Virus record (IMG/VR): IMGVR_UViG_3300046557_000242
Span: 1,593-65,592 of that record
Reading direction: 5' to 3' (one strand)
DNA length: 64,000 nt
Source of the DNA: a virus
Lineage: Duplodnaviria; Caudoviricetes
The notes under the pieces are model-generated. The model was not told the DNA's origin and did not search any database. It saw nothing but the letters and a program-made list of their open reading frames with translations. Of the stretch, positions 1 to 64,000 are shown in pieces. A program made the position numbers and the translations under genes. Position 1 is the first letter of the stretch, and each line of letters opens with the position of its first letter.

Positions 1-2
1 AT

Positions 3-149
3 CCAGATCTCGAACAGATCGACGACATGTCCTACGACGACATCACGCCGAGCGCCGCACTCGTAGCGATCGACCAATTCCTGACGACCGGCGAGGTCGA
101 CTGGTCCGTCGCCTGCGGCCTCGACCAATCGGTCGACCTCACGGCATAG
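3..149 (+). CDS. 3' end of phage hypothetical protein (truncated by window edge)
   Basis: Open frame ...ITPSAALVAIDQFLTTGEVDW...LTA* with phage-like codon usage. Confidence 0.6.
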   Translation, partial: PDLEQIDDMSYDDITPSAALVAIDQFLTTGEVDWSVACGLDQSVDLTA

Positions 150-163
150 CCATGCCTTCTCGC

Positions 164-177
164 TTGCTTGAATGCAA
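164..177 (+). promoter_or_regulatory. TTGC-box (TTGCTTGAATGCAA)
   Basis: Exact consensus, intergenic, followed by an extra ATGCAA half-site. Confidence 0.8.
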
Positions 178-267
178 GTGATGCAAATACCCCCGTTCTG
201 ATCAGCGCGCCGCCCTCACGACGGGGGTGAAGTTTCGAACCCGGCACGCAACCCCAAAGGAGCACTT

Positions 268-1200
268 ATGGATCCCACCGCAAACGACCCGTTCCGCTAC
301 CGCGACGTGGCCGACCAGCTGACGCAGCAGGAGCAGCCCGCTCCCGCCGTGTTCGCCCAGGCCCCGATCGCAGCCACCGAGCAGCTCAGCCAGGCTGTCG
401 TCACCGAAACGTCGGTGATCGAGGTTCCGGCCGCGGCTCCCGAAGCGCCGCTCGTCGGCGAGATCATCCCGCCGGCACCCGAGACGCCGCCCAGCATCCC
501 GCTGTACCCGATCGGTCTGATCGACTTCAACCAGCCGATCGTCGTCGTCGACAGCGGCGAATACGCTGACGACCTGGAGCCCTACGACAGCGTCCAGATC
601 GTCACGACCCTGAAGGGCAGCTTGCACCCGATCGCGATCAGCTTCTGGAAGGACGGCGAGCAGTGTCTCGCGCAGTTCGACACGGACGGCGCATCGGTCT
701 GCGGCGACTTCAAGGTCGAGCAGGACCTGATCTATCCGGTCACCCGCTTCGTGGTCATCGGCCGCAAGGGTCGTAGCCTGGTCGTCGACGAGGAGCTGTA
801 CGCCTCCAAGGATGCGGCCATCGCCGAGACCGATCTCAACGACATCGCGGCGGTCCTGCCGGTCGTGATCGAGGCGCCGCAGGTCGCGGTTGAGGAGCCG
901 GCGCCGCTCGTGCCGGCCCCGCAACTGACCGAAGCGCTCGACAGCAACGGCAGCATCGAGGCGGAAGAGCATGACGACGAAGGCCCCGCGCCCGCTGTCG
1001 TCGACGCTCCGCCGACCGAGATGTACGTCGCCAGCCGGATGCGCCGCGTCGGCGAGACGGTCCACGCCTACCGCAACGGCTTCGGCACCCGCGCCTGCAC
1101 GGTCATCAAGCTGCGTCGCGACAGCCGCAAGTCGCTGCTGCTCGATCCGAAGGACGGCAACGAGCCGTACTGGGCGCTGAACAAGAACGTCCGCTACTGA
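268..1200 (+). CDS. Acidic Pro/Ala-rich hypothetical protein, possible C-terminal SH3/KOW-like barrel
   Basis: 310 aa ORF, AAGGAG RBS, strong codon bias. Confidence 0.75.
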   Translation: MDPTANDPFRYRDVADQLTQQEQPAPAVFAQAPIAATEQLSQAVVTETSVIEVPAAAPEAPLVGEIIPPAPETPPSIPLYPIGLIDFNQPIVVVDSGEYADDLEPYDSVQIVTTLKGSLHPIAISFWKDGEQCLAQFDTDGASVCGDFKVEQDLIYPVTRFVVIGRKGRSLVVDEELYASKDAAIAETDLNDIAAVLPVVIEAPQVAVEEPAPLVPAPQLTEALDSNGSIEAEEHDDEGPAPAVVDAPPTEMYVASRMRRVGETVHAYRNGFGTRACTVIKLRRDSRKSLLLDPKDGNEPYWALNKNVRY

Positions 1201-1212
1201 GCCTGCAACAAA

Positions 1213-1243
1213 GCGGCCCGTCTCCTTCCGGGGACGGGTTCGC
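1213..1243 (+). terminator. GC-rich hairpin after ORF 268-1200
   Basis: GCGGCCCGTC...GACGGGTTCGC stem; weak U-tail. Confidence 0.4.
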
Positions 1244-1249
1244 CCTCTC

Positions 1250-1486
1250 ATGGAGAAGATCATGCCGAGACGATTGGGTGACGATGCTCAGGTCAAGGAT
1301 GCCTTCCGCGCCTTCGAGGCATCGCGTCTCCTGATTAATCTGATCTGCGAAGCGCCCGGCCATGTGCCCAAGGAATTTCAACCGATCGTCGAGCTGGCGC
1401 TGCAAGCGTACGGCCTGCCTCACGACTTTCCGGAACGTGTTCTCGTCAACGAACTCAACGCAGACCAGGAGCAGCACCATGACTGA
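1250..1486 (+). CDS. Hypothetical protein
   Basis: Short ORF coupled to next gene; start may be 1262. Confidence 0.6.
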   Translation: MEKIMPRRLGDDAQVKDAFRAFEASRLLINLICEAPGHVPKEFQPIVELALQAYGLPHDFPERVLVNELNADQEQHHD

Positions 1487-1871
1487 ACCGAGATCGAAAG
1501 TCCGCATCGTCAGCGAAGCAGAGTTTGCCTCTGAGCTGCGCATTGCGCTGCAAGAGCACAACGTCGACAGCATCGGCGCAGTCACTGGCCCAGGCCGGTC
1601 CGGAGCAATCGCCGCGGTCTACACCTCGCACATGCTGCACATCCCGTTCATCCCTTTCGGGCAGCTTTGCCCCGAAAAGTTCCGGCTTCTGATCATCGAC
1701 ACCGCCCGGGAAAGCGGCCGGACGCTCCGCAAGGCGGCGCGCTGGTACCGCAAGGCGAACCCGATCGTGATCGCCGTCTACGAAGAGCCGCCGCGCGTGG
1801 CCTTCTGGTACGAGGCGCCGAAGCCGCAGTTCTACCGTCACGAAATCCCGAAACTGCAGGAGGCGGCATGA
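1479..1871 (+). CDS. Phosphoribosyltransferase-fold protein
   Basis: VTGPGRSGAIAA and LLIIDTARESGRTL resemble type I PRTase motifs. Confidence 0.6.
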   Translation: MTEPRSKVRIVSEAEFASELRIALQEHNVDSIGAVTGPGRSGAIAAVYTSHMLHIPFIPFGQLCPEKFRLLIIDTARESGRTLRKAARWYRKANPIVIAVYEEPPRVAFWYEAPKPQFYRHEIPKLQEAA

Positions 1872-2137
1872 CCGAACCAGTGTTCGATAACAACCAGTCC
1901 GCAGACGAGGGCTGGTGCATCTCCGAGTGCTTCGGCAGCGCGAATGGTCCGTGGCAGCTTCAGAAGTGCGACGAACAGGACGTCTTCAAGACCGACATCG
2001 AAGCGTGGAGGTTCGTCGTCGACTGCGCCGAAGCCGGCAGCGAATACCACAAGCAGGCACTCCAATTCCTGAAGGACCATAATCGGACAGAGCACGATTG
2101 CATCGTCGACACCATCAAACGGAGGGCGATCGCATGA
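1868..2137 (+). CDS. Hypothetical protein
   Basis: ATGA overlap with GGAGG RBS. Confidence 0.7.
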   Translation: MTEPVFDNNQSADEGWCISECFGSANGPWQLQKCDEQDVFKTDIEAWRFVVDCAEAGSEYHKQALQFLKDHNRTEHDCIVDTIKRRAIA

Positions 2138-2337
2138 TGATGCTGAGGCGCCGAAGGTGGCGGCACCCCTGCGATAAGGGGTCGCCGGCACAGCGCAAGC
2201 TGGGGGCTGCGTTCCGCTTCCTGATGGAAAACAGCACATGGAAGCGACATCCGAAGCCATTCGCGAAGACACAGCGCGGCCGGGCTCGCAGGAGCGAGCG
2301 CCGGTTCGTCGACGAGAACAAGCGAGCATTTGCGTGA
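2134..2337 (+). CDS. Small basic hypothetical protein
   Basis: ATGA overlap, GGAGG RBS, Arg-rich. Confidence 0.5.
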   Translation: MMMLRRRRWRHPCDKGSPAQRKLGAAFRFLMENSTWKRHPKPFAKTQRGRARRSERRFVDENKRAFA

Positions 2338-2876
2338 GCAGATTTTCCAACACCTGGTCCGATGCAGAAGATCAGGTCATTCGCGACAACAGACGGCTGC
2401 CGGCGAAGGAAATCGCCGAGCTGCTGCCAGGTCGTTCCGTCAGAGCAATCGCGACGCGGAGTCGCCGAATTGGCGTCTTCAAGGTGTGGGATCGCAATGA
2501 GAAGACGATCCTGTTCGACAACTCGAACATGACAGCGAGGCAACTTCAGCGCCTACTGCCTGGCCGCTCAATCAAGAGCATCCAAACCCAACGGAGTGCG
2601 ATGGGATTGAAACCCGTCTTTCGAAAGCCGGAGAAGTCGAAGCGCAAGCTCAAGCGCACTGGCAATCCGGTGATCGATGCCGTCATCGAACGGTGCGAGG
2701 AAGACAGGATCGGGTTGAAGACGCTCGATCGAGAAATCGGTGGCCGATACTTCCAGCATTCCCCCACTGATCCGAAGGGGTTGGAGTGGATTGCTAAGGC
2801 CGTCGCCTTCTTCGGCGGCAAAGGTCTGCTGATCGACGAGAACGCCAACATCACTATCGACTGGCACGACGAATAA
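2334..2876 (+). CDS. Putative DNA-binding protein with two Myb/SANT-like repeats
   Basis: WSDAEDQVIR..EIAELLPGRS..AI..R and WDRNE..LLPGRS..SI..QR repeats; GTGA overlap. Confidence 0.6.
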   Translation: MSRFSNTWSDAEDQVIRDNRRLPAKEIAELLPGRSVRAIATRSRRIGVFKVWDRNEKTILFDNSNMTARQLQRLLPGRSIKSIQTQRSAMGLKPVFRKPEKSKRKLKRTGNPVIDAVIERCEEDRIGLKTLDREIGGRYFQHSPTDPKGLEWIAKAVAFFGGKGLLIDENANITIDWHDE

Positions 2877-2888
2877 ATAGGAGCGGAA

Positions 2889-3080
2889 ATGTCAGAGATA
2901 TCCGAGGAACAAGCCGGCAAGCCTGTGCTCTGCGCCAGGCTGAACGGCAACACGCTCCGGGCGAAGTGGCCCGGCAAACGCTGGCATGGCCAATACAAGA
3001 ACATCGACGCGGTCTGCGACGCAGCTCACGAAGATGGCCTTGCAACATTCATCATCGACTACGTGGACAAGGAGGATTGA
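2889..3080 (+). CDS. Hypothetical protein
   Basis: 63 aa ORF with AGGAG RBS. Confidence 0.6.
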   Translation: MSEISEEQAGKPVLCARLNGNTLRAKWPGKRWHGQYKNIDAVCDAAHEDGLATFIIDYVDKED

Positions 3081-3316
3081 ACCAGGAGAGCCGGCCAACG
3101 CGGTGAGCCGGCGACTACATCTGAACTCGAACTGAAAGCCTCACATTGCAAAGACCTCTGACTATCGGGCGGGTAGATAAGAGTACAAAAACAGGCGTCA
3201 AAAATGATCGTTCTCAAATGCGGCGAGGCCGTCATCTGGCTTCGTCTTTTTAATTCGAGGGATAGACCTGCAGCACATTCCCCGTTTTGGGGCTGACTTT
3301 TCACTTGCTCTTTTGC

Positions 3317-3330
3317 TTGCTTGAATGCAA
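3317..3330 (+). promoter_or_regulatory. TTGC-box
   Basis: TTGCTTGAATGCAA in an AT-rich intergenic region. Confidence 0.8.
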
Positions 3331-3403
3331 ACAGAGCTAGTCGCGGTTCGCGGGACCAATTCGGGTTCCAAGGACCACATCACGGATAGCCATGCCTGCC
3401 GGC

Positions 3404-3417
3404 ATGCTTGAATGCAA
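3404..3417 (+). promoter_or_regulatory. TTGC-box variant
   Basis: ATGCTTGAATGCAA just upstream of GGAG RBS. Confidence 0.75.
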
Positions 3418-4878
3418 ACGGAGCAAACGATGTTCTACCTTGTCAGGTTGGACCGCGACGCCGACAGCAACCTCGTCGAGACGCCGCTGCCCGACTACGG
3501 CACCTTCGATAAGGGCGCCGACGCAGCCAAGGCCTCGAAGGCCGCCGCTGCACAGACTGGCGCCAAGGTTCAGTGCCGGCGCATCGCTCAGGCCGGAGAC
3601 TGGCGAGCCGCCATACAGAAGCGGCTCGAGTCCGGAGAATTGACCCGGCTTCCCAGCAAGTGGGACCTGGAGCCGATCGCCGATCACTTCGCCCATCTGT
3701 GGGCCAACGATCCCAGCAAGATCGCTTACATCGAGAGCGAAGACCACGGGATCATCCAGAAGCTGACGGCGACGACGCCGGGCCGCTACATCACCGCCTA
3801 TTACGAAGGCGGAGTCCAGGGCAGCACGGACATCACCGACGCCAAGCGTCGCACGCTGATCGCTGCGATCGACCCCAGCGGCGAGGTCTACTACGCCAGG
3901 ACGCCGGAGGAGATCGAGTACGTCTACAAGAATGGTCCCGACTCCTGCATGGACGGAGACCACCAGTTCAAAGGTCTGCCGATGTGGCCGACCGGGCCCT
4001 ATGGCGCTGGCGATCTGGCTGTCGCCTACACCAAGAACAGCCGGGGTCGTATCCAGTCGCGAGCCCTGTGCTGGCCTGAGAAGAAGGTTCACGGCCGATG
4101 CTATGGCGCCGTCGAGTCGATGCGAGCCACCTTGGCCGCGGAAGGCTTCACCGATCTGCGCGAAGGCACAGGCGGCAAGGTCAAACCGTTCATCGGCGCT
4201 CGTCTGCTCAAGGTCCCGCATGGCGACGCTTTCGTCATGCCCTACTTCGACGACATCAACGTCGCAGTTGATAGGGGCGACCACTTCGTCACGGTCGAGA
4301 ACCGCCAGGACACTGATCACTACGTGACCAGCTCATCGAGCGGCCTGTCTTACATCCAGGCCCTATGCCCCAAGGCGAAGGTCGTCGTGCAGGTCCGCGA
4401 GATGCGGTACGTGCATGGCGCTGACGAACTTTGGTCCTCGTCTGCGATCCAGCGCCTCGCCTTCACCTGTGATGGCAGCGGGAAGATCTGGCCCAAGACC
4501 GACACCGTCATCCTCGGCGATGGTCAGCGCTGGTCGCAGGAATACTTCGACGAGCACGGCGGCACCTGCTCCGTGAACGGGCAGCACTGGCCCAAGTCCG
4601 AGCTGATCGAGAAGAAGCCCGGCAAGTGGGTCCATCGCCTCAACGCTGACTACGAAGAGGTCGACCTGGAGCCGAAGGAGTCGCCGAAGAAGAAGCCGCG
4701 CAGCCGGTCGAAGAAGATCGTCGGCATCGACCCGGCTTCGGGGCCCGATCACACAGCCATCACGACCCTTCGCGGCAACACCGCGGACGGCTTCATCGTC
4801 GACGAGGTCCAGCTGCTCGATCCGAACCAGCCGACCGTGACCGACCTACTCCTCAATCGCCGCCGCCGGGCTGCCTAA
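3412..4878 (+). CDS. Conserved phage protein (DSCM...DLAVAY...RAL-W...YG core); true start probably 3430
   Basis: 488 aa ORF; degenerate Cys repeats in C-terminal half; ends in AA. Confidence 0.75.
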   Translation: MQTEQTMFYLVRLDRDADSNLVETPLPDYGTFDKGADAAKASKAAAAQTGAKVQCRRIAQAGDWRAAIQKRLESGELTRLPSKWDLEPIADHFAHLWANDPSKIAYIESEDHGIIQKLTATTPGRYITAYYEGGVQGSTDITDAKRRTLIAAIDPSGEVYYARTPEEIEYVYKNGPDSCMDGDHQFKGLPMWPTGPYGAGDLAVAYTKNSRGRIQSRALCWPEKKVHGRCYGAVESMRATLAAEGFTDLREGTGGKVKPFIGARLLKVPHGDAFVMPYFDDINVAVDRGDHFVTVENRQDTDHYVTSSSSGLSYIQALCPKAKVVVQVREMRYVHGADELWSSSAIQRLAFTCDGSGKIWPKTDTVILGDGQRWSQEYFDEHGGTCSVNGQHWPKSELIEKKPGKWVHRLNADYEEVDLEPKESPKKKPRSRSKKIVGIDPASGPDHTAITTLRGNTADGFIVDEVQLLDPNQPTVTDLLLNRRRRAA

Positions 4879-4887
4879 GGGATACCA

Positions 4888-5874
4888 ATGTCTGACATCG
4901 AAACCATCATCTCCATGCTCTCCCATCGGCGTCCGGCTGGTTCGGCCTCCGAGATGGCGTTCATCAAGAAGTTCATCATCCCGCTCGGCGCGAAGATGGA
5001 CAAGCACGGCAACTGGCGGCTGACGATCGGTGACAAGCCGACCATGCTGTGGTCGTCGCACACCGACAGCGTTCATTGCTCCGATGGCTATCAGAAGGTG
5101 GACTACGACGGGAAGTTCATCTCGCTGCCGGCTAACTCCAAGTCCAGCTGCCTCGGCGCTGATTGCGCTGCTGGCGTCTGGATCATGTCGGAGATGATCA
5201 AGGCCAAGGTGCCCGGCCTGTACATGTTCCACTTCGCGGAAGAGATCGGGTGCATCGGCTCTCACGCCATCGTCGACAAGGAGCCGGGTCTGCTCAAGGG
5301 CATTCAGGCTGCCGTCGCCTTCGATCGCCGCGGCACCGCGGAGGTCATCACCCATCAAGGCGTGCGGACAGCATCGGATGCGTTCGCCAGGTCGATGGCA
5401 TCGCAACTGCCGGCCCGGTTCAAACCGTCCGACAAGGGCATGCTGACAGACACCAAGCACTACCGCGGCCTGGTGCCGGAATGCACCAACCTGTCGGTCG
5501 GCTACTACAACGAGCACCGTCCGCACGAGGCGCTCGACACCCACCATCTGATCGAGCTGCGCAACCACATGGTCAACTTCGATCAGTCAAAGGTGGTGAT
5601 CGAACGCGACCCTTTAGTGCCGGATCGGAAGAAGCTGACCATGAAGGACATTGGCAAGTCTTCTTTCGGAGGCGTTCGCTACCGCCGCGAGGAGACCCTG
5701 CGTGATCTCGTCTGGCACCACGCCGACAAGGTCGCTGCGTTCCTGGAGAACAAGGGTGTCACCTTCGACCAGCTCCGCGATGCGATCTACGGCCCCCGTC
5801 AACCGGTGAAGGAGCAGCCCAGCCTCGGCAGCATCTTCGACGATGTCGACGATCTGTTCAAAGCCGCCTCCTGA
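4888..5874 (+). CDS. Zn-dependent M20/M28-family peptidase/amidohydrolase
   Basis: SHTDSVH, LGAD, AEEIGCIGS, AFDRRG, NLSVGYYNEH metal-binding motifs. Confidence 0.85.
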   Translation: MSDIETIISMLSHRRPAGSASEMAFIKKFIIPLGAKMDKHGNWRLTIGDKPTMLWSSHTDSVHCSDGYQKVDYDGKFISLPANSKSSCLGADCAAGVWIMSEMIKAKVPGLYMFHFAEEIGCIGSHAIVDKEPGLLKGIQAAVAFDRRGTAEVITHQGVRTASDAFARSMASQLPARFKPSDKGMLTDTKHYRGLVPECTNLSVGYYNEHRPHEALDTHHLIELRNHMVNFDQSKVVIERDPLVPDRKKLTMKDIGKSSFGGVRYRREETLRDLVWHHADKVAAFLENKGVTFDQLRDAIYGPRQPVKEQPSLGSIFDDVDDLFKAAS

Positions 5875-5910
5875 TCTCGACAACAACACAACACTGACAA
5901 GGAACTGACC

Positions 5911-8046
5911 ATGAAGCTTGGAATGAAGGACCACGTCGACGTCGCAACCGGCGTGCAGGACGAGATCAAGATCGCTTTCGAGGCGAACAGCGTGGCGTTC
6001 TACGCGCAGATCTCCGGCCTCGCCAAGGACAAGATCCGCTACCCGATCCGGGAGCTGTCGACCAACGCCTGGGACGCCTCCCGCGGCGACTTCGAGGTTC
6101 ATCTGCCCACCCGGCTGAACCCCATATTCCGGGTTCGCGACTACGGCGATGGCATGAGCCACGAGCAGATGGTCAACGTCTACGCTCGCCTCTATGCCTC
6201 GACCAAGCGCTCCACCAACGACCAGGTCGGCGGCTGGGGCCTGGGTTCCAAGAGCCCGTTCGCCTACCTGATCGGCGATACCGGCGCCGGCTCCTACTTC
6301 GTGACGTCCTATCATGATGGCGTGATGCGCTCCTATGTGCTGTCGCTGGCCCAGGACGGCGCGCCGGTCATGCGCCTGATGGCCGAGACCGAGACCGAGG
6401 AGCGCAACGGCCTTGACGTGTCGTTCGCGGTCCGCCGCGAGGATATCGACGATTTCGTGGGCGGTGCTCGCGCCATCCTGTGGTCATTCCATCCTCGCCC
6501 GAAGATCTTCCCGAAGGATGCGGTCAGCTGGAAAGACCCGGTCGTCGAGTCCGAAGGCGAGAACTGGACCAAGTTCAAGTCCGGCACCGTGCCGTTCCAG
6601 GGTCCGCGGGTTCGAATGGGCTGCGTCATGTACCCCTTCGAGCTGCGCCAGATCGAGAACAGCGGCTTCCTCGACGTGAGCGATGAGGTCCTGTTCGACG
6701 CCCCGATCGGCTCGCTCAAGGTCACGCTGTCTCGCGAAGAACTGGCCTATGACGACACCACCCGAACGACGCTGAAGAACCTCGTGAAGCAATACGAGGA
6801 CACCTTCATCAGCCAGCTCCAGGCCAAGGTGGACACGGCCGAGACCCTCTTCGAAGCCGCTGATATCTTCGAGACCGAGACTGAGATGCTGGGTAGCAGC
6901 CGTCAGCAGAGCCTTCGGAACATCGTGCGCTGGAACGATCGTCTGATCCAGATGCACCTCAGCAAGGAGAACTGCAAGATGGACCAGCTCCAGGAGGGCT
7001 GGCAGCAGTTCGAGAAGTTCGAGGACTCGGTCGTTCGCACCAAGTGGGCCCATGACGCCAAGGTCGTGATCGAGCACAACCCGAGCTACTCGCTGAGCCG
7101 TTTCCACATGGCTGAGCTGGTCGGCAAGAAGGTGCTGTGGGTGCGCTGCAAGCGGTTGTTCCGCGATCAGGTGATCGCTGCTCTCGGCAATCCCGAGGTC
7201 ATCGATCTCGACGCCTACAAGGTCCCGCTCACCAAGCGTGTCAGCAAGACGATCCGCAAGCGCAAGACCTTGGTCGTCACCAACGGTGGTCGCCTCCAGC
7301 GCATCACTCAGGACGTCGACCTGGCCGAGGGTGGCCTGATGGTTGAAAGCAGCCCGGGATCGTACCGCCGCCGTCGCGGTGGCAACGACTGGTACCGACT
7401 CCACAGCACCATGACCGGGTCGATCGACTTCAGCTCCACCGAAAGCTTCACCATGTCTGCGGTGGAGTTCGGCTTGCTTGAAGTCGGCACGGTGATCTTG
7501 GTCAAGTCGAGCGATCAGGATGTTCCGGGCGACTGGAGCATGCTGGCCGACGACATGATCGACGACATCCGTAACCGGGTGAACGTCGCCGAGTTCACGG
7601 GTCTGCATAAGAAGTCGCTCCACAACCTGAACCACAACCTCCAGGAAATGGCGCGGATGCGGATCGATAAGGCTCCGGAGGACGTCACCGCGTTCCTCCG
7701 CGATCTGAAGACGCTCTATCGGCAGCTTGAGCGTAACTCGACCGCATCGACTGAAAGCGACAAGGCCTTCGCTGTGCTGAAGAAGCTCGGCGTCGAGATC
7801 AACAAGCCGGATGTCGCCTGCCCGATCAATGCGATCGACGTTCGCTACGCCGCCCTCTGTAACGAGTACATGCTGCTGAAGGGCATCATCGAAGCCTACG
7901 ACTACTCCCACCGCGGTCAGAACAAGGCAGAGAAGCTCATCCACTATTTCGAGCTTCTCTCCCGACCCGAAGTGGCCAACGACAACGTCGAAGAGGACTT
8001 CTCAGTTGAAGCTCTCTTCGACGAGCAATTGAACGAAGCGGCCTAA
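5911..8046 (+). CDS. rIIA: rIIA-like protein (N-terminal GHKL/HSP90-type ATPase)
   Basis: IRELSTNAWDA, RVRDYGDGM, STK...VGGWGLGSKSPFAY, LSREELAYD. Confidence 0.85.
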   Translation: MKLGMKDHVDVATGVQDEIKIAFEANSVAFYAQISGLAKDKIRYPIRELSTNAWDASRGDFEVHLPTRLNPIFRVRDYGDGMSHEQMVNVYARLYASTKRSTNDQVGGWGLGSKSPFAYLIGDTGAGSYFVTSYHDGVMRSYVLSLAQDGAPVMRLMAETETEERNGLDVSFAVRREDIDDFVGGARAILWSFHPRPKIFPKDAVSWKDPVVESEGENWTKFKSGTVPFQGPRVRMGCVMYPFELRQIENSGFLDVSDEVLFDAPIGSLKVTLSREELAYDDTTRTTLKNLVKQYEDTFISQLQAKVDTAETLFEAADIFETETEMLGSSRQQSLRNIVRWNDRLIQMHLSKENCKMDQLQEGWQQFEKFEDSVVRTKWAHDAKVVIEHNPSYSLSRFHMAELVGKKVLWVRCKRLFRDQVIAALGNPEVIDLDAYKVPLTKRVSKTIRKRKTLVVTNGGRLQRITQDVDLAEGGLMVESSPGSYRRRRGGNDWYRLHSTMTGSIDFSSTESFTMSAVEFGLLEVGTVILVKSSDQDVPGDWSMLADDMIDDIRNRVNVAEFTGLHKKSLHNLNHNLQEMARMRIDKAPEDVTAFLRDLKTLYRQLERNSTASTESDKAFAVLKKLGVEINKPDVACPINAIDVRYAALCNEYMLLKGIIEAYDYSHRGQNKAEKLIHYFELLSRPEVANDNVEEDFSVEALFDEQLNEAA

Positions 8047-8064
8047 GGCCAAACGGAGCGAAAC

Positions 8065-8529
8065 ATGATCCGCAGCGTGATCACCGACACGTCAATCTTC
8101 TTCATCGCCAAGGGTCGCCCATGGACCCTGGCGATGGATCACCCGGCGTTCGGCCAGGTGAAGACTCGCCTGACCGAAGGGTGCGAGGACGAAGACGAGA
8201 TCGTCCGCCTCACGGACGTTCGTGTGGCGGTGAATGACGCCACCGATGGGAGGGCTGTCCTCAGCGAGGATGGCCTGTTCCTGGACGGTGAGCAGCTGCC
8301 TTCGGCTTGGCAAGACAAGGCTGCCGCCACCCCCGACGCTATGCGGGTTCTTGTCGTCAATCCCGGCGACAAGGTCCGCGTCGAGGGCGACGAGGATGCA
8401 CCGGACGGCATCTACGTGGTCGGCGACTCCGACCGTGACGACACCGACAAGACGATCATGGTCGAGTCCGAGGACGGCTTCCTCGGGTTCGTCGCCAACA
8501 CCTCCATCAAAGAAATCATCAAGGATTAA
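8065..8529 (+). CDS. Short rIIB-N-terminal-like protein
   Basis: Directly after rIIA; ITDTSI..GRPWTL..DHPAF resembles rIIB N-termini; only 154 aa. Confidence 0.5.
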   Translation: MIRSVITDTSIFFIAKGRPWTLAMDHPAFGQVKTRLTEGCEDEDEIVRLTDVRVAVNDATDGRAVLSEDGLFLDGEQLPSAWQDKAAATPDAMRVLVVNPGDKVRVEGDEDAPDGIYVVGDSDRDDTDKTIMVESEDGFLGFVANTSIKEIIKD

Positions 8530-8535
8530 GCCACT

Positions 8536-10557
8536 ATGGACTTCACCCTGTTCAAGCACGCCGTTGCGAAGCAGTTCAAGAAGATGAGCGCCGGCCAGCT
8601 CTTCTGCACCGATGTCGAGAAGGATGACCTCTGGGCCACCTATCTCGGCAGCTTCCCGGCCGGAACCAATCCAACCTTCCGTGAGCGCACCGAGCACGAT
8701 TGCAGCTGCTGCCGCCAGTTCATCCGCGCGGTCGGCAACGTCGTCGCGGTCGTCGACGGCAAGCTCGTCAGCATCTGGGACGGCAAGCTCAGCGACCCCA
8801 CCTACGGCGCCGTCTCCGCTGCGATGGCCGAGCTGGTCAAGTCGAAGCCGATCGCCAACGAGTTCCTGTCGGTCGAACCGAGCGCCGGTACCGACAAGAA
8901 CTTCGAGGAGATGGTCAACAAGGTCCAGACCTGGGAGCACTTCCACGTCAAGATCCCCGACTCCTTCCGCTCCGCTGGTGCCCAGCTCGGCACCCGGCTG
9001 GGTGACACCCGCTCGTCGTACGACGTGTTCAAGCGCGGCCTGACCGAGCTGACGATCGACGCCCTCGACACGGTGCTCGAACTGATCGGCCAGAACTCGC
9101 TCTACCGCGGAGCCGAGTTCAAGTTCATGATCGACGCCTTCCGCAAGGCGAAGTTCGCGTTCGATGTCCTGCCCGAGGATCAGCGCGATTCGTGGATCTG
9201 GATGGCGGTCAAGTCGAACCCCGGCTCCGTCACCCGCATCCGCAACACCGGGATCGGCACGCTGCTCATCGACCTGTCGGCCGGCATGGACCTGGAAGAG
9301 GCCGTCCGCAAGTTCGAGACGTCGATCATGGCGCCGTCGAACTACAAGCGCCCGACCGCGCTGGTCACTCCGGCTATGGTCGCCAAGGCGAAAGCCACGA
9401 TCCAGGCGCTCAACCTGACCTCTGCTCTGGATCGTCGCTACGCCAGGCTGACGGACATCTCTGCCGCCAACATCCTGTTCGCCGACAACGATGCCCGCAA
9501 GGTGATCAACGGCGACGTGTTCGACACGATCCAGACCAAGAAGGCCAGCCTCCGCAAGCTCGACAAGGTCGAGGAGATCGGCATCGAGAAGTTCCTCTCC
9601 GACGTCGTCCCCAACGCTCAGTCGATCGAGGTGATGTTCGAGAACCGGCACGTTAACAATCTGGTCAGCCTGATTGCTCCGGCCGATCCGACCGCTTCCG
9701 AGCTGTTCAAATGGGACAACAATTTCTCGTGGTCCTACAACGGCGACATGGCTGACGGCATCAAGGAGCGGGTCAAGAAGGCCGGCGGCAACGTGACCGG
9801 CGACCTGTGCTGCCGACTGGCGTGGTCGAACTACGACGACCTCGACTTCCACATGCGTGAGCCGCGCCGGGGTAGCCACATCTACTTCAGCGACAAGGTC
9901 TCGCTGGTAACCGGTGGCCGCCTCGACGTCGACATGAACTGCGGCGGCGGCACGACCCGAGAGCCGGTCGAGAACATCTTCTACGGCGATCGGCGCAAGA
10001 TGATCGAGGGCGAATACCTGCTCCAGGTGCATCAGTTCGCACGACGCGAGACCACCAACGTCGGGTTCGAGGTCGAGATCGACTACCTCGGTCAAGTCTG
10101 GAGCTTCGTCTACGACAAGGCGCTCCGCGACAAGGAGACGGTGACGGTCGCCACGCTGCGGTACAGCCACGCCAAGGGGCTGGAGATCGTCAGCTCACTG
10201 CCGTCCACCACGCGAAGCAAGAAGGTCTGGGGCCTCGCGACCCAGGACTTCCACAAGGTCAACACCCTGATGCTGTCTCCGAACTATTGGGGCGGTGCCG
10301 GCGGCGTCGGCAACAAGCACTACTTCTTCATGCTCGACGGCTGTCTGAACGACGGCCAGGCGCGCGGCTTCTTCAACGAGTTCCTCCGCGAGGACCTCAC
10401 GCCGCACCGCAAGGTCATCGACATCGTCGGCTCGAAGATGAAGGCCGAGGCATCGGCCGACCAGGTCAGCGGCCTCGGGTTCTCCAGCACGCAGCGCGGA
10501 GAGCTTCTGGCCAAGGTGACCGGTAATTTCACCCGGACCGTCAAGGTCATCTTCTAA
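8536..10557 (+). CDS. Large conserved phage protein with CxCC motif and YfaP-like domain
   Basis: HDCSCCRQFIR; LAWSNYDDLDFH..EP, GRLDVDMN, PVENIF. Confidence 0.75.
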   Translation: MDFTLFKHAVAKQFKKMSAGQLFCTDVEKDDLWATYLGSFPAGTNPTFRERTEHDCSCCRQFIRAVGNVVAVVDGKLVSIWDGKLSDPTYGAVSAAMAELVKSKPIANEFLSVEPSAGTDKNFEEMVNKVQTWEHFHVKIPDSFRSAGAQLGTRLGDTRSSYDVFKRGLTELTIDALDTVLELIGQNSLYRGAEFKFMIDAFRKAKFAFDVLPEDQRDSWIWMAVKSNPGSVTRIRNTGIGTLLIDLSAGMDLEEAVRKFETSIMAPSNYKRPTALVTPAMVAKAKATIQALNLTSALDRRYARLTDISAANILFADNDARKVINGDVFDTIQTKKASLRKLDKVEEIGIEKFLSDVVPNAQSIEVMFENRHVNNLVSLIAPADPTASELFKWDNNFSWSYNGDMADGIKERVKKAGGNVTGDLCCRLAWSNYDDLDFHMREPRRGSHIYFSDKVSLVTGGRLDVDMNCGGGTTREPVENIFYGDRRKMIEGEYLLQVHQFARRETTNVGFEVEIDYLGQVWSFVYDKALRDKETVTVATLRYSHAKGLEIVSSLPSTTRSKKVWGLATQDFHKVNTLMLSPNYWGGAGGVGNKHYFFMLDGCLNDGQARGFFNEFLREDLTPHRKVIDIVGSKMKAEASADQVSGLGFSSTQRGELLAKVTGNFTRTVKVIF

Positions 10558-10570
10558 GGAAAGGACTACC

Positions 10571-10975
10571 ATGGACTTGTTTGAGAAAGCATCCCGCCTG
10601 AAGCTCCGCTTTGCTTCGGTGGTCGGCCCCCTGTCGGTCGAGCAGCTGTGGGATCTTCCGATCACCACCAAGGCGAAGAACGCAGCCGATCTCGCTGGCA
10701 TCGCTCGCAACCTGAACCAGCAGTTGAAGGCCAGCAGCGACGACGATCTGCCGTTCCTGTCCACCGGCAAGAAGGCGGATAGCGACACCCAGCTCGCCTT
10801 CGACATCGTCCGGCACGTCGTCGAGGCGAAGCAGGCGGAGGCCGCGAAGGCTGCCGAGACCGCGTCCAACCGCGAGAAGAAGCAGCAGATCCTGGCGCTG
10901 ATCGCCGCCAAGGAGATCGAGGAGCAGGCCGGCAAGTCGCTCGAAGACCTCCGCAAGCTCGCCGCCGAGCTGTAA
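10571..10975 (+). CDS. Conserved phage coiled-coil protein
   Basis: FEKASRLKLRF...LSVEQLWDLP; AAGGA RBS. Confidence 0.8.
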   Translation: MDLFEKASRLKLRFASVVGPLSVEQLWDLPITTKAKNAADLAGIARNLNQQLKASSDDDLPFLSTGKKADSDTQLAFDIVRHVVEAKQAEAAKAAETASNREKKQQILALIAAKEIEEQAGKSLEDLRKLAAEL

Positions 10976-10983
10976 TCGACACC

Positions 10984-11019
10984 TGGCCGGGTGGCTCATG
11001 CTGCCCGGCCATTTGTTTG
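10984..11019 (+). terminator. Intrinsic terminator overlapping a TTGC-box variant (11013-11026)
   Basis: TGGCCGGGTGGC/GCTGCCCGGCCA stem then TTTGTTTG. Confidence 0.7.
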
Positions 11020-11039
11020 TCTGCAAATCAGGAACATCA

Positions 11040-11369
11040 ATGCCACCCGCCCCTTTCCTAACCGCGTTCGAACGAAGGTTCGGACCTGCTCTACAGACCT
11101 TCTTCGAGGGCTGTCAGCGCATCAACTACGAGCACATGCAGAAGAACTATCCCAGTCTGACCAAGCCGGTCTTCAAGCTCGAAGAACTGAAGGTCCGCTG
11201 GCGCATCCGCCGCGACGGCAGTGTTCACGCCTTCGTCGACAAGAACACTGGAGACGTCCTGATGCCGGCGAGCTGGTCCAAGCCGGCCAAGCATGCTCGG
11301 GGAAACATCTTCGACGAGCACAACGGCCTCGCCAACATGGGCATATACGGCCCAGCCTATTTGAGGTGA
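11040..11369 (+). CDS. Conserved phage hypothetical protein
   Basis: HAFVDKNTGDV..PASW.KPAKHARGNI motif typical of phage ORFs. Confidence 0.75.
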   Translation: MPPAPFLTAFERRFGPALQTFFEGCQRINYEHMQKNYPSLTKPVFKLEELKVRWRIRRDGSVHAFVDKNTGDVLMPASWSKPAKHARGNIFDEHNGLANMGIYGPAYLR

Positions 11370-11372
11370 TCC

Positions 11373-11618
11373 ATGAAGACGTTCGATCTCGAAGTTTCAT
11401 TCCTGATGTCCTGCGTCACAACGGGTTACACGATCCGGGCTGAGGACAAGGACGACGCGAAGCGCAAGATCGCCGAGTGCATCGACAAGGACGGCCAGTT
11501 CGACTTCAAGAAGTTCGAAGAGATCGGCGGCCGGACCGGAGGCTGGGACATCAGGAACGGCACCGACCACGGATACGAGCTGACCGACCCGGACAGCATC
11601 AAGCAGACCTATGACTGA
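11373..11618 (+). CDS. Hypothetical protein
   Basis: 81 aa, GAGG RBS. Confidence 0.65.
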   Translation: MKTFDLEVSFLMSCVTTGYTIRAEDKDDAKRKIAECIDKDGQFDFKKFEEIGGRTGGWDIRNGTDHGYELTDPDSIKQTYD

Positions 11619-11626
11619 AGAGGAGG

Positions 11627-12052
11627 ATGAAGATGAAGAAGACGCTTACTAAGCTGCAGGAGCGCATCGTCGCTCGCGTGATCTCCGACCCTATGAACAC
11701 GCTGTACCTGTCGAAAGGCTACGTCAACTCGGCGAAGAGCCTGATCGACAAGGGACTGATCGATCGTCACTGCTACGGCTCAATGATCCAGTCCCAGTAC
11801 CTCACCCCCGAGATCAAGACGGTCTTCTTCGGCGAGAACGACGAGGTGTTCGCGATCCAGGACATCTACGACAATTGCTGGCTGATCTTCGAGAACCGCG
11901 AGCTGGTCGCCAAGCCGCGTTGCGAGGAGAAAGCGCACCGCATCGTCAAGGCACTGAAGGTGCTGCGCCAGCAGGAGATGCCTGGACTGGTCGCCAGCCT
12001 GGCACCGGAGCAGCAGCAGGAAGCGTTCAACAACGAGGCCGTCGACATCTAA
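11627..12052 (+). CDS. Hypothetical protein
   Basis: 141 aa, GAGGAGG RBS. Confidence 0.7.
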   Translation: MKMKKTLTKLQERIVARVISDPMNTLYLSKGYVNSAKSLIDKGLIDRHCYGSMIQSQYLTPEIKTVFFGENDEVFAIQDIYDNCWLIFENRELVAKPRCEEKAHRIVKALKVLRQQEMPGLVASLAPEQQQEAFNNEAVDI

Positions 12053-12076
12053 TTTGCATTTTCTGCAACTTTCTGT

Positions 12077-12090
12077 TTGCTTGAATGCAA
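12077..12090 (+). promoter_or_regulatory. TTGC-box
   Basis: Exact consensus; related TTGCATTTTCTGCAA just upstream. Confidence 0.8.
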
Positions 12091-12133
12091 GCGTGATGCT
12101 AACCGTCATTCACCAACGACCGAGACGAGGACC

Positions 12134-13720
12134 ATGCAAGCTCCATCAATTTGGGTTCCATCCCCGCAGCAGGCGGCGTTCCAGCAGGAAGCCTGGAACG
12201 GCACTAGCTCTCTGGTGCTGATCGCCGTGGCCGGCGCCGGCAAAACCACCACCATCCTCAAGACGGTGGAGCGCATGCGCGGCTCCTCCATCATCCTGTC
12301 CTTCAACAAGAAGATTGCTGAGGAGATCAAAGGCAAGCTTCAGCAGGCCGGCATCGACTGGAAGAAGGCCGAGGCCGCGACCGTTCACTCGATCGGCTTC
12401 CGGAATTACCGCAAGGCCTTCCCCAAGGTCCGCACGGTCAAGGAGAAGGTCGCCAACATCACCGAAGGTTGGATCGAGTCCAACAAGATCGGCCCTGAAC
12501 TGGCGTTCCACTGCTCCGTCGTCTGCCAGCTCGTCTCGCTTGCCAAGCAGAGCGGCGTTGGGATCGATGGCTACGGCCACATCGACGACACCTCAATCTG
12601 GGAGGACATCGTCGAGCACTTCGATCTGTTCGACAGCGAGGAACTGGCGAAGAAGGCCGACTCGCTGATCGAACTCGCGATCGAGGTTCTGAAAGAGTCC
12701 AATTCTGAGCCGGAGATCATCGACTTCGACGACATGATTTACCTGCCCCTGATCTACAGGATCAGGTTCTTCCAATACGACAACGTCTGGATCGACGAGG
12801 CACAGGACACCAACACGGTGCGCCGGCTGCTGGCCAAGTCGCTGATGAAGCCCCGCGCTCGTCTGTTCGCGGTCGGCGATCCCCACCAAGCCATCTACGG
12901 CTTCACGGGCGCCGACAACGACAGCATCGAGATCATCAAGCAGGACTTCAACGCCAAAGAGATGCCGCTGACGGTCACCTACCGGTGCCCCAAGTCGGTG
13001 GTCAAGATGGCGCAGTCCTGGGTCAACCACATCCAGGCTCACGAGTCCTCCCCGGAGGGATCGGTCACGCTGGAAGGCTTCGAGCAGATGATGCTCAACC
13101 CGGCTCGGCTGGACGGCGACTCCGCCATCCTCTGCCGCAACACTCGGCCGCTGGTCACTGCGGCGTTCGCTCTGATCCGCGCCAAGATCCCCTGCAGGAT
13201 CGAAGGCCGGGACATCGGCGAGCAGCTGAAGAAGCTTGCCACCCGTTGGAAGTCCATCGCCAACATCTCCGCGCTCGAAGAAAAACTCGAAGAGTGGTTG
13301 GAGAAGGAGCGGGCGAAGTGGCTGCCGAAGAAGAAGATGGCCAAGGTCCAGGAGGCCGAAGACAAGGTCGAGACGCTCAAGGTCGTGATGGATGCCTGCC
13401 GTGAGGCCAAGCTCCACAGGATCACTGACGTCGTCGCCTACATCGACAACATCTTCGCCGACAACGTGACCGGCATCCTGACGCTATCGACCATCCATCG
13501 GTCGAAGGGCCGGGAGTGGAAACGGGTCTACTGGCTCGACCGGTTCAACACCTGCCCTTCGAAGTACGCTTCGATGGACTGGGAGTTGGAGCAAGAGAAG
13601 AACCTACAGTACGTCGCAGCCACCCGGTCCATGGGCGAGCTGATCGACCTGCTGCCGCCGATGCCGAAGCAGAAGGCAGTCAACGACAACCAGAAGCAGC
13701 TGAAGGAGAAGGCAGCTTGA
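12134..13720 (+). CDS. UvrD/Rep-family SF1 helicase
   Basis: AGAGKTT Walker A, IDEAQD, VGDPHQAIYGF, TYRC, STIHRSKGREW, YVAATR. Confidence 0.92.
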   Translation: MQAPSIWVPSPQQAAFQQEAWNGTSSLVLIAVAGAGKTTTILKTVERMRGSSIILSFNKKIAEEIKGKLQQAGIDWKKAEAATVHSIGFRNYRKAFPKVRTVKEKVANITEGWIESNKIGPELAFHCSVVCQLVSLAKQSGVGIDGYGHIDDTSIWEDIVEHFDLFDSEELAKKADSLIELAIEVLKESNSEPEIIDFDDMIYLPLIYRIRFFQYDNVWIDEAQDTNTVRRLLAKSLMKPRARLFAVGDPHQAIYGFTGADNDSIEIIKQDFNAKEMPLTVTYRCPKSVVKMAQSWVNHIQAHESSPEGSVTLEGFEQMMLNPARLDGDSAILCRNTRPLVTAAFALIRAKIPCRIEGRDIGEQLKKLATRWKSIANISALEEKLEEWLEKERAKWLPKKKMAKVQEAEDKVETLKVVMDACREAKLHRITDVVAYIDNIFADNVTGILTLSTIHRSKGREWKRVYWLDRFNTCPSKYASMDWELEQEKNLQYVAATRSMGELIDLLPPMPKQKAVNDNQKQLKEKAA

Positions 13721-14088
13721 GGCTGAACTATCCGCACGGCAAGCCGCCAGAGGGTGTCGACGCTCTCTGGCGGTGCGAAGCCCAGAGCTATTCCTACGTG
13801 ATCGATGCCGATCGCGAGGAGTACGGGGTCACCGATCCACGCCTCGAAATGAGGTGGTATCCCGTCGACCGCAGGACGCCGAAGGGTGCCTGGGTGTGCG
13901 GTGAGTTTCAATTACTCACCGCGTTCAAGAAGAAGTTCTCGGAGTCCGAAGAGGGCGCGATCCGAGATTTCAAGGCCCGCAAAAACAAGCAGATCAAAAT
14001 CCTATCCAGGCAACTGGGCAGGGCTGAACAGGAGCTGGCGCTCACCGCGCCTAATCTCTTCGATTTGCGTGTCCCGAGAGTTGCATGA
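13717..14088 (+). CDS. Hypothetical protein
   Basis: TTGA overlap with helicase stop; RRTPKGAWV motif. Confidence 0.6.
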   Translation: MRLNYPHGKPPEGVDALWRCEAQSYSYVIDADREEYGVTDPRLEMRWYPVDRRTPKGAWVCGEFQLLTAFKKKFSESEEGAIRDFKARKNKQIKILSRQLGRAEQELALTAPNLFDLRVPRVA

Positions 14089-14094
14089 ATGCAA
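14081..14094 (+). promoter_or_regulatory. TTGC-box
   Basis: TTGCATGAATGCAA directly before AAGGAG RBS. Confidence 0.8.
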
Positions 14095-14108
14095 ACAAGG
14101 AGAGACCC

Positions 14109-14867
14109 ATGAACGGTTTCGTTCTTTATCGCGGCCCGTCCGAGGTGGACGGTGAGCCTATCGTCGTCATCGCAACCGGCCTTCTGACCGGCGGCAACAA
14201 CTCCAAAACCGGCAGCATGGTGCAGGTCTACATCCTGCGCTCCGACATGAGCCCGCTCACTGCAGTTCAAATCGGCGCTGACGTTTCCATCTGCGCCGGC
14301 TGCACCCACCGCGGCAAGGTCGTCACCGACCCGAAGACGGGCGAGCGCAAGAACGTCGGACGCTCCTGCTACGTCACCCTGTTCCAGGGCCCGCGCGTGG
14401 TCTGGGATGCGTTCTCCCGCGGCATCTATCCCGACATCCCGCTGGCCAAGGCGCGCAAGCTCCTGGCCCACCGCAAGGTCCGGCTGGGCGCGTACGGTGA
14501 TCCGGGTGCCGTGCCCTTCCACGTCTGGGAGCAGGCGCTCGATCTCGTGACCGAGCTGTCCGGCTACACCCACCTCTGGCGCCAGCATCCGACGCTGTCG
14601 GCATTTTGCATGGCCTCCTGCGACAGCGAGCAGGATCGCGAAGATGCCAAGGCTCTCGGCTTCCGCACCTTTCGTGTCCGCGGCAAGGACGATCCGAAGC
14701 TGATCGGCGAGGGCCACTGCCCTGCCTCCAAGGAGATGGGCAAGGCGACGCAGTGCGCTCAGTGCCTGCTCTGCGGCGGCTCCAGGTCACCCGCCAAGGC
14801 GGACATCACCATCATCGCTCACGGAGTCGGCGCGAAGAACTACGAACGCGCCAAGGAGGCAGCATGA
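14109..14867 (+). CDS. Cys-rich conserved phage protein (possible Fe-S/Zn enzyme)
   Basis: NSKTGSMVQ, CAGC..CYV, RLGAYGDP, GYTH, CPA..CAQCLLC, HG motifs. Confidence 0.7.
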   Translation: MNGFVLYRGPSEVDGEPIVVIATGLLTGGNNSKTGSMVQVYILRSDMSPLTAVQIGADVSICAGCTHRGKVVTDPKTGERKNVGRSCYVTLFQGPRVVWDAFSRGIYPDIPLAKARKLLAHRKVRLGAYGDPGAVPFHVWEQALDLVTELSGYTHLWRQHPTLSAFCMASCDSEQDREDAKALGFRTFRVRGKDDPKLIGEGHCPASKEMGKATQCAQCLLCGGSRSPAKADITIIAHGVGAKNYERAKEAA

Positions 14868-15046
14868 GCAGCAGGGGAGGTCCTTGGGACACCGAGCTGA
14901 TCGACGACGAGTTCGACGAAGCTACCATCGCCGAGGTCATCACCACCAGCAAAGGCGAGCGCAGATCTTCACCCCGGCGATCCGGGGAGCACAGGCGATC
15001 GAACCGCTTCACTGAAGACGGTTACGGCGAACTCGACTTCGCCTGA
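14864..15046 (+). CDS. Hypothetical protein
   Basis: ATGA overlap, GGAGG RBS. Confidence 0.5.
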   Translation: MSSRGGPWDTELIDDEFDEATIAEVITTSKGERRSSPRRSGEHRRSNRFTEDGYGELDFA

Positions 15047-15055
15047 GGAAGCATC

Positions 15056-15256
15056 ATGCCGAAAAAGAAGAAGACGTTCAGCGTCTACGGGGTCGTCACC
15101 GGCTCCAAGTACCTCGGAAGGTTCGAGGCCAACACGAAGGAGGAGGCGATCAAACTCGCCTCCGGAGAAGCCTCCGTCAGTCTCTGCCATCAGTGCAGTG
15201 ACGAATGCGAGGACCCAGAAATCCATGAAATTGTAGCTGAGGAAGTCAATGACTGA
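15056..15256 (+). CDS. Small Cys-containing hypothetical protein
   Basis: CHQCSDEC. Confidence 0.6.
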   Translation: MPKKKKTFSVYGVVTGSKYLGRFEANTKEEAIKLASGEASVSLCHQCSDECEDPEIHEIVAEEVND

Positions 15257-15638
15257 CACTACCACAGACGCCATCCCGCTGACTGTCAACGGGCTCACCT
15301 GGCGCAAGATCACCGATCAGATCGTCACTGCTATCGAGGGTGGCTCCGGCTACTGGTGCGGCAGCTTCAAGCCGGCAGATGGAAGCCCCATCAAGACCAA
15401 TGTCAGCCCTTGGTACGACGACGAGACGATCTGGGCTGGCGACTTCAGGATCGAGGTCGCTGACGCCGAGGACGGGACCAAGTTCTTCTTCACGCCGGAG
15501 TCGCTGAAGAAGGGATTGCAGTGGCTCGCAGACAATCAGCTCGGTCGTCTCGAAGAGATCATTAAGGAGACCGGCGACGCCGAGACCGCGGACGTTTTCC
15601 TCCAGGCCTGCGTGCTCGGGGACATCGTCTATGGATAG
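15249..15638 (+). CDS. Acidic conserved phage protein
   Basis: TAIEGGSGYW...ADVFLQ..VLGDIVYG. Confidence 0.7.
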   Translation: MTDTTTDAIPLTVNGLTWRKITDQIVTAIEGGSGYWCGSFKPADGSPIKTNVSPWYDDETIWAGDFRIEVADAEDGTKFFFTPESLKKGLQWLADNQLGRLEEIIKETGDAETADVFLQACVLGDIVYG

Positions 15639-15927
15639 GCAGTTCGACCACCGGCTCGGCCTGAACGAGGCCAGCGGGTTCAAACTCGGTCAGCGCGTGA
15701 CGCTGCTCGAAGAAACCACAGGATGCGATCACGACGACGTCGAGCACACCCTGCCCGTTGGCACTGACGGGCTGATCGAATGCATCGAGATGCTCGCCCC
15801 TCCGCAGAAGCTCACCTTCACGATCTGGATCCCCATCAACGAGCTGGAAGGCCGGGGAATCGTCAACGTGTTCGACGAGGGCGACGGCCCGATCAACAAC
15901 TTCATCAAAGCCAAGGAGACATCATGA
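15631..15927 (+). CDS. Hypothetical protein
   Basis: Coupled 98 aa ORF. Confidence 0.65.
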   Translation: MDRQFDHRLGLNEASGFKLGQRVTLLEETTGCDHDDVEHTLPVGTDGLIECIEMLAPPQKLTFTIWIPINELEGRGIVNVFDEGDGPINNFIKAKETS

Positions 15928-16106
15928 AGCCGAAGCCCATGCCCGCACTGTTCGTTGTGTGGGCGCTTTGCAAGCCTGGACCGAAGTGGCGCCAGGTTTC
16001 AATGGACCCGAAACCGCGCGCTGAGCTGGTCAGCGAAGTTCGTGACCAATGGGCACGAGGTCGTCAGGCGCAAATCCGACCTGTTCCGATTGCGCAGGTT
16101 GCGTAA
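15924..16106 (+). CDS. Hypothetical protein
   Basis: ATGA overlap, AAGGAG RBS. Confidence 0.55.
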   Translation: MKPKPMPALFVVWALCKPGPKWRQVSMDPKPRAELVSEVRDQWARGRQAQIRPVPIAQVA

Positions 16107-16134
16107 GCAAAAACTCTACGTTGCGGGAAAACAA

Positions 16135-16422
16135 ATGAGTGTCTATGTCCTCCACTTCGACCCGAGCTACAAGCATGCGGGTCACTACATCGGTTTCTGC
16201 GAGGATGACAGTCCGGACCGGAGACTTCAGCAGCACATGGCCGGGCGCGGATCGCCCCTGGTCAAGGCTGCTGTTGCCGCCGGCAGCCAGATACACGTCG
16301 CCCAGTTCTTTCCTGGAGCGTCGAGAACATTCGAGCGGACGCTGAAGAACAGGGGGAGCGCCAGGAAATGGTGCCCCGCCTGTGGCGTTGGAAGTCGTCC
16401 TGTCCCAGTTTGTGTTGAGTGA
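16135..16422 (+). CDS. Small GIY-YIG-like endonuclease
   Basis: VYVLHF...HYIG...RRLQQH..G; C-terminal CPAC. Confidence 0.7.
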   Translation: MSVYVLHFDPSYKHAGHYIGFCEDDSPDRRLQQHMAGRGSPLVKAAVAAGSQIHVAQFFPGASRTFERTLKNRGSARKWCPACGVGSRPVPVCVE

Positions 16423-16477
16423 ACCCACCGTGTCGACCTGCGAGAATGCGGTCTTAGCCATTTCGAGAGGTCAATAG

Positions 16478-16747
16478 ATGGCGCTCAGTTCAAAGAAGTT
16501 CCTCAAAGGAGAGGAAGTCAAAGCGTTTCGTATTTCACGCAACCTCACCCAGGCGGATCTGGCTGATTGGCTTGACCTAACCACCCAGGCAATCGGGAAG
16601 TACGAGGCCAACGGTGCCACCAAGACGACGGCGCTGGCGCTGGCGGCTATCGACCGCGGTCTGCGGCCCTTCAAGCCGACCAAGGCTGACCTCCATCTGG
16701 CGGCCAGCCGAGGACGCATGAAAGCACTGCGTAAGAAGGAGATCTGA
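16478..16747 (+). CDS. XRE-family HTH regulator
   Basis: FRISRNLTQADLADWLDLTTQAIGKYEANG. Confidence 0.85.
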   Translation: MALSSKKFLKGEEVKAFRISRNLTQADLADWLDLTTQAIGKYEANGATKTTALALAAIDRGLRPFKPTKADLHLAASRGRMKALRKKEI

Positions 16748-17130
16748 TGATGATGAAGAGTGACGTGGCCGCGCTAAAACGCCCGGCGGCGCGTCGACCA
16801 ATCAATGCCCACTTCAAGGATCGTTTGCCGCTCATCATGTCCGAGATTTGCGACTCTCTGATGGTGATCGAGCCGGCTATCGATCGGGTGCGGGTCCAGC
16901 TACGAGAGTTTCTGGACTACCTTGATTTCGAGATCCAGAAGACAGCGCTTGAGGTGCAGCGTCTGCGGTGGGAGCCGCAGGTCGACGTACCGGCTGTGAG
17001 TGAAGCGGAAGCCTGGCTGAAGCAGCTCGCTCAGCTTGAGGAGGACTTCAAGATCGACGTGATGACATCTCCGCCTGTAACGATCCGGAAGATGCTTGAT
17101 CGCGTGAACAAGATGTTCGAGTTGCAGTGA
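16747..17130 (+). CDS. Hypothetical protein
   Basis: Coupled to the XRE gene. Confidence 0.65.
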   Translation: MMMKSDVAALKRPAARRPINAHFKDRLPLIMSEICDSLMVIEPAIDRVRVQLREFLDYLDFEIQKTALEVQRLRWEPQVDVPAVSEAEAWLKQLAQLEEDFKIDVMTSPPVTIRKMLDRVNKMFELQ

Positions 17131-17155
17131 GGGCCGCCGATGGCGACCCTCTTTT
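17129..17155. terminator. Hairpin between convergent genes
   Basis: GAGGGCCGCC-GAT-GGCGACCCTC-TTTT. Confidence 0.6.
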
Positions 17156-17876
17156 AGATCCGCATGGTCATCGCAACGATAGCGATCTCCTTGATGTCGT
17201 CGAACTGAATTACTTCGTCCTCCTTCTCCGGGAGAGACTTCGACAGCTTCAGACCGTTCTCCGTGATGTCCAGCAGCAAGCGGACGCGAGTCTTCTCGCT
17301 CTTGTCGGTGAGCACCACGAGGTCACCGGGGACGGGATCGCGCCGCTTCGTGGCGTACATCAGGACGCCGGTTTTGAACCACATCCCGAGCGAGCTGTCT
17401 GGCATGTGAAAAGCGAACGCAGTCTCGTCACCCTCCAGCTGAGGCGGTGCCGGCACGTAGCCGTCACGGCGTGGTCCCGCAGCAGCAGACTGCAAGGCAG
17501 CCGGCAACGACGACACATGGCGCAGCTCCACGGTAGCCTGCCGAGCCGGCCGCAGGTTGACGCGACGGACATTCTCGGGCTCTCCGCCCTCGAAGTTGGC
17601 GGTACCGCCATCCCCCGCAGCTCCCAGCGCTTCCATGACCTTCTTCGGGATAGGGTAGCCCGATCCGGAGGCGATCTTCTGGAGCGTCGAGACAGTCGGG
17701 ACGAAGGGGTGCTTGGGGTTGTTGAGCAGACGCAGGATTGTGGACGGGGCCAGCTCGGCAGAGCGAGCGAGGTCGGTTCCCGTCCATTTCTTCCGGTCCA
17801 GAATGTGGTCGATCCACTCGATCACGATCTCTTTGGTGGTCTGTGCTTTTTTCATTTCAGTCGCTGACAATGCCAT
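17154..17876 (-). CDS. CI-like repressor (XRE HTH + S24-like C-terminal domain)
   Basis: WTGTDLARSAELAPSTILRL HTH; FAFHMPDSSL...PVPGDLVV. Confidence 0.75.
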   Translation of the reverse strand: MALSATEMKKAQTTKEIVIEWIDHILDRKKWTGTDLARSAELAPSTILRLLNNPKHPFVPTVSTLQKIASGSGYPIPKKVMEALGAAGDGGTANFEGGEPENVRRVNLRPARQATVELRHVSSLPAALQSAAAGPRRDGYVPAPPQLEGDETAFAFHMPDSSLGMWFKTGVLMYATKRRDPVPGDLVVLTDKSEKTRVRLLLDITENGLKLSKSLPEKEDEVIQFDDIKEIAIVAMTMRI

Positions 17877-18154
17877 TTGCGATCTTCCATTACCACGGTT
17901 CGCATAAAAAGTTCTTAGTGATCCCGAGCGGAATCGCGCTGTGTGCAATACTGGACATTCAATTGGTTCTAAAAAAGGTAGGGTCGTTTGCAGTCATCGA
18001 AGCCTCGTCCATCCCGTTTGCGTGGATGCTAACGAAGCCGAATACGATAGGTTTCTCGGGATTGCAAATGTTTTTTTGTTCCCTCTGCGTTCTCATTCGG
18101 AGAGGAAGCGTAATGATTTCAATAGCTTATATTGGGTAGACCGAACGCGGGTTA

Positions 18155-18766
18155 TCAACCAGCGTTTGCTTTGGTCGCCTTCATCAGTGCAATCAACTGC
18201 TTGAACTCGGGTGTCCGAATGCCAGCGCGAGCCACTGCGCAAGCGTCGGCAACGTGCTCGTTGTCGACATGCAGGTCACCGGCCCGGTTCACGATCTTCC
18301 CGGTCTTGTTCTTCGTATCGGCCTCGTAGCGCTGCCAGGGAGCCTCAGGGAAGCGCTCAGCGGCCCAGGCGATGATCTCTGGCTTCTCGGCCGTCTTACT
18401 CCCCACGGACGCTACCTTCGTTTCCAGGGGCATAACCTGGATCAGCGGGATCTTGACCGAGGCTAGGATGCCAACCGCGGCACCGAATGCGAACGCGGCC
18501 CGGGCGCGCTGCGATCCTGAGGGGATCTCCCCGAAGGCTACGGTGCAGCCCTGCAGCTCCTCGTGGAGCGCATCGTGCAGCTCAGTGGCCCGGCGCAGGT
18601 CGTCGGAGTTCTGGCGCACGACCTTGCCTTTTCCGGCTCGCTTGTCGGTCCAGATGGTCCGGAAGCGGTCGAACGTGAACTCCAGGGTATTCAGATCGAG
18701 CCAAAGTCTGGCGATGCCGAAGGCGGCGAAGGCCGGGTCGAGGCCGGCTACGAGGATGCGGTCCAT
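18155..18766 (-). CDS. RuvC-like Holliday junction resolvase
   Basis: VAGLDP..GIA, FGE, ETK..AEK, NEHVADACAV acidic residues. Confidence 0.8.
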   Translation of the reverse strand: MDRILVAGLDPAFAAFGIARLWLDLNTLEFTFDRFRTIWTDKRAGKGKVVRQNSDDLRRATELHDALHEELQGCTVAFGEIPSGSQRARAAFAFGAAVGILASVKIPLIQVMPLETKVASVGSKTAEKPEIIAWAAERFPEAPWQRYEADTKNKTGKIVNRAGDLHVDNEHVADACAVARAGIRTPEFKQLIALMKATKANAG

Positions 18767-18825
18767 GAGTTCCCTGGTGTGACTCGAAAGTCGCAGCAAC
18801 CACATCTCGTGGCTTGCATTCTTGT

Positions 18826-18839
18826 TTGCATTCGTGCAA
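18826..18839 (-). promoter_or_regulatory. TTGC-box in divergent ruvC/rep intergenic region
   Basis: Reverse complement TTGCACGAATGCAA plus a second GAATGCAA. Confidence 0.75.
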
Positions 18840-18890
18840 ATACACCAACCCCGCGACGGTGTCAAACCGGCGGGCAACTAACGGAACATC

Positions 18891-19673
18891 ATGAGCATCA
18901 GAGCAATCAACTGGGCCATCCATCTTGGCGAGCGAGACAACCTCTCGCCGACGATGCGCCACATTCTGCTCGTCCTGGCCAACTTCGCCAGCGACGAGGA
19001 CATTTCTTATCCGCGACAGACGATCATCGCAAAGATCACTGGCCTGAGCCGAGTCTCGGTCAACCAGAATCTTCAGAAGCTCGAAGACGTCAGGCTGATC
19101 ACGGCCACCGGCCGGACGCATCGGACTGGCGCGACCCGCTCCTCGGAATACGAGCTGCACATCAACGAGAACCCGGCGGTCGATCAGGTCGAGTTCTACA
19201 AGGGTGTCAACGGCGTTAACACCGGGGGTGTCAAGCAGGTTAACACGGGAGTCAACGACAATGACTCCGGGTGTCAACGAGGTTTACAGGGGGGAGTCAA
19301 CGACGTTGACACCTTGAACCATACCTTAGAACCAAACCTAGAACCGAAAGAGAGAACCCCGGAAGCGCCGCGCACTCATGTGTGGCCGGAGGATTATCGC
19401 GATCAGTTCTGGAAGGTCTATCCGCGTCGTCGAGGCAGCAGCCGGAAGGAAGCACTCGCCGAGCTGGTCCGCATCCACCACAGCGACGAGGTCGCGTTCT
19501 CCGACATCCTGACCGGTGCGAAGTACTACGCCGACCGGATGAACGCTGACGTCAAGAAGGACCCCAGCAACGAGCAGTTCATCCAGCATGCGGTCCGATG
19601 GCTGAAGAAGGCCAGGTGGGAGACTGAAGGGCCGCCGGATAAGCCCCGCAGCATGAAGCGGGTCGCGATCTGA
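18891..19673 (+). CDS. Phage replication initiator (HTH_36-type, lambda-O-like)
   Basis: ILLVLANFA..SYP...IAKITGLSR wHTH; central repeat linker; FWKVYPRR...K..A C-terminal domain. Confidence 0.85.
   Translation: MSIRAINWAIHLGERDNLSPTMRHILLVLANFASDEDISYPRQTIIAKITGLSRVSVNQNLQKLEDVRLITATGRTHRTGATRSSEYELHINENPAVDQVEFYKGVNGVNTGGVKQVNTGVNDNDSGCQRGLQGGVNDVDTLNHTLEPNLEPKERTPEAPRTHVWPEDYRDQFWKVYPRRRGSSRKEALAELVRIHHSDEVAFSDILTGAKYYADRMNADVKKDPSNEQFIQHAVRWLKKARWETEGPPDKPRSMKRVAI
19203..19313. repeat. Iteron array, putative replication origin
   Basis: Five 21-bp quasi-palindromes GG(T/A)GTCAA...AC.. at 19203, 19227, 19248, 19270, 19293 inside the initiator gene. Confidence 0.8.
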
Positions 19674-19993
19674 TGGCCGGCGTGGATGTCGTCAAGGTCC
19701 TCGCAGAGGAAGGGATCAAGCTTCGATCCGTCAAGTTCGGCAACCAGTACACGACCTGTCCGCAGTGCTCGCACAAGCGGAAAGGGGCTCACAAAAAGAT
19801 CCGCTGTCTGTCGGTGAAGATCGACAACAGCGGCGTCGTTTGGAACTGCAAAAATTGTTCATGGGTAGGTTCAGAGAATGCTAAGCGAGAAACACGCCAA
19901 GGGGATCGAAAGCCGCGGCCTGAGCGTGGAAATGTCGGCGGCTATGGGGCTCTACAGCGGGCGTCGCTTGCGCGATGGGTCAATCGTACCTGA
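19673..19993 (+). CDS. Stand-alone primase zinc-binding domain
   Basis: CPQC...CLSV...WNCKNCSW.G. Confidence 0.75.
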   Translation: MAGVDVVKVLAEEGIKLRSVKFGNQYTTCPQCSHKRKGAHKKIRCLSVKIDNSGVVWNCKNCSWVGSENAKRETRQGDRKPRPERGNVGGYGALQRASLARWVNRT

Positions 19994-21431
19994 CGAAGAC
20001 GGAAGCATCCTGTGCTTCCCGTACTTCGAGCATGGCGAGGAGGTGAACACCAAGTATCGCTGGTCGCAAGACGGCCAGAGACGCTTCATGCAGCGCAAGG
20101 ACGCTGCGAAGACGGTGTTCAATGCCGACGTCCTGTTCGATGCCGACCTGATGAGCATGCTCAGCACGGGTCAGGAGTCCCTGATCTGGGTCGAGGGCGA
20201 GTTCGACGTCCAGGCCGGAAAGGAGTCCGGCTATGAGACGATCATCTCGGTGCCCGATGGGGCGCCGCCGGCTCGAGATGCCAAGGGCAAGCTGATCCAC
20301 GTCCCCGACGATGCTCGCGACATCGACCCCGACGAGGACGACAAGTTCGCCTTCATGGGTCGGCTGTACAGCCAGCTCATGGAGGTCAAGCACCACATCA
20401 TCTGCACCGATGGTGACGAGCCCGGTCGTCGGCTGGCGAAGGAGCTGGTCAGACGCATCGGCGCAGCCAAGTGTCTGTGGACCGAGTACCCGAACGACGA
20501 GGTCGTCCCCGACAAGAAGAACAAGGGCAAGCTCAGAGCCTGCAAGGATCTGAACGAGGTCAAGCAGTATCTCGGCGCCGAGCGCGTCCGGGAGATGATC
20601 GATAACGCGAAGCCCTGGCCCGTGACCGGTCTGTTCCGCCTTTCGCACTATCCCGAGATGGAGATCCCGGTCATGTGCGAGATCGGCTTGTCCGAGGAGC
20701 TTGACGGCCTGATGAAGTTCTATGCCGGCCAGTTCGTCATCGCCACGGGTGTGCCGAACGTCGGTAAGTCGACGCTGATGAACCAGGCTGCCGTGCTGCT
20801 CGCGAAGAAGCACAAATGGCCAGTCGCTATCTTCTCGGGCGAGAAGGACGTCAAGCCGTTCCTGGCGCACGAGCTGATGACGGCGTTCCTGGAGAAGCCG
20901 CGCAAGGACTGGACGTTCGAGGAGAAGAAGCGGGCTGAGGCGTTCGTCGAGCGCTACTTCCAGTTCATCGACTACGACGAGACCTCGGACTTCGACATCG
21001 ACGTCGACTTCCTGCTTGAGCGCGCGGCGACCGCCGTGTTCCGCGATGGCGTGAAGTTACTGCTGATCGACCCGTGGAACGAGCTGGAGCACACCCGGCC
21101 CATGAACCTCTCGCTGACCGAGTACGTCGGCAAGATGATCAAGAAGATGAAGCGCTTTGCCAAGCAGTTTGGCGTCTGCGTGGTGGTTGTGGCGCATCCG
21201 ACGAAGCTGGCAGCAGACCAGAAGCCGGGCCTCTACAACATCTCGGACTCCGCCCATTGGGCGAACAAGGCGGATCTCGGCGTCGTCGTCCACAGTGGCG
21301 ATCCCGAGGACCCGTATGCTCGTGAGATCGACATCTGCAAGGTCCGCCTCAAACGGATCGCCGGCAACACCGGCATCGCAACGCTGTCGTTCGATGAGCG
21401 GACCGGATTGTTCGTCAAACCGTTTTCGTAA
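19878..21431 (+). CDS. Primase-helicase (TOPRIM + DnaB-like; T7 gp4/Twinkle type)
   Basis: WVEGEFD, SVPDGA, TDGDEPG, KDLNE, GVPNVGKST, IDPWN, VAHP. Confidence 0.9.
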   Translation: MLSEKHAKGIESRGLSVEMSAAMGLYSGRRLRDGSIVPDEDGSILCFPYFEHGEEVNTKYRWSQDGQRRFMQRKDAAKTVFNADVLFDADLMSMLSTGQESLIWVEGEFDVQAGKESGYETIISVPDGAPPARDAKGKLIHVPDDARDIDPDEDDKFAFMGRLYSQLMEVKHHIICTDGDEPGRRLAKELVRRIGAAKCLWTEYPNDEVVPDKKNKGKLRACKDLNEVKQYLGAERVREMIDNAKPWPVTGLFRLSHYPEMEIPVMCEIGLSEELDGLMKFYAGQFVIATGVPNVGKSTLMNQAAVLLAKKHKWPVAIFSGEKDVKPFLAHELMTAFLEKPRKDWTFEEKKRAEAFVERYFQFIDYDETSDFDIDVDFLLERAATAVFRDGVKLLLIDPWNELEHTRPMNLSLTEYVGKMIKKMKRFAKQFGVCVVVVAHPTKLAADQKPGLYNISDSAHWANKADLGVVVHSGDPEDPYAREIDICKVRLKRIAGNTGIATLSFDERTGLFVKPFS

Positions 21432-21439
21432 CTTTTCGC

Positions 21440-21453
21440 TTGCATGAATGCAA
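21440..21453 (+). promoter_or_regulatory. TTGC-box
   Basis: TTGCATGAATGCAA upstream of ssb. Confidence 0.8.
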
Positions 21454-21488
21454 ACGAACTGCTAATGCAAACCCAGAAGGAGAGACCA

Positions 21489-22169
21489 ATGGCATCAAGT
21501 TTGAACAAGGTCGAGCTGATCGGCCGCCTCGGCAAGGACCCCGAGGTGAAGAACCTCTCGAACGGTTCTTCCGTCGCGAATTTCAGCGTCGCCACCAGCG
21601 AGAGCTGGAAGGACAAGCGCTCTGGCGAGAAGGTCGAGAAGACCGAGTGGCACAATATCGTGGTCTGGAACGAGAACACGATCAAGTTCGTCCAGGACTA
21701 CGTCAAGAAGGGCGATCTGGTCCGCATCGAGGGCAAGATCCAGACCCGTTCCTGGGAAGATAACGATGGCAACAAGAAGTATGCCACCGAGATCGTGATC
21801 CCGGCCTTCGCTTCGATCGACGCGCTGATGAAACTGTCGTTCGACAACGACAACAACGATCGTGGCGGCGACCGTGGCGGCAGCGACCGCGGCTCCAGCC
21901 GTGGTGGCAACTCCCGCAGCAGCGGCAACAGCCGTGACCGCGACGACCGCGGTGGCAACGATGACCGTGGCAGCAACAGCCGCTCGTCGTCGAGCCGTGG
22001 CAACTCCCGCGATGACGACCGTGGCGGCGATGACCGTGGCGCAAGCCGTGGTGGCAGCCGTGGCCGTGACGACCGCGATGACCGCGGCGGCAATGACCGT
22101 GGCAACAGCCGCGGCGGCAACAGCGGCGGCGGTCGCAACAACGATATGAACGACGATATCCCGTTTTGA
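21489..22169 (+). CDS. ssb: Single-stranded DNA-binding protein with long RGG/DDR-rich linker
   Basis: [28 protein letters not shown]-terminus. Confidence 0.95.
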
Positions 22170-22244
22170 TCGTCGGACTGACGTCCTGACCCGTCTCCGG
22201 ACTGGTCAGTTCATCTGAGCTTCCCCGTTGAGCGGGGAATATCG

Positions 22245-22285
22245 AGGGGCGCCCCATTGGTTGTGCGTGCTGGGGCGCCCCTTTT
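22245..22285 (+). terminator. Intrinsic terminator after ssb
   Basis: AGGGGCGCCCCA...TGGGGCGCCCCTTTT. Confidence 0.75.
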
Positions 22286-22298
22286 CAAATCCAATTAT

Positions 22299-22312
22299 TT
22301 GCACGATTGCAA
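22299..22312 (+). promoter_or_regulatory. TTGC-box variant
   Basis: TTGCACGATTGCAA before GGAG RBS. Confidence 0.65.
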
Positions 22313-22323
22313 ACGGAGTACGA

Positions 22324-22683
22324 ATGTCGCCCAACAATTCCCTGACCGATCAGCAGATCGAAGAGGCCTTGGTGCAGTCTGGGATGCCGATCGAGCTGAT
22401 CGCATTCCTGACAGTGCTCGGAGGTCTCGGCGATGCTGCCGAGCTGTGTGACTGTCCGCCCGGCGTCTGCCTCGGTGAAGGTCCGGCTTCCGATCTCCTC
22501 GACGACGAGGAAGAGGACGACGATGACCTCGAAGTCGTGTTCGAACCGGACTTCGACTTCGAAGCGATCGACGTCCCCCAGGAAGACAAGATCGAGGCTG
22601 TCGCCCAGCTGGGCCGCATCATCGAGGGTCTGACCCTCCTGGTCGAGCGTCACTCCGCCCTCGTTGCGAGCCTGGTGACCTGA
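22324..22683 (+). CDS. Very acidic hypothetical protein
   Basis: DDEEEDDDD tract; GGAG RBS. Confidence 0.65.
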   Translation: MSPNNSLTDQQIEEALVQSGMPIELIAFLTVLGGLGDAAELCDCPPGVCLGEGPASDLLDDEEEDDDDLEVVFEPDFDFEAIDVPQEDKIEAVAQLGRIIEGLTLLVERHSALVASLVT

Positions 22684-23033
22684 TGAAGAGAACCGTCCTG
22701 GAAGTCGGACCGGGCGCTCTCTCTGAGTACTACGACTGGATCAAGGATGCCGCCAGCGGCGACGTCCTGGTCTACTGGCAGGGCGACCTCCAGTACGACC
22801 GCCAGATCACGGTACCCACGGACGATGTCCTCCGGGCCGCCGAGCGCACCCGCATCCAAGCGCTCAACTTCGTCGCTGATCGTGTCCTCAAGGACAGCAA
22901 GGGTGGACTGCTTCACCTGACGCAGCTCCGGATCGGAACGAACCTCTTCGAATACCGCGCAACCCGCCGCCGGGCCTCCGGCGGCCAACACACGGTCTCG
23001 GAAATCCGGAATGACAACCTCGTCTCTGCATGA
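22683..23033 (+). CDS. Hypothetical protein
   Basis: Coupled 116 aa ORF. Confidence 0.7.
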   Translation: MKRTVLEVGPGALSEYYDWIKDAASGDVLVYWQGDLQYDRQITVPTDDVLRAAERTRIQALNFVADRVLKDSKGGLLHLTQLRIGTNLFEYRATRRRASGGQHTVSEIRNDNLVSA

Positions 23034-23598
23034 GGATCGCACGATGACCCTCGGCTGGCTCGCCCATGGTGGCGAGCTGGCCTTGGCTCTCAAAGGCGAT
23101 CAATCGCGACACTCCGACGTCATCTGGCAGCTTCTCGTCGAGGCCGTAGAGGTCATCGACAAGACGCCAGACAGCGAACGGCGCTGGCTTACGTCCGGTC
23201 AGCGATCCGGTGGCTGGAACATGGTCGGCATGTCCCGAGCCGAGCTGGTCGAGATCGAGAAGATCAGACTGCTCTGCGCAATGAAACCCTTCGACGGGAA
23301 CACGAAGTATGCGCCGCAACGAGATGACACTGAACGAGCCCTCGGAGTCCTTGCATGGCTTCGTTGGTGCAACTCTGCGCGCCTACCGGAGCGACTTACG
23401 AAGGCAGCTATCGCGCTGGCTCGTGGCGGAGATCAAGAGATCGTTCACCAGCTCTATTGCCCGACGCGCAAACCGAACCGCCAGAACTTCCACGAGATCA
23501 GGACCCGGACAGTCGGCTTCATCCTGACCGGCCTTAAAGCCGACCTCGGCATCGTCGCTGGGGAGGGCATCACCTTCAAAGAGGTTCATCATGACTGA
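23011..23598 (+). CDS. Hypothetical protein, possible transcription regulator
   Basis: 195 aa ORF; start may be 23044. Confidence 0.65.
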   Translation: MTTSSLHEDRTMTLGWLAHGGELALALKGDQSRHSDVIWQLLVEAVEVIDKTPDSERRWLTSGQRSGGWNMVGMSRAELVEIEKIRLLCAMKPFDGNTKYAPQRDDTERALGVLAWLRWCNSARLPERLTKAAIALARGGDQEIVHQLYCPTRKPNRQNFHEIRTRTVGFILTGLKADLGIVAGEGITFKEVHHD

Positions 23599-24223
23599 TC
23601 TGCCGCTGCCCAACAGAATCGATATCGACCACGTCGTCGAGCATTCCTTCAAGGACATGCACCAGAAGGGCTTCCACTATCTCTGCCTCAATCGCTCCGA
23701 GACCGAGACGGTCAAGCTGTACTTCTTCGACGGTGACGTGAACAAGCTGCCGGAGGTCGTCGCCCCGCACGATCACCGCTACGACTTCGAGACCTATGTC
23801 GCTGCCGGCGCCGTCGAGAACGTCACGTTCCGCCGCACCGACGACGAGACCAAGGGCCAGATGTACAACTGGTTCGAGTATCGCACGCCCCTGAACGGCG
23901 GCGACGGCTTCACCTTTGCCGGTGAGGAGTGCCTTTACGAGGCGCACCGTGCCCGCTTCACCAACGGCGAGTCCTACTACCTCCAAGCCGACGATCTGCA
24001 CACCATCCGCATCGCCGGCAACGAGACGGTGCTGATGCTCCTCCAGTTCGAGGATATCTACCCGATCGAGAAGCCCTCCTCGACCTTCTTCAAGGATCAG
24101 GCGCCATCGCTCGACGGCCTCTACACCAAGTTCACGGCCGACGAAGTCATCGCCCTGATCCGACGCTTCGAGGAGCGCACGGGCATCGCGTTCAAGACCT
24201 CGCTGTTCCGTGACGCAGCGTAG
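23591..24223 (+). CDS. Cupin-fold (double-stranded beta-helix) protein
   Basis: PHDHRYDF...GESYYL...LHTI metal-binding His pattern. Confidence 0.65.
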   Translation: MTDLPLPNRIDIDHVVEHSFKDMHQKGFHYLCLNRSETETVKLYFFDGDVNKLPEVVAPHDHRYDFETYVAAGAVENVTFRRTDDETKGQMYNWFEYRTPLNGGDGFTFAGEECLYEAHRARFTNGESYYLQADDLHTIRIAGNETVLMLLQFEDIYPIEKPSSTFFKDQAPSLDGLYTKFTADEVIALIRRFEERTGIAFKTSLFRDAA

Positions 24224-24461
24224 CCAAGAGGGAGCTGAGGCCCACCTGAGGCTGCACGCGGCTCTTCATGTGCAGCTGTCAACGCTGGAGCGGTTCAGGT
24301 CGACGATCCTGAACGCTGCCTCACCCCACGAGATCGAGTTGGCGAGGTCCGCCTATCTCGCCGCTTCCGAAGCGGTGGCGGACCGGGCCCAGGAACAACT
24401 GTTCGTCCAGATACGGGAAGATGGAATCGACCCGTTCACGAGGAGGCCGATAAGGCGATGA
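24210..24461 (+). CDS. Hypothetical protein
   Basis: GTG start, overlaps both neighbours. Confidence 0.5.
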   Translation: MTQRSQEGAEAHLRLHAALHVQLSTLERFRSTILNAASPHEIELARSAYLAASEAVADRAQEQLFVQIREDGIDPFTRRPIRR

Positions 24462-25135
24462 GGGAGATCATCTTCGACACGGAGACTACCGGACTCGATC
24501 GCAAGGTCGATCGAATCTGCGAGATCGGCTGTGTCGAGATGGTCGATCGAATAGTAACCGGACGCACCTACCACACGTACTGCAATCCACTGCATCCGGT
24601 CCACAAGGAGGCCTACAGGGTCCATGGCCTGAGCGACGTCTTCCTTCGCACGAAGCCGACGTTCAGGCGGATCCATAATCGCTTCCTCAGCTTTATCGAG
24701 GGGGCGAGACTGGTCGCCCACAACGCATCCTTCGACCTCGGGATGATCAACGAGGAGCTGGACCGGCTCGACATCAAGCCCTTGGACAACGAGGTCGTCG
24801 ACACCCTTGAAATGGCGAAGGCGGTTCATCCGCGGCGCCGGCATACGCTGGACGCGCTGTGCTCGCTCTACAACATCGACACTTCGAGGAGATCTGAGCA
24901 TCACGGCGCTCTCGTCGACTCCGAGCTGCTCGCCCAGGTCTACGTTGAGCTGCAAGGCGGCCTCCAGCACGGACTGCAGCTAGACCTCCTCGCTGAGGAG
25001 AAGACAGAAGAGGCGACGCCAGCCAGGCAACGGCCCACGCCGCTGCCGAGCCGGCTCACCAACGAAGAAATCGCGGCGCACAGAGCCTTCGTCGAAACAC
25101 TCGGCGATAAGGCCATCTGGCGCGAGTACGTCTAA
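24458..25135 (+). CDS. dnaQ: DNA polymerase III epsilon-like 3'-5' exonuclease
   Basis: FDTETTGL, VAHNASFD, HGALVDS (DEDDh). Confidence 0.92.
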   Translation: MREIIFDTETTGLDRKVDRICEIGCVEMVDRIVTGRTYHTYCNPLHPVHKEAYRVHGLSDVFLRTKPTFRRIHNRFLSFIEGARLVAHNASFDLGMINEELDRLDIKPLDNEVVDTLEMAKAVHPRRRHTLDALCSLYNIDTSRRSEHHGALVDSELLAQVYVELQGGLQHGLQLDLLAEEKTEEATPARQRPTPLPSRLTNEEIAAHRAFVETLGDKAIWREYV

Positions 25136-25139
25136 CCGT

Positions 25140-25153
25140 TTGTTTGAATGCAA
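25140..25153 (+). promoter_or_regulatory. TTGC-box variant
   Basis: TTGTTTGAATGCAA. Confidence 0.75.
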
Positions 25154-25191
25154 GGACTTGCAAAATGAGGAAGCGAACTGGCCACATCGGT

Positions 25192-26139
25192 ATGAGCGAG
25201 GAAGCTCGTGCCGCCCGCATGAAGTCGATCGGTGGATCTGATGCCAAGATCATCATGTCCGGCGATCAGGAGGCGATCGAGCGTCTCTGGTTGGAGAAGC
25301 GCGGCGAGGTGATCCCTGAGAACCTCGACGAGGTGATCCTGATCAATCTCGGCAACCTGACCGAGCCCCTGAACGCCGACCTGTTCGAGGACGAGATGGA
25401 CCTGCACGTCACCGACGAGCAGAAGAAGGTCCACTACTACGCCTGGGAGCTGGCTCACACCACGCTTGACGGCCTGGTGCGCAAGACGCCGGAGTCGGAC
25501 CCGATCGCCATCGTCGAGTTCAAGTTCATGTTCCCCTTCGGCTTCAACAAGCAGGAGGCGTACGAGAAGTATTACCCGCAGGTCCAGCACAACATGATGG
25601 TGACGGATTTGCCGAAGGGATACCTGTCGATCCTGACCGGCGCCGCTCAGCACGTCATCCTCGAAGTCGAGGCCGATCTCTTCTACCAGATCGCGCTGCT
25701 CGAAGCCGAGAAGGACTTCTGGGACTGCGTCGAGACCGGCCGCGTGCCCGGTGCGCCGAAGATCGACATCCCGATCGCCGAGCGCATCAAGATCCACGAC
25801 ATGAGCACCAACAACGAGTGGTGCGATCTGGCCTTCACGCTGCTCAGCACCAAGCCGTCCGTCGAGAAGCACGAGAAGGCGAAGAAGGCGATCAAGAAGC
25901 TGTTCCCGGCTGACGCCAAGTCGGCCGCCGGCAAGGGCGTCGCCATCAACCTGTCGAAGGATGGCAAGCAGCTGATCAAGTTCGACGAGGAGGCCATCAA
26001 GGAGGCTGTCGAGGAGGCTGCCAACCGGCCGCCGGCACCCGCCGAGGAACCGGCAAAAGAAGCGGCAAAGAAGCCCAAGGCACCGCGCAAGAAACCCGCG
26101 AATAGCAACGACAAACCCGCTGAATCTGAAGCGGCATAA
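25192..26139 (+). CDS. YqaJ/lambda-exonuclease family recombination nuclease
   Basis: R..SIGGSDA, TLDG, VEFK, YYPQVQHNM. Confidence 0.88.
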   Translation: MSEEARAARMKSIGGSDAKIIMSGDQEAIERLWLEKRGEVIPENLDEVILINLGNLTEPLNADLFEDEMDLHVTDEQKKVHYYAWELAHTTLDGLVRKTPESDPIAIVEFKFMFPFGFNKQEAYEKYYPQVQHNMMVTDLPKGYLSILTGAAQHVILEVEADLFYQIALLEAEKDFWDCVETGRVPGAPKIDIPIAERIKIHDMSTNNEWCDLAFTLLSTKPSVEKHEKAKKAIKKLFPADAKSAAGKGVAINLSKDGKQLIKFDEEAIKEAVEEAANRPPAPAEEPAKEAAKKPKAPRKKPANSNDKPAESEAA

Positions 26140-26151
26140 ACGGAGACCAAA

Positions 26152-26994
26152 ATGGCTGCTCGTAAGAACAACAACGGCGACAACCGCGCCCGGCTCGACA
26201 AGATCTACGACGTCTTCGACAAGCACAAGGTCGACATCGACAAGGACGCGATCTGGGAGGTCCAGGGGACTCCGGTCGTCAAGCACAAGGACGTTGAGCG
26301 CCTCGGTGCGGCGATGGGTATCCGCTACGACAAACCCCAGATCATCCGCTCTGAGGCGGACGAGGCCGTGATCATCGTGTTCGGCAGCGTCGGAGACAAG
26401 ATGGAGTGGTCGATCGGCGAGGCCAAGATCACCCAGCTGGTCGACACCGGCCGCAAGAACAACTGGGGCAAGGCGATCAAGGAGCCGAAGGATGGCTGCT
26501 TCGGCAACTACATCGTCAGCGGCTCCCAGGCGGCATATCCGTACGCCATGGCCGAGAAGCGCGCCAAGGATCGCGTGATCCTCAAGCTCGCTGACCTGCA
26601 CGGCGACGCCTACTCGTCCGAGGAAGCCGACGACTTCAAGACGCCGCCGCGGTCTGACGACCGTGATGACCGTCGTGATGACCGTCGTGATGATCGTCAG
26701 GACCAGGCGAGCAACGACAACCGTCGTGACGATGGCCAGAGCAATGGAGGCAACAGCAATGGTGGCAAGAGCGCGGCCGACCAGCGCATCGAGGACCTGA
26801 TCGTCGCTTGCGAGACGGACATCCGGAACTGCAAGACGATCAAGGAAGTCACGGCCCTGATGAACAGCAAGGACATCAAGGACGCGATGGCCGAGATGAC
26901 GAAGGACGAGGTCGCCAGCCTCCGTGGCTTCGCCACCGATCGCCTGCATGACCTGGGCTGGAAGAAGCCGGAGAAAGAGGCTGCGAATGGCTGA
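26152..26994 (+). CDS. Putative ssDNA-annealing recombinase
   Basis: Follows YqaJ; AMAEKRAKDRVILKL..YSSEEADDF motif then low-complexity linker. Confidence 0.6.
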   Translation: MAARKNNNGDNRARLDKIYDVFDKHKVDIDKDAIWEVQGTPVVKHKDVERLGAAMGIRYDKPQIIRSEADEAVIIVFGSVGDKMEWSIGEAKITQLVDTGRKNNWGKAIKEPKDGCFGNYIVSGSQAAYPYAMAEKRAKDRVILKLADLHGDAYSSEEADDFKTPPRSDDRDDRRDDRRDDRQDQASNDNRRDDGQSNGGNSNGGKSAADQRIEDLIVACETDIRNCKTIKEVTALMNSKDIKDAMAEMTKDEVASLRGFATDRLHDLGWKKPEKEAANG

Positions 26995-27148
26995 GCCGAA
27001 GATCATCTATGACGAAGCGGTCCAGCTGGCCAAAAAGCTGCATCGCAACTGGCTGAAGGCCAACCAGAACGCCACCTTCAAGGGCGGCTGGATGACCTTC
27101 TACGAGCAGGCGGCCAGATTCCTCGGCATTTGGCATGACCCCAGCTGA
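26987..27148 (+). CDS. Hypothetical protein
   Basis: Short coupled ORF MAEPKIIY... Confidence 0.55.
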   Translation: MAEPKIIYDEAVQLAKKLHRNWLKANQNATFKGGWMTFYEQAARFLGIWHDPS

Positions 27149-27389
27149 GGCCTACTGCGAGATGGCGCTGTTCGCGATCAAGTTGACGAACAGCGGCAGC
27201 TCACTGCGTGCCTGGTGGACGGAAGAGACCGCCCACCGGGAGCAGTACGAATTGTCCCGTGATCAGATCGATGGGCTGGCTGATGCTTGCCGAGATCACA
27301 TCCGGGACATGGGTGAAGTCGCCAAGGAGCGGCCTCCGGAGCCGGCCCCCAAGAGGAAGCCGAAACCGAAGAAGCGCGCGGCAATCTGA
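27135..27389 (+). CDS. Hypothetical protein
   Basis: 84 aa, basic tail. Confidence 0.6.
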   Translation: MTPAEAYCEMALFAIKLTNSGSSLRAWWTEETAHREQYELSRDQIDGLADACRDHIRDMGEVAKERPPEPAPKRKPKPKKRAAI

Positions 27390-27395
27390 GGTCAC

Positions 27396-27908
27396 ATGAG
27401 CAAGAGCAACAAGTCCAAAGACAAGTGGATGCTGTTCAGAAAGAAATTCCTGGACGGCATCGGAGCAGTTCTGGTTCCGCACGCCGGATACGACATCGAG
27501 CTGTTTGAACGGTTTCCTGAGGATGTCCCGCTCCGCATTCAGCTCGCCCAACCCCGAAGCGGGCCGCGACATCGCCTCTATAGGGTGTCGCTGCGGATCA
27601 TCGTGAACAACACTGACAAGTTCACAACCGATGACGCCCTCCACAAGACGTTGCTGCTTGCCTGCAACGTGACGGAGCCCATCCTCACCACCGAGGGCGA
27701 GTTCATCTACGTCCCCTCCTCCACGGCGTTCGATGCCATGCCGGAAGAGGAGTTCAAGATCTACTTCGACCGGGCGATGGGAATCGTCGCGTCGGTCATC
27801 ATCCCCGGGCTCGATCTCGACGAGCTGCTGAAGGAGGCCCGGGCCCAGTCCAACTACAAGGACGCCGCCAACGACAACGACGAGCGTTCCAGCCAAGAGG
27901 TTGCGTAA
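27396..27908 (+). CDS. DUF1367-like phage protein
   Basis: PRSGPRHRLY...PSSTAFDAM.EEEF..YF. Confidence 0.65.
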   Translation: MSKSNKSKDKWMLFRKKFLDGIGAVLVPHAGYDIELFERFPEDVPLRIQLAQPRSGPRHRLYRVSLRIIVNNTDKFTTDDALHKTLLLACNVTEPILTTEGEFIYVPSSTAFDAMPEEEFKIYFDRAMGIVASVIIPGLDLDELLKEARAQSNYKDAANDNDERSSQEVA

Positions 27909-28354
27909 TGAAGTTGCTGACCAAGCTCTCGAACCTGTTACGAGGGGTCGGGAAGAACGAAAAGCCGCAGCAAGACCCGTGGTTCGGCCGCTATCTCGAT
28001 GAAGATGGCGTCGTTGCCGACGTGCTCAAGCGCGTCAGTGGCGACCCGGTCGCTGTAAAGCACTGGCTCGACCCGTGGAGCTGGCGCTTCCCGCCGCTCG
28101 GCGACAGGCAGATGCCGTTCGCGCCGAAAGTTGAGGTGCCAGAGCACGCCGGCTGCCTGCTGTTCGCACCCATGTCGATCCGCAATTACTACGGCCTGTG
28201 GCACGCCAACAACCCGCATACGGCGGCGGAGGATGCCGAGGTGACGGATGGCGTCATCACCGATCCTCGGCACCCGGACAACTTCTCCGGCCGCGTCATC
28301 GCCAGGGTCAAGGCGGAGCTGGCAGCGCGCTTCCCCAGGCGGGAGGCGGCGTGA
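27908..28354 (+). CDS. Hypothetical protein
   Basis: IRNYYGLW...HPDNFS motif. Confidence 0.65.
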   Translation: MKLLTKLSNLLRGVGKNEKPQQDPWFGRYLDEDGVVADVLKRVSGDPVAVKHWLDPWSWRFPPLGDRQMPFAPKVEVPEHAGCLLFAPMSIRNYYGLWHANNPHTAAEDAEVTDGVITDPRHPDNFSGRVIARVKAELAARFPRREAA

Positions 28355-28489
28355 AGTTCTACCGCCCGATCATCTGCACGCCGGGTGGGTTCTGGGGCGG
28401 CAGCTTCTGCTGCATCGCCCCGTCCCTCAAGGAGGCATTCAAGATGCTGGAACGTCGCATCGACAACGGCAAGATCCAGTGGAGGCCCT

Positions 28490-28753
28490 ATGCAAAACGC
28501 TGACGTCATCGCCAAGCAGTGCGTTGAGCAGATCAATTTCCACACGCTCAACAAATGGCCGATCGAGGATGCCGGCATTCTGCTCACTACGCCAAAGGGC
28601 TGGAAGGCGCCGCCGCGGTTTCCGCGTGGCCGACTGAACATCGTCAAGGACGACGGGACCAGGGTCTGGTGGTTCAAGGCCGTGAACGTCCTCGCCTACC
28701 TGATGGGTAACAACCTAACCACAATCAAGATCGAGATGAAGAGCCTGAAATGA
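28490..28753 (+). CDS. Hypothetical protein
   Basis: GGAGG RBS, coupled. Confidence 0.6.
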   Translation: MQNADVIAKQCVEQINFHTLNKWPIEDAGILLTTPKGWKAPPRFPRGRLNIVKDDGTRVWWFKAVNVLAYLMGNNLTTIKIEMKSLK

Positions 28754-29298
28754 CCATCGAGCTAAAACTGGATGCCAATGGCATCGACAAGCTGTTCGCC
28801 GGCGCCGACGCCAAGCTGCGGTTGCAGAATGCCGTCATCGCCGAGATCTGCAAGCGCCTGTTCACCAACTGGATCGACAAGGACGTCGTCAAGCTGATCG
28901 ACAATGCCTTCAGCTCAGAGTCCGGATCGCTCGCAAAGATGCTTTTCGAAAACGAGAACATGAAGGCTCAGTTCGAGAAGCTGTTCAACGACGGCATAGC
29001 CCAGATCAAGAAGGACGCCTGGTCTGGCAACGTCAGTGTCAAGCTGAAGCCTGAGGCGAAGGTCGCCCTGGACAAGGCGCTGAAGGAGCAGTGCGACGAC
29101 CTTATGAAGCAGTATGCCGTAACGGGCGAGCAGATGATCCAGGCCGCAGCTCAGGCCGCGTTCGAGCGCGTCCAGGAGAAAGCTATGGCCAACATCGACG
29201 CGCAGATCAACCGCAAGGTCAGTTCGATCACCATGAACGAGATCGACCGGAAGGTCACGGCTGCGATGGACATCGTGCTGAAGGTCGCAAAGGCATGA
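28750..29298 (+). CDS. Helical hypothetical protein
   Basis: 182 aa, ATGA overlaps. Confidence 0.7.
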   Translation: MTIELKLDANGIDKLFAGADAKLRLQNAVIAEICKRLFTNWIDKDVVKLIDNAFSSESGSLAKMLFENENMKAQFEKLFNDGIAQIKKDAWSGNVSVKLKPEAKVALDKALKEQCDDLMKQYAVTGEQMIQAAAQAAFERVQEKAMANIDAQINRKVSSITMNEIDRKVTAAMDIVLKVAKA

Positions 29299-29738
29299 AC
29301 CCGAAGCTTCTCCCCACCACGCCGCATGGCATGGTCGACCGCCTCGGCGAGGAAGCCGGCGAGGTCGTCGAGGTCATCGGCAGAGTCCTGCGCGCCAATG
29401 GCAAGATCGGCCGGTTCGGCTTCGAGAGCGCTCACCCGAAGGGTGGCCCGAACAATGCAGCCCTCCTCCTGTCGGAAATGGCGGACCTGCGTCACGCCAT
29501 CTCCACGATCGAGAACTCGATCACCGACCTGGCCAAGATCAGGGTCGGCAACACAGATCTGATCTGGACCACGGATCTCGTGCCGGCCAAAGAGCTGCGC
29601 GAGCTGTACGAGGAAGAGGACGTGACCGACGAGGACTTCCTGGCGGCCAATAAGATGATCGCCGTGTGCGATGGTCAGTGGCACCGAGAAGGCCTGGACT
29701 ATCGGTTCTATCTGGACCCGGAGAGGCGCGATGGCTGA
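29295..29738 (+). CDS. MazG-like NTP pyrophosphohydrolase domain protein
   Basis: LGEEAGEV...K..RFG...EMADL. Confidence 0.6.
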   Translation: MNPKLLPTTPHGMVDRLGEEAGEVVEVIGRVLRANGKIGRFGFESAHPKGGPNNAALLLSEMADLRHAISTIENSITDLAKIRVGNTDLIWTTDLVPAKELRELYEEEDVTDEDFLAANKMIAVCDGQWHREGLDYRFYLDPERRDG

Positions 29739-29913
29739 GGCAGGTCTCGACGATTGGGCGAGCTGGCGATGCGGCAAGAACCCGTTCGTCTATTGCCCGC
29801 CGGAAGGTTGCCCTAAGAGCTACGGATGCGCTCGGGAACAGGGCTGGAAGCCGGGTGAACCCACCCCTGACGGCTGTCTCGGGAGAGTGCCACTTCCCCT
29901 CCCGGAACCCTAA
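29731..29913 (+). CDS. Small Cys-rich hypothetical protein
   Basis: Coupled short ORF. Confidence 0.45.
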   Translation: MAEAGLDDWASWRCGKNPFVYCPPEGCPKSYGCAREQGWKPGEPTPDGCLGRVPLPLPEP

Positions 29914-29929
29914 ACATTTGCTTGACCTT

Positions 29930-29943
29930 TTGCTTGAATGCAA
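29930..29943 (+). promoter_or_regulatory. TTGC-box
   Basis: Exact consensus plus downstream ATGCAA. Confidence 0.8.
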
Positions 29944-29950
29944 ATAGGAA

Positions 29951-30448
29951 ATGCAAATGACCAGCGTCCTCGATCTTGCCCCACCTACCGGCTTCCGGAA
30001 GGCCATTCCGGTCACCGTGAAATTGGAGGTGGTGATCAGACAGCACAGCCTCTGCACCCAGTGCGGTGAGCGGCTGGGCAAGCTCGACGACACGCAATTC
30101 GACCACGTCCCCGCCATCCAGTTGCGATGCTGGGACGCTGAGGCCAAGGACGTAACTCCGCGATCAAACGATCCCGAGTTCATCTTTGCAAAGCACACAG
30201 ATTGCCACGCCAAGAAGACGTTCGGCTCCCGCGAGGAGCTGACCCGTGGCGACGTGCAAGAGATCGCCCGCACCAAGCGGATCGCCAAAGACACCGAAGA
30301 GTTCAGACGTCGAATGCTGGCCAAGGGTGACCCGGAAGCGGAGCCCCCTGCGCCTAAGCGACGCAAAAAGGAGTGGCCCAAGCGGCCATTCCAGAAACGG
30401 GGCAAGAAAGATGCGCAATCACGTTCGAGAGGTGAAGAAGGTAGCTGA
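29951..30448 (+). CDS. HNH-like endonuclease
   Basis: CTQCG, FDH, N, CHAKKT. Confidence 0.7.
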   Translation: MQMTSVLDLAPPTGFRKAIPVTVKLEVVIRQHSLCTQCGERLGKLDDTQFDHVPAIQLRCWDAEAKDVTPRSNDPEFIFAKHTDCHAKKTFGSREELTRGDVQEIARTKRIAKDTEEFRRRMLAKGDPEAEPPAPKRRKKEWPKRPFQKRGKKDAQSRSRGEEGS

Positions 30449-30632
30449 GGAGCTGAAGGATGCGGGGGAGATCGAAGCCTTCACATTCGGCCGCGACAAG
30501 AAGCACCACCTCATAGAATTTCGGGTCAGGGGAAAATGGTTGTCGGTGCCGGTCGCTGTATCGCCGCGGACTCCTTACTCGTCCAACTACGCACGACAAC
30601 AGATCAGACGTCGCATCAGAGACATGTCGTGA
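30411..30632 (+). CDS. Small basic protein, HicA-like fold possible
   Basis: KHHLIEF...VPVA.SP. Confidence 0.5.
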   Translation: MRNHVREVKKVAEELKDAGEIEAFTFGRDKKHHLIEFRVRGKWLSVPVAVSPRTPYSSNYARQQIRRRIRDMS

Positions 30633-30635
30633 CGC

Positions 30636-30649
30636 TTGCTTGAATGCAA
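30636..30649 (+). promoter_or_regulatory. TTGC-box
   Basis: Exact consensus before AAGGAG. Confidence 0.8.
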
Positions 30650-30664
30650 AAGGAGAGAGTACCA

Positions 30665-30997
30665 ATGGAAGTCAGAACCACCCAGGACGGTCTGCTGCGA
30701 GCCTTCGGCCTGTTGATGGGCCAGCAGCGCACCGTCAAGCAGAAGCGGACCTACAGCTCGATCGGCAACACGATCCACGCAGCCCGCTGCCTGCGTAAGG
30801 ACGAGGCAGCCGCCGTCGACGCCATCGTCGGCAAGCTCAATGCGATCGACCCCAACGACAAGGATAACAAGGAAGCGATCGAGGCCCTCTTCAAGGAGCT
30901 GGGCAAGCATCCGATCCGCTTCGTGCCGAGGAAGCGCGAGCAGCGCATCGATTTCTCGAAGACCTACCCCTACCGCTCCACGAAGCGAGGCGGGTGA
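30665..30997 (+). CDS. Hypothetical protein
   Basis: ORF with RBS. Confidence 0.6.
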   Translation: MEVRTTQDGLLRAFGLLMGQQRTVKQKRTYSSIGNTIHAARCLRKDEAAAVDAIVGKLNAIDPNDKDNKEAIEALFKELGKHPIRFVPRKREQRIDFSKTYPYRSTKRGG

Positions 30998-31281
30998 TGC
31001 AGGTCCGCGGCACGCTGAAGAAGGCCCAGCGCGTCTCCATCCCGGGCGGCGGTTTCTCGCTGCGCGGCACGATCTGGAGCGACATCAAGAGCCAGTATAG
31101 CGACGGCTGGTTCATCTACACCGCGAAGGTGGTGGAGGAGATCGAGCCGAACGTCTTCCGGACCGCGACCGGCAACATCTACCGCATTGAAACCTGGGCG
31201 CCGCCGTCAAAGCCGACGTCCGACTACGACCCGCTCCCGCCGGACTGGCCGTACTGCGTTTTCCTCCCGAAAGACGAGTGA
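30994..31281 (+). CDS. Hypothetical protein
   Basis: Coupled ORF. Confidence 0.6.
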   Translation: MMQVRGTLKKAQRVSIPGGGFSLRGTIWSDIKSQYSDGWFIYTAKVVEEIEPNVFRTATGNIYRIETWAPPSKPTSDYDPLPPDWPYCVFLPKDE

Positions 31282-31285
31282 CTGA

Positions 31286-34765
<3,480 letters not shown>

Positions 34766-34865
34766 GGTGGCACAAGCCTGACGCCGACGTGCTGAAGTGG
34801 ACGGCGGTTTTTGCCGTTTGGTGCTTCTGCGCCTACGGCATCGCCCGCTGCATTGCGGGTCACTG

Positions 34866-35162
34866 ATGCACCTGTTCGTCGCCAAGAGGAACAAGCGCCT
34901 CTGGATCATCGACAAGGAAACGGATCAGGCGGTCTACACGCCGCCTGATTTCGTCTCCCTCCCGTCGAGGATTCCCCTCCACTCTCTGGCGTTCGACCTC
35001 ATGAGGCTCGGCCGCCGTGACATCAACCGTATCGCAGCATTCGAATGGGAGTTCAGTAAGCGAAATGTTCTCCGAACTCGAAATTGTGGATCGGTGCCTG
35101 TTACTGTTCAAGAAGCCCGGAAGGTGGACGCAGAAGAGCTGCGCACGGGATGGGCGTGGTAA
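34866..35162 (+). CDS. Hypothetical protein
   Basis: TGATG coupling. Confidence 0.5.
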   Translation: MHLFVAKRNKRLWIIDKETDQAVYTPPDFVSLPSRIPLHSLAFDLMRLGRRDINRIAAFEWEFSKRNVLRTRNCGSVPVTVQEARKVDAEELRTGWAW

Positions 35163-35394
35163 GCCGGTCCCCGTATTCAGCAAAGAGGCTCGCTCCTTCG
35201 ACATTGAGGGGGCGATCCGACGAGCTGCTGGTGAAGAAGATCGAGGCGCGTATGCGCGCTTCGTCCCATTAATCAAAGGTCAGCTGGGCAAGCACCCGTT
35301 CGACTGGAACGACCAGACGGGCCGTTGTCAAAAGGATGTGGTCCGCATGTTCGAGGATCTGGCTGACGAGTTCCGTTTTAAGGAGGCATCATGA
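35065..35394 (+). CDS. Conserved phage hypothetical protein
   Basis: P.RWTQ...ARD...GAI...WND..GR...V motif. Confidence 0.6.
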   Translation: MFSELEIVDRCLLLFKKPGRWTQKSCARDGRGKPVPVFSKEARSFDIEGAIRRAAGEEDRGAYARFVPLIKGQLGKHPFDWNDQTGRCQKDVVRMFEDLADEFRFKEAS

Positions 35395-35801
35395 CCGTAG
35401 CGAACGACAACTTTACAGAGGCTGACCTGATCGAACTGGAAAGATCGGTCAACGCCCTGGTGGCTATCTGCCACAAGATGAACAAGCACTGGTGGATCGA
35501 CCCGATCACCGGAGAAGACCTTCGCCAGAAAGACCTGATCGTCCCCACCAAGCTGCTGCTGACGGTCAGCGAGATCTGCGAGGCGATGGAGGCCGACCGC
35601 AAGGATCTGATGGACGACAAGCTGCCTCACCGCAAGGGACTCGAGGTCGAGCTTGCCGACGCCCTGATCCGGATCGGTGACCTGGGTGGAGCCCTGACGC
35701 TCAATCTCGGTGCCGCCGCCCGTGAGAAGTCTGCCTTCAACTTGGTTCGACCCGACCACAAGGCGGAGAACCGGGTCAAGAAGGGTGGAAAAAAGTACTG
35801 A
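35391..35801 (+). CDS. MazG/dimeric dUTPase-like nucleotide pyrophosphohydrolase
   Basis: SEICEAMEADRK...EVELADALIRI.D. Confidence 0.8.
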   Translation: MTVANDNFTEADLIELERSVNALVAICHKMNKHWWIDPITGEDLRQKDLIVPTKLLLTVSEICEAMEADRKDLMDDKLPHRKGLEVELADALIRIGDLGGALTLNLGAAAREKSAFNLVRPDHKAENRVKKGGKKY

Positions 35802-35829
35802 GACAGCAAGTTTTCGCTTGCTTTCTCGT

Positions 35830-35843
35830 GTGCTTGAATGCAA
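35830..35843 (+). promoter_or_regulatory. TTGC-box variant
   Basis: GTGCTTGAATGCAA plus downstream TGCAA. Confidence 0.75.
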
Positions 35844-35867
35844 ATACTACTGCAAAGGAGAAGACCA

Positions 35868-36257
35868 TTGGACTTGAATGAAGCAGAGAAGAAGGCCATC
35901 GATCTGGTGCTCAGTGAGATCGGCCTGCAGAACAAGATGTGGGGTCAGGCGAACGAAAGAGCGGACATCTCTCAGGGACAGCTCTTCGCTGGCGGTTTCG
36001 CTCAGCTCGAAGCCACCTTCGATCGCCGCTTCGGCTGGGATTTTGCCTTCAAGGCCGTCCCCGACACCTATCCGAAGGACTGGAGCGGCTTCCGCAGCTA
36101 TGGCGGCGACATCCCGAACATCGTCGTCGGCGTCGCCTTCCTGGTCCAGGAGATCAAGCGCCTGCTGATGAACGGCGAAGACCCGACCCGCCTCGCCCGG
36201 ACCGCAGAGCAGCCCTACAACCCGGCAACGGGTCTGCCCAACCCCATCGAGACGTAA
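35868..36257 (+). CDS. Hypothetical protein
   Basis: TTG start after AAGGAG. Confidence 0.65.
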   Translation: MDLNEAEKKAIDLVLSEIGLQNKMWGQANERADISQGQLFAGGFAQLEATFDRRFGWDFAFKAVPDTYPKDWSGFRSYGGDIPNIVVGVAFLVQEIKRLLMNGEDPTRLARTAEQPYNPATGLPNPIET

Positions 36258-36258
36258 G

Positions 36259-36372
36259 ATGTACGGCGTCTTCCTCGCCAACCACATCCTCGACGGTCTC
36301 GGCCTCTACCTGGTCGTCACCGTCGCCGTCAAAATCGCCCGCGGTTACCCGCTCCACCGCTGGTTCTTTTAG
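36259..36372 (+). CDS. Small membrane peptide (37 aa)
   Basis: MYGVFLANHILDGLGLYLVVTVAVKIARG...; below ORF-track cutoff. Confidence 0.45.
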   Translation: MYGVFLANHILDGLGLYLVVTVAVKIARGYPLHRWFF

Positions 36373-36383
36373 TCACCTCGCGT

Positions 36384-36397
36384 TTGTTTGAATGCAA
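36384..36397 (+). promoter_or_regulatory. TTGC-box variant
   Basis: TTGTTTGAATGCAA. Confidence 0.75.
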
Positions 36398-36430
36398 CGC
36401 CTGCAAATGCAGGCTCCAAAGGAGAACTAC

Positions 36431-37318
36431 ATGAAGAAATTCTTCCTGATCGCGGCGCTCGCCCTCGTCGGCGCGCTCACGATGTCGGCGCCCTCCCACG
36501 CCCAGGCTGCGAAGTTCCGGCTCTGCACCGGCAACTCCGAGCTGAACTACGCCAAGGCCGGCCACTACCTGAAGCAGCGCGCTCAGAACGTGGACGTCGT
36601 CTACACGAAGGGCTCGATCGACAACCTCGACAAGATCGTGGCCGGCGAGTGCGACGGCGGCTTCGTCCAGTCCGACGCGCTGATGGTCTATTCCAGCCGC
36701 AACGCCAAGGCGATCTCGACGCTGGAGCGTGCCGGCGTGCTCTACCAGGAGCAGGTCCACATGATCTGCAACCGCAAGTACGACCTCGGTCGCATGGTGA
36801 ACCTCAAGAAGGACATGACCATCGCAGTCGGCGTCGACGGCTCCGGCGGCAACACGACCTGGGCCGCCTTCGTCATGGCGGACAAGGATCGCTACGGCAA
36901 GGTCAGCACGTCGCCGCTCTCGGGTGACCGCATGCTCTCGGCAGTCGCTGACGGTTCGCTGGTCCAGTGCGGCCTGATCGTCACGGCGCTGAATGCTCCG
37001 TTTATCAAGAACGAAGTGCAGAAGGCCGGCGACACGGTGATCCTGGTGGGCACCGACGACCGCGACATGACCAAGACGGCGAAGGACGCTCGCGGCCAGG
37101 CTGTCTACACCTACGGTGAGATCCCCGCGGACACCTACCCGCGCATCCAGCCGTCCGGCACGGTCTACGGCACGAAGTCGGTTGGCACGGTCCAGGTCGA
37201 CGCGGTGTTCGTCGCCAACGTCGATTGGATCAACGCTCACGAGGACGACTACAACAAGATCCTCCGTGGCTTCAACGCTGCCAAGCCCGACATCCAGAAG
37301 CTCGCGAAGCCCCAGTAA
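36431..37318 (+). CDS. TAXI-family TRAP transporter solute-binding protein
   Basis: Signal peptide; TG...NY, TKGSIDNL, VQSD, LYQEQVH, GSGG..T. Confidence 0.8.
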   Translation: MKKFFLIAALALVGALTMSAPSHAQAAKFRLCTGNSELNYAKAGHYLKQRAQNVDVVYTKGSIDNLDKIVAGECDGGFVQSDALMVYSSRNAKAISTLERAGVLYQEQVHMICNRKYDLGRMVNLKKDMTIAVGVDGSGGNTTWAAFVMADKDRYGKVSTSPLSGDRMLSAVADGSLVQCGLIVTALNAPFIKNEVQKAGDTVILVGTDDRDMTKTAKDARGQAVYTYGEIPADTYPRIQPSGTVYGTKSVGTVQVDAVFVANVDWINAHEDDYNKILRGFNAAKPDIQKLAKPQ

Positions 37319-37354
37319 TAGCAACGGATTGTATGGATAGAATCCATGCAATGC

Positions 37355-37381
37355 CCCCGGCGTCTAATTTGGACGCCGGGG
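37355..37381. terminator. Strong hairpin after TAXI gene
   Basis: CCCCGGCGTC/GACGCCGGGG; second hairpin at 37328-37352. Confidence 0.6.
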
Positions 37382-37430
37382 CAGTTCCGGTAGACGCCTT
37401 TTGATTTGGAAATTTTTCGGAGTGCCTACG

Positions 37431-37919
37431 ATGTCAGATAAGCAGAATACAGATCAAGAGATGCTCTCGTTCATCAGCGAGGCGCGTAAGTTCCTCAAGT
37501 TCGTCCAGAACCCCGAGTGGTCAGGCTCGGCTGAGCTGACTGACGACGAGCAGCTTGACGAGATGAAGACCCATCTCGCCAAGACCCGCGAACGATCCTC
37601 TCTCCCCGATAAGACCGTGATGCACTCGGTCCGCGACAGCGAGACCGGCCTGGTGCTGGCAATGACCGGCAACACGCCAGAGGCCGCCGAGCGCGCTCGC
37701 TTCCTGACGGGGCTGATGCGTTCGCTACCGCGCCTGCTTGGGGCGATCGAGGACTCGTTCGTCGATGCCGCGTTCGCGAATGAGCGCATCAAGGAGCTGA
37801 TCACGTCCAACAACGAGAAGCTTTTTGAAAACCGGGCTCAGCGCGACGACATCCGCCAGCTCAAGGCTCAGGTCGACCTGCTCCTGAAGGCAGTGCAGAT
37901 CCCGCCGGAGGCTGTGTGA
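37431..37919 (+). CDS. Hypothetical protein with C-terminal coiled coil
   Basis: GGAG RBS. Confidence 0.65.
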   Translation: MSDKQNTDQEMLSFISEARKFLKFVQNPEWSGSAELTDDEQLDEMKTHLAKTRERSSLPDKTVMHSVRDSETGLVLAMTGNTPEAAERARFLTGLMRSLPRLLGAIEDSFVDAAFANERIKELITSNNEKLFENRAQRDDIRQLKAQVDLLLKAVQIPPEAV

Positions 37920-37920
37920 C

Positions 37921-38130
37921 ATGTCATCGGAATTGTCAAAAACCATCGTGAAATTCCTCCCGCCGGAGGACGTCGGTGAAGATCAGTCCGGCTGGTGGAT
38001 TCTTCACATGGAACCGCGAGACGACGGCGACATGGGGCCGAACGGCGAAGGGTACAGCTGGGACGCCGTTGGCCCATTCGACACTGAAGATGAAGCAAAG
38101 CGCATCCTGAAGGAGAATGCAAGCGCATGA
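37921..38130 (+). CDS. Hypothetical protein
   Basis: GPFDTEDEA motif. Confidence 0.6.
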   Translation: MSSELSKTIVKFLPPEDVGEDQSGWWILHMEPRDDGDMGPNGEGYSWDAVGPFDTEDEAKRILKENASA

Positions 38131-39104
38131 CAATCTCTGCAACGAAAATTTTGCACAGCATTTCGCCCGAGCAAATCGAACTGAAAACGGTACTTGCACG
38201 TTATCCGCGCTTCATCCATGCGGAAGAGCTGACGCACCGCGTTCTCAGCTCGACGCCCGACATGATCATCGAGATCAACGATGGCCTGATGTACGACCGC
38301 AATCTGTCACGGAACGCTTCCAGCTCCCGTGCGATCCCCGTGCAGCGGTTGATCGACGACATCCTGCGCGACACGGCGATGCCGATCCACTGGGGCAAGA
38401 ACCAGAAGGGCATGCAGGCGGACATCGAGCTGACGGACTACATCAAGAACCCCTTTGCGAATGATAATGTGCTGCTTGGATCGCTGCTGTCTCCGCAGCA
38501 GATGTGGTGCGAGGCGCGCGATCATGCCATCGCATTCGCAAACGCCTACGACCAAGCTGGCTACCACAAGCAGGTCGTCAACCGTCTGTTGGAGCCCTTC
38601 TCCCACATCAACGTCCTGATCACGGCGACGGACTGGGACAACTTCTTCGAGCTGCGCGACCACAAGGATGCCCAGCCCGAGATCCAGGCACTTGCAGTCG
38701 CGATCAAGGAGGCGTTTGCAGACAGCGTGCCGCAGCAATTGCAGCCGGGCCAGTGGCATTTGCCTTACGTGACCGAACACGAGCAGGAGTGGCTGGAGCT
38801 GGAGACCCAGAAGAAAATCTCTGTCGCCCGCTGCGCTCGCACCTCCTACCTGACGCATGAGGGTAAGCACCCCCTGATTCAGCAGGACCTCCGCCTGTTC
38901 AACGACCTGGTAGGAGCCCGGCCGCTGCACGCATCGCCGGCTGAGCACCAGGCAACGCCTGACGTCTACATCAAGGGTCACATTGGCCCCTATGGCGAAT
39001 ACCGGGTCGGCCGCTGGCAGGACCAGAGCCTGCACGGCAACTTCCGCGGCTGGCAACAGAACCGCAAATCCATCGAACGACAAATCTACAAAGAGGCAGC
39101 ATGA
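38127..39104 (+). CDS. thyX: Flavin-dependent thymidylate synthase
   Basis: YPRFIHAE..THR, SRNASSSRAIP, HKQVVNRLLEPF, LR...AQPEI, HASPAEH. Confidence 0.9.
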   Translation: MTISATKILHSISPEQIELKTVLARYPRFIHAEELTHRVLSSTPDMIIEINDGLMYDRNLSRNASSSRAIPVQRLIDDILRDTAMPIHWGKNQKGMQADIELTDYIKNPFANDNVLLGSLLSPQQMWCEARDHAIAFANAYDQAGYHKQVVNRLLEPFSHINVLITATDWDNFFELRDHKDAQPEIQALAVAIKEAFADSVPQQLQPGQWHLPYVTEHEQEWLELETQKKISVARCARTSYLTHEGKHPLIQQDLRLFNDLVGARPLHASPAEHQATPDVYIKGHIGPYGEYRVGRWQDQSLHGNFRGWQQNRKSIERQIYKEAA

Positions 39105-39424
39105 CCAAGATCGCCAACGCTTACTATTCGGCAGTTGTTGCCCACAAGGAAGTCGACGGTCTCTACCACGCGACCTACGGCATCCCGGGACACTCGCCGG
39201 AGTGGGTGCTTGGCAGGAACGGACAGCCGGAGACATTTCGAGATCACGATCAAGCGATGCTCGCCGGCTTCCGTCTGATGGTGGCTAAATTGAACCGAGC
39301 CCGACACGAGCAGGACTTCCGCGTGAAGGGACACCAACACGGCAACAAAACGACGAGGGTTTGGATCGCGCCGACAGATAGCCGCGAACCGACCGTCGAT
39401 CAGGTATTCGGAAAGAAGCAATGA
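39101..39424 (+). CDS. Hypothetical protein
   Basis: ATGA overlap. Confidence 0.65.
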   Translation: MTKIANAYYSAVVAHKEVDGLYHATYGIPGHSPEWVLGRNGQPETFRDHDQAMLAGFRLMVAKLNRARHEQDFRVKGHQHGNKTTRVWIAPTDSREPTVDQVFGKKQ

Positions 39425-39603
39425 GCAAGCAGCACTTCGTCAACTACACCATCAACGGGAAGCACTACCAGGTCGGCCCTTATGCTTCTCAGCCCGAAGC
39501 CGACACGCACTACCAAGACATCAAGAGCTACGCCGGTATCACCAACTGCTGGATTGGAAACACGCGGGACGCGAGCCGCATCCGACCCGGAGAGGCGCAA
39601 TGA
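39421..39603 (+). CDS. Hypothetical protein
   Basis: ATGA overlap. Confidence 0.55.
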   Translation: MSKQHFVNYTINGKHYQVGPYASQPEADTHYQDIKSYAGITNCWIGNTRDASRIRPGEAQ

Positions 39604-39881
39604 GTCTGACCGAGCAGTTGGAAGCCGCGAAGGCTGAGGTCGCCCGGCTCGAACGGATCGCGGCGACCGCCACCTGCCGGGAGCTGGGCTGCGACATGCA
39701 GACGTTCGGCGGCTGCTGCGCCAGCTGCGACGACAGGAAGGACACCTGCATCTGTTCGGTGCCGGTCCATAAATGCACCCGCTGCGGCGACTGTGACTAT
39801 GGTGAGAACGAGGAAGCAGAGCGGATCAGGGCCGATTGCAAGCGGATCCGTGATCCGCTCTTTGAGACAGCCGATGCCTGA
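39600..39881 (+). CDS. Cys-rich hypothetical protein
   Basis: About 11 Cys, including CTRCGDCDYG. Confidence 0.65.
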   Translation: MSLTEQLEAAKAEVARLERIAATATCRELGCDMQTFGGCCASCDDRKDTCICSVPVHKCTRCGDCDYGENEEAERIRADCKRIRDPLFETADA

Positions 39882-40266
39882 GTACGCAAACGACAACGCG
39901 GTCCAGACCGACATCGGCGTGATCAGAAGAGACACGCCGCTGCGGCTGGAAGTTGCCGCTCGACTCGCCTTTCCGGACGGGTCTATGAAACTGGCGAGCC
40001 TACGTCGCGAGATCGCTCGCGGTCGGCTCACCTACGAAGTGATCGCGGGCAAGCACTACACCACGCTCGCCAACATCGAGGCTATGAGAGAGTTATGTCG
40101 CGTAACAGCAAAGGCCCCCGTCTCTACAAGCGACCTTCCCGACGCGAGGGCGGCAAATTCAAACCTGCGATGTGGGTCGTCCGAGATAAGCAAAAGGTCG
40201 TCTCCACAGGAATTGCTGCGGGAGCGGATGAGACTGCGCCGCCAATCGAGGCAGAGCAGTTCCTGA
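39874..40266 (+). CDS. Excisionase-like protein
   Basis: LRLEVAA...LRREIARGRL...IAGKHYTT; overlaps integrase start. Confidence 0.7.
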   Translation: MPEYANDNAVQTDIGVIRRDTPLRLEVAARLAFPDGSMKLASLRREIARGRLTYEVIAGKHYTTLANIEAMRELCRVTAKAPVSTSDLPDARAANSNLRCGSSEISKRSSPQELLRERMRLRRQSRQSSS

Positions 40267-41303
40267 GCAAATACCTGGCCGAGAAATTCGATCCTACTCG
40301 GCGCGCCAAGGACATCGCCAACATCCTGATCGGCGAGGTCCTCGTGATCTACGATCAGGACAAGGGCGGCGCCGACAATCCAGACAAGAACCTGTCCGGT
40401 CACATCGAGCGCCTCAATGAGTTCTGGGGCGACAAGTACCTGATCGAGGTCAACCCGAAGACCTGTCGGGACTACGTCAAGACCCGTCCTGGCATCGGCG
40501 GCGCACGGCGGGACCTCGAAGTGCTGCGCGCGGCCATCAACAATCACTCCGGCCAGAACCTGCACTTCGGCACGGTCAACGTGACGCTGCCGGCGAAGGG
40601 CGAGTCCCGCAAGGACTGGATCACGCGGCGCGAGGCTGCCGCGATCATCTGGGCTGCCTGGCGTTACCGCGAGGTCCAGACCATCCATCGCGGCGAGCGT
40701 AAGGGCGAAGAGGTCATCACCGACAAACGACCGCTTCGGCATGTCGCCCGCTTCCTGCTGATCGGCTGCTACACCGGAACCCGGGCCGGAGCCATCGCCT
40801 CAGCCTCGGTCAAGAAGGAGACGGGCAAATCGTTCGTCGACCTGGAGGCTGGCCTCTACTATCGACTCGCGATCGGCAAGCAGGCGACCAAGAAGCAGCA
40901 GCCCGTGGCACCGCTGCCGCCCCGGCTGCTGGCGCACATGCGGCGCTGGGTGGATCGCGGGATCGTCGCCGAGAACTTCGTCGAGTTCCGGGGCAAGCCG
41001 GTCAAGCGGGTCAAGAAGGGCTTCGCCAGCGCGGTGCGTCTGTCCGGGGTCAACGTCAAGGTCACGCCGCACACGCTGCGGCACACGGCAGCGACTTGGC
41101 TGATGCAGGCGGGCGTCGACGAGTGGGAGGCGGCCGGCTATCTCGGCATGTCAGTCGAGGTGCTGCGCGAGGTCTACGGCCACCATCATCCGGACTATAT
41201 GAAGGGCGCCGTCGCAGGCATCACCAAGAAGACCAAGGGTTCCAAACCCAAGGAATCTGTACCCCAACCTGTACCCCAGAAGCGGTTGCAGAAATCAGCG
41301 TAG
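40095..41303 (+). CDS. int: Tyrosine integrase
   Basis: YTGTR, K, HTLRHT.ATW, YLG, VYGHH catalytic residues. Confidence 0.93.
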   Translation: MSRNSKGPRLYKRPSRREGGKFKPAMWVVRDKQKVVSTGIAAGADETAPPIEAEQFLSKYLAEKFDPTRRAKDIANILIGEVLVIYDQDKGGADNPDKNLSGHIERLNEFWGDKYLIEVNPKTCRDYVKTRPGIGGARRDLEVLRAAINNHSGQNLHFGTVNVTLPAKGESRKDWITRREAAAIIWAAWRYREVQTIHRGERKGEEVITDKRPLRHVARFLLIGCYTGTRAGAIASASVKKETGKSFVDLEAGLYYRLAIGKQATKKQQPVAPLPPRLLAHMRRWVDRGIVAENFVEFRGKPVKRVKKGFASAVRLSGVNVKVTPHTLRHTAATWLMQAGVDEWEAAGYLGMSVEVLREVYGHHHPDYMKGAVAGITKKTKGSKPKESVPQPVPQKRLQKSA

Positions 41304-41485
41304 GAGATTATGATGTTGTTTCAAGGGTTTAGATGGTCGGAGTGGCAGGATTCGAACCTGCGACCCCTGCGTCCCGAACATAGGGGCAGGCCTATCCTGC
41401 ATTGATTTTATTGGGGTTTTTGGCGTCTCTTGATCTGAACTTTCCCATTTTGTTCACGGTCATTCTGTACCCAATCTGTACCCCA
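41257..41485. mobile_element. attP site: core plus integrase arm repeats
   Basis: CTGTACCC(C)A tandem pairs at 41257/41269 and 41465/41476 flank a tRNA-derived core. Confidence 0.85.
41334..41379 (-). other. att core = 3' half of tRNA-Pro(CGG)
   Basis: Reverse complement GTTCGGGACGCAGGGGTCGCAGGTTCGAATCCTGCCACTCCGACCA: anticodon loop, T-arm and CCA; no 5' half. Confidence 0.88.
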
Positions 41486-41521
41486 GCCCAATCGTCCACC
41501 ATCCGTTCTATCGAGGAAATC

Positions 41522-41776
41522 ATGACCAAAATCGTGATGGCAATCGCCATGCTTGTGGCCACGTCGGCGCACGCCGCGAGCCCCTATCCTACCCCCACCC
41601 GTGACGGTCGGGAAACCCTCCGCCGGGAGGGCACCTGCCCGACTGGCTATGTCGGTCTCGGCAACAAGTGCGAGGCCCTACACCGGGACACTCCCCGGGC
41701 CTACCCAAAGATCAAGGGCGCACCCTGCCCGTCCGGCACCTTCTCCAGCGGCGACTTCTGCAAGGAGCTGCACTGA
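41522..41776 (+). CDS. Small secreted Cys-repeat protein
   Basis: Signal peptide (AHA); CPTGY...C and CPSGT...C. Confidence 0.7.
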   Translation: MTKIVMAIAMLVATSAHAASPYPTPTRDGRETLRREGTCPTGYVGLGNKCEALHRDTPRAYPKIKGAPCPSGTFSSGDFCKELH

Positions 41777-41997
41777 TGGCCAAGGCCAAGCCGAGCCGGC
41801 GCGGGAACGCCGAGCTGCACGCCCAGGCCGTCGCCCTGTCCCTACATCCCTGGAACAACTCCGTGGGCGACTGGGCGGCCTTGGAGGAGGTCGTAACGCA
41901 ACTGGGTGCGGCGGCACCCAAGGCGGCGAAGGAGGCTCTCGCGAGCCGGCAGCGCTCGATGAAGAAGCTCGCAAACCCCTTCACCGCCCGAGCGTGA
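41776..41997 (+). CDS. Hypothetical protein
   Basis: TGATG coupling. Confidence 0.5.
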   Translation: MAKAKPSRRGNAELHAQAVALSLHPWNNSVGDWAALEEVVTQLGAAAPKAAKEALASRQRSMKKLANPFTARA

Positions 41998-42055
41998 AGC
42001 GTTGGGGCTCGCCGTGGTCGCGGCGGGCCCCGCTCAACCGATTAAGGACGAAGCG

Positions 42056-42442
42056 ATGACCGAGACACTAGACCTGTTTGCCGACCTGCCACCCGTAAGG
42101 GAGGCCGGGCCGTCGCTCGACCTCTGCGCCCGGCAGATCGTCGTTGCGTCACTGCTCTACTACCGGCATGACCACTCGTTCATGTCGGACCACGCCTTCG
42201 ACGACATGTGCCAGCGCGTTGCCGGCGCCTGGGGCGGACTCGATCCGGTCCGGAAGTTCATGCTTGGCTCCCCGGGAGAGATTCGGGCGAGCGGCTACCA
42301 TGTGAAAGTCACCATGTTCGCTGAGAACGCTGCCTACGCCTGGATGCGGCAGAAGCGCCTTCAGCCGTCGCAGGTCGGTCGCATCACTGACTGGACCTTC
42401 GAGGCCAACCACCAGATCCACTGGGCGGGGCTGACATCATGA
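42056..42442 (+). CDS. Stand-alone NAD-ligase domain Ia-like protein
   Basis: LYY.HD...MSDHAFD matches the YY...SD..(Y/F)D motif of LigA domain Ia. Confidence 0.6.
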   Translation: MTETLDLFADLPPVREAGPSLDLCARQIVVASLLYYRHDHSFMSDHAFDDMCQRVAGAWGGLDPVRKFMLGSPGEIRASGYHVKVTMFAENAAYAWMRQKRLQPSQVGRITDWTFEANHQIHWAGLTS

Positions 42443-42855
42443 GGGTAGCCTTCGTCTCATGCGTCAAGACCAAGGCGCAGCAATCTGATCTGGCTGAGCA
42501 CCTCTATATCTCTCCGTGGTTCCGGATGGCGGCAGAATACGCCCGGCGCAACTCAGACCGCTGGTTCATCCTGTCGGCGCTCCACGGCATGATCGAACCC
42601 CGCCATTTCATCGCTCCGTACGATGCGACGCTTAACGGGGCCAAGGTTGACGAACGATTCGACTGGTCTCTAAACGTCATTGATCAGATGGGCGCGTGGG
42701 ACCTGAAAGGAGAGCTGGCAGTGGTGCTGGCCGGCGAGAACTATCGCCGGTTTCTGATGGACGAACTCCACAGGCGCTTCCGCAAGGTGGTGGTGCCGAT
42801 GAAGGGGTTGATGATGGGCCAGCAGCTAAGCTGGATGAAAGGAATGATGACGTGA
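42439..42855 (+). CDS. DUF6884-like protein
   Basis: VSCVKTK...LY.S.WF...WFILSALHG...PYD.TL. Confidence 0.75.
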   Translation: MRVAFVSCVKTKAQQSDLAEHLYISPWFRMAAEYARRNSDRWFILSALHGMIEPRHFIAPYDATLNGAKVDERFDWSLNVIDQMGAWDLKGELAVVLAGENYRRFLMDELHRRFRKVVVPMKGLMMGQQLSWMKGMMT

Positions 42856-43205
42856 ACGACAACGATTTGATCGGCCGGATCGCCGGTATAGCGATAACCC
42901 AGTTCAACGGGGTGGGGTTCGCTCACGGGGTATACTTCAAGGTCACCTCAGTTGAAGGGCCTGGGCAACTGCATGTGGTCTGCACCAATCCAGGAATGAG
43001 CAAACTGACCCGCACCATGCCGGCGGAGCAGCTTTGGAGGCAGCTCAGCCCCGAAACCGTTCAGGGACAACTCGAACCGCTCCATGACGAGAAGCTGGAC
43101 TATGCGGCGAAGTGCTATCTCACGGAGCGGCAGGACGGGGAGAACGACGAACAGCTCAAGGCGAGGCTGACAGCCATCGGACTCGGTCCGAAGGGCATGA
43201 ACTGA
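42852..43205 (+). CDS. Hypothetical protein
   Basis: GTGA overlap. Confidence 0.55.
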   Translation: MNDNDLIGRIAGIAITQFNGVGFAHGVYFKVTSVEGPGQLHVVCTNPGMSKLTRTMPAEQLWRQLSPETVQGQLEPLHDEKLDYAAKCYLTERQDGENDEQLKARLTAIGLGPKGMN

Positions 43206-43220
43206 CGGAAGAAGAAAATA

Positions 43221-43583
43221 ATGAAGAAAGTTCTACTTATCACCACACTGGCGCTGGTGCCCACTGTCGGACTTAACGCCCGCGCTCGAGTCTCAGTGGG
43301 GGACGCGACCAGCGTCATAGCCGATGTAGCCTACGATCATTCCGTTTACTCGGATCTGATCGCGGCGACGGAGCACTGCCCGTTGGTCCTGGATATGAAG
43401 GCCTTCGACAAGAAGATGCCGGTTGGTGTGATGGCCATGGTCAAAGCGCTCAACGTCACCGAACAGGGCGAGGCCTGGTTCTCGAAGCGCGACGATGACT
43501 TCAAGAACAACCCAGCCAAGGAATGCGCCGAGGCCGAGAAGACCTACGGTTCCGAAGGCATGAGCCTGCTGAAGAAGAAATAG
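43221..43583 (+). CDS. Secreted hypothetical protein
   Basis: MKK signal peptide; two Cys. Confidence 0.65.
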   Translation: MKKVLLITTLALVPTVGLNARARVSVGDATSVIADVAYDHSVYSDLIAATEHCPLVLDMKAFDKKMPVGVMAMVKALNVTEQGEAWFSKRDDDFKNNPAKECAEAEKTYGSEGMSLLKKK

Positions 43584-44237
43584 ATGCCCTCTCCTCGAGT
43601 CTACAACATCCACCACGGCGATGCGCCGGCAGACGCGGTCTACATCGGCCGCGGCTCGCCCTACGGCAACCGGTTCGTCATCGAGGCGCACGGCGACCGG
43701 GACCAGGTCTGCAATCTGTTCGACTGCGAGCAGCTGCCGGACATGGACGTCTCGTCGCTCGTCGGTCGGAACCTGAAATGCTACTGCGCGCCGCACCGCT
43801 GCCACGGCGATTCGATCCTACTGAAGGCGAACTTCCGCGTGGTCGTGTTCGGCGGTCGCAGCTATGCCGCCAAAGGCACCCTGTATCGCGGTCTCGACGC
43901 GCTCCATGCGCGTAGGCGGATTACATGCATCGTTGAGGGGGAAGCGTCAGGAGCTGACAGGCTGGCTCGCCAATGGGCTGAGGACCGTGGTGTCGAGTTC
44001 GATCCCTACCCGGCCGATTGGGGTAACATCGATCGGCCGGGTGCCGTCGTCAGAAGAAACAAGTATGGCAAGCTCTACGACGCGCTGGCCGGCCATATAC
44101 GCAATGAACAAATGTTACGCGAGGGTCGCCCTCAGTTCGCTGTCGCCTGTCCGGGCGGCACCGGTACTCAGGACATGACCGTCAGGTGTCTTCAGTTTGG
44201 CCTATCCCCAATGAGCCCTGAAGACATCGCAGCTTGA
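43584..44237 (+). CDS. DUF4326 + YspA/SLOG-like fusion protein
   Basis: VYIGRGSPYGN.F, LKCYCAPHRCHGD; VFGGR.Y, GEASGAD, AGHIRN..M, PGGTGT. Confidence 0.8.
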   Translation: MPSPRVYNIHHGDAPADAVYIGRGSPYGNRFVIEAHGDRDQVCNLFDCEQLPDMDVSSLVGRNLKCYCAPHRCHGDSILLKANFRVVVFGGRSYAAKGTLYRGLDALHARRRITCIVEGEASGADRLARQWAEDRGVEFDPYPADWGNIDRPGAVVRRNKYGKLYDALAGHIRNEQMLREGRPQFAVACPGGTGTQDMTVRCLQFGLSPMSPEDIAA

Positions 44238-44793
44238 GCAGCTCCGGGATGCCGATCGCGGCGGCAATGTTGATCGCGAAAAAGAGCCACTCGCTGAATG
44301 TTGGTATCGTTGGTACCAGGATCGGTTCCACACAGCAAAGGTTGTTCACAATAAGAGCGAGGACGCTGAGCAACAGCGCGTAGTTCCGGCCGAAGGCAAT
44401 GGCTGAGGCGCAGACGCCAACGGCAAGCATCACGTCGACCCTCTTCTCGTATTTGAGAATGTCGAGAAGCAACGCGATCGGCGCGGATACGGCGACCGCA
44501 GAGATGCCGAAGGTCAGATAGCCGACCTTCAGCTTGCGTCGCTTCTGAACCGGAGCTGGCGGATCACTGCTCGACGGCACCGACTCCGGGCCGAATGTGT
44601 CGAGGTCGATCGAATTGCTGCCCGAGAACCAGGCCGGCTCGGCACCTCGGTCCAGCGACGCCCATAGATCGTCGATCGCAGTGCGCAGGCGCTCCTGCTT
44701 CACAGATACGAGGATGCATTCATCATCTCTGGACTGCGCAACGAACCTGTCGCCCAAGCGGGCGATCAAATAGTTCCGGTAAATGGTGGTCAT
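44182..44793 (-). CDS. Membrane protein: unassigned N-domain + DUF4118-like transmembrane domain
   Basis: About 4 hydrophobic segments in C-terminal half; N-domain paralogous to 44802-45110. Confidence 0.65.
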   Translation of the reverse strand: MTTIYRNYLIARLGDRFVAQSRDDECILVSVKQERLRTAIDDLWASLDRGAEPAWFSGSNSIDLDTFGPESVPSSSDPPAPVQKRRKLKVGYLTFGISAVAVSAPIALLLDILKYEKRVDVMLAVGVCASAIAFGRNYALLLSVLALIVNNLCCVEPILVPTIPTFSEWLFFAINIAAAIGIPELLKLRCLQGSLGIGQTEDT

Positions 44794-44801
44794 GATGCCC
44801 C

Positions 44802-45110
44802 TCAAGCTGCGGCGCGAGCTGGCATCCCAACCGTGGGCCCTAAAGGGAATAGGGATACCTTCGCGGTCTGGTCCACGACGAGCATCGCCTCCGAGGCGGC
44901 ATCGAGATCGACAAGGTCCTGTGCCTCATAGATCCATGAGGGCGCGGCCACTTTGCCCTCAAGAGCGTTCCAGAGGGTGTCGATCGAGCGGGTGAGGCGC
45001 AGCAGGTTCTTCGATCTGAGTTGCAGGGGTTCCTCATCCTGGGGCTGGGCGCAGAAAGCGCTCCCGTCATGGCTGATGACGTAGGAGCGGTATTCGAATG
45101 ACGTCTGCAT
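44802..45110 (-). CDS. Soluble paralog of neighbour's N-domain
   Basis: YR.Y.I...G..F.AQ..D.E...RL...ID.LW..L...P.W...DLD shared. Confidence 0.7.
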   Translation of the reverse strand: MQTSFEYRSYVISHDGSAFCAQPQDEEPLQLRSKNLLRLTRSIDTLWNALEGKVAAPSWIYEAQDLVDLDAASEAMLVVDQTAKVSLFPLGPTVGMPARAAA

Positions 45111-45320
45111 CTTTTCTTTTCTCGTTGTCTGCGGCCCAACAGGGGCGCCTTTCTTCTGTGTTTGCTAACGAGATTTGCACACAAATGCAAGTGGGTATCA
45201 TGTTCCGTAGAATTACGGCTTGTTGATGAACGGGAGATAAAACTCCTCAAATTGTAGGCTGTTCCCGCCACAGCCGGAACTGGAACCGCCCCTCGACAAC
45301 TTCTTGCATTCCGCTTCGAT

Positions 45321-45334
45321 TTGCTCTAATGCAA
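45321..45334 (+). promoter_or_regulatory. TTGC-box variant in divergent intergenic region
   Basis: TTGCTCTAATGCAA plus GAATGCAA; further TTGC..GCAA at 45175-45190. Confidence 0.65.
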
Positions 45335-45372
45335 ACGGAGAATGCAAATACAAAAAAAGGGGTAGATCGAAC

Positions 45373-46020
45373 GTGTTTGGAACCGGCCTCAGAGCTATTT
45401 TGAAAAGGGTTTTGCCTGTGTTTCAGGCAAAGGTCTCCGTGACCGTTCCCGCGCAGGAACTGTCAAACGCCTCAACCACAGTTGTGAGCGTGGTCGAACT
45501 GCCGCCCGCTCTGACCGAGAAGTCAAAGCGGTTCCGGCGCACGAAGGCGGAACTGGAACTCGGTCTCACGATCGAGCAGGCGATGGCGGCTCGCGCCAAT
45601 CTGCCGCAGCCCGAGGTCAAGGCCGTCGAGCGGAAGGTCGTGAAAGCCTCAAAGCCTGTCGAGATTAAGGCAATGAAGCGCTTCAAGCGCACGAAGGCCG
45701 AGATCGACGCTGGCCTCTCCATCGAGCAGGCCGCTGCCGCTCGCGGCGTGGCGCTGCCCGGTCAGCAGAAGAAGATCTACGTCGAGCGCAAGGTCGAGGT
45801 ACAGCCCGTCAAGACGGACCTGATCCAGACGCTCTCCCCGCGCATCCAGGCCCGGGCCAACGTCATGACGACGATGCGCCGCCGCGGTGTTCAGGGTGCG
45901 ATCACCACCGAGATGCTGGACCTGGCCGCCGATGCGGTCGCGGCCGGCAAGGTCACCAAGTGCGAGCCGTTCGTCGGCAGCGACGGCTTCAACCACTTCA
46001 CGCAGCAGGAGACCAAGTAA
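45373..46020 (+). CDS. Basic protein with duplicated KRFxRTKAE...IEQA.AAR repeat
   Basis: Two copies of a ~23-aa repeat; GTG start. Confidence 0.65.
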   Translation: MFGTGLRAILKRVLPVFQAKVSVTVPAQELSNASTTVVSVVELPPALTEKSKRFRRTKAELELGLTIEQAMAARANLPQPEVKAVERKVVKASKPVEIKAMKRFKRTKAEIDAGLSIEQAAAARGVALPGQQKKIYVERKVEVQPVKTDLIQTLSPRIQARANVMTTMRRRGVQGAITTEMLDLAADAVAAGKVTKCEPFVGSDGFNHFTQQETK

Positions 46021-46286
46021 TGGCTCGGCATTTCAAGAAGTCCTGGACCCACTTCTTCCAGGCGATCAAGGCCGGCCAGAAGCTGCACGACGTGCGCGAG
46101 GATGAGGGCTTCCAGATCGGCGACATCCTGGTGCTCCAGGAATACGACAACATCAACGGTCGCTACACGGGCGAGGAGATCGAGGTGGAGGTGAGCTACA
46201 TCACCAACCGCACCGTCCCGTGCGCCTTCTCCAGCGCCGTGCTGCAGCCGGGCTACTGCATCCTGAGCCTGAAGGTGCTGGCATGA
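46020..46286 (+). CDS. ASCH/PUA-like (DUF3850) protein
   Basis: K.W..FF.AI..G.K..DVR...FQIGD.L.L.EY...YTG. Confidence 0.8.
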   Translation: MARHFKKSWTHFFQAIKAGQKLHDVREDEGFQIGDILVLQEYDNINGRYTGEEIEVEVSYITNRTVPCAFSSAVLQPGYCILSLKVLA

Positions 46287-46753
46287 CGAAACGTTCACAG
46301 CTCTGGTGGGACCAGTATTTCTTGGGTCTCGCAAAGTCGACCTCGGCCGCGTCGAAAGACCCGAGCACGAAGGTCGGCGCCGTCATCACGCGCCCAGACA
46401 GGACCGTGGCGTCGCTCGGCTACAACGGCTTCCCGCGCGGCATCGCCGACACGGACGAGCGCCTGACGACCCGCGAAATCAAGTACGACCTCGTCATCCA
46501 CGGCGAGATCAACGCGATCCTGACCGCCCGCGAGCCCCTGCACGGCTACACGCTCTACACCTGGCCGTTCCTGACCTGCAAGCGCTGCTCTCTCCACGTC
46601 ATTCAGACCGGTATCACCCGCGTGGTCGCGCCGGAGCTGCCAGAGGAACTGAAGGAGCGATGGAAGGACTCGCTCGCTGAGGCGCAGGCCGTATACGCCG
46701 AAGTCGGAGTGATCTGCGATCTGATCTGCACGACGAAGCCGGCGGAGGTCTGA
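46283..46753 (+). CDS. dCMP deaminase
   Basis: SKDPSTKVGA, GYNGFPRG, HGE.NA, C..C. Confidence 0.92.
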   Translation: MTKRSQLWWDQYFLGLAKSTSAASKDPSTKVGAVITRPDRTVASLGYNGFPRGIADTDERLTTREIKYDLVIHGEINAILTAREPLHGYTLYTWPFLTCKRCSLHVIQTGITRVVAPELPEELKERWKDSLAEAQAVYAEVGVICDLICTTKPAEV

Positions 46754-47052
46754 TGCGGCTCGCTGAGTGGCCCCTGCCTTACGTGCGCCTGAAGTGCGGC
46801 AGCTGCGATCGAGAGGGGCGGATGAATATCTCCGGCCTGATCGACCGCTTTGGACCGGACCGCGAGATGTTCATCGTCCGCGAGAAGCTGACAGAGCCCG
46901 GCTGCAAGCGGCCGGACAAGAAGCAGCCCTGTATGTCCACCCTGCCGGATGCCACGCTCGTGCAGGCTATCCTCGCAAAGGACGAGGCGGACGTCGTCGA
47001 TCGGACCAAGCTCGTCGAAGCCCGCGAGTGGAAGGAGAAATTGAGGAAGTGA
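46753..47052 (+). CDS. Zn-binding hypothetical protein
   Basis: CGSCDR.G...C...C. Confidence 0.65.
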   Translation: MRLAEWPLPYVRLKCGSCDREGRMNISGLIDRFGPDREMFIVREKLTEPGCKRPDKKQPCMSTLPDATLVQAILAKDEADVVDRTKLVEAREWKEKLRK

Positions 47053-47237
47053 TGAAGATCTGGAAGCGCTTGAAGCGCAAGGACATGTGCCCGGTGAAGC
47101 GAAGAGCAATCGAGTTCCTGGAGCGAGACGACGTAGCTGCCGTGGAGATCAGCGAAGCTCGCGGCGCCGGCAATATCACCATGGTGCAGATCAGGGCTGT
47201 CAAAGGCCGGGCTTTCCGTGCCCAGTGGCTTGCTTGA
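47052..47237 (+). CDS. Hypothetical protein
   Basis: TGATG coupling. Confidence 0.5.
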   Translation: MKIWKRLKRKDMCPVKRRAIEFLERDDVAAVEISEARGAGNITMVQIRAVKGRAFRAQWLA

Positions 47238-47243
47238 ATGCAA
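47230..47243 (+). promoter_or_regulatory. TTGC-box
   Basis: Exact consensus spanning the stop/start junction. Confidence 0.8.
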
Positions 47244-47873
47244 ATGCTCATCAAGCCATTCCCCACCATGCCGGCCGCTGCCTTCAACCTCGCTCCGTTG
47301 AAGGAGAACCACTACGGGCTCGCGAAAATCGATCCGCCGTGGACGTTCAAGACCTACTCCGACGCCGGAAAGGGCAAGTCGGCGGAGCAGCACTACGACT
47401 GCATGACGCTCGAAGACATCTTCGATCTGGATGTCGAGCGCCTCGCTCACCGCGACGGCATGTGGGTTTGGCTCTACGCGACTGCGCCGATGTACGACGC
47501 CGCTCGCGAGTGCTTCAGACAGTGGAACGTCACCTACGTGACCCAGGGTGTGTGGGTGAAGATGGTGAAGGACATGAGCCGGCCGACCTTCGGCACCGGC
47601 TACGTGCTCCGCAACTGCCACGAGCCCTTCCTGATCGGGAAGATCGGCAAGCCCCGGATCCACTCCCGCAACATCCGCTCGGCGATCCTTGAGACGCGCC
47701 GCGAGCACTCCCGCAAGCCAGAGCAGGGCTACGTCGAGGCCGCAAAGATGGCTGGGCCATATCCGAAGGCCGATATCTTCGCCCGCGTGCAGCGACCTGG
47801 ATGGGACGCCTGGGGCAACGAGATCACGAAGTTCGACAACGACAACATCAAAACCGCGGAGATCGCAGCATGA
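47238..47873 (+). CDS. MT-A70-family adenine methyltransferase (start may be 47244)
   Basis: DPPW, GTGY..R...E, EHSRKP, FAR..RPGWDAWGNE. Confidence 0.9.
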   Translation: MQMLIKPFPTMPAAAFNLAPLKENHYGLAKIDPPWTFKTYSDAGKGKSAEQHYDCMTLEDIFDLDVERLAHRDGMWVWLYATAPMYDAARECFRQWNVTYVTQGVWVKMVKDMSRPTFGTGYVLRNCHEPFLIGKIGKPRIHSRNIRSAILETRREHSRKPEQGYVEAAKMAGPYPKADIFARVQRPGWDAWGNEITKFDNDNIKTAEIAA

Positions 47874-48205
47874 CCGAGCAGACCAGCGTGACCATCAAGG
47901 AAGTGACCAAGCTGATCGCCGGTCCCATCAAATTCGTGGCCGTTCGCCCTGACGACGGCACGGAAGCGCAGCACCCACTGACGTTCAAGATGACGTTCGG
48001 TGACAAGGTGCTCGCCGAAATGGGGGAGCAGGCCGCGCGTCTGTTCGCCTCCCAGGTCCAGCAGACCCTCGCTCGCGAATACGACGACGAGTGGACCCGT
48101 CTGCCGACCTACGCAGCCGTAGAGGCTGATCGTCGCGACGTCGCTGCACGTCGCCAATCCAACGATGCGGCGGCGCCGGCTGGCTGGCCTGACCACATCG
48201 CCTAA
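47870..48205 (+). CDS. Hypothetical protein
   Basis: ATGA overlap. Confidence 0.6.
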   Translation: MTEQTSVTIKEVTKLIAGPIKFVAVRPDDGTEAQHPLTFKMTFGDKVLAEMGEQAARLFASQVQQTLAREYDDEWTRLPTYAAVEADRRDVAARRQSNDAAAPAGWPDHIA

Positions 48206-48217
48206 CAGGAGAGTATC

Positions 48218-48721
48218 TTGAGAAAACTGAACACGGCGCTCATTGGCGTCGCGATCCTCGCTTTGTCCTTTTCGGCCGCAGAGGCCCGTCCGAGGCATCA
48301 TCACCATCACCACCACGCCCGCGTGGCCAAGATCAACGTCACCGAGCCCCAGGATCTGTCGTTCTTCGGCAGCTTCCAGAGCGCCAGCAGCGACGTCGTT
48401 GGTCGCGCTCGCCAGTTCATTGGAGAGTCCGCGCACCAGGTCGGTGTGCGCTCGACCCTGTGGTGCTCCGCATTCCTGCGCAAAGTCACAGGCGCTCAGG
48501 ACGTCGATGACCGCGCCCTCTCCTGGGAGAAGCATCAGCACATTGCTCCGCAGGTCGGCGCAGTCGTGACCATGGGCCGTCGCGGTGGCGGACATGTCGG
48601 CGTCGTCTCTGGCTTCACCGCCAAGGGCGATCCGATCGTCATCAGCGGCAATCACGGTCACCGCGTGGCTGAGAGCGTCTATCCGCGTTCCCGCATCCGC
48701 GCCTGGCTGTCCCCGACGTGA
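48218..48721 (+). CDS. Secreted NlpC/P60-CHAP-like cysteine peptidase
   Basis: Signal peptide, His-tract, WCSAF, GGHVGVV, ISGN. Confidence 0.8.
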   Translation: MRKLNTALIGVAILALSFSAAEARPRHHHHHHHARVAKINVTEPQDLSFFGSFQSASSDVVGRARQFIGESAHQVGVRSTLWCSAFLRKVTGAQDVDDRALSWEKHQHIAPQVGAVVTMGRRGGGHVGVVSGFTAKGDPIVISGNHGHRVAESVYPRSRIRAWLSPT

Positions 48722-48948
48722 CGGAGTCGCGTGAAGAGCGATTGCGAATTGTGGCGCACGGCAAATGTCGTGCGTCACCTCGCCACTTCGAGAACAGGAC
48801 CAAGTACGTGCCGACCGTTGGCGGCATGGTCTGCCAGCTCTCGGAGGATGAAGAGGATTGTTACCCCACGAGCAAGAAAGCCGTGGTCGCAGCAGAGGCC
48901 TTCCGCGACGAGGCGCGGGAGAAACTTCAGGAAGAATTTGGAGGGTGA
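48718..48948 (+). CDS. Hypothetical protein
   Basis: GTGA overlap. Confidence 0.5.
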   Translation: MTESREERLRIVAHGKCRASPRHFENRTKYVPTVGGMVCQLSEDEEDCYPTSKKAVVAAEAFRDEAREKLQEEFGG

Positions 48949-48949
48949 G

Positions 48950-49447
48950 ATGGCGAGTTGGGATCATGACGACTTGCGCGACAAGTCGGGCACCACATTG
49001 GCAGAGGCCAACTGCAAGGGTGACATCAGCATCGGAAGCGGATGCCGAAAGTGCCCGCGCTGCAAGGAGCAGCTGAAGAAGATGGAGGGCATCTTCTTCG
49101 AAATCGGCGAGCTACCAGCGCAACAGGATCAGTGGGACGAGAAGATCCGCGGCAAGAAGATGTCCGACGCGACGGGCCGCGTGATCTTCAAATACCAGAT
49201 GCCGGTGCTGGAGCAGTTCACGATGCGGCTGCCGAAGGGCGCCGAGATCATCCGAATGCAGGACCAGGGCGGCATGTTCTGGCTGTGGGCGATGGTGCGG
49301 ACCGACGTTCCCGACGAGGAACGCAAATTCTGGGCGTTCAAGTGCGGCGGCAAGATCCCCGACGATCTGAACCTCCGCTACGTCGGCTTCTGCGCCGTGT
49401 TCGTCCAGCAGGAGCTGGGCCTCTACATCTTCGAGGAGATCGCCTGA
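48950..49447 (+). CDS. Conserved phage protein (IFKY...LP.GAEI...Q...LWA...Y.G...FE)
   Basis: GGAGG RBS; N-terminal CxxCxxC; possible internal start at 49160. Confidence 0.65.
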   Translation: MASWDHDDLRDKSGTTLAEANCKGDISIGSGCRKCPRCKEQLKKMEGIFFEIGELPAQQDQWDEKIRGKKMSDATGRVIFKYQMPVLEQFTMRLPKGAEIIRMQDQGGMFWLWAMVRTDVPDEERKFWAFKCGGKIPDDLNLRYVGFCAVFVQQELGLYIFEEIA

Positions 49448-50085
49448 TGGGACTGTACGGCACCGCACCTGTTGACCTGGGACTCATCAATCTCTCGCCG
49501 AAGGAGATGATGTTCTGGATGTACTGCCCGATCAAGCAGCCGGGCAACTACGGCGAAAATATCCCGGCGAACCTCGAACAGTTTCAGCCGATCGTCGACG
49601 AGGTGTTCCGCGACCTGCAACGCATCAGCGGTAACGTCGGACGCTGGATGGACAGCTACGTCTACCTGACAGCCAAGACGCTGTGGGTCTCGAAGGACAA
49701 CCCAGGCAATCGCCCGGGCTGGCACTCTGACGGCTTCATGACCGAGGATCTGAACTACATCTGGTCCGATCGGAACGGGACCGAGTTCTGGCAGCCGGCT
49801 GAGCTGATCGAGTTCACACAGGATCACCACGCCTCCCTGGCGGAGATGGAGGTCGCCTCCAGCGGCCCGATCGTGACCTATCCGGACAAGCATCTGCTGC
49901 GCTTGGACGAGTCCGTGATCCACCGCGTGGCCGAGAACTTCACGCCGGGAATGCGGACGTTCGTTAAGGTCTCCGTCTCAGAGCACCGCTACGACCTCGA
50001 AGGCAACTCGATCAACCACGCCTTCCCGAAGTGGGACTACGTGCCTCGCGGAGTCGAGCGTAATCACACGACATCGGAGGGGTGA
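49447..50085 (+). CDS. 2OG-Fe(II)-dioxygenase-like protein
   Basis: RPGWHSDG (HxD), VIHRV (H), RTFVK (R). Confidence 0.65.
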   Translation: MGLYGTAPVDLGLINLSPKEMMFWMYCPIKQPGNYGENIPANLEQFQPIVDEVFRDLQRISGNVGRWMDSYVYLTAKTLWVSKDNPGNRPGWHSDGFMTEDLNYIWSDRNGTEFWQPAELIEFTQDHHASLAEMEVASSGPIVTYPDKHLLRLDESVIHRVAENFTPGMRTFVKVSVSEHRYDLEGNSINHAFPKWDYVPRGVERNHTTSEG

Positions 50086-50357
50086 TGGGGATCCACATCA
50101 GCCTCTACCGCAACACCTGCGACGACCATCCGGAGTGGGACTTCTGCCGCCACTCCGGCGACAACCAATTCCCGGCCGTGCTCCGGAATTGCGAGACGAT
50201 CACGAAGCCGGGCGACGAGGACATGATCAGACCTGTCTTCGTGAACCAGCTACGCGCCGGCATCCGGGAGAGCAGCCTGGAGCAGCCCGATCGCTTTCTG
50301 CACCTCTGCGATCTGCTCGAACGCGACACCGACTACTGGATTTACTTCGGATTCTGA
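50082..50357 (+). CDS. Hypothetical protein
   Basis: Coupled ORF. Confidence 0.6.
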   Translation: MMGIHISLYRNTCDDHPEWDFCRHSGDNQFPAVLRNCETITKPGDEDMIRPVFVNQLRAGIRESSLEQPDRFLHLCDLLERDTDYWIYFGF

Positions 50358-50358
50358 C

Positions 50359-50733
50359 ATGCCAATTCGTTACCAGAAATTCATCAGGAGGCAGGACCTC
50401 CGCAACAACCGGGACACGTTCTACGTCTTCGGCGACAACATGCAGCGTGTCGGCTACGGCGGGCAGGCTCGAGAAATGCGTGGCGAGCCCAACGCGATCG
50501 GGGTCGTGACCAAGTGGGCGCCGAGCAACGACAACGTCGCCTTCTTCGATGACATGCCGGACTGCTTCGCCCAGGTCAGCTTCGATCTGGGACGTGTCCA
50601 GGGACTCCTGGACGCTGGCAAAACCATCGTGGTCCCGGAAGACGGGATCGGCACCGGCCTGGCGCAGTTGCCGCGCCGGGCTCCGAAGCTCGATGCCTTC
50701 ATCAAGGCCTGGTTCAAGGAGCGTGCAGCATGA
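50359..50733 (+). CDS. Conserved phage VFGDN-family protein
   Basis: YVFGDN...GGQA..MR.EPNAIG..TK...P.DGIGTGLA.L. Confidence 0.75.
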   Translation: MPIRYQKFIRRQDLRNNRDTFYVFGDNMQRVGYGGQAREMRGEPNAIGVVTKWAPSNDNVAFFDDMPDCFAQVSFDLGRVQGLLDAGKTIVVPEDGIGTGLAQLPRRAPKLDAFIKAWFKERAA

Positions 50734-50888
50734 AGTGGCTCTGCTGGATCATCGGACACTGGAATGTCTACGGGCCGTGGAGACGCGGTCAGCGCCACTG
50801 GCTGCGGGCGAACGCCTGCTGTCGCTGCGGGGAGCTGGACCACTGGCAAGTCTCCCGCACCAACTTCAAACCGTTGGATGTGTCATGA
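50730..50888 (+). CDS. Small Zn-ribbon protein
   Basis: LCWIIGHW...CCRCG; ATGA overlaps at both ends. Confidence 0.55.
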   Translation: MKWLCWIIGHWNVYGPWRRGQRHWLRANACCRCGELDHWQVSRTNFKPLDVS

Positions 50889-51136
50889 GCGGCTGGACCA
50901 GACACGACGATCGCAACGTCATGAGGGCTGAGGAGGTCAAGCACCGTTTCGGCAGGACGATGGGACGATGCCCCTTCTGCAAATCAGATTGGGTCGGACT
51001 CTACATGGGCCCGAACCCGCACGGCACCTGCCTCGAATGCGGCGCAGATGGCCCGCTGCCGAGGCGACAACGAACCGCGGACAACTATTACGAACGACAC
51101 TTCGCAGCTATCGATGGATGGAACTTAGCAGCATGA
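50885..51136 (+). CDS. Lar-family (restriction alleviation-like) Zn-ribbon protein
   Basis: CPFC...CLECGA.GP...AI..WN. Confidence 0.7.
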   Translation: MSGWTRHDDRNVMRAEEVKHRFGRTMGRCPFCKSDWVGLYMGPNPHGTCLECGADGPLPRRQRTADNYYERHFAAIDGWNLAA

Positions 51137-51414
51137 GAGAGACGGTTTACGGATATCCCCTCGTCGACGTGATCACGATCCTGGACTACCTGGGTTACGA
51201 GGTGCGCCACAAGACCGAGGCCAAGCGAAAGCTGGAGTTCGGGCGCTCTCACCCGCTGCCGCGTGGCGAGGAGGATTTCAAGAAGGAAGCCTTGGAGCGC
51301 ATCCGCCAACAAATCACCCTGGACGATCTGCGGTTCTCAACCGAGAAGCTCCGCGAGGCCGGGGACAGTTTCCTGCCGGACACGATCTCGCGGGCCACGT
51401 TGCGGATTTTCTAA
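51133..51414 (+). CDS. Hypothetical protein
   Basis: ATGA overlap; last + strand gene. Confidence 0.6.
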   Translation: MRETVYGYPLVDVITILDYLGYEVRHKTEAKRKLEFGRSHPLPRGEEDFKKEALERIRQQITLDDLRFSTEKLREAGDSFLPDTISRATLRIF

Positions 51415-51590
51415 AGGGTCTTGACCAGCTCTCGCACGTCGACCTGGGGCCGGTTGCTTCTGACCGGCCCTGTGGGCTTCAGCTCTCCGGTCGCGCGCTG
51501 GACGAAGATCTTGCCGATCTCGGCCCAGATTTGCTCCGGGGTGATCACCTCAGCGTCACCCCGTGTCAGCTTCATGTTAATGAGGCGCAT
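51411..51590 (-). CDS. Hypothetical protein (59 aa)
   Basis: GGAGAGGA RBS; stop overlaps the convergent gene's stop. Confidence 0.5.
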   Translation of the reverse strand: MRLINMKLTRGDAEVITPEQIWAEIGKIFVQRATGELKPTGPVRSNRPQVDVRELVKTL

Positions 51591-51865
51591 TTCCTCTCCA
51601 GTTCCTTATCCAATGCGTGGATCTGACGCCACATGTCCTCGATCCTCTTGAGGAGGATCTCCTTGGTGAGCTGCTCCGGCGGCTTCTCCGGCGTCGGGTC
51701 CGGCAGCGCGTATGCGCAGTCGGCGCAGATGACCGCCCGCTTGTCCCCGATGAACGTCTTGTCCTCCAGGTCCTTGCAGCCGGCGCCGTGACAGTGGTTC
51801 AGATAGCTCCCCGGCGCCCAGCCGAAGCGCTGGGGCCGCCTGTCTTCCTTCCAGGCCAGTGACAT
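51572..51865 (-). CDS. Zn-ribbon hypothetical protein
   Basis: APG.Y...C...C..FIGDKRA..CADCA. Confidence 0.65.
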   Translation of the reverse strand: MSLAWKEDRRPQRFGWAPGSYLNHCHGAGCKDLEDKTFIGDKRAVICADCAYALPDPTPEKPPEQLTKEILLKRIEDMWRQIHALDKELERKCASLT

Positions 51866-52545
51866 CAGCGTGCGAACCCGGTCGCCAGCGCCAGCCCTGC
51901 GGCTGCTGCAATGGCCTTCCGCGAGTTGGCGAAGCTGGTCAGCTGCGTCCTCTTGAAATGCTCGGCCATGGCCTTGTCCAGATCGGCGTAGAGCGTCTCC
52001 AGATCGCCGTCGTTGTGGATGACGAAGTCCGGCTTGATCAGGTCGATGCGCTCACTCGGATGCACTCCCCACATGATGCCGAACTTGTCGAACAGGAACT
52101 CGCCGAGCTTGTTCTTGAACTTCGCCGGGCGGGTGCCGGGGCGCTTGATCATGATGACCACGCCGCCGAGACCGCGGATCGCCGCTGACTCGTTCGGGAA
52201 GCGGACGGAGTCGTTCATTACGGACTCTCCATCTTTCACGCCGGCAGCCCAGGTGTTGGACCACAGGTCCTCGCCGATCAGCTGGCGTCCCCACTCGGTG
52301 CCCAGCGTGATCTGCGCGTAGCGCGAGGTGACGCCGAGGCACGGCACGACGGTCTCCTTGAGATCGCCCTCCAGGTAGCGGGTGATCTCGGCCGACTCCA
52401 TGCCGTTGGCCTGCATCAGCACCGCGAGCATGGCCCGCAGCGGCTCGGCGATGTGCTTGCGGCGCACGCCGTACTTCTTCTCCAGGTACAGAGCCGCCGT
52501 CGTCTTGCCCGACTGCGCGAAACCCGAGAGACCGATAACCGTCAT
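51865..52545 (-). CDS. Deoxynucleoside monophosphate kinase
   Basis: GLSGFAQSGKTT, LGTEWGR, VRFPNE, HPSE, I.NDG. Confidence 0.88.
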   Translation of the reverse strand: MTVIGLSGFAQSGKTTAALYLEKKYGVRRKHIAEPLRAMLAVLMQANGMESAEITRYLEGDLKETVVPCLGVTSRYAQITLGTEWGRQLIGEDLWSNTWAAGVKDGESVMNDSVRFPNESAAIRGLGGVVIMIKRPGTRPAKFKNKLGEFLFDKFGIMWGVHPSERIDLIKPDFVIHNDGDLETLYADLDKAMAEHFKRTQLTSFANSRKAIAAAAGLALATGFAR

Positions 52546-52560
52546 TTGCAATTCCTTCCT

Positions 52561-52574
52561 TTGCATTCAAACAA
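52561..52574 (-). promoter_or_regulatory. TTGC-box variant
   Basis: Reverse complement TTGTTTGAATGCAA. Confidence 0.75.
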
Positions 52575-52578
52575 GCGT

Positions 52579-53043
52579 TCAGGCAGCGAGCAGCTGCCGC
52601 GTCAGATCGATGGCGTCCCACAGCGTGGTGACGCGGTAGCCGATGATGTGGTTGACCATCGCGTGCTCGTGCGGATTCGAGCCGTCATCTTCCATGGCCA
52701 CCACGATCGGGATGCCCTGAGAATCGGCCCAGGCCAGCTCAAGCACGGTGCCGATCGAGACCTTCGTGGCGCCCAGCAGGTTGACCAGCAGCACGTCGCA
52801 GCGCATCGCGTCCCAGCGGTCCCGGACCGTGAGGCCCTTTGGCGTTGACATCGGCGACTTCAGCCGCTCGGTCTCCTTTGCGGCGTCGGTGAACACACCG
52901 ATCGCCTTCATGTGCTCCTGCTCGCGCAGGGGGGAGAGCCCCTTGATCCCGAACTGCGAGAGTTCCGCTTTCGCGTACTCCCGCCAGTCGGTGGCGCCTT
53001 CGAAGTTCAGACCTGAGATCGGGCCGGCGAGATAGACGAGCAT
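52579..53043 (-). CDS. Nucleoside 2-deoxyribosyltransferase-family protein
   Basis: VYLAGPI, WR, RD...CD, SIGTVLELAWA. Confidence 0.85.
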   Translation of the reverse strand: MLVYLAGPISGLNFEGATDWREYAKAELSQFGIKGLSPLREQEHMKAIGVFTDAAKETERLKSPMSTPKGLTVRDRWDAMRCDVLLVNLLGATKVSIGTVLELAWADSQGIPIVVAMEDDGSNPHEHAMVNHIIGYRVTTLWDAIDLTRQLLAA

Positions 53044-53057
53044 TGAAGCCTCCTTAT

Positions 53058-53071
53058 TTGCATTCATGCAA
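53058..53071 (-). promoter_or_regulatory. TTGC-box
   Basis: Reverse complement TTGCATGAATGCAA. Confidence 0.8.
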
Positions 53072-53075
53072 GCGA

Positions 53076-55037
53076 TCAGGCAGCCAAAGACCGTGCGGGC
53101 ACCCGCACGACCCGGCGTCCCGGACGCCACTTGCCCTTCTGCATCGTGAGCAGCGAGCGCTTCCCGTCCGGATACTGAATGGTCACGGTGACCGCCCAGC
53201 CCGACAGGCCCTTGTTGTAGCCGTGGCGCAGGTTCATGACGCCGGAGACGTACACGCCCTCCATGATCTCGGGGCTGTGTTTGTCACCGATCGACATCTT
53301 GCGGCCGGCCTTGGCGAAGCCGTTCACGGTGCCACGAGCGCCGTTCGCGCCGCGGAAGCCGTGGTTGCCGACCTCGATGCCGTCGATCAGGTAGCTGTAT
53401 CCATCGACGCACCACTCCACCAAGCCACCCAGCTCGGGCCGCTTGAGGCGCACGGCGTGCTCCAGCAACGAGAACCGCGGCAGCGGCATGTCGTTGTCCA
53501 GCGCGTAGGAACGCTGCTCGACGTAGTTGAGGTAGGCATCCTCCAGCTTGAGTCCGTAGCGGACGTTCGTGCCGTCCATACGGTACCTGCCCTCGCGAGC
53601 GTACTTCTCCAGCGCCAGATCGTGGTTGCCCTCGGCTATGATCGCCTTGCGGTTCTCACGAGCCAGCAGCGACAGGAAGTCACCCACGCCCTCGACCTCG
53701 TTCTCCACGCTGTCACGGCCACGAATGGCCATCTCGTAGCTGTGGGCGTTGTCGTGGATGTGGTGGTGGTTCCTCGCCTCGTTGTCGAAGATGTCGTGCA
53801 GGATGATGTTCTCGGGATCGAGAACGTCCACCAAGCTGTTGCGGAGCTGCGCCTTTCCGCCACGCATGTCCCATCCGAAGATGGCCATGCAGTTGGTCTG
53901 GTCGATCTTGCGGACGTGGATGTCCGGCATGGTGACAGCCTTGACGCGATGGCCGACCGTGACCTCGGCGTTCGCCACGTAGGCGTCGAGGTCGTAGAAC
54001 GAGCCGTCGTCGTCGTTCGCCGTGATCTGCCGGCAGAAGATGTCGCCATCCTCGTCGAACTGAACCACGGTGGCGCCGATGATCTGGTGGAAGATCGACT
54101 TCACGCCCGCCTTGCGGGGGATGATCTTCGGTCGCGTGCAGGCGCCCGACGTCATGACCTGGTGGGCCTGGATCGTCGGATCGGTGGACGGGACGGACTT
54201 CAGCTGGCGCTTGGCGTGCGGAAACACGGCCCAGCGGCCCCGGCTGTACGTCACCAGGTCGGAGATCGGCTGCGACGCGGTCGGCAGCGTGTTCATCTCG
54301 CCGCAGAACACGAAGTTGTCGCCGATCTTCATCTGGCCAAAGCACAGGTGCTCAGCCAGCTCGGGGGCGTACTCGCGCGCCTGCGGGTCGTTCTCGGACC
54401 ACCACTGCGTCTCGTAGGTCCAGGGGCCGACGATGATCTCGGCGTCGATGTAGGCTGCATAGGCCTGCAGATTGACCCAGAACTCCTCATGGAGGAGAGC
54501 GTCATTCTGCGCGCCCGTGAAGATGAAGTTCCGGTTGCGGGAGTCCTTGATGGCGTCGACCTTCAGGGTGTCGACCATCCAGGTCCGCGGCCGGCCTTCC
54601 TTCTCCACGTAGCGACGGTGCTTCTGCGACCAGGTACGCAGCATCGGCGTGTCGACGATGACGGCATCCGGGTTGATGACGGGGTATTTCGATCGGGTGA
54701 TGAGTTCGGTAACCTCGGCCGAGAGCGTCTTCGCCCGGATCAGCGGGTCGACTTCTTCGGCGGACAGTTCTTCGCCACCTGAGGTGACGGTAGCCTTGGG
54801 CTCAGGCGGAACGTACAGCGACCAGTCGATCGCGAAGTTCTCTTTGCGCTTGCGCTTCAGCGCCTCTTCAGCGCGAACCCAGTTCGGATAGTTCAGTCCT
54901 TCGACGCGCTCCGCGGTTTTGGTCGCGGAGGCAATGCCTCCACGCGAGCCCTGCGGGTGATAGCCCTGCTTCAGCAGATCTTCGATGACCTGCTTTCTGC
55001 GAGCGCGTTCTTCGGTAGCGAGCGGTTGAAAAGTCAT
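53076..55037 (-). CDS. Large calcineurin-like metallophosphoesterase-domain protein
   Basis: PDIH, LHD.FD, GNHD, HG, HSP motifs; N-terminal T.AQN. Confidence 0.8.
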   Translation of the reverse strand: MTFQPLATEERARRKQVIEDLLKQGYHPQGSRGGIASATKTAERVEGLNYPNWVRAEEALKRKRKENFAIDWSLYVPPEPKATVTSGGEELSAEEVDPLIRAKTLSAEVTELITRSKYPVINPDAVIVDTPMLRTWSQKHRRYVEKEGRPRTWMVDTLKVDAIKDSRNRNFIFTGAQNDALLHEEFWVNLQAYAAYIDAEIIVGPWTYETQWWSENDPQAREYAPELAEHLCFGQMKIGDNFVFCGEMNTLPTASQPISDLVTYSRGRWAVFPHAKRQLKSVPSTDPTIQAHQVMTSGACTRPKIIPRKAGVKSIFHQIIGATVVQFDEDGDIFCRQITANDDDGSFYDLDAYVANAEVTVGHRVKAVTMPDIHVRKIDQTNCMAIFGWDMRGGKAQLRNSLVDVLDPENIILHDIFDNEARNHHHIHDNAHSYEMAIRGRDSVENEVEGVGDFLSLLARENRKAIIAEGNHDLALEKYAREGRYRMDGTNVRYGLKLEDAYLNYVEQRSYALDNDMPLPRFSLLEHAVRLKRPELGGLVEWCVDGYSYLIDGIEVGNHGFRGANGARGTVNGFAKAGRKMSIGDKHSPEIMEGVYVSGVMNLRHGYNKGLSGWAVTVTIQYPDGKRSLLTMQKGKWRPGRRVVRVPARSLAA

Positions 55038-55119
55038 TTTGCCCTGTGGTTGGTTGGGAACCCGGAACCACGAGGGAGTGCCTACCCCCGAGATTTCGGC
55101 CTCGGGGATAGCACAGAAT

Positions 55120-55133
55120 TTGCATTCGTGCAA
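55120..55133 (-). promoter_or_regulatory. TTGC-box
   Basis: Reverse complement TTGCACGAATGCAA. Confidence 0.75.
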
Positions 55134-55157
55134 ATTTACGGATGCAAACGGTAGCGG

Positions 55158-55502
55158 TCAAGCCTTATTTTGAGACAGCTTGATCATGTCCACCATTCGG
55201 TTGACGATGAGGTCTGGCATCTTCATGACCTGCTCGGACAAGCCGTCGATCCGCTCCGTCAGTCGGGCCTCGATCGAGCGCACGGTATCCCAGGAGGCGT
55301 ACTCCTCGGCAACCTTGAGCTTGAAGTCGTTGAGGGCCTTCTCGGCCTCTTCTGCTTTCTTGGCTGCGGCAGTCCCGGAAGCCTTGGCGTCAGCAACACC
55401 AGCGGTGATCTTGCCTTCGACCCGGTACCAGACGCCGGAGAAAATTCCGAAGAGGACTCCGAACGGCCCGATGTAGGGCAGCATGTCGGAAAATTCGGAC
55501 AT
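55158..55502 (-). CDS. Single-TM coiled-coil protein at end of lysis cassette (holin/antiholin candidate)
   Basis: N-terminal TM; TAATG overlap with o-spanin. Confidence 0.6.
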   Translation of the reverse strand: MSEFSDMLPYIGPFGVLFGIFSGVWYRVEGKITAGVADAKASGTAAAKKAEEAEKALNDFKLKVAEEYASWDTVRSIEARLTERIDGLSEQVMKMPDLIVNRMVDMIKLSQNKA

Positions 55503-55798
55503 TAGAGGTAGCCTTCCGTTTCTGCTCGATCGAGCAGGGCCATACAGGCCTTGGTGTCTTCGATGTTGGTGTTCGCGTTGATCAGAGCCTGCCGGTACCG
55601 GGCCAACACAGCGCGGGAGTCCATGCCGGCCTTGATGGGCGGCAGTTCGACCGTCTGTGCGACCTTGAGGCACGGCGTGACGTCCATCCGGGCTTCGAGC
55701 GGGACTCGATTACCGGATGTTTGACAGGCTGCGAGCATCAGCGGGAGACAGCACATGACTGCCACCCTTCGCAGGCCGGTGAGCCAGCTTCGCTTCAT
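55502..55798 (-). CDS. o-spanin (Rz1-like lipoprotein)
   Basis: Lipobox LAAC; overlaps i-spanin 3' end. Confidence 0.7.
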   Translation of the reverse strand: MKRSWLTGLRRVAVMCCLPLMLAACQTSGNRVPLEARMDVTPCLKVAQTVELPPIKAGMDSRAVLARYRQALINANTNIEDTKACMALLDRAETEGYL

Positions 55799-56201
55799 AG
55801 TCCTTGACCTTTTTTTCGAGTTTGGCTTTCGCCTCTTCGGACTCAGCGAGCTGGCTTTTCAGCTCGTCTGCGCGCTGATCGGCTGCGCTGTCGTCCGGAC
55901 ACTGCGGGTGACGGGTCTCTTTCGGACCATTGCACTGCCAATAGGGGATCTCGGGCTGCGGGGCCGGTTTGGCCGCCCTCTCGTCAGCTTGAGCGAGATC
56001 TTCTTTGAGCTGCCGGACCTGAGCCTTCAGGTCGGCTTTGCCAGCGGCACCCAGGTGATGGGCGTAGCCGGCGACAACGGCGAGGACGAGCAGGGCCGCG
56101 ATGGCCTTGCCCTTCCAGCCGGTGAACAGTCCCTGGGCTCTCGCCCAATAGAACGTGACCGCAGCCCGGAAGGCGGCGGCTTTCTCCAATGCGTTATCCA
56201 A
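55710..56201 (-). CDS. i-spanin (Rz-like)
   Basis: One TM then coiled coils; follows endolysin. Confidence 0.7.
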   Translation of the reverse strand: MDNALEKAAAFRAAVTFYWARAQGLFTGWKGKAIAALLVLAVVAGYAHHLGAAGKADLKAQVRQLKEDLAQADERAAKPAPQPEIPYWQCNGPKETRHPQCPDDSAADQRADELKSQLAESEEAKAKLEKKVKDYEAKLAHRPAKGGSHVLSPADARSLSNIR

Positions 56202-57366
56202 GATGGACTCCAGTCTGATGGTCTTGCAGGCGATGCTTGATGACGTCGCCGTAGAGCTTCCAGGTGACGAACCCGACCGCGATCACACCGACCCACCAGT
56301 AGGGAGCCAGCGCGCTCGCGAGATTGTGGACGCTGTCCATGATCCCCTGGAACTGCTGGACCTTGTCGACCATGCCCTGCGCCTTATCGAGCATGCCGCT
56401 CTGCTGAGCGCCGCCGAGAGCGCCAGCACCGACCATGATCTTCGACATCAGCGAACCCTTGTCGGCCGTGGCGACCGTCTGCGAGCCCGCGGAGCGCAGG
56501 TCGTCAACGGTTGCGGAGGCTCGCTCGGGAGCGATCTCGCGCTTGTCCTCGGTCTTGTCGAGGATGGCCGTGGTCTCGTCGTTCGGGTGGCCGGTGATCT
56601 TCAGGCCCTCGCGCCGCTGGAATGCGGAGCAGGCGCCCGTGGTCAGGTCACCCCACTCGCCGTCGACCTTGCCGATGCTGAACCCCAGCTCCTTCAGCTT
56701 GGTCTGATAGACCAGCGTGATGGTCTTACCGGGCTTGGGATAGAACTCGCCGCTCGCGATCTGACCGAGCCGGCGCTCCCAGCGCTCGTCCGCAGTCTTC
56801 ATGCGGGTGTCGTAGTTGTTCTGCTTGTAGCCGGCGCCGTTGTAGCCGCGGGCGAACGAAGCGAAGTTCTTGGCCACCAGGAACTTGTCCAGGTGGTTCA
56901 CGGAAATCTCGCGGACCAGCGCATCGACCTGCTCGGCGATGCCCTTCGACAACTCCTCGACCATCGCGGTCGCGTTGGGATAGTGCAGACTCTCGGCATT
57001 GAAGCCCATGGTCTGACCGAGACCCCAAGACGCCGCACGGTTGGCGACCTCCTCGTCGATCGCGCGAGCCTTGGCGATGACATTGAGCCGGCCGGCCGAC
57101 GTGCCCTGATCCTTGTACTGGGTGTTGCGGCTCCACTTCGGGATCGCCAGACCCGCCATGATGGCGGCCTTCAGCTTGCTCGGCTGATGCTTCGTGAGTT
57201 CCGAATAGAACTTGTGACGCTCGAACAGCAGCGAGGGCGTGTGGTTGTCCTGTTCGAACGGCTTGCCGGACGTCTCGCATTCCACGACCGCAAGCAGGGC
57301 AGACGCGGGCCAACCCTTGGCCTTCGCCGCCTGCACGATGGCGTCGATGATCTCTTGACTGAACAT
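56194..57366 (-). CDS. Endolysin: DUF3380 N-acetylmuramidase + PG-binding domain + C-terminal hydrophobic segments
   Basis: LFERH.F, SWGLGQ.MGFN, FARGYNG..Y, Q..L..LGF..G.VDG.WG..T. Confidence 0.9.
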   Translation of the reverse strand: MFSQEIIDAIVQAAKAKGWPASALLAVVECETSGKPFEQDNHTPSLLFERHKFYSELTKHQPSKLKAAIMAGLAIPKWSRNTQYKDQGTSAGRLNVIAKARAIDEEVANRAASWGLGQTMGFNAESLHYPNATAMVEELSKGIAEQVDALVREISVNHLDKFLVAKNFASFARGYNGAGYKQNNYDTRMKTADERWERRLGQIASGEFYPKPGKTITLVYQTKLKELGFSIGKVDGEWGDLTTGACSAFQRREGLKITGHPNDETTAILDKTEDKREIAPERASATVDDLRSAGSQTVATADKGSLMSKIMVGAGALGGAQQSGMLDKAQGMVDKVQQFQGIMDSVHNLASALAPYWWVGVIAVGFVTWKLYGDVIKHRLQDHQTGVHLG

Positions 57367-57381
57367 GTGATACTCGTTGGT

Positions 57382-58557
57382 TTACTGGGTGAAGCCGCCC
57401 TGATTGATGGCGTCGATGTCGCTCTGCGACAGATCCCAGCGATTGACGTCGGGGTGGAGACGCAGATATTCGCCGAGCGTTTCGCCCGGGCCTGGCGTCA
57501 TGAACTCCTTGGATGCTTCCTCGTAATTCGAGCCGTCACCCGGCGCCTTGCATTCCATCTGGGACTTGATGCCGGTGCTCTTGACGTAGGTGTGGGTGAC
57601 TTTGTCGATGACGTATGAGCCGTTGATTCCGTCCCGCATGCCGGTTACGAGCAGCGTCTGCTGATCCCTGATCCAAGGATCTCCCTTGGCGAGGTCAAAC
57701 GTTGCCTGAACCTCGGCACGCTTGAAGTTCTCCGCCTGAGACGAAGCCGCAGCCTTTGCCTCAGCCTCGGAGTTGAAGAGCTGGCCGATGTTGAACGCGC
57801 CGCCGAACTTCTTCGCCAGACCGACGCCGCCATCTCCGCTGGTGATAGCCGAGCCCACCCATTTGCGGACCATCTCGTCCTTGTCGAAGTACGACGCCTT
57901 GACCTCGCCGTAGCCCGGCTTGCTGGTGTATCGGACGTTCCAGGTGCCGAAGTGCTCCGGGTGCAGCACGAGCGTCGGCAGCACCGTTCCGCTTGCGGTA
58001 GCGGCACCGTCACGCTTGACGAACATCAGCTTGCCGTCGACGACCTTGGCCACAGCGCCAGTGAGACGCTCCAGCTCGTGGATCATGTGAAGGTTGCTGG
58101 TGATCTGGTTCTTGAAGGGGATCTGGATGTCCGAAAGACCGCCGGAGATTGCCGTTCCGAGACCGGTCTGACCTGCCATGTGGCCGAGGATCTGACCAAC
58201 GGTGAAGTTGGCGAACTCCCGGATCGCTGGAGCTTTCTGAATGTCGCTCGATCCGGTGGACTTGCCGACCATCTTGATGTTCCTCGGCGGTCCAAGGAAC
58301 GAGACGTCATCGATCTCGAAGGTGCCCATGTAGGCGAGGCCGACCTCTTCGTAGCCGAGCCAGATCTGAAGATCTTCTCCGACCAGCGGCCGGGATACCC
58401 TCCAGTCGCGATCGTCGACGAGGATCGTGCATTGGTCGTCGTTGCCGTTGCCGGACTGGAGATCGACCCTGATCTGGAGAGTCCGGTCGTTGAGCCGGCC
58501 CGTGATGTCCTCCGCGCCTTTGTAGACCTGGAAGATCGGGGTGTAGCCGGTGGTCAC
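57382..58557 (-). CDS. Phage late control D / baseplate hub protein (P2 gpD-like)
   Basis: DIT..L, D..G...D, WLGY...L.YMG.F.ID, Q..S. Confidence 0.82.
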   Translation of the reverse strand: MTTGYTPIFQVYKGAEDITGRLNDRTLQIRVDLQSGNGNDDQCTILVDDRDWRVSRPLVGEDLQIWLGYEEVGLAYMGTFEIDDVSFLGPPRNIKMVGKSTGSSDIQKAPAIREFANFTVGQILGHMAGQTGLGTAISGGLSDIQIPFKNQITSNLHMIHELERLTGAVAKVVDGKLMFVKRDGAATASGTVLPTLVLHPEHFGTWNVRYTSKPGYGEVKASYFDKDEMVRKWVGSAITSGDGGVGLAKKFGGAFNIGQLFNSEAEAKAAASSQAENFKRAEVQATFDLAKGDPWIRDQQTLLVTGMRDGINGSYVIDKVTHTYVKSTGIKSQMECKAPGDGSNYEEASKEFMTPGPGETLGEYLRLHPDVNRWDLSQSDIDAINQGGFTQ

Positions 58558-58568
58558 GCATGCCTCCT

Positions 58569-58598
58569 AAAAACAAAAGGCCGCCCCGAAGGACGGCC
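58569..58598 (-). terminator. Intrinsic terminator between tail X and gpD
   Basis: Reverse complement GGCCGTCC-TTCG-GGGCGGCC-TTTTGTTTTT. Confidence 0.75.
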
Positions 58599-58600
58599 AG

Positions 58601-58643
58601 ATACGCGATCGCGTATAATTTCGGTTTATACGCAAGTGCGTAT
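58601..58643. repeat. Pair of 16-bp palindromes ATACGC-N4-GCGTAT
   Basis: 58601-58616 and 58628-58643. Confidence 0.7.
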
Positions 58644-58646
58644 GAA

Positions 58647-58868
58647 CTACTTCCAGAGGAAGATCTGGGGAATGACCGGAGGTCTCGTGAGCTTCTTCGG
58701 CGGCTCCGGGAGATTGATCGAGAGACCCATGGGCAGCACGATGCCGCGAAGCTCGATGCCGTCGTTCTGCTCGATCACCCACTCGACGATGTCGTTGTCC
58801 GACGAGCCGTAGCGGGCGTAGCAGATTCGGTCGAGTCGATCGTAGAGCTTGGTGATGTACGTCGACAT
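58647..58868 (-). CDS. Tail protein X (P2 gpX-like)
   Basis: Y.T...D.LD.IC..RYG...N...LP.G..I.LP...LW. Confidence 0.88.
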   Translation of the reverse strand: MSTYITKLYDRLDRICYARYGSSDNDIVEWVIEQNDGIELRGIVLPMGLSINLPEPPKKLTRPPVIPQIFLWK

Positions 58869-59374
58869 TAGCTGGTCACCACTTCACTGAGGAGGTCTGT
58901 GGCCGACGCGAGGTCGTCGCCGTAGCGCGTCAGCTCCAGGGAGAAGTCGATCTTGTGAGCGATACCGATCGGACCGATCTTCTGCTCGGTGGTCCGCACT
59001 CGTCGGATGACGTAATTGCCGATCACTTCTGAGCCATATCCATCGGGATTAGCCAGCGGGTAGAACCTGACCATGAGCATCGGCTTACCGGCTCGGCCGG
59101 CGGCGCGCATGCGCTCGATCGTGGAAAGGCCACCGAAGTGGTAGGGGAACATGCGGCCTTCGATGACCACGTTGTCTTCGCCCGGACCGGTGAACTGCAT
59201 CGCAGGATCGCGCGAAAGGCGATCGGCCGATGTCCAGGTGTATTGCGCGTCGCGTTGAATCGTTTCGAAGTTTGGGGTGTCGATGCCCTTCTGCGGCACG
59301 TAGAAGAGGATCAGTCCGGTCTCGTCGCTCGCGTTGGGGTCCTGCGAACCAAGACCGAGTAGAACGTCTGCCAT
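58868..59374 (-). CDS. P2 gpU-like tail protein
   Basis: W...RL...PAMQFTGPG.D...I.G...P. Confidence 0.85.
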   Translation of the reverse strand: MADVLLGLGSQDPNASDETGLILFYVPQKGIDTPNFETIQRDAQYTWTSADRLSRDPAMQFTGPGEDNVVIEGRMFPYHFGGLSTIERMRAAGRAGKPMLMVRFYPLANPDGYGSEVIGNYVIRRVRTTEQKIGPIGIAHKIDFSLELTRYGDDLASATDLLSEVVTS

Positions 59375-59448
59375 CTATGTCCTCGAAAATGTTGGAGTAG
59401 GAACCCCGGCCCCGCAGGGCCGAGGTAGTAGTTGTTGCCCCACAGGGC

Positions 59449-62400
59449 TTAGGTGTATTCCGACGCGGTATCGTGAGTTCGCCACTGCATCGACTCGTCG
59501 ATCCGGCGCTGCACGAGCGTTGCCAGTGCTTCCGGATCGTGCGAGCTGCCGTTGATGTGGATCGCCACATTGCCAGAGTTCGACCGGATGTCGCCCGCCC
59601 CTGCTCCCGGCCTTGCAGCCGTGGGAGAAGGCACGTTCTTGATCATGTCGGTCGGAGACGGCACGTTGGTGATCGGGCTGTCCGGCGTGCCGGCGATGCC
59701 CTGATCCAGGAACTGACGGAAGCGGATCGCCTTGTTACGACCGCCCGGGCCGACCCAGTCGGTGAACTCGTTGCCATCCTGCTTGCCAGTCCTCGGGTCT
59801 CGGAGATGAAGCCCAGGAATGCCGGTCCGCCTCGATCCGTTGGGATCGGTCGGAAGGCCCTGATCGGTGTAGCCACCGATGACATGACTTCCTGCGAGAG
59901 CGCCGTTGGTCAACGAGTCGTACTGCCCGAAAAGCTTCGGGTTGCGCTGCAGCTTCGCGATTGCCGGCTCAAGTTCGCCTCGACGAATTGGCCCGTAAAA
60001 GCTGTTCCTGCGACCCCTCTTATCGTGGCTCTGCGTGCCATCAGCGTTGTAGCCGAGCATCTGACGGAGGGTTTTGCCCTCCATATCGGCACGGTTCATG
60101 AGGCTCTCGATCGTACCGCCCCGACTTGCTCCTTCGGTCATTTGCATGGCCGCAAGGTGCATTCTAAGGGTCGGATCGTTCTTGATTTCCTCAGCAAACC
60201 TCGCTCGACGAGCGGCAAGGAAGGAGTTGCCACTGAGGCCCTTGCCCACGCTCATGTCAGCGATGCCGCCCGGAGCAGCTCCGATGGACGGCACCTTGTT
60301 GCCGCCCGTGAGAGCGCCAACACCGCCGTGACGAAGGATGCTGCCGCTACGGCCGACCCCGAAACTCGGGAGAGCCTCGCCCGGCGTGCTCTTGAGCAAG
60401 CTGGGGACGCCGCCGATGAGACCGCCACTGAACCCGCCGCCACCGCCTCCAGAGGAGGACAGGCCGCGGCCGGAGCCGCCGCCGAGCGCCGCGTACTGCA
60501 GCCCGCCGCTTCCGTTACGGAAAGCAGCAAGCTCGACCTTGCCGGTGAACTTGTTCAGGTTCTCGGCCAGATCGCTGGTTCGCCCTCGACTCGAGAAGTC
60601 GGTCGCACCGATTGAGCTGGTCTTCTTGTAGTTCGGGTCCTGAGCCTTCTTCTGCTCTTCAAGGTACTTCTTGATCCACTGCTCGTTCTCGCCGGCATAG
60701 CCGTTGCCGAACTGGTACCAGGGCTGGTACTTCTTGCGCGCCGCGTCGATGGTCCCTTGCCCGTATTTCGAGCGCAGTTCCTTCCACTTGGCGGCGCCGT
60801 TGTTCAGCTCGTCGTCTTCCTGGTTGGTCGTCATGCCGCCGACAGCGGCAACAGAACCCGGACCGCCGGCATACTTCGCGATGAACTGCAGGACCGGACT
60901 GGCCTTGAGCACCGTGAGAATGGCCGCAAGTCCCTCAAAGAAGTGGATGACGGTCACCATCGTCTCGGCAAGCGCGCCGATCGACTTGAGGGCAACAGCC
61001 AGCTCTACGAGGTGGCCGGTGAACCTCCCCATCGCTTCCGGATCTGTGCCAGAGAATGCCGCAGCAGCGGAGTGGAACATAGTCGAGAACACGTTCCACA
61101 GCTTCACCATTTCGGACACGAAGCCCTTGGTGAACAACCTGACCTTTTCGGCCCAGCCCTTTCCATCGAGATCATTCGCGTCGCCGAACGTGGACTTGAG
61201 CATCTCGGTCCAGTTATCGAAACCGAGACCCTGCACAATGCCGTCCGTGAACCCCTCGACGATCGTGGAGATCTTGGACGTGTCGAATTTTCCGAGGTAT
61301 CCTACGAAGAAGTCCTGGATTTCCCCGAAAGCCTTCTCCAGACCGGCACCGGTCGCTTCCCAGACAAGTGTCATCGCTGCAACCAGCGACTTCCATCGAC
61401 CAGCGAGCGACTTCAGCTTTTTGTCGTTGATCTCGTCGAGCTTGAGGGCATTCTTGGGATCGCGAATGTCCGCCAGGACCTTGGAGAGGTTGGTGTACTC
61501 CTTGACGAAGACAGCCAGCTCATCGCGCCACTCGCGCATACCCAGCAGGTTGAGCGCTTTCTGCGCGTCCTGCGGGTTCATTCGATCGATCTTTCCGAAG
61601 ATCGCCATCATCGTGTCAGCGGGATTGGCCAATATCTTCCGGGACATGTCGCCCCGGCCGCCCATTCCGAGCATATTTCCCAGCGCGCCGAGATCGTTTG
61701 CTCGCTTGCCCTTCGCGTTCTTAGCGCCGGCCAGTTCATTGTACATGAACTGGATTGCACCACCGGCCTTGCCAGACTGCAGACCGGCCGACACGCCGAT
61801 CGACGTGAAGGCGGAAAGGTCTTCGGCCTTGAAGTTCTTGTTGACCAGGACGCCGGCAGCCTTGCGGTTGGCCGCAATGATTTCGTTCGAGTCGGCAGCC
61901 GTGTCGATGTTGGCGATTGCGACTGCGTTGAGGACGCTTTTCAGCTTGGCTGGATCAAGCTTCGACATGTCCTGCGTAAGGGTCGCCACTCGGGTCGCAA
62001 ACTTGGTCGTCTCGCGCAGGTCGATGTCGAGGCCGGCTCCGGCCTTCATGATCGTATCGGTGACGCCCTGTGCCAGCTCCTTTGGAACACCTGCCTTGAT
62101 TACCTCGGTGTAGGCATCAATCATCTTGTCCGGAGACAGACCGTACTTGATAGCAGCGGCGTTGCCGTAGGACTGCCGCATCTTGCGGACTTCGTCCTGG
62201 CTCATCTCGCCGAACATCCGCAGGTTGGTCTCTGCGGTGTCTGCCTTCATACGGGTCCTGAAGGCACTAACAGCTCCGTAACCCGTTGCACCGGCCGTAG
62301 CGGCTGCATAGGGTGCAGCTCGGTTGCCGATACGTGACATGGAGCGAACGCTGTCCATGGCATCGCGACGCATACGGGCAAGATTGGTGAAGTGGCGACG

Positions 62401-62922
62401 CTGCCTCAGCTGCTCATTCCGCAGGTGCGTGGCTTCGAGGTTGCTGATTTCTTGATTGGTACGCCGCTGGAGGCTGATGCGATCATCAGCTGTCTTGTTG
62501 TAGAGATATTTGAATGCAGCCGCGTTCTTGTATTGCAGGTTCAGCTCGTCCTGGGCATCCTTCTGCTTCTTCTTGGATCCCCGTCCGGTCAACTTCATCA
62601 TCTTCTCGTGCTCCTTCTGGAGCCGAATGATTTCGTTGGTCAGCAGTCCCCAGCTGAGCCCGGCCTTGTCGTTGGCGACGTTGTTCGCCTTGGCCCAGTC
62701 CATGTGCTTCTTCGTCAGACCATTGATCGCCTTCCCGGAGGCGTTGATCTTCTTGACGTAGTCTTCCATGGGGATGTCGGTGATGGAGGCTTTCGCCTTC
62801 TTACCGAACCGTTCCATCTGCTCTTCGAGGCTCTTGATCTTCGCCAAGAGCTTCACGACGGTCGGGGACAGCCTGTCTTCGCCAGTAAGACGCGCCCTGA
62901 TGTCGAGATTGTTGTCGGACAT
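59449..62922 (-). CDS. Tail tape measure protein with probable C-terminal cell-wall hydrolase domain
   Basis: 1157 aa, helical Ala/Gly-rich; between chaperones and gpU. Confidence 0.88.
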   Translation of the reverse strand: MSDNNLDIRARLTGEDRLSPTVVKLLAKIKSLEEQMERFGKKAKASITDIPMEDYVKKINASGKAINGLTKKHMDWAKANNVANDKAGLSWGLLTNEIIRLQKEHEKMMKLTGRGSKKKQKDAQDELNLQYKNAAAFKYLYNKTADDRISLQRRTNQEISNLEATHLRNEQLRQRRHFTNLARMRRDAMDSVRSMSRIGNRAAPYAAATAGATGYGAVSAFRTRMKADTAETNLRMFGEMSQDEVRKMRQSYGNAAAIKYGLSPDKMIDAYTEVIKAGVPKELAQGVTDTIMKAGAGLDIDLRETTKFATRVATLTQDMSKLDPAKLKSVLNAVAIANIDTAADSNEIIAANRKAAGVLVNKNFKAEDLSAFTSIGVSAGLQSGKAGGAIQFMYNELAGAKNAKGKRANDLGALGNMLGMGGRGDMSRKILANPADTMMAIFGKIDRMNPQDAQKALNLLGMREWRDELAVFVKEYTNLSKVLADIRDPKNALKLDEINDKKLKSLAGRWKSLVAAMTLVWEATGAGLEKAFGEIQDFFVGYLGKFDTSKISTIVEGFTDGIVQGLGFDNWTEMLKSTFGDANDLDGKGWAEKVRLFTKGFVSEMVKLWNVFSTMFHSAAAAFSGTDPEAMGRFTGHLVELAVALKSIGALAETMVTVIHFFEGLAAILTVLKASPVLQFIAKYAGGPGSVAAVGGMTTNQEDDELNNGAAKWKELRSKYGQGTIDAARKKYQPWYQFGNGYAGENEQWIKKYLEEQKKAQDPNYKKTSSIGATDFSSRGRTSDLAENLNKFTGKVELAAFRNGSGGLQYAALGGGSGRGLSSSGGGGGGFSGGLIGGVPSLLKSTPGEALPSFGVGRSGSILRHGGVGALTGGNKVPSIGAAPGGIADMSVGKGLSGNSFLAARRARFAEEIKNDPTLRMHLAAMQMTEGASRGGTIESLMNRADMEGKTLRQMLGYNADGTQSHDKRGRRNSFYGPIRRGELEPAIAKLQRNPKLFGQYDSLTNGALAGSHVIGGYTDQGLPTDPNGSRRTGIPGLHLRDPRTGKQDGNEFTDWVGPGGRNKAIRFRQFLDQGIAGTPDSPITNVPSPTDMIKNVPSPTAARPGAGAGDIRSNSGNVAIHINGSSHDPEALATLVQRRIDESMQWRTHDTASEYT

Positions 62923-62960
62923 TGCCGCTCCCCGGAGTCAAAAAAAAGAGGTGCTCAGGG

Positions 62961-63161
62961 CTATTTCTGGCCCTGAGCTGCGCGTATCCGCGCTATTTCG
63001 TCTGCGTCGCGCTGGTTGAGCGCCATGACGCCTTCAGTGATCGCGATGAAGTCGTCCCATTCGAGCTTCTCCACGTCTTCGAGCGTCCAATGGAAGCGCT
63101 CGAAGACAGGGAAGCTATCGATTAGGATTCGTCCGATACGTTCGTCATGAGTTCCAAAAAA
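62961..63161 (-). CDS. Tail assembly chaperone extension expressed by -1 frameshift (gpE'/gpGT-like)
   Basis: -1 frame ORF starting at T TTT TTG; FHW.LEDVEKL.W motif. Confidence 0.75.
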   Translation of the reverse strand, partial: FFGTHDERIGRILIDSFPVFERFHWTLEDVEKLEWDDFIAITEGVMALNQRDADEIARIRAAQGQK

Positions 63162-63403
63162 CCTTCGAACCACTGCTTCATGGGGGCGAAGTCCTCGGAG
63201 TCGATCTCGGCGATGATGACGGCATCGACCTCGAACAGGTCGGCCAGCACCTTCTCCATCGCGCCCATGCCATCCTTCTCGACGTTCTTGATGAACGTGC
63301 GGATGTCGCGGACCTTCGGCCGGCGAGCCTTGAACTCGTTGTAGGTCGAGCTGCGATACTCGAAGGGGAACTTGAGGGTGAAAACTTTCTTCTCGGTAGC
63401 CAT
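63122..63403 (-). CDS. Tail assembly chaperone (P2 gpE-like)
   Basis: L..P...RRPKVRD...A.L...I..ID..DF; ends EGFL at the slippery site. Confidence 0.85.
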   Translation of the reverse strand: MATEKKVFTLKFPFEYRSSTYNEFKARRPKVRDIRTFIKNVEKDGMGAMEKVLADLFEVDAVIIAEIDSEDFAPMKQWFEGFLELMTNVSDES

Positions 63404-63431
63404 TGTGGTTGCACGCCTTGTCTTTGCACAG

Positions 63432-63464
63432 AAAGAAAAAGGCCCCGCCGGTTAGGGCGAGGCC
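63432..63464 (-). terminator. Intrinsic terminator after tail tube gene
   Basis: Reverse complement GGCCTCGCCC...GGCGGGGCC-TTTTTCTTT. Confidence 0.7.
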
Positions 63465-63495
63465 AGTGGAGTAGTTCGATCTCTCCGGCTACGCC

Positions 63496-64000
63496 TTAGT
63501 AGGTGAAGCCGAGGATCCGCCGAGCGTTCGCGCTCTGGTCCGTTCCGCCGATGACCGTGATCTTGTTGAACACGTCGATTTCGGTGACGGTGACGCCATC
63601 GATCTCGTGACGGTAATAGTTGGCGACGAGGTTGACGGTGACGCTCGCCTTCTTGCCGGGCTCAACTTTGCCGGGCTTGATGGCCTTGATCAGCGAGTGC
63701 GTCTCGATGATCACGCCCTTCTCCGCACCGCTAGCGGTCAGAAGATAGCCGCGGAAGGTGACGGGGACGTCGAGTGAGCCCGGGCCGTAGCCGAGGTTCT
63801 GCCAGATCTGCTCGTCCCAGGTGTGCAGCTCGAAGTCGAACTCGATCTTCTCGATGCCCATGGGGATTTCTGCGGTGCCGTCCATACCACCACCGCGGAA
63901 CTCTTCCGTCTGGATGTTGATTTCGGGCGGCTGGAAGTTCGGCGCTTCGCCGATCTTGCCGATGTCGTCGATCCAGACCGTGAAGTCCTGGAAAATGTTG
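63496..64000 (-). CDS. Contractile tail tube protein (P2 FII-like), 5' end beyond window
   Basis: EEFRGGGMDG...MG.EK.E, YY...IDG...EID..N....GG.D. Confidence 0.88.
   Translation of the reverse strand, partial: NIFQDFTVWIDDIGKIGEAPNFQPPEINIQTEEFRGGGMDGTAEIPMGIEKIEFDFELHTWDEQIWQNLGYGPGSLDVPVTFRGYLLTASGAEKGVIIETHSLIKAIKPGKVEPGKKASVTVNLVANYYRHEIDGVTVTEIDVFNKITVIGGTDQSANARRILGFTY

Follow-up and report, generated by a model that had tools for sequence, protein, structure and literature searches.

A gene-oriented palindromic box in the Bradyrhizobium phage BDU-MI-1 family as a candidate operator network

In the lambda-type switches, Cro and CI make use of common operators. The repressor of mycobacteriophage L5 is reported to be a monomer that binds an asymmetric site. 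The window examined in this study, which is the whole 64,000-nt stretch of DNA that was analyzed, corresponds to the replication and nucleotide-metabolism half of a temperate myophage of approximately 120 kb that belongs to the Bradyrhizobium phage BDU-MI-1 family. A preliminary description of the window listed 19 copies of a box and compared them with the sites of L5. The comparison is appropriate for the layout of the sites and does not extend to the protein: the box is a near-perfect palindrome and its candidate binder a predicted dimer, unlike the monomer and asymmetric site reported for L5. With more than 20 dispersed operators, the network would also differ from lambda-type switches.

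Occurrence and architecture of the box

Motif searches against shuffled sequences confirmed that all 19 coordinates hold a copy of the box. Nine copies match TTGCWTGAATGCAA exactly (0.00 expected from 100 shuffles), and when up to two mismatches were allowed, 21 strand-hits were obtained (0.50 expected, largest 3). These correspond to 18 distinct loci, since a near-palindromic sequence at three of them produced a hit on either strand. A 20-column weight matrix was used to scan the whole 65,592-nt record with a cut-off of at least 8 bits. Beyond the 19 sites, the scan returned one copy 380 nt before the start of the window (- strand), a degenerate site at 18018 that had been noted before, a 9.3-bit site at 17988, and nothing else, while the same matrix gave 0 to 2 matches on five shuffled genomes. 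A match with three mismatches within a gene, at 27654, scores below 8 bits and looks like a chance occurrence. The tail/lysis part had been said to lack a full copy, and none was found by the matrix at 55,134-64,000. Among intergenic 8-mers, no family other than the SD and the box showed strong enrichment.

Six relatives harbor 18 to 26 boxes per genome, 23 of them in G004, and reversed controls gave 0. DNA identity among the phages that share the box is only about 73%, and the box itself has not diverged. In 401 sampled bacterial genomes of one order, 25 exact matches were found in 21 genomes, five of them copies of one repeated element. As the relatives contain 18 to 26 boxes each and the bacterial genomes scanned only scattered single copies, the binder should be encoded by the phage. 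The view that the box constitutes a phage-specific regulatory network at the DNA level and is no motif of the host, covering most early and replication units, is thus upheld. The head module of the relatives contains two boxes, preceding the scaffold and capsid genes; a TTGACA-N17/18 promoter is present 5' of these genes, one box lying at the start site of this promoter and the other preceding the capsid gene. No boxes were found in the late region of the relatives outside the head module.

The box is a near-perfect palindrome of 16 to 20 bp, TTTGCWTG followed across the dyad by AATGCAAA, with TGCAAA as the half-site. In 122 sites from six genomes, seven of the eight mirrored pairs of the 16-mer agree, and the flanks are mirrored as well (Y at -3 with R at +17, R at -2 with Y at +16), extending the symmetry to YRY...RYR, about 20 bp. 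The core had been regarded as asymmetric, but the box is not mainly so, and its polarity derives from a single central position, a G at +7 (117 of 122 sites). Position +15 is an A in 105 sites, and a purine occupies +17 in 103. Conservation reaches upstream to -17 and ends at +17 downstream. It includes an upstream TGYCY element (T-G-not G-C-Y at -11 to -7) that is conserved within each genome, with a G at -9 in only 1 of 122 sites, and whose downstream mirror is faint. The extra downstream half-site that had been noticed is real, as TGCAAA occurs 26 times at +17 to +40 in the 122 sites (about 28 times background). TTTGCA occurs 19 times at -60 to -3 (about 8 to 10 times background), and the extra half-sites flank the box in mirrored orientation.

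Sites in the window and overlap with promoters

All 19 sites lie upstream of a start codon on the same strand and, as had been observed, are co-oriented with the downstream gene. Crude gene calls place at least 108 of 120 boxes of the six genomes in the orientation of the gene, and the exceptions are mostly start or strand mis-calls in the analysis. By our criterion, an SD is present at the start downstream of 17 of the 19 sites and absent after 47230 and 55120. The distance from box to start codon has a mode of 11 to 16 nt (32 of 91), with few shorter distances and a sharp lower limit. The box never overlaps the SD, the distance between them ranging from 0 to about 100 nt. Upstream stop codons are found at box position -7 (25140, 52561, and 53058), at -11 (21440), or further away. 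Terminator-like hairpins precede 42 of 122 boxes versus 50 of 360 random positions.

On the + strand, the exact box at 164..177 (29.9 bits), with an upstream TGCC element, is followed by a 90-nt leader with a GC-rich hairpin that precedes gene 268-1200. The boxes at 3317..3330 (exact, 32.2 bits) and 3404..3417 (one mismatch, 25.2 bits) form a tandem pair 87 nt apart, the former in a 425-nt gap upstream of gene 3430-4878 and the latter directly followed by the SD (acggag) and ATG 3430. At 11013..11026, directly 3' of a terminator-like hairpin and upstream of a gene start at 11040, the box is degenerate (three mismatches, 16.0 bits), and its orthologue in relatives is a good box with the perfect palindrome TTGCATGCATGCAA (e.g., 56393 in G003). 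The exact box at 12077..12090 lies upstream of a gene for a UvrD-like helicase (start 12134), and an extra palindrome, TTTGCA-N5-TGCAA, is found near 12050-12066, about 21 bp upstream (about 21.5 bp centre to centre). At 14081..14094 an exact box is followed by an SD and ATG 14109 (phrog_2554 protein); the box at this junction is kept in 13 of 13 relatives, with at most one mismatch in 12 and in a degenerate form (two mismatches) in L274. The exact box at 21440..21453, 11 nt past the primase-helicase stop and upstream of the SSB gene (start 21489), is followed by GCTAATGCAAA. Judging from their flanks, the boxes at 12077 and 21440 may lie over a -35 element.

The box at 22299..22312 (two mismatches, 22.0 bits) is located 14 nt past a strong terminator-like hairpin and is followed by an SD and ATG 22324, and that at 25140..25153 (one mismatch) occupies a 29-nt junction between genes for an RNase T-like exonuclease and a YqaJ exonuclease (ATG 25165). 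The exact box at 30636..30649, followed by an SD and ATG 30665, heads the class II ribonucleotide reductase cluster. Half-sites or related sequences are found downstream of the boxes at 35830..35843 (one mismatch; TGCAAA; gene start 35868), 36384..36397 (one mismatch; TGCAAATGCA; upstream of an NMT1-like gene, ATG 36431), and 45321..45334 (two mismatches, 23.0 bits; ATGCAAA; gene start 45373). ATG 47244 of the MT-A70 methyltransferase gene directly abuts the exact box at 47230..47243 without an SD, an arrangement seen in three genomes (G000, G003, and BDU-MI-1). On the - strand, boxes are present upstream of a RuvC-like gene (18826..18839, one mismatch), in the gap that separates the stop codon of the deoxyribosyltransferase gene from the start of the dNMP kinase gene (52561..52574, one mismatch), between the stop of a 685-aa A1-like gene and the deoxyribosyltransferase ATG at 53043 (53058..53071, exact), and upstream of the A1-like gene (55120..55133, one mismatch), which has a long leader with a hairpin.

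Stringent sigma-70-like promoters overlap 19 of the 122 boxes versus 51 of 2000 random windows, and a recognizable promoter is absent at about 100 of the 122 sites. The promoter TTGACA-N17-TATTTG at 18837..18865 (- strand), conserved in four relatives, covers positions -3 to +3 of the 18826 box with its -10 hexamer, and TTGACC-N17-TAAATT at 55161-55133 (- strand) ends at position +1 of the 55120 box. In TTGACC-N17-TAGGAA at 29922..29950 (+ strand), conserved in five relatives, the box at 29930-29943 occupies the spacer; since ATG 29957 is only 6 nt past the -10 hexamer, the mRNA may be leaderless. Seventeen promoter matches lie close to the box and can be assigned to four orthologous groups. 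They occur in three registers, in which the -10 hexamer ends at -2, +1/+3, or +21; in three further matches it ends at +17, +51, and +54. This spread of registers suits an operator and not one fixed promoter element.

Candidate regulators

Three candidates had been put forward as the regulator, a CI-like protein, an XRE protein, and a Myb-repeat protein. The CI-like protein fits best, with its conserved helix, lambda-repressor-like fold, predicted dimerization, and the degenerate boxes and half-sites upstream of its gene. This CI/LexA-like repressor gene (17154..17948, - strand; HTH_26) has a probable start near 17876. In the 206-nt gap upstream, the degenerate box TTGCGTGGATGCTA (18018..18031, + strand, 14.3 bits) is found near a TTTGCA half-site, a TGCAAA half-site, and the 9.3-bit site at 17988, and three relatives have similar degenerate copies at the equivalent place. 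The protein is present in 13 of 13 relatives or orthologous loci examined, with 59-80% overall identity. Its recognition helix APSTILRLLN is invariant in 12 of 13, with one L-to-M change in G002, and residues A43-R49 and N52 are invariant in an 11-row alignment. A 42%-identical homologue in L315 has the helix APSTILRIMN, and the neighboring boxes keep both half-sites, TTGCARGAATGCAA.

In the AF2 model of the CI-like protein (mean pLDDT 60.6), a disordered linker joins a helical N-terminal domain to a C-terminal domain rich in beta structure. The best full-length match of the protein with Foldseek was lambda repressor 3bdn_A (E 4.7e-3) and its C-terminal domain matched UmuD, LexA, and the C-terminal domain of lambda CI, all with weak E-values, none at or below 1e-3. 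The C-terminal domain is predicted to dimerize: homodimer prediction gave 0.70 versus 0.14 for the best control. The same mark was attained for 20 of 30 proteins with structures solved as one-chain pairs and for 1 of 23 with single-chain structures. At least 95% of contacts were common to the runs, and the partner pLDDT was at least 89. This outcome may reflect likeness to the solved dimers of lambda CI, LexA, and UmuD. As for the other candidates, the Myb-repeat protein is real but displays only 27-54% identity among relatives, and the XRE gene, a neighbor of the CI-like gene, occurs in 12 of 13 loci, with no copy detected in G004. As all relatives belong to one family, co-occurrence of the box and the CI-like protein cannot separate candidate binders.

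Proposed operator network and alternative explanations

We consider the chances about even that the boxes form a network of operators recognized by a dimeric regulator of the phage, most likely the conserved lambda-CI/LexA-like protein, which would repress initiation at a few promoters and have a stoperator-like effect at tight gene junctions. Each box would be a two-fold symmetric operator bound on double-stranded DNA by a phage HTH dimer, and we infer that the product of 17154-17948 (- strand) is the likeliest binder. At a minority of sites, where the box lies over the -10/start (18826, 55120) or in the spacer (29930) of a sigma-70-type promoter, binding would block initiation. At the majority, situated in tight stop/start junctions or 5' leaders immediately before the SD without a recognizable promoter, the bound protein would obstruct elongating RNA polymerase in a polar manner, and such roadblocks would keep the 120-kb prophage silent. 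As one protein would have to read more than 20 sites, its specificity would be frozen, in agreement with a box and a recognition helix that are almost unchanged across the family. The head-module promoter with a box at its start site also coheres with an operator. However, a symmetric dimer needs neither the strict polarity nor the G at +7, and gene co-orientation, the invariant central G, and the upstream TGYCY element fall outside this account. The lack of a recognizable promoter at most boxes also counts against an operator, as does the absence of divergence at about 73% DNA identity, as immunity operators usually diverge between phages. We know of no precedent for roadblock action by a CI-type dimer. 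Moreover, with the box as the sole enriched intergenic family besides the SD, most phage promoters are unaccounted for if the box is not a promoter, and a transcription start at the box edge would also agree with the A at +15, the abutting ATGs, and the sharp minimum of the distance to the start codon. This raises the possibility, rather unlikely but still a live rival, that the box is a phage-specific (middle-type) promoter, at which host RNA polymerase, redirected by a phage factor that may itself be a dimeric activator bound to the box, would start at about +15/+16, the 3' edge of the box, so that the mRNAs would either have leaders of roughly 10-100 nt or lack a leader. Motifs that lie oriented in intergenic DNA ahead of phage genes are most often promoters, and conservation that stops at +17, the purine at this position, the SD that is never overlapped, the terminator-like hairpins ahead of boxes, and the invariance of the box across the family all agree with a promoter. 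In the divergent control region of BDU-MI-1, a box heads each of the two arms, and no canonical promoter was seen. Against this, a near-perfect palindrome with mirrored half-sites is unexpected for an element read by polymerase, and the box adopts three registers relative to good sigma-70 promoters. In five complete relatives, no match past the cut-off was obtained for sigma-70 region 2, region 4, or the sigma-54 DNA-binding domain. A search for a T7-type RNA polymerase gave zero matches, as did its control, so that this search carries no weight, and no protein large enough for such a polymerase is common to all relatives. For a start at +15, no -10-like hexamer is correctly placed. In its layout the box resembles sigma-54 promoters (TGGCAC-N5-TTGCW), but their essential second G is found in 1 of 122 sites.

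It is unlikely that the box is bound on DNA by a dimeric phage protein other than the prophage repressor, such as a Cro-like or lytic-phase regulator (the XRE protein, 16478-16747) or an architectural or anti-silencing protein, with a possible effect on timing or activation and not silencing. Symmetry, half-sites, and phage specificity are equally in favor of such a protein, as are the adjacency of the XRE-type HTH gene, the sharing of operators by Cro and CI, and the single-family origin of the relatives. The 23 boxes of G004, which lacks a detectable XRE gene, argue against it, and the geometry for activation fails at the at least 32 sites with a start codon only 11-16 nt past the box, while boxes on the -10/start of good promoters imply repression. 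Action in RNA, as a 5'-UTR hairpin (UUUGCW-UGAA-UGCAAA) by the SD serving as a translational operator, processing site, or antitermination-type signal, is very improbable. The strict sense-strand polarity and the position in transcribed leaders right before the SD would suit it, a G-U pair is preserved by C4 to T, the most frequent substitution in the stem (12 of 122), and an unrelated lineage has a different motif, CACTAGCAAA, at the equivalent position before the SD. However, no base-pair covariation was found in the box, and the half-sites vary independently, which fits a protein dimer on duplex DNA and not a hairpin: of 37 sites with C at -1, 34 keep A at +15 (34 C/A combinations), G11 changes break the would-be stem pair, and T/T mismatches at +5/+10 occur in 72 of 116 unique sites. 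Only 4-5 bp would be available for the stem, mirrored upstream half-sites suit duplex DNA, the distance to the SD is highly variable, and a NusG-like gene is not present. In T4-type phages, promoter/stem-loop cassettes are spread by recombination between gene modules and in turn promote it, and there is a slim chance that the box with its SD is likewise a mobile regulatory cassette or boundary sequence, which would be compatible with the other readings. Polarity would then be a by-product of the SD carried along. Neither polarity nor the flanks attached to the box on both sides are otherwise explained, and boxes are located at gene boundaries, often where relatives differ in gene content. At orthologous junctions, however, the boxes are kept among relatives although the flanks have diverged, an indication that the site itself is under selection.

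Distribution of the box in the phage family and in bacterial genomes

The window holds 64,000 of the 65,592 bases of the record, with a G+C content of 61%. Genes lie on the + strand up to about 51.4 kb of the window and include those for an rIIA-like ATPase, a UvrD-like helicase, a primase-helicase, SSB, an RNase T-like exonuclease, a YqaJ exonuclease, a class II ribonucleotide reductase, a ThyX-like protein, an integrase, and an MT-A70 methylase. From there on, the genes lie on the - strand and encode a dNMP kinase, a deoxyribosyltransferase, a 685-aa A1-like protein, a muramidase, a P2 GpU-like protein, the tape measure, and the tail tube protein. No gene for a DNA polymerase was recognized in the window, and none is named in the annotation of Bradyrhizobium phage BDU-MI-1. 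The synteny of the record with BDU-MI-1 (121 kb, circular; the host given in its record is B. diazoefficiens USDA110) and with IMG/VR records of 114 to 128 kb, four of which are classed as proviruses, indicates that our record is roughly half of a 120-kb temperate myophage. The relative G003 matches 90% of the record, with an identity of 81%, and other IMG/VR relatives cover 43 to 75% at about 73%. Many IMG/VR proviruses with lengths of 100 to 128 kb gave a match. A ParA/MinD-like ATPase gene is found in G003 at 100059 to 100970 (L141, 59 to 970; a weak CbiA-family match), some members of the family carry integrases, and the prophages may be maintained in more than one way. The 685-aa protein (window 53076 to 55133, - strand) matches phrog_1745 and is named "putative A1 protein" in BDU-MI-1, and its C-terminal half contains, as judged by eye, the metallophosphatase-like motifs DIHV, GNHD, and GNHG.

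The box is an oriented near-palindrome with the core TTGC-N6-GCAA, numbered here from the first T of TTGC (+1). The 19 copies listed in the preliminary description proved to be real: the window contains 9 exact copies of TTGCWTGAATGCAA against 0.00 expected and 18 distinct loci with at most 2 mismatches against 0.5 expected, and the 19th site of the list, 11013, is matched only when 3 mismatches are allowed. A weight matrix built from 122 sites of the family, applied to the whole record at a threshold of at least 8 bits, recovered only the 19 listed sites, a single copy that lies before the window start, and, ahead of the CI-like gene, weak sites at 18018 and 17988; the same scan of shuffled genomes gave 0 to 2 matches. 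The 65.6-kb record has 21 box loci. The description of their placement also held. All listed sites lie outside coding sequence given a start choice that is supported by a Shine-Dalgarno (SD) sequence in 17 of 19 cases, the starts at 47230 and 55120 having been placed without an SD, from relatives or from a long open frame. All 19 point in the direction of the downstream gene, and the matrix scan found no copy in the lysis and tail part of the window.

Five relatives contain 18, 20, 26, 23, and 18 copies with at most 1 mismatch and BDU-MI-1 contains 23, and the reversed pattern is absent (0 copies) from all six. Orthologous junctions keep their boxes though the flanks diverge. Recurrence of the motif in host genomes had been named as an observation that would speak against a phage network, and no regulon-like recurrence was seen in 401 sampled bacterial genomes, of which 21 contain the exact box, with 25 matches in all; the reversed control gave 1. 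These genomes are a sample of the order of a Methylobacterium match, an order that also contains Bradyrhizobium. The density is about one match per tens of megabases, compared with one per 7 kb in the record. We regard the box as a motif of the phage family as a whole and, judged by this sample of genomes, not of the hosts. Five of the 25 bacterial matches are copies of one repeated element in a single bacterial genome, TTGCATGAATGCAA, with flanks identical over at least 180 nt (G058:C11 at 800614, 862924, 1246908, 3793488, and 3960002; L288 to L292); it is a repeat such as an insertion sequence, with the motif inside it by chance.

A scan of 596 Gb of contigs with a 15-mer gave, among the matches listed, scattered single ones, as by chance. 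No account of the motif was found in a literature search of open-access main texts with the 14-mers, their reverse complements, and the 9-mer TGAATGCAA. One yeast paper contains the 14-mer, none of the literature matches listed is phage related, and the name BDU-MI-1 was found in one unrelated metagenome paper.

Architecture of the box and its relation to promoters

In an alignment of 122 sites from six genomes, conservation spans about -17 to +17. The core is a near-perfect palindrome, T(-1)TTGCWTG followed by AATGCAAA(+15), with agreement in 7 of 8 mirrored pairs. The flanks are mirrored as well, Y at -3 with R at +17 and R at -2 with Y at +16, so that the symmetry spans 16 to 20 bp. It is broken by G at +7 (117 of 122 sites; a perfect palindrome would have T) and at +5, where T is preferred over A, and the better conserved half is the gene-proximal one. 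An upstream element, T-G-(not G)-C-Y (TGYCY), is present at -11 to -7. It is found within each genome separately and is therefore not an artifact of orthology. The extra half-sites noticed earlier downstream of many boxes are clearly enriched, TGCAAA occurring 26 times at +17 to +40 against a background of 0.32 per kb. In mirrored orientation, TTTGCA occurs 19 times at -60 to -3, against the same background of 0.32 per kb. At the helicase gene (12077), another palindrome, TTTGCA-N5-TGCAAA, precedes the box by about two helical turns.

A palindrome that acts as a hairpin should show covarying pairs at its variable flanking positions. We found no such covariation: of 37 sites with C at -1, 34 still have A at +15, T faces T at +5/+10 in 72 of the 116 unique sites, and +11 changes without compensation. 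The hairpin model of the box was rejected on this basis. The lack of covariation, together with the mirrored upstream half-sites, favors binding of a protein dimer to duplex DNA. The 36 nt upstream of the boxes are modestly more structured than shuffles (mean, -8.2 versus -6.9 kcal/mol).

Many of the boxes are fitted closely into gene junctions. The stop codon of the upstream gene lies at -7, at -11, or within the box in 28 of 122 sites; at 14 sites it is at -7, just after the TGYCY-type element, and at 8 sites the upstream reading frame ends at the box's own TGA. An SD-supported start is found within 200 nt in 91 sites, of which 32 have it 11 to 16 nt past the box and 9 nearer, the rest ranging up to 200 nt. 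At the tight sites, the whole intergenic gap consists of the stop codon, the box, the SD, and the start. The start codon of the MT-A70 methyltransferase gene abuts the box, with no SD, at window 47230 to 47246, at G003 18335 (- strand), and at BDU-MI-1 43144 to 43160, and it lies 9 to 10 nt farther from the box in G001, G002, and G005. Its mRNA is a candidate leaderless transcript. GC-rich hairpins without a T-run are found inside the long leaders about 12 to 16 nt past boxes 164 and 55120, at window 190 to 235 (+ strand; CCCCCGT...ACGGGGG) and window 55060 to 55105 (- strand; CCCCGAGG...CTCGGGG), the latter kept in G003 and G004.

Sigma-70-like promoters were sought with a stringent scan (-35 with TTG and at least 5 of 6 matches, spacer of 16 to 18 nt, A at position 2 of the -10) and were found at 19 of 122 boxes, compared with 51 of 2,000 random windows. 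Seventeen box-proximal matches fall into four sets of orthologs and occupy three registers. In relatives, the last base of the -10 hexamer is at -2 where the scaffold and capsid genes follow; for the A1-like gene (window 55120) and the RuvC-like gene (window 18826) it is at +1/+3, and at window 29930, where the box fills the spacer, it is at +21. Three registers are possible for an operator and are not expected for one fixed promoter element. At the tight sites, a -35/-10 reading would put the start inside or beyond the SD, and an ordinary promoter element was therefore rejected; judged from this SD-adjacent geometry in the sequence, the box should not be a sigma-70 (-35/-10), sigma-32-like, ECF-like, or MotA-like element of the adjacent gene. 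Terminator-like hairpins precede 42 of 122 boxes, compared with 50 of 360 random positions. No second enriched intergenic motif, such as a late promoter, was found at the 8-mer level.

Two families of known sites resemble the box in part. Sigma-54 (-24/-12) promoters have the consensus TGGCAC-N5-TTGCW. The upstream T, G, and C of our sites and the TTGCW of the box fall at exactly this spacing, and the predicted start at about +16 would fit the limit set by the SD. Unlike sigma-54 promoters, however, the sites have the second G of the GG doublet (-25/-24) in 1 of 122 cases, the GC (-13/-12) being present, and the ten bases after TTGCW are strongly conserved. A sigma-54 promoter was rejected on the absence of the doublet and on the lack of a match to the sigma-54 DNA-binding domain in the five relatives searched. 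The overall shape TTGC-N6-GCAA is like that of FNR/CRP/FixK boxes, TTGA-N6-TCAA, of which a FixK2 variant tolerates C/G. Activators of this type sit about 41.5 bp upstream of the start, a placement that is unworkable at sites with a start codon 11 to 16 nt past the box, and membership in an FNR/CRP/FixK regulon was rejected because the sampled bacterial genomes do not contain the motif as a regulon.

Two further sequence features deserve mention. A noncoding stretch of about 90 nt, ...cccggacccacaaaccccatgctg...ggcgacaggagttcggcgtgtcc, is conserved immediately upstream of the box that heads one arm of the divergent early region (L150 48044 to 48160, which is BDU-MI-1 98044 to 98160; G003, about 86250 to 86342; G004, about 57630 to 57720), and no canonical promoter was recognized in it. 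Just past the tRNA-Asn gene of BDU-MI-1, with the scaffold gene downstream, are three direct copies of GAACGTTT (L150 26275 to 26340, - strand), at a place where other relatives have a TTGACA promoter and a box.

Candidate binding proteins

Three phage proteins had been put forward as possible regulators, and they fared differently. The gene for the Myb-repeat protein (2238 to 2876) is real, but its product is only 27 to 54% identical among relatives, and the XRE protein (16478 to 16747) was not found in G004. The CI-like protein (17154 to 17948, - strand) is the most likely binder. It was found in all 13 loci examined, with an overall identity of 59 to 80%, and its recognition helix, APSTILRLLN, is unchanged in 12 of 13, G002 having one L-to-M change. 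Around the gene for a 42%-identical homolog (L315; helix APSTILRIMN), the only distant case seen, the boxes keep both half-sites and differ in the center, TTGCARGAATGCAA. The 206-nt gap upstream of the CI-like gene contains degenerate boxes and half-sites.

The CI-like protein matches HTH_26 alone in Pfam, below the cutoff (E, 3.7e-4), and gave no match to PDB sequences. In the AF2 model (pLDDT, 60.6), a disordered linker joins a helical N-terminal domain to a C-terminal domain rich in beta structure. With the full-length model, the best Foldseek match is the lambda repressor (3bdn_A; E, 4.7e-3), no match reaching an E of 1e-3, and the C-terminal part matches UmuD, LexA, and the lambda C-terminal domain with weak E-values throughout. 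A symmetric homodimer of the C-terminal domain was predicted with a score of 0.70, against 0.14 for the best control, a mark that is reached by 20 of 30 solved same-chain pairs and 1 of 23 single chains; the runs share at least 95% of contacts, with a pLDDT of at least 89, and the pass may come from likeness to similar solved dimers. The symmetry is an observed property of the sites, and the fold and dimerization of the candidate binder are predicted. In an alignment inspected by eye, a D-S-S motif is present, and the equivalent of the lysine in the Ser/Lys dyad for RecA-stimulated self-cleavage is ambiguous.

A variant of the box with T at +11, GAATTCAA, makes the palindrome TTGAATTCAA. It accounts for 4 of 20 boxes in G002, 3 of 9 in L276, and 5 of 11 in L312, and none was found at up to 1 mismatch in our record, G001, G003, G004, G005, or BDU-MI-1. 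Covariation of the CI helix with this variant was suggestive in G002 and L312, but it is broken by L276, which combines the consensus helix with variant boxes.

Profiles for sigma-70 regions 2 and 4 (PF04542 and PF08281) and for the sigma-54 DNA-binding domain (PF04552) gave nothing over the cutoff in five relatives that are 94 to 100% complete, a search that divergent small sigma-like factors may escape. The T7-type polymerase profile (PF00940) gave no match, but its control also matched nowhere, so this result is uninformative. No match over the cutoff was found for a NusG/RfaH-like loading factor in the same five relatives, no large protein is common to all relatives, and Pfam searches with ten more G003 proteins gave no regulator. 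D-x-D-G-D motifs in the 685-aa protein and in a 310-aa protein had raised the idea of a phage polymerase, and they led nowhere.

Operator and promoter readings and known systems

We consider it most likely that the boxes are operators of a phage-encoded dimeric regulator, with the CI-like repressor as the likeliest protein. Where a box lies on a promoter, the bound regulator would block initiation, and at a junction it would block elongation, as the stoperators of Cluster A mycobacteriophages do. This accounts for the two head-module boxes of the relatives, on and just past a near-consensus promoter that would otherwise fire in the lysogen. If it is true, dispersed operators that silence a prophage in a polar manner have evolved independently here, around a protein of another architecture, and the frozen specificity across the family has a simple explanation. 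Several features would not be accounted for. A nearly symmetric site has strict polarity, its G at +7 is invariant, and TGYCY stands upstream of it; moreover, the boxes do not diverge in the way of immunity operators, and no other motif is a candidate promoter. The same features, together with the A at +15 and the methylase ATG that abuts the box in three genomes, keep alive a less likely promoter reading with its start at the box edge; against it, sigma profiles revealed no phage-encoded sigma factor in five relatives. Were it true, the main promoter class of this group would be defined, and transcription would start in a way that is outside current promoter models.

We also think it improbable, yet worth stating, that a phage dimer bound to the palindrome acts with TGYCY so that host RNA polymerase, with no -35 or -10 to read, initiates at the A at +15, the 3' edge of the box, giving mRNAs that are leaderless or have an SD-length leader, and that the same protein represses where the box overlies sigma-70 promoters. 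The choice between operator and promoter is argued entirely from sequence logic, and whichever holds, the boxes can serve in annotating these prophages as markers of the boundaries between transcription units.

Cluster A mycobacteriophages are the only phages known to us in which an operator network that spans the genome and follows the orientation of transcription has been characterized. These temperate phages (L5, Bxb1, and TipsytheTRex) have more than 20 copies of one short site in promoters and short intergenic spaces, with an orientation that is strikingly correlated with the direction of transcription (PMC9283540). In the L5 type, a monomer with two DNA-binding domains binds a 13-mer that is asymmetric throughout (PMC9283540). 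The analogy with L5 and Bxb1 that the preliminary description drew holds for the layout and fails for site symmetry and protein type. Our sites are similar to those described there in number (21 in 65.6 kb, and 18 to 26 per relative), in lying at junctions and promoters, and in the shared orientation of all 19 window sites. Unlike them, the box is a palindrome with one polar central base, the candidate binder is lambda-CI/LexA-like and a predicted dimer, the host is alphaproteobacterial, and most of the late region of the 120-kb myovirus has no sites. The same layout is now seen in temperate myophages and prophages of about 120 kb that are related to a Bradyrhizobium phage, with a palindromic site and a lambda-type dimer as the candidate.

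The likeness to lambda CI would extend to both partners. As modeled, the protein appears to have a helix-turn-helix N terminus, a linker, and a beta-rich C-terminal domain predicted to dimerize, as lambda CI does, and the sites resemble lambda operators in being two-fold symmetric over 16 to 20 bp with a better and a poorer half, in overlapping a promoter -35, spacer, -10, or start in some cases, in having weak sites upstream of the repressor gene, and in having adjacent sites about two helical turns apart. In contrast to the six operators of lambda in two clusters, more than 20 are dispersed here, most of them at promoter-less junctions, with strict polarity and an upstream TGYCY element, and the CI-like protein has no detectable sequence similarity to solved repressors.

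A further comparison is offered by T1-like coliphages (T1, TLS, and Stevie), which carry 16 to 21 copies of 21- to 22-nt repeats, mostly intergenic and transcription oriented, in genomes that encode neither an RNA polymerase nor a sigma factor (PMC4319613, PMC11447400). The repeats have been suggested to be stoperators, enhancer sites, or UP elements, and their role was listed as an open question in 2024 (PMC4319613, PMC11447400). In our own reading of the consensus, it also seems to hold an inverted repeat, TAGCA...TGCTA. Those phages differ from ours in being virulent, in their unrelated sequences, and in having no known CI-like candidate. Start codons follow those repeats at about 76 nt (PMC11447400), whereas the most common distance from box to start here is 11 to 16 nt.

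A distant phage lineage of lower G+C content (47 to 52%) has a phrog_2554 gene at 40 to 50% identity. In this lineage, a nonpalindromic motif, CACTAGCAAA, stands directly before the SD and start of the phrog_2554 gene and of several others, on both strands (L279 9952 [+], 9325 [-], and 6327 [-]; L280 6521 [+], 7487 [+], and 5698 [-]; and likewise in L284, L285, and L286). It is a different motif with the same placement as the box, and it also ends in GCAAA.

Follow-up and report, generated by a model that had tools for sequence, protein, structure and literature searches.

The proteins of this viral sequence raise the question of why several of them should carry, as part of the gene product, residues that resemble the peptide tag of host tmRNA. 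The window, meaning the whole stretch of 64,000 nt analysed, covers roughly half of a Bradyrhizobium myophage akin to phage BDU-MI-1; together with BDU-MI-1, three contigs from IMG/VR and prophages of Bradyrhizobium genomes, it makes up a temperate Bradyrhizobium myophage lineage. An earlier note had framed the resemblance around the Caulobacter tag. The tag family was correct but the host was not: a Caulobacter host was rejected because the rIIA-like protein shares 65% identity with its counterpart in Bradyrhizobium phage BDU-MI-1, and the two sequences are syntenic. Homologues of rIIA at 60-77% identity were found across many Bradyrhizobium genomes. ARAGORN gave the tag pattern ANDN[YF]APVAQAA in three Bradyrhizobium genomes (ANDNYAPVAQAA in two, ANDNFAPVAQAA in one). 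In Bradyrhizobium sspB lies directly 3′ of ssrA, and clpX was found in 3/3 genomes. No tmRNA gene was detected within the 64,000-nt window, and no SspB-like phage protein was found in the window or BDU-MI-1.

Genes were called with a simple caller of our own, yielding 104 proteins in the window, and were compared with 212 proteins of BDU-MI-1 and a host sample of 693 Bradyrhizobium genes (220,202 residues). The features are collected in Table 1. The tails quoted previously for rIIA, the helicase, YqaJ, the 170-aa protein, MT-A70 and the 116-aa protein, and the start of the MazG-like protein, were all present in the sequence. The listed Ala-Ala stops were likewise all borne out, the one at 51136 in an ORF outside the gene calls that is probably an 83-aa gene.

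Table 1. Genes and candidate ORFs of the window with NDN motifs or Ala-Ala ends.
Feature	Coordinates	Strand	Terminus	Remarks
130-aa protein	1479..1871	+	QEAA end	ATGA overlap with next gene
482-aa protein	3430..4878	+	RRRRAA end	TAA stop, next gene 9 nt on
rIIA-like	5911..8046	+	ends VANDNVEEDFSVEALFDEQLNEAA	
UvrD-like helicase	12215..13720	+	ends AVNDNQKQLKEKAA	Pfam UvrD_C
252-aa protein	14109..14867	+	KEAA end	ATGA overlap
116-aa protein	22683..23033	+	ends RNDNLVSA	NDN 23010-23018
210-aa protein	23591..24223	+	RDAA end	TAG stop, 234-nt gap
YqaJ-like exonuclease	25165..26139	+	tail ANSNDKPAESEAA	tail nt 26098-26136
170-aa protein, family unassigned	27396..27908	+	tail AANDNDERSSQEVA	tail nt 27864-27905
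148-aa protein	27908..28354	+	REAA end	GTGA overlap
MazG-like NTP pyrophosphatase	35391..35801	+	starts MTVANDNF	ANDNF 35400-35414
ThyX-like	38127..39104	+	KEAA end	ATGA overlap
Possible excisionase	39874..40266	+	starts MPEYANDNA	candidate ORF outside gene calls
ORF	42852..43205	+	begins (M)NDND	GTG start over upstream stop
217-aa protein	43584..44237	+	DIAA end	DUF4326 and YAcAr domains
102-aa ORF	44802..45110	-	RAAA end	low coding score
MT-A70 methyltransferase	47244..47873	+	tail DNDNIKTAEIAA	tail nt 47835-47870
DUF7831 protein	50359..50733	+	ERAA end	
Probable 83-aa gene	50885..51136	+	WNLAA end	ATGA overlap with gene from 51133
Nucleoside 2-deoxyribosyltransferase-like	52579..53043	-	QLLAA end	GCC TGA, 33-nt gap
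653-aa protein, BDU-MI-1 'putative A1 protein'	53076..55037	-	RSLAA end	GCC TGA, 32-nt gap

Like the host ssrA tag, the phage tails open with ANDN and close with Ala-Ala-COOH, and in the helicase, the 170-aa protein and the methyltransferase the stretch that begins at the first Asn is 11-12 residues long (11 in the host tag). Whereas the host tag is added by trans-translation, the phage tails are encoded in the genes. They lack the central YAPVAQ of the tag along with its aromatic residue: in the C-terminal tails V, Q, D, I or L follows ANDN where the host tag has Y or F. The tails lie outside the Pfam domains of their proteins (YqaJ, residues 16-148 of the exonuclease; UvrD_C, ending at residue 476 of 501; MT-A70, stopping at residue 193 of 209).

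The tail of rIIA (residues 687-711, nt 7969-8043) consists of ANDN (7975-7986), an acidic stretch and the terminal AA (8038-8043); it is strongly acidic, with a mean net charge of about -8 across the last 20 residues, and the distance from NDN to the end is 15-25 residues compared with 11 in the host tag. R685, P686, N690, D691, N692, A710 and A711 were invariant in 22 aligned homologues, which were chosen for carrying NDN; without such selection, the closest homologues among the matches listed carried both NDN and AA in 23 of 23 cases. AA ended 69 of the first 78 matches listed, and among matches P0079-P0120 (identity of 36% or less, or partial cover) 9 of 42 ended in AA and 0 of 42 held NDN. 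For the helicase (tail nt 13670-13717, KQKAVNDNQKQLKEKAA), whose true start is probably upstream of 12215, relatives being 522-528 aa long, NDN was present in 35 of the 40 closest homologues among the matches listed and in 1 of 80 more distant ones; 39 of those 40 end in A and 29 in AA. The first N of these tails stands at -12 (18), -11 (9), -13 (2) or -10 (1), the host tag having it at -11. Across 5 relatives, NDN and AA were kept in both the rIIA and helicase tails, the intervening residues varied, and the Ala, Asn and Asp codons changed synonymously.

NDN was gained or lost among the orthologous tails of YqaJ (in G111), MT-A70 (in the window) and the 170-aa protein. The YqaJ orthologues end in AANSNEKPADTEAA (BDU-MI-1), AANSNEKPAATEAA (G142) and AADNDNTEAAEAA (G111), and the exonuclease gene stops at TAA with the next gene 12 nt away. 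MT-A70 of BDU-MI-1 ends FNPAAAEAA, without NDN. The BDU-MI-1 orthologue of the 170-aa protein ends AANDNDERRNEEEAA, with a GAT synonym, and those of G111 and G142 have an EAA end without NDN. The NDN of the 116-aa protein is not conserved, since its orthologues end PNEQLVPA, QKPTLVPA and SNDDLILA.

AlphaFold2 placed the rIIA tail and helicase residues 486-501 at pLDDT below 50 with confident cores, so that both tails are probably disordered. Complex prediction for Bradyrhizobium SspB 1-120 with rIIA 676-711 scored 0.40, against 0.01 for the best of 3 controls, which lends weak support to a predicted SspB-tail complex; among solved complexes 58 of 80 attained the mark for this score, as did 2 of 110 mismatched pairs, and scores of 0.60 or below included 7 of those 80 complexes and both mismatches. 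At least 72% of contacts agreed between runs, and the partner pLDDT was at least 47. The score may reflect memory of a similar complex, because solved SspB structures exist (2QAS, 2QAZ and 2NYS).

The idea that the tails copy the tag, which the earlier note had proposed, is well supported because they match the host tag with its native spacing, are conserved through synonymous changes, were repeatedly gained in orthologues, sit on non-structural proteins and are predicted with low confidence, and because the host has sspB and clpX. From this comparative evidence, we consider the chances about even that they are genome-encoded ssrA-tag mimics that engage host SspB/ClpXP. The tails might instead be linear motifs for another partner, such as a phage protein acting in replication or recombination, or a partner that rIIA has in the membrane, their likeness to ssrA being coincidental. 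The long acidic stretch of rIIA is of a type common in protein-protein contacts, most of the proteins with an NDN tail are enzymes of DNA metabolism, for which a common hub is conceivable, and both the missing aromatic residue and the weak support for the SspB complex fit such a partner. Coincidence would, however, have to cover a four-residue motif, AA-COOH and a spacing of 11-12 residues, all on proteins unrelated to one another; the sampled host genes (220,202 residues) held no ANDN, where 1.1 would be expected. No SspB-like protein was seen in either phage sequence. We regard linear motifs for another partner as unlikely.

Under the model of tag mimicry, several non-structural proteins of the lineage would have acquired short tails that are probably unstructured. 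The first part of a tail, [A/V]NDN, resembles the tag start and would be the presumed ligand of SspB; alphaproteobacterial SspB reportedly binds the start of the tmRNA tag. The second part, Ala-Ala-COOH usually 11-12 residues past the first Asn, would be the ClpX recognition element. Binding of SspB to NDN would tether the protein to ClpX, which could then engage an otherwise weak xEAA or xKAA end and degrade the protein in an adaptor-dependent manner. Residue -3 of the tails is mostly E, Q or K. In an E. coli screen, terminal Ala-Ala was necessary but insufficient, and degrons with polar residues upstream were weak; many of the tails are thus predicted to be weak direct ClpX degrons, because acidic or polar residues precede AA (PMC10862746). 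The helicase, rIIA, the exonuclease, the methylase and others would be short-lived or scarce in lysogens, and strong expression would also load the SspB/ClpXP queue. The tails could serve as a timer, a dosage filter or a decoy, and their presence on many early proteins suggests that the phage uses or jams host SspB/ClpXP.

A simple C-terminal degron leaves the three N-terminal NDN copies unexplained. The first lies on the protein previously called MazG; JGI names its homologues NTP pyrophosphatase, and Pfam gave this protein no name. Its ANDNF is the only phage copy of ANDN followed by an aromatic residue. Among the homologues listed, the closest 36 include 27 with N-terminal (A)NDNF and the 84 more distant ones include 1; the C-terminus of the MazG-like protein, ..GGKKY, is not of the ClpX type. 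The ORF designated Xis has coding-like GC by codon position (GC3) within 39874-40094, but overlaps the integrase start at 40095 and had no Pfam match. For the third copy, our caller put the start of the ORF later, at 42996.

Such copies fit a reading in which abundant early ANDN proteins are decoys that occupy SspB and queue at ClpXP, their own turnover being incidental; host tmRNA-linked quality control would be blunted, or other phage proteins protected. Tandem ANDN, found as two copies in four helicase homologues among the matches listed, fits a dimeric adaptor, the acidic residues ahead of AA predict poor direct engagement by ClpX, and phage interference with the pathway has a precedent in the SspB homologue reported for phage pf16 (PMC5587285). 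A pure SspB decoy would need neither AA nor tag-like spacing, yet that spacing is present and AA is conserved at least as well as NDN in the rIIA and helicase matches listed; we consider decoys quite improbable. Where pf16 encodes the adaptor, the Bradyrhizobium myophage lineage, without SspB, encodes its presumed ligand.

The degron of RseA is exposed only upon cleavage, and its SspB-binding part is unlike the tag. Cleaved E. coli RseA(1-108), with a ..VAA end, is listed as delivered by SspB to ClpXP and is, like the proposed phage tails, a genome-encoded SspB-delivered substrate; the same table gives lambda O and MuA, phage proteins of replication or transposition whose abundance host ClpXP controls (PMC8138137, Table 1). 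Unlike RseA, the phage tails copy the tag itself, on many proteins. The signals of lambda O (an N-terminal motif) and MuA (RRKKAI) involve no adaptor motif, and these are single-protein cases whereas the tail pattern here is proteome-wide. In engineered ssrA variants a weakened ClpX-binding end combined with an intact SspB-binding part makes degradation adaptor-dependent. Such variants are described as tools for inducible degradation (PMC3064785, 10.1101/2023.11.08.566101), and the phage tails, if the model is true, would be their natural counterpart.

The AA ends might also be a by-product of high GC and of ribosome-binding site/start overlaps in a compact genome, with NDN arising by chance or low complexity. 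AA ended 15 of the 104 window proteins (0.97 expected from composition; terminal A, 33/104), 25/212 in BDU-MI-1 and 25/693 among the sampled host genes. At seven of the 15 the stop forms an NTGA overlap preceded by GAG-GCN-GCN, where E-A-A is favoured because of the ribosome-binding site and overlapping start. In this class the host rate (8/83) was not clearly below those of the window (6/36) and BDU-MI-1 (11/100). Two unrelated alphaproteobacterial phages also had 8-10% AA ends (phiCbK, 25/302; RcXuper, 21/210) without an NDN excess, which means that SspB need not be involved wherever AA ends occur; the NDN part is what is specific to the Bradyrhizobium myophage lineage. Overlaps nevertheless explain only some EAA ends, as had been argued from the stops at 4878, 8046, 26139, 52579 and 53076; NTGA overlap is impossible there and at 24223. 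Where no overlapping start was possible at the stop, AA ends numbered 6/63 in the window, 17/127 in BDU-MI-1 and 13/440 in the host, and the excess of the two phage sets (23/190) over the host persisted with overlap-capable stop contexts removed (p = 1.8e-5).

NDN occurred 11 times in the window against 1.7-2.0 expected, matched by 0/300 shuffles, and ANDN 4 times against 0.18. An unbiased scan ranked NDN second among all tripeptides, behind one His run (p = 1.9e-6; near 0.015, by estimate, after correction for 8,000 tripeptides). The last 22 residues held 5 NDN against 0.26 expected (positional binomial p = 0.009). BDU-MI-1 had 9 against 3.2 expected and two prophage regions 7 and 8, whereas the sampled host genes had 4 against 8.7 expected, with none in the last 25 residues of the 693 proteins. 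In the window and BDU-MI-1 together, NDN occurred 20 times in non-structural and 0 times in structural genes, and AA ended 36/240 non-structural and 4/76 structural proteins (p = 0.029). This position bias and replication, the synonymous variation of AA codons with the residues kept, and the retention of NDN in the closest rIIA and helicase homologues make a by-product very improbable.

The 9-mer AACGACAAC occurred in 10 copies on the + strand and 0 on the - strand (~0.3 expected per strand, a rough estimate), in 0, 2, 5 and 1 copies in four other phages, and accounts for 32 of the 40 NDN motifs that six related genomes encode, against ~50% expected from codon use, the orthologues not being independent. 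Four copies lie 32-38 nt 5′ of the next start codon, a constant spacing set by tail length and gene overlap. That it is a strand-specific binding, Chi-like or translation site in DNA or RNA, with the peptide incidental, is scarcely credible, since each of the 10 copies is read in the N-D-N frame (0 intergenic, 0 in another frame), conserved NDN sites show synonymous AAT and GAT variants, and outside the 9-mer the tails showed no nucleotide similarity to one another or to host ssrA.

Among the other AA-ended genes, the ending of the deoxyribosyltransferase-like protein is identical in its BDU-MI-1 counterpart, and BDU-MI-1 47539-47787 ends DKWNLAA like the probable 83-aa gene. The G142 orthologue of the 210-aa protein ends IRDAA, and the ThyX-like orthologues end AEAA (BDU-MI-1) and ARAA (G142). 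Orthologues of the 482-aa protein end RRVA, RRVA and RRRRRAAA, and that of the 217-aa protein in BDU-MI-1 ends PKVW. Some BDU-MI-1 structural proteins, an annotated capsid protein among them, also end in AA.

The window (64,000 bases; G+C 61%) came from one linear virus record of 65,592 bases, estimated to be ~54% complete, and was syntenic with the Bradyrhizobium phage BDU-MI-1 (KY940711.1, 121 kb). The common gene order comprised rIIA, the UvrD-like helicase, primase/helicase, SSB, a DnaQ-like protein, class II ribonucleotide reductase, the integrase, the MT-A70 methylase, a dNMP kinase and, on the minus strand, the tail genes. The rIIA protein shared 65% identity with its BDU-MI-1 counterpart and 81% with the rIIA of three IMG/VR contigs. 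A scan of genome contigs for rIIA returned no relative, but the protein search did reveal many Bradyrhizobium prophage copies, with homologues of 60-77% identity in many genomes. The 27396 protein was matched in 3 of 201 sampled Bradyrhizobium genomes, and the regions around the two strong matches (G111 and G142) were taken as prophage relatives. All close relatives came from Bradyrhizobium. Given the synteny with BDU-MI-1 and the homologues in Bradyrhizobium genomes, the phage host is Bradyrhizobium; the Caulobacter host assumed in the earlier note was wrong.

Genes were called with a purpose-written simple caller (codon log-odds and ribosome-binding-site score, greedy selection), which returned 104 genes in the window, or 105 with the slightly different training used for the stop-context count. 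The earlier note had quoted C-terminal tails resembling the host tmRNA (ssrA) tag on rIIA, the helicase, YqaJ, the 27396 protein, MT-A70 and the 22683 protein, and every one was found in the sequence.

Features of the window with their coordinates and motifs
Feature	Window coordinates	Motif or terminus	Remarks
rIIA	5911-8046	C-terminal ANDN and AA	
UvrD-like helicase	12215 (GTG start as called) to 13720	C-terminal NDN	501 aa as called; start probably too late (ORF open from 12077; relatives 522-528 aa)
SSB	21489-22169	Internal NDN; usual acidic DDIPF C-terminus	NDN where the OB fold meets the Gly-rich linker; BDU-MI-1 has it too; perhaps unconnected with the tail motif
MazG-like protein		N-terminal MTVANDNF	
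Putative ORF	39874	N-terminal MPEYANDNA	Uncalled
ORF	42852	N-terminal (M)NDND	GTG start
Region left geneless by the caller	50734-51132		400 nt
Probable zinc-ribbon-like gene	50885-51136	C-terminal WNLAA	83 aa; BDU-MI-1 counterpart

Terminal Ala-Ala (AA) was present in 15/104 called proteins, where composition predicted 0.97, and 33/104 ended in Ala. The ORF with its stop at 51136 was also AA-terminated, its last five residues being common to it and a BDU-MI-1 gene. The tripeptide NDN occurred 11 times against 1.7-2.0 expected, a count reached in 0/300 within-protein shuffles, and an unbiased ranking of all tripeptides placed it second to HHH, which came from one His run. ANDN was found four times (0.18 expected) and NDN fell within the last 22 residues five times (0.26 expected); a binomial test of position on the 11 NDN gave p = 0.009 for C-terminal placement. 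A further three NDN stood at N-termini, in the MazG-like protein, the putative 39874 ORF and the 42852 ORF.

As the earlier note had suggested, the motifs were also counted in the host, in 800 kb from three Bradyrhizobium and one Microvirga genome (693 called genes, 220,202 residues). Here 25 genes ended in AA (3.6%) and 91 in A; there were 4 NDN (8.7 expected) and no ANDN (1.1 expected), and none of the 693 proteins carried NDN in its last 25 residues. The host scarcity of NDN and ANDN, on small numbers, might reflect avoidance of adaptor binding. Among other phages, AA ends and NDN numbered 25/212 and 9 (3.2 expected) in BDU-MI-1, 25/302 and 0 in phiCbK, 21/210 and 1 in RcXuper, 3/120 and 3 in DshS-R5C, and 7/149 and 5 in Citromicrobium RXM. 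Since phiCbK and RcXuper were AA-rich without an NDN excess, the AA excess is shared with these two unrelated alphaproteobacterial phages and may be a wider phage habit; the NDN excess is peculiar to this lineage. In the window and BDU-MI-1 together, AA ends were found on 36/240 non-structural proteins versus 4/76 from the structural block (p = 0.029), some structural proteins thus being AA-terminated as well, and all 20 NDN were in non-structural proteins and none in structural ones.

Comparison of the rIIA tail between the window, BDU-MI-1 and the three IMG/VR contigs showed ANDN and the terminal AA retained, with variation in the intervening acidic stretch and in the residue preceding AA; codons for Asn, Asp and Ala switched synonymously. 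The helicase tail showed the same pattern, synonymous switches included. Among the best 120 rIIA homologues, NDN and AA were both present in every one of the 23 closest (62-100% identity). In the first 78 matches listed, the tail began after a conserved HYFELLxRP and the end was AA in 69 and A in 74, whereas matches P0079-P0120 (at most 36% identity, or partial cover) ended in AA in 9/42 and had NDN in 0/42. The only invariant tail columns of a 22-sequence alignment were R685, P686, N690, D691, N692, A710 and A711, the NDN invariance being partly due to selection of rows for NDN (the unselected count is the 23/23).

Among the 40 closest helicase homologues (at least 64% identity), 35 had NDN in the last 30 residues and 39 ended in A (29 AA, 10 VA). 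The first Asn lay at -12 (18 sequences), -11 (9), -13 (2) or -10 (1), and at -18 to -27 in the other five, four of which had tandem ANDN. In the homologues P0139, P0154, P0156 and P0158, two ANDN copies were 7-10 residues apart and the end was VA. Most of the 80 more distant homologues stopped directly past the core, and NDN was present in one. The YqaJ tail was AADNDNTEAAEAA in G111 and had NSN elsewhere among relatives; orthologues of the 27396 protein in the prophage relatives had lost NDN and kept EAA; and the NDN of MT-A70 was present in the window copy and absent from BDU-MI-1. That NDN was gained repeatedly, each time equally far from an AA end, argues for selection on the motif. The MazG-like N-terminus carried (A)NDNF in 27/36 of its nearest homologues and in 1/84 others.

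Genes of the alpha_tmRNA family were present in all five genomes searched. The tags predicted by ARAGORN were ANDNYAPVAQAA in two Bradyrhizobium, ANDNFAPVAQAA in one Bradyrhizobium and ANDNYAPVAVAA in Microvirga; in the host tag the first Asn was at -11 and Q at -3. Directly downstream of ssrA lay sspB (PF04386) in 4/4 genomes searched (three Bradyrhizobium, one Microvirga), so that tag RNA and adaptor are genetically linked, and clpX was present in 3/3 genomes. Two of these host genomes had a further alpha_tmRNA gene that scored lower and encoded another tag (G003:C32, ANDNVALNEVRLAA; G004:C7, ANDNVDMGAVRLAA); Pfam gave no match for five ORFs flanking the G003 copy. The Caulobacter tag as quoted in the earlier note agreed with that in PMC9393093. 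A phage-encoded SspB was looked for in the window and in BDU-MI-1 and not found. A phage tmRNA or captured ssrA piece was rejected because searches of the window with ARAGORN and Rfam yielded neither a tRNA nor a tmRNA nor any Rfam family, and an origin as trans-translation products was rejected, the tails being in frame in phage genes with ordinary stop codons.

The terminal Ala-Ala-COOH of an ssrA-type ClpX degron was thus carried by the 15 called proteins and the 51136 ORF, and was kept in orthologues despite synonymous codon changes. The residues preceding it were not generally non-polar or neutral, as they are in strong E. coli degrons: position -3 was E, K, R or D in 10/15, and E or Q in 55/69 rIIA homologues ending in AA. 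In E. coli, degron tags with polar or charged residues before AA are described as weak in PMC10862746. The first Asn of the motif lay 12 (helicase), 12 (27396 protein) and 11 (MT-A70) residues from the end, against 11 in the native tag; of the 35 NDN-bearing helicase homologues, 30 had it at 10-13. Spacing differed in rIIA (15-25) and the 22683 protein (7). In alphaproteobacterial ssrA tags, the part bound by SspB is (A)ANDN followed by an aromatic residue. A or V preceded NDN in rIIA, the helicase, the 27396 protein and MazG, and an aromatic residue followed it only in MazG.

Structure prediction for two proteins, the helicase and rIIA, was consistent with exposed, unstructured C-termini. In Pfam, UvrD_C ended at residue 476/501 of the helicase and the MT-A70 domain at 193/209, leaving the tails as appendages. 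AlphaFold2 with homologue alignments gave mean core pLDDT values of 87.8 (helicase) and 75.9 (rIIA), and values below 50 for helicase residues 486-501 and rIIA residues 687-711; these two C-termini are therefore probably disordered. A complex of Bradyrhizobium SspB residues 1-120 (3-row alignment) and rIIA 676-711 (22-row alignment) was predicted with a score of 0.40 against 0.01 for the best control, for a verdict of 'weak support'. Between runs, 72% or more of the contacts agreed, and pLDDT of the partner was 48-50. The mark applied was passed by 58/80 solved complexes and 2/110 mismatched pairs, scores of 0.60 or below being those of only 7 of the 80, plus both mismatched pairs. Resemblance to a known complex may account for the pass, because solved SspB relatives exist (2QAS and 2QAZ, Caulobacter; 2NYS, Agrobacterium).

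The simplest account of a four-residue head, AA-COOH and tag-like spacing is mimicry of the ssrA tag. The features sit on unrelated, probably disordered tails of non-structural proteins and are conserved at the peptide level, and the host tag has exactly these features while the sampled host genes lack the motif. Whether the tails engage SspB and ClpXP as adaptor-dependent degrons, as the earlier note had proposed, appears evenly balanced. Against it speak chiefly the lack of the aromatic residue, the acidic or polar character of the positions preceding AA and the longer rIIA spacing, together with the N-terminal copies, the AA ends of some structural proteins and the AA excess without NDN in other phages. 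That the tails bind another partner is unlikely. A role as a decoy is more doubtful still.

On a more far-reaching reading, which is less likely than not, this temperate phage lineage would have hard-coded the host tag on early enzymes and the head alone on other N-termini, with SspB/ClpXP serving as a phage-programmed stability switch. An adaptor-binding head and a protease-binding end would stand at native spacing on a set of early enzymes. At low expression, in lysogeny or by leakage, the tagged proteins would be cleared; in lytic growth the tagged pool would saturate the adaptor and the tagged proteins would persist, and saturation would also disable host disposal of tmRNA-tagged products.

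Host-protease control of phage proteins has so far been known for single regulators. Published accounts describe single phage proteins degraded by ClpXP and natural SspB clients (PMC8138137), engineered adaptor-dependent tags (PMC3064785) and one phage encoding an SspB homologue (PMC5587285). Among titles and opening lines of abstracts, in a collection without most subscription journals, no report was found of phage proteins or proteomes with copies of the host tag that include the adaptor motif. As degrons or decoys, the tails would be natural, tunable, adaptor-dependent tags and would show in a new light how temperate phages keep toxic early enzymes in check or commandeer proteolytic capacity. 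Host-tag head and AA-COOH at tag spacing would then also form a simple sequence signature by which metagenomes could be screened to predict hosts and phage proteins that are unstable.

The earlier note was right that an NTGA stop/start overlap with an upstream ribosome-binding site favours G-GAG-GCN-GCA-TGA, and hence E-A-A. Such overlaps accounted for 7/15 AA ends in the window, and host genes in overlaps also often ended in AA (8/83). When counts were restricted to stops without a possible overlapping start (TAA, TAG or C-TGA), AA ends numbered 6/63 in the window, 17/127 in BDU-MI-1 and 13/440 in the host, and the excess of the two phages over the host remained (p = 1.8e-5). It is very improbable that the pattern is a by-product.

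At the nucleotide level, AACGACAAC occurred ten times on the plus strand of the window and never on the minus strand, all ten copies translating as N-D-N, and was less frequent in four other phages (0, 2, 5 and 1 copies). The host ssrA gene likewise encodes NDN with AACGACAAC. No similarity beyond a 9-12-mer was found between tails or between the tails and host ssrA, and an origin by recombination with ssrA was rejected on this ground. Synonymous codon variants occurred at conserved NDN sites. A DNA-level site is extremely improbable. In six related genomes, 32/40 NDN used AACGACAAC exactly, where codon use predicted ~50% and orthologues are non-independent, so that a small nucleotide-level contribution to the NDN signal is possible.
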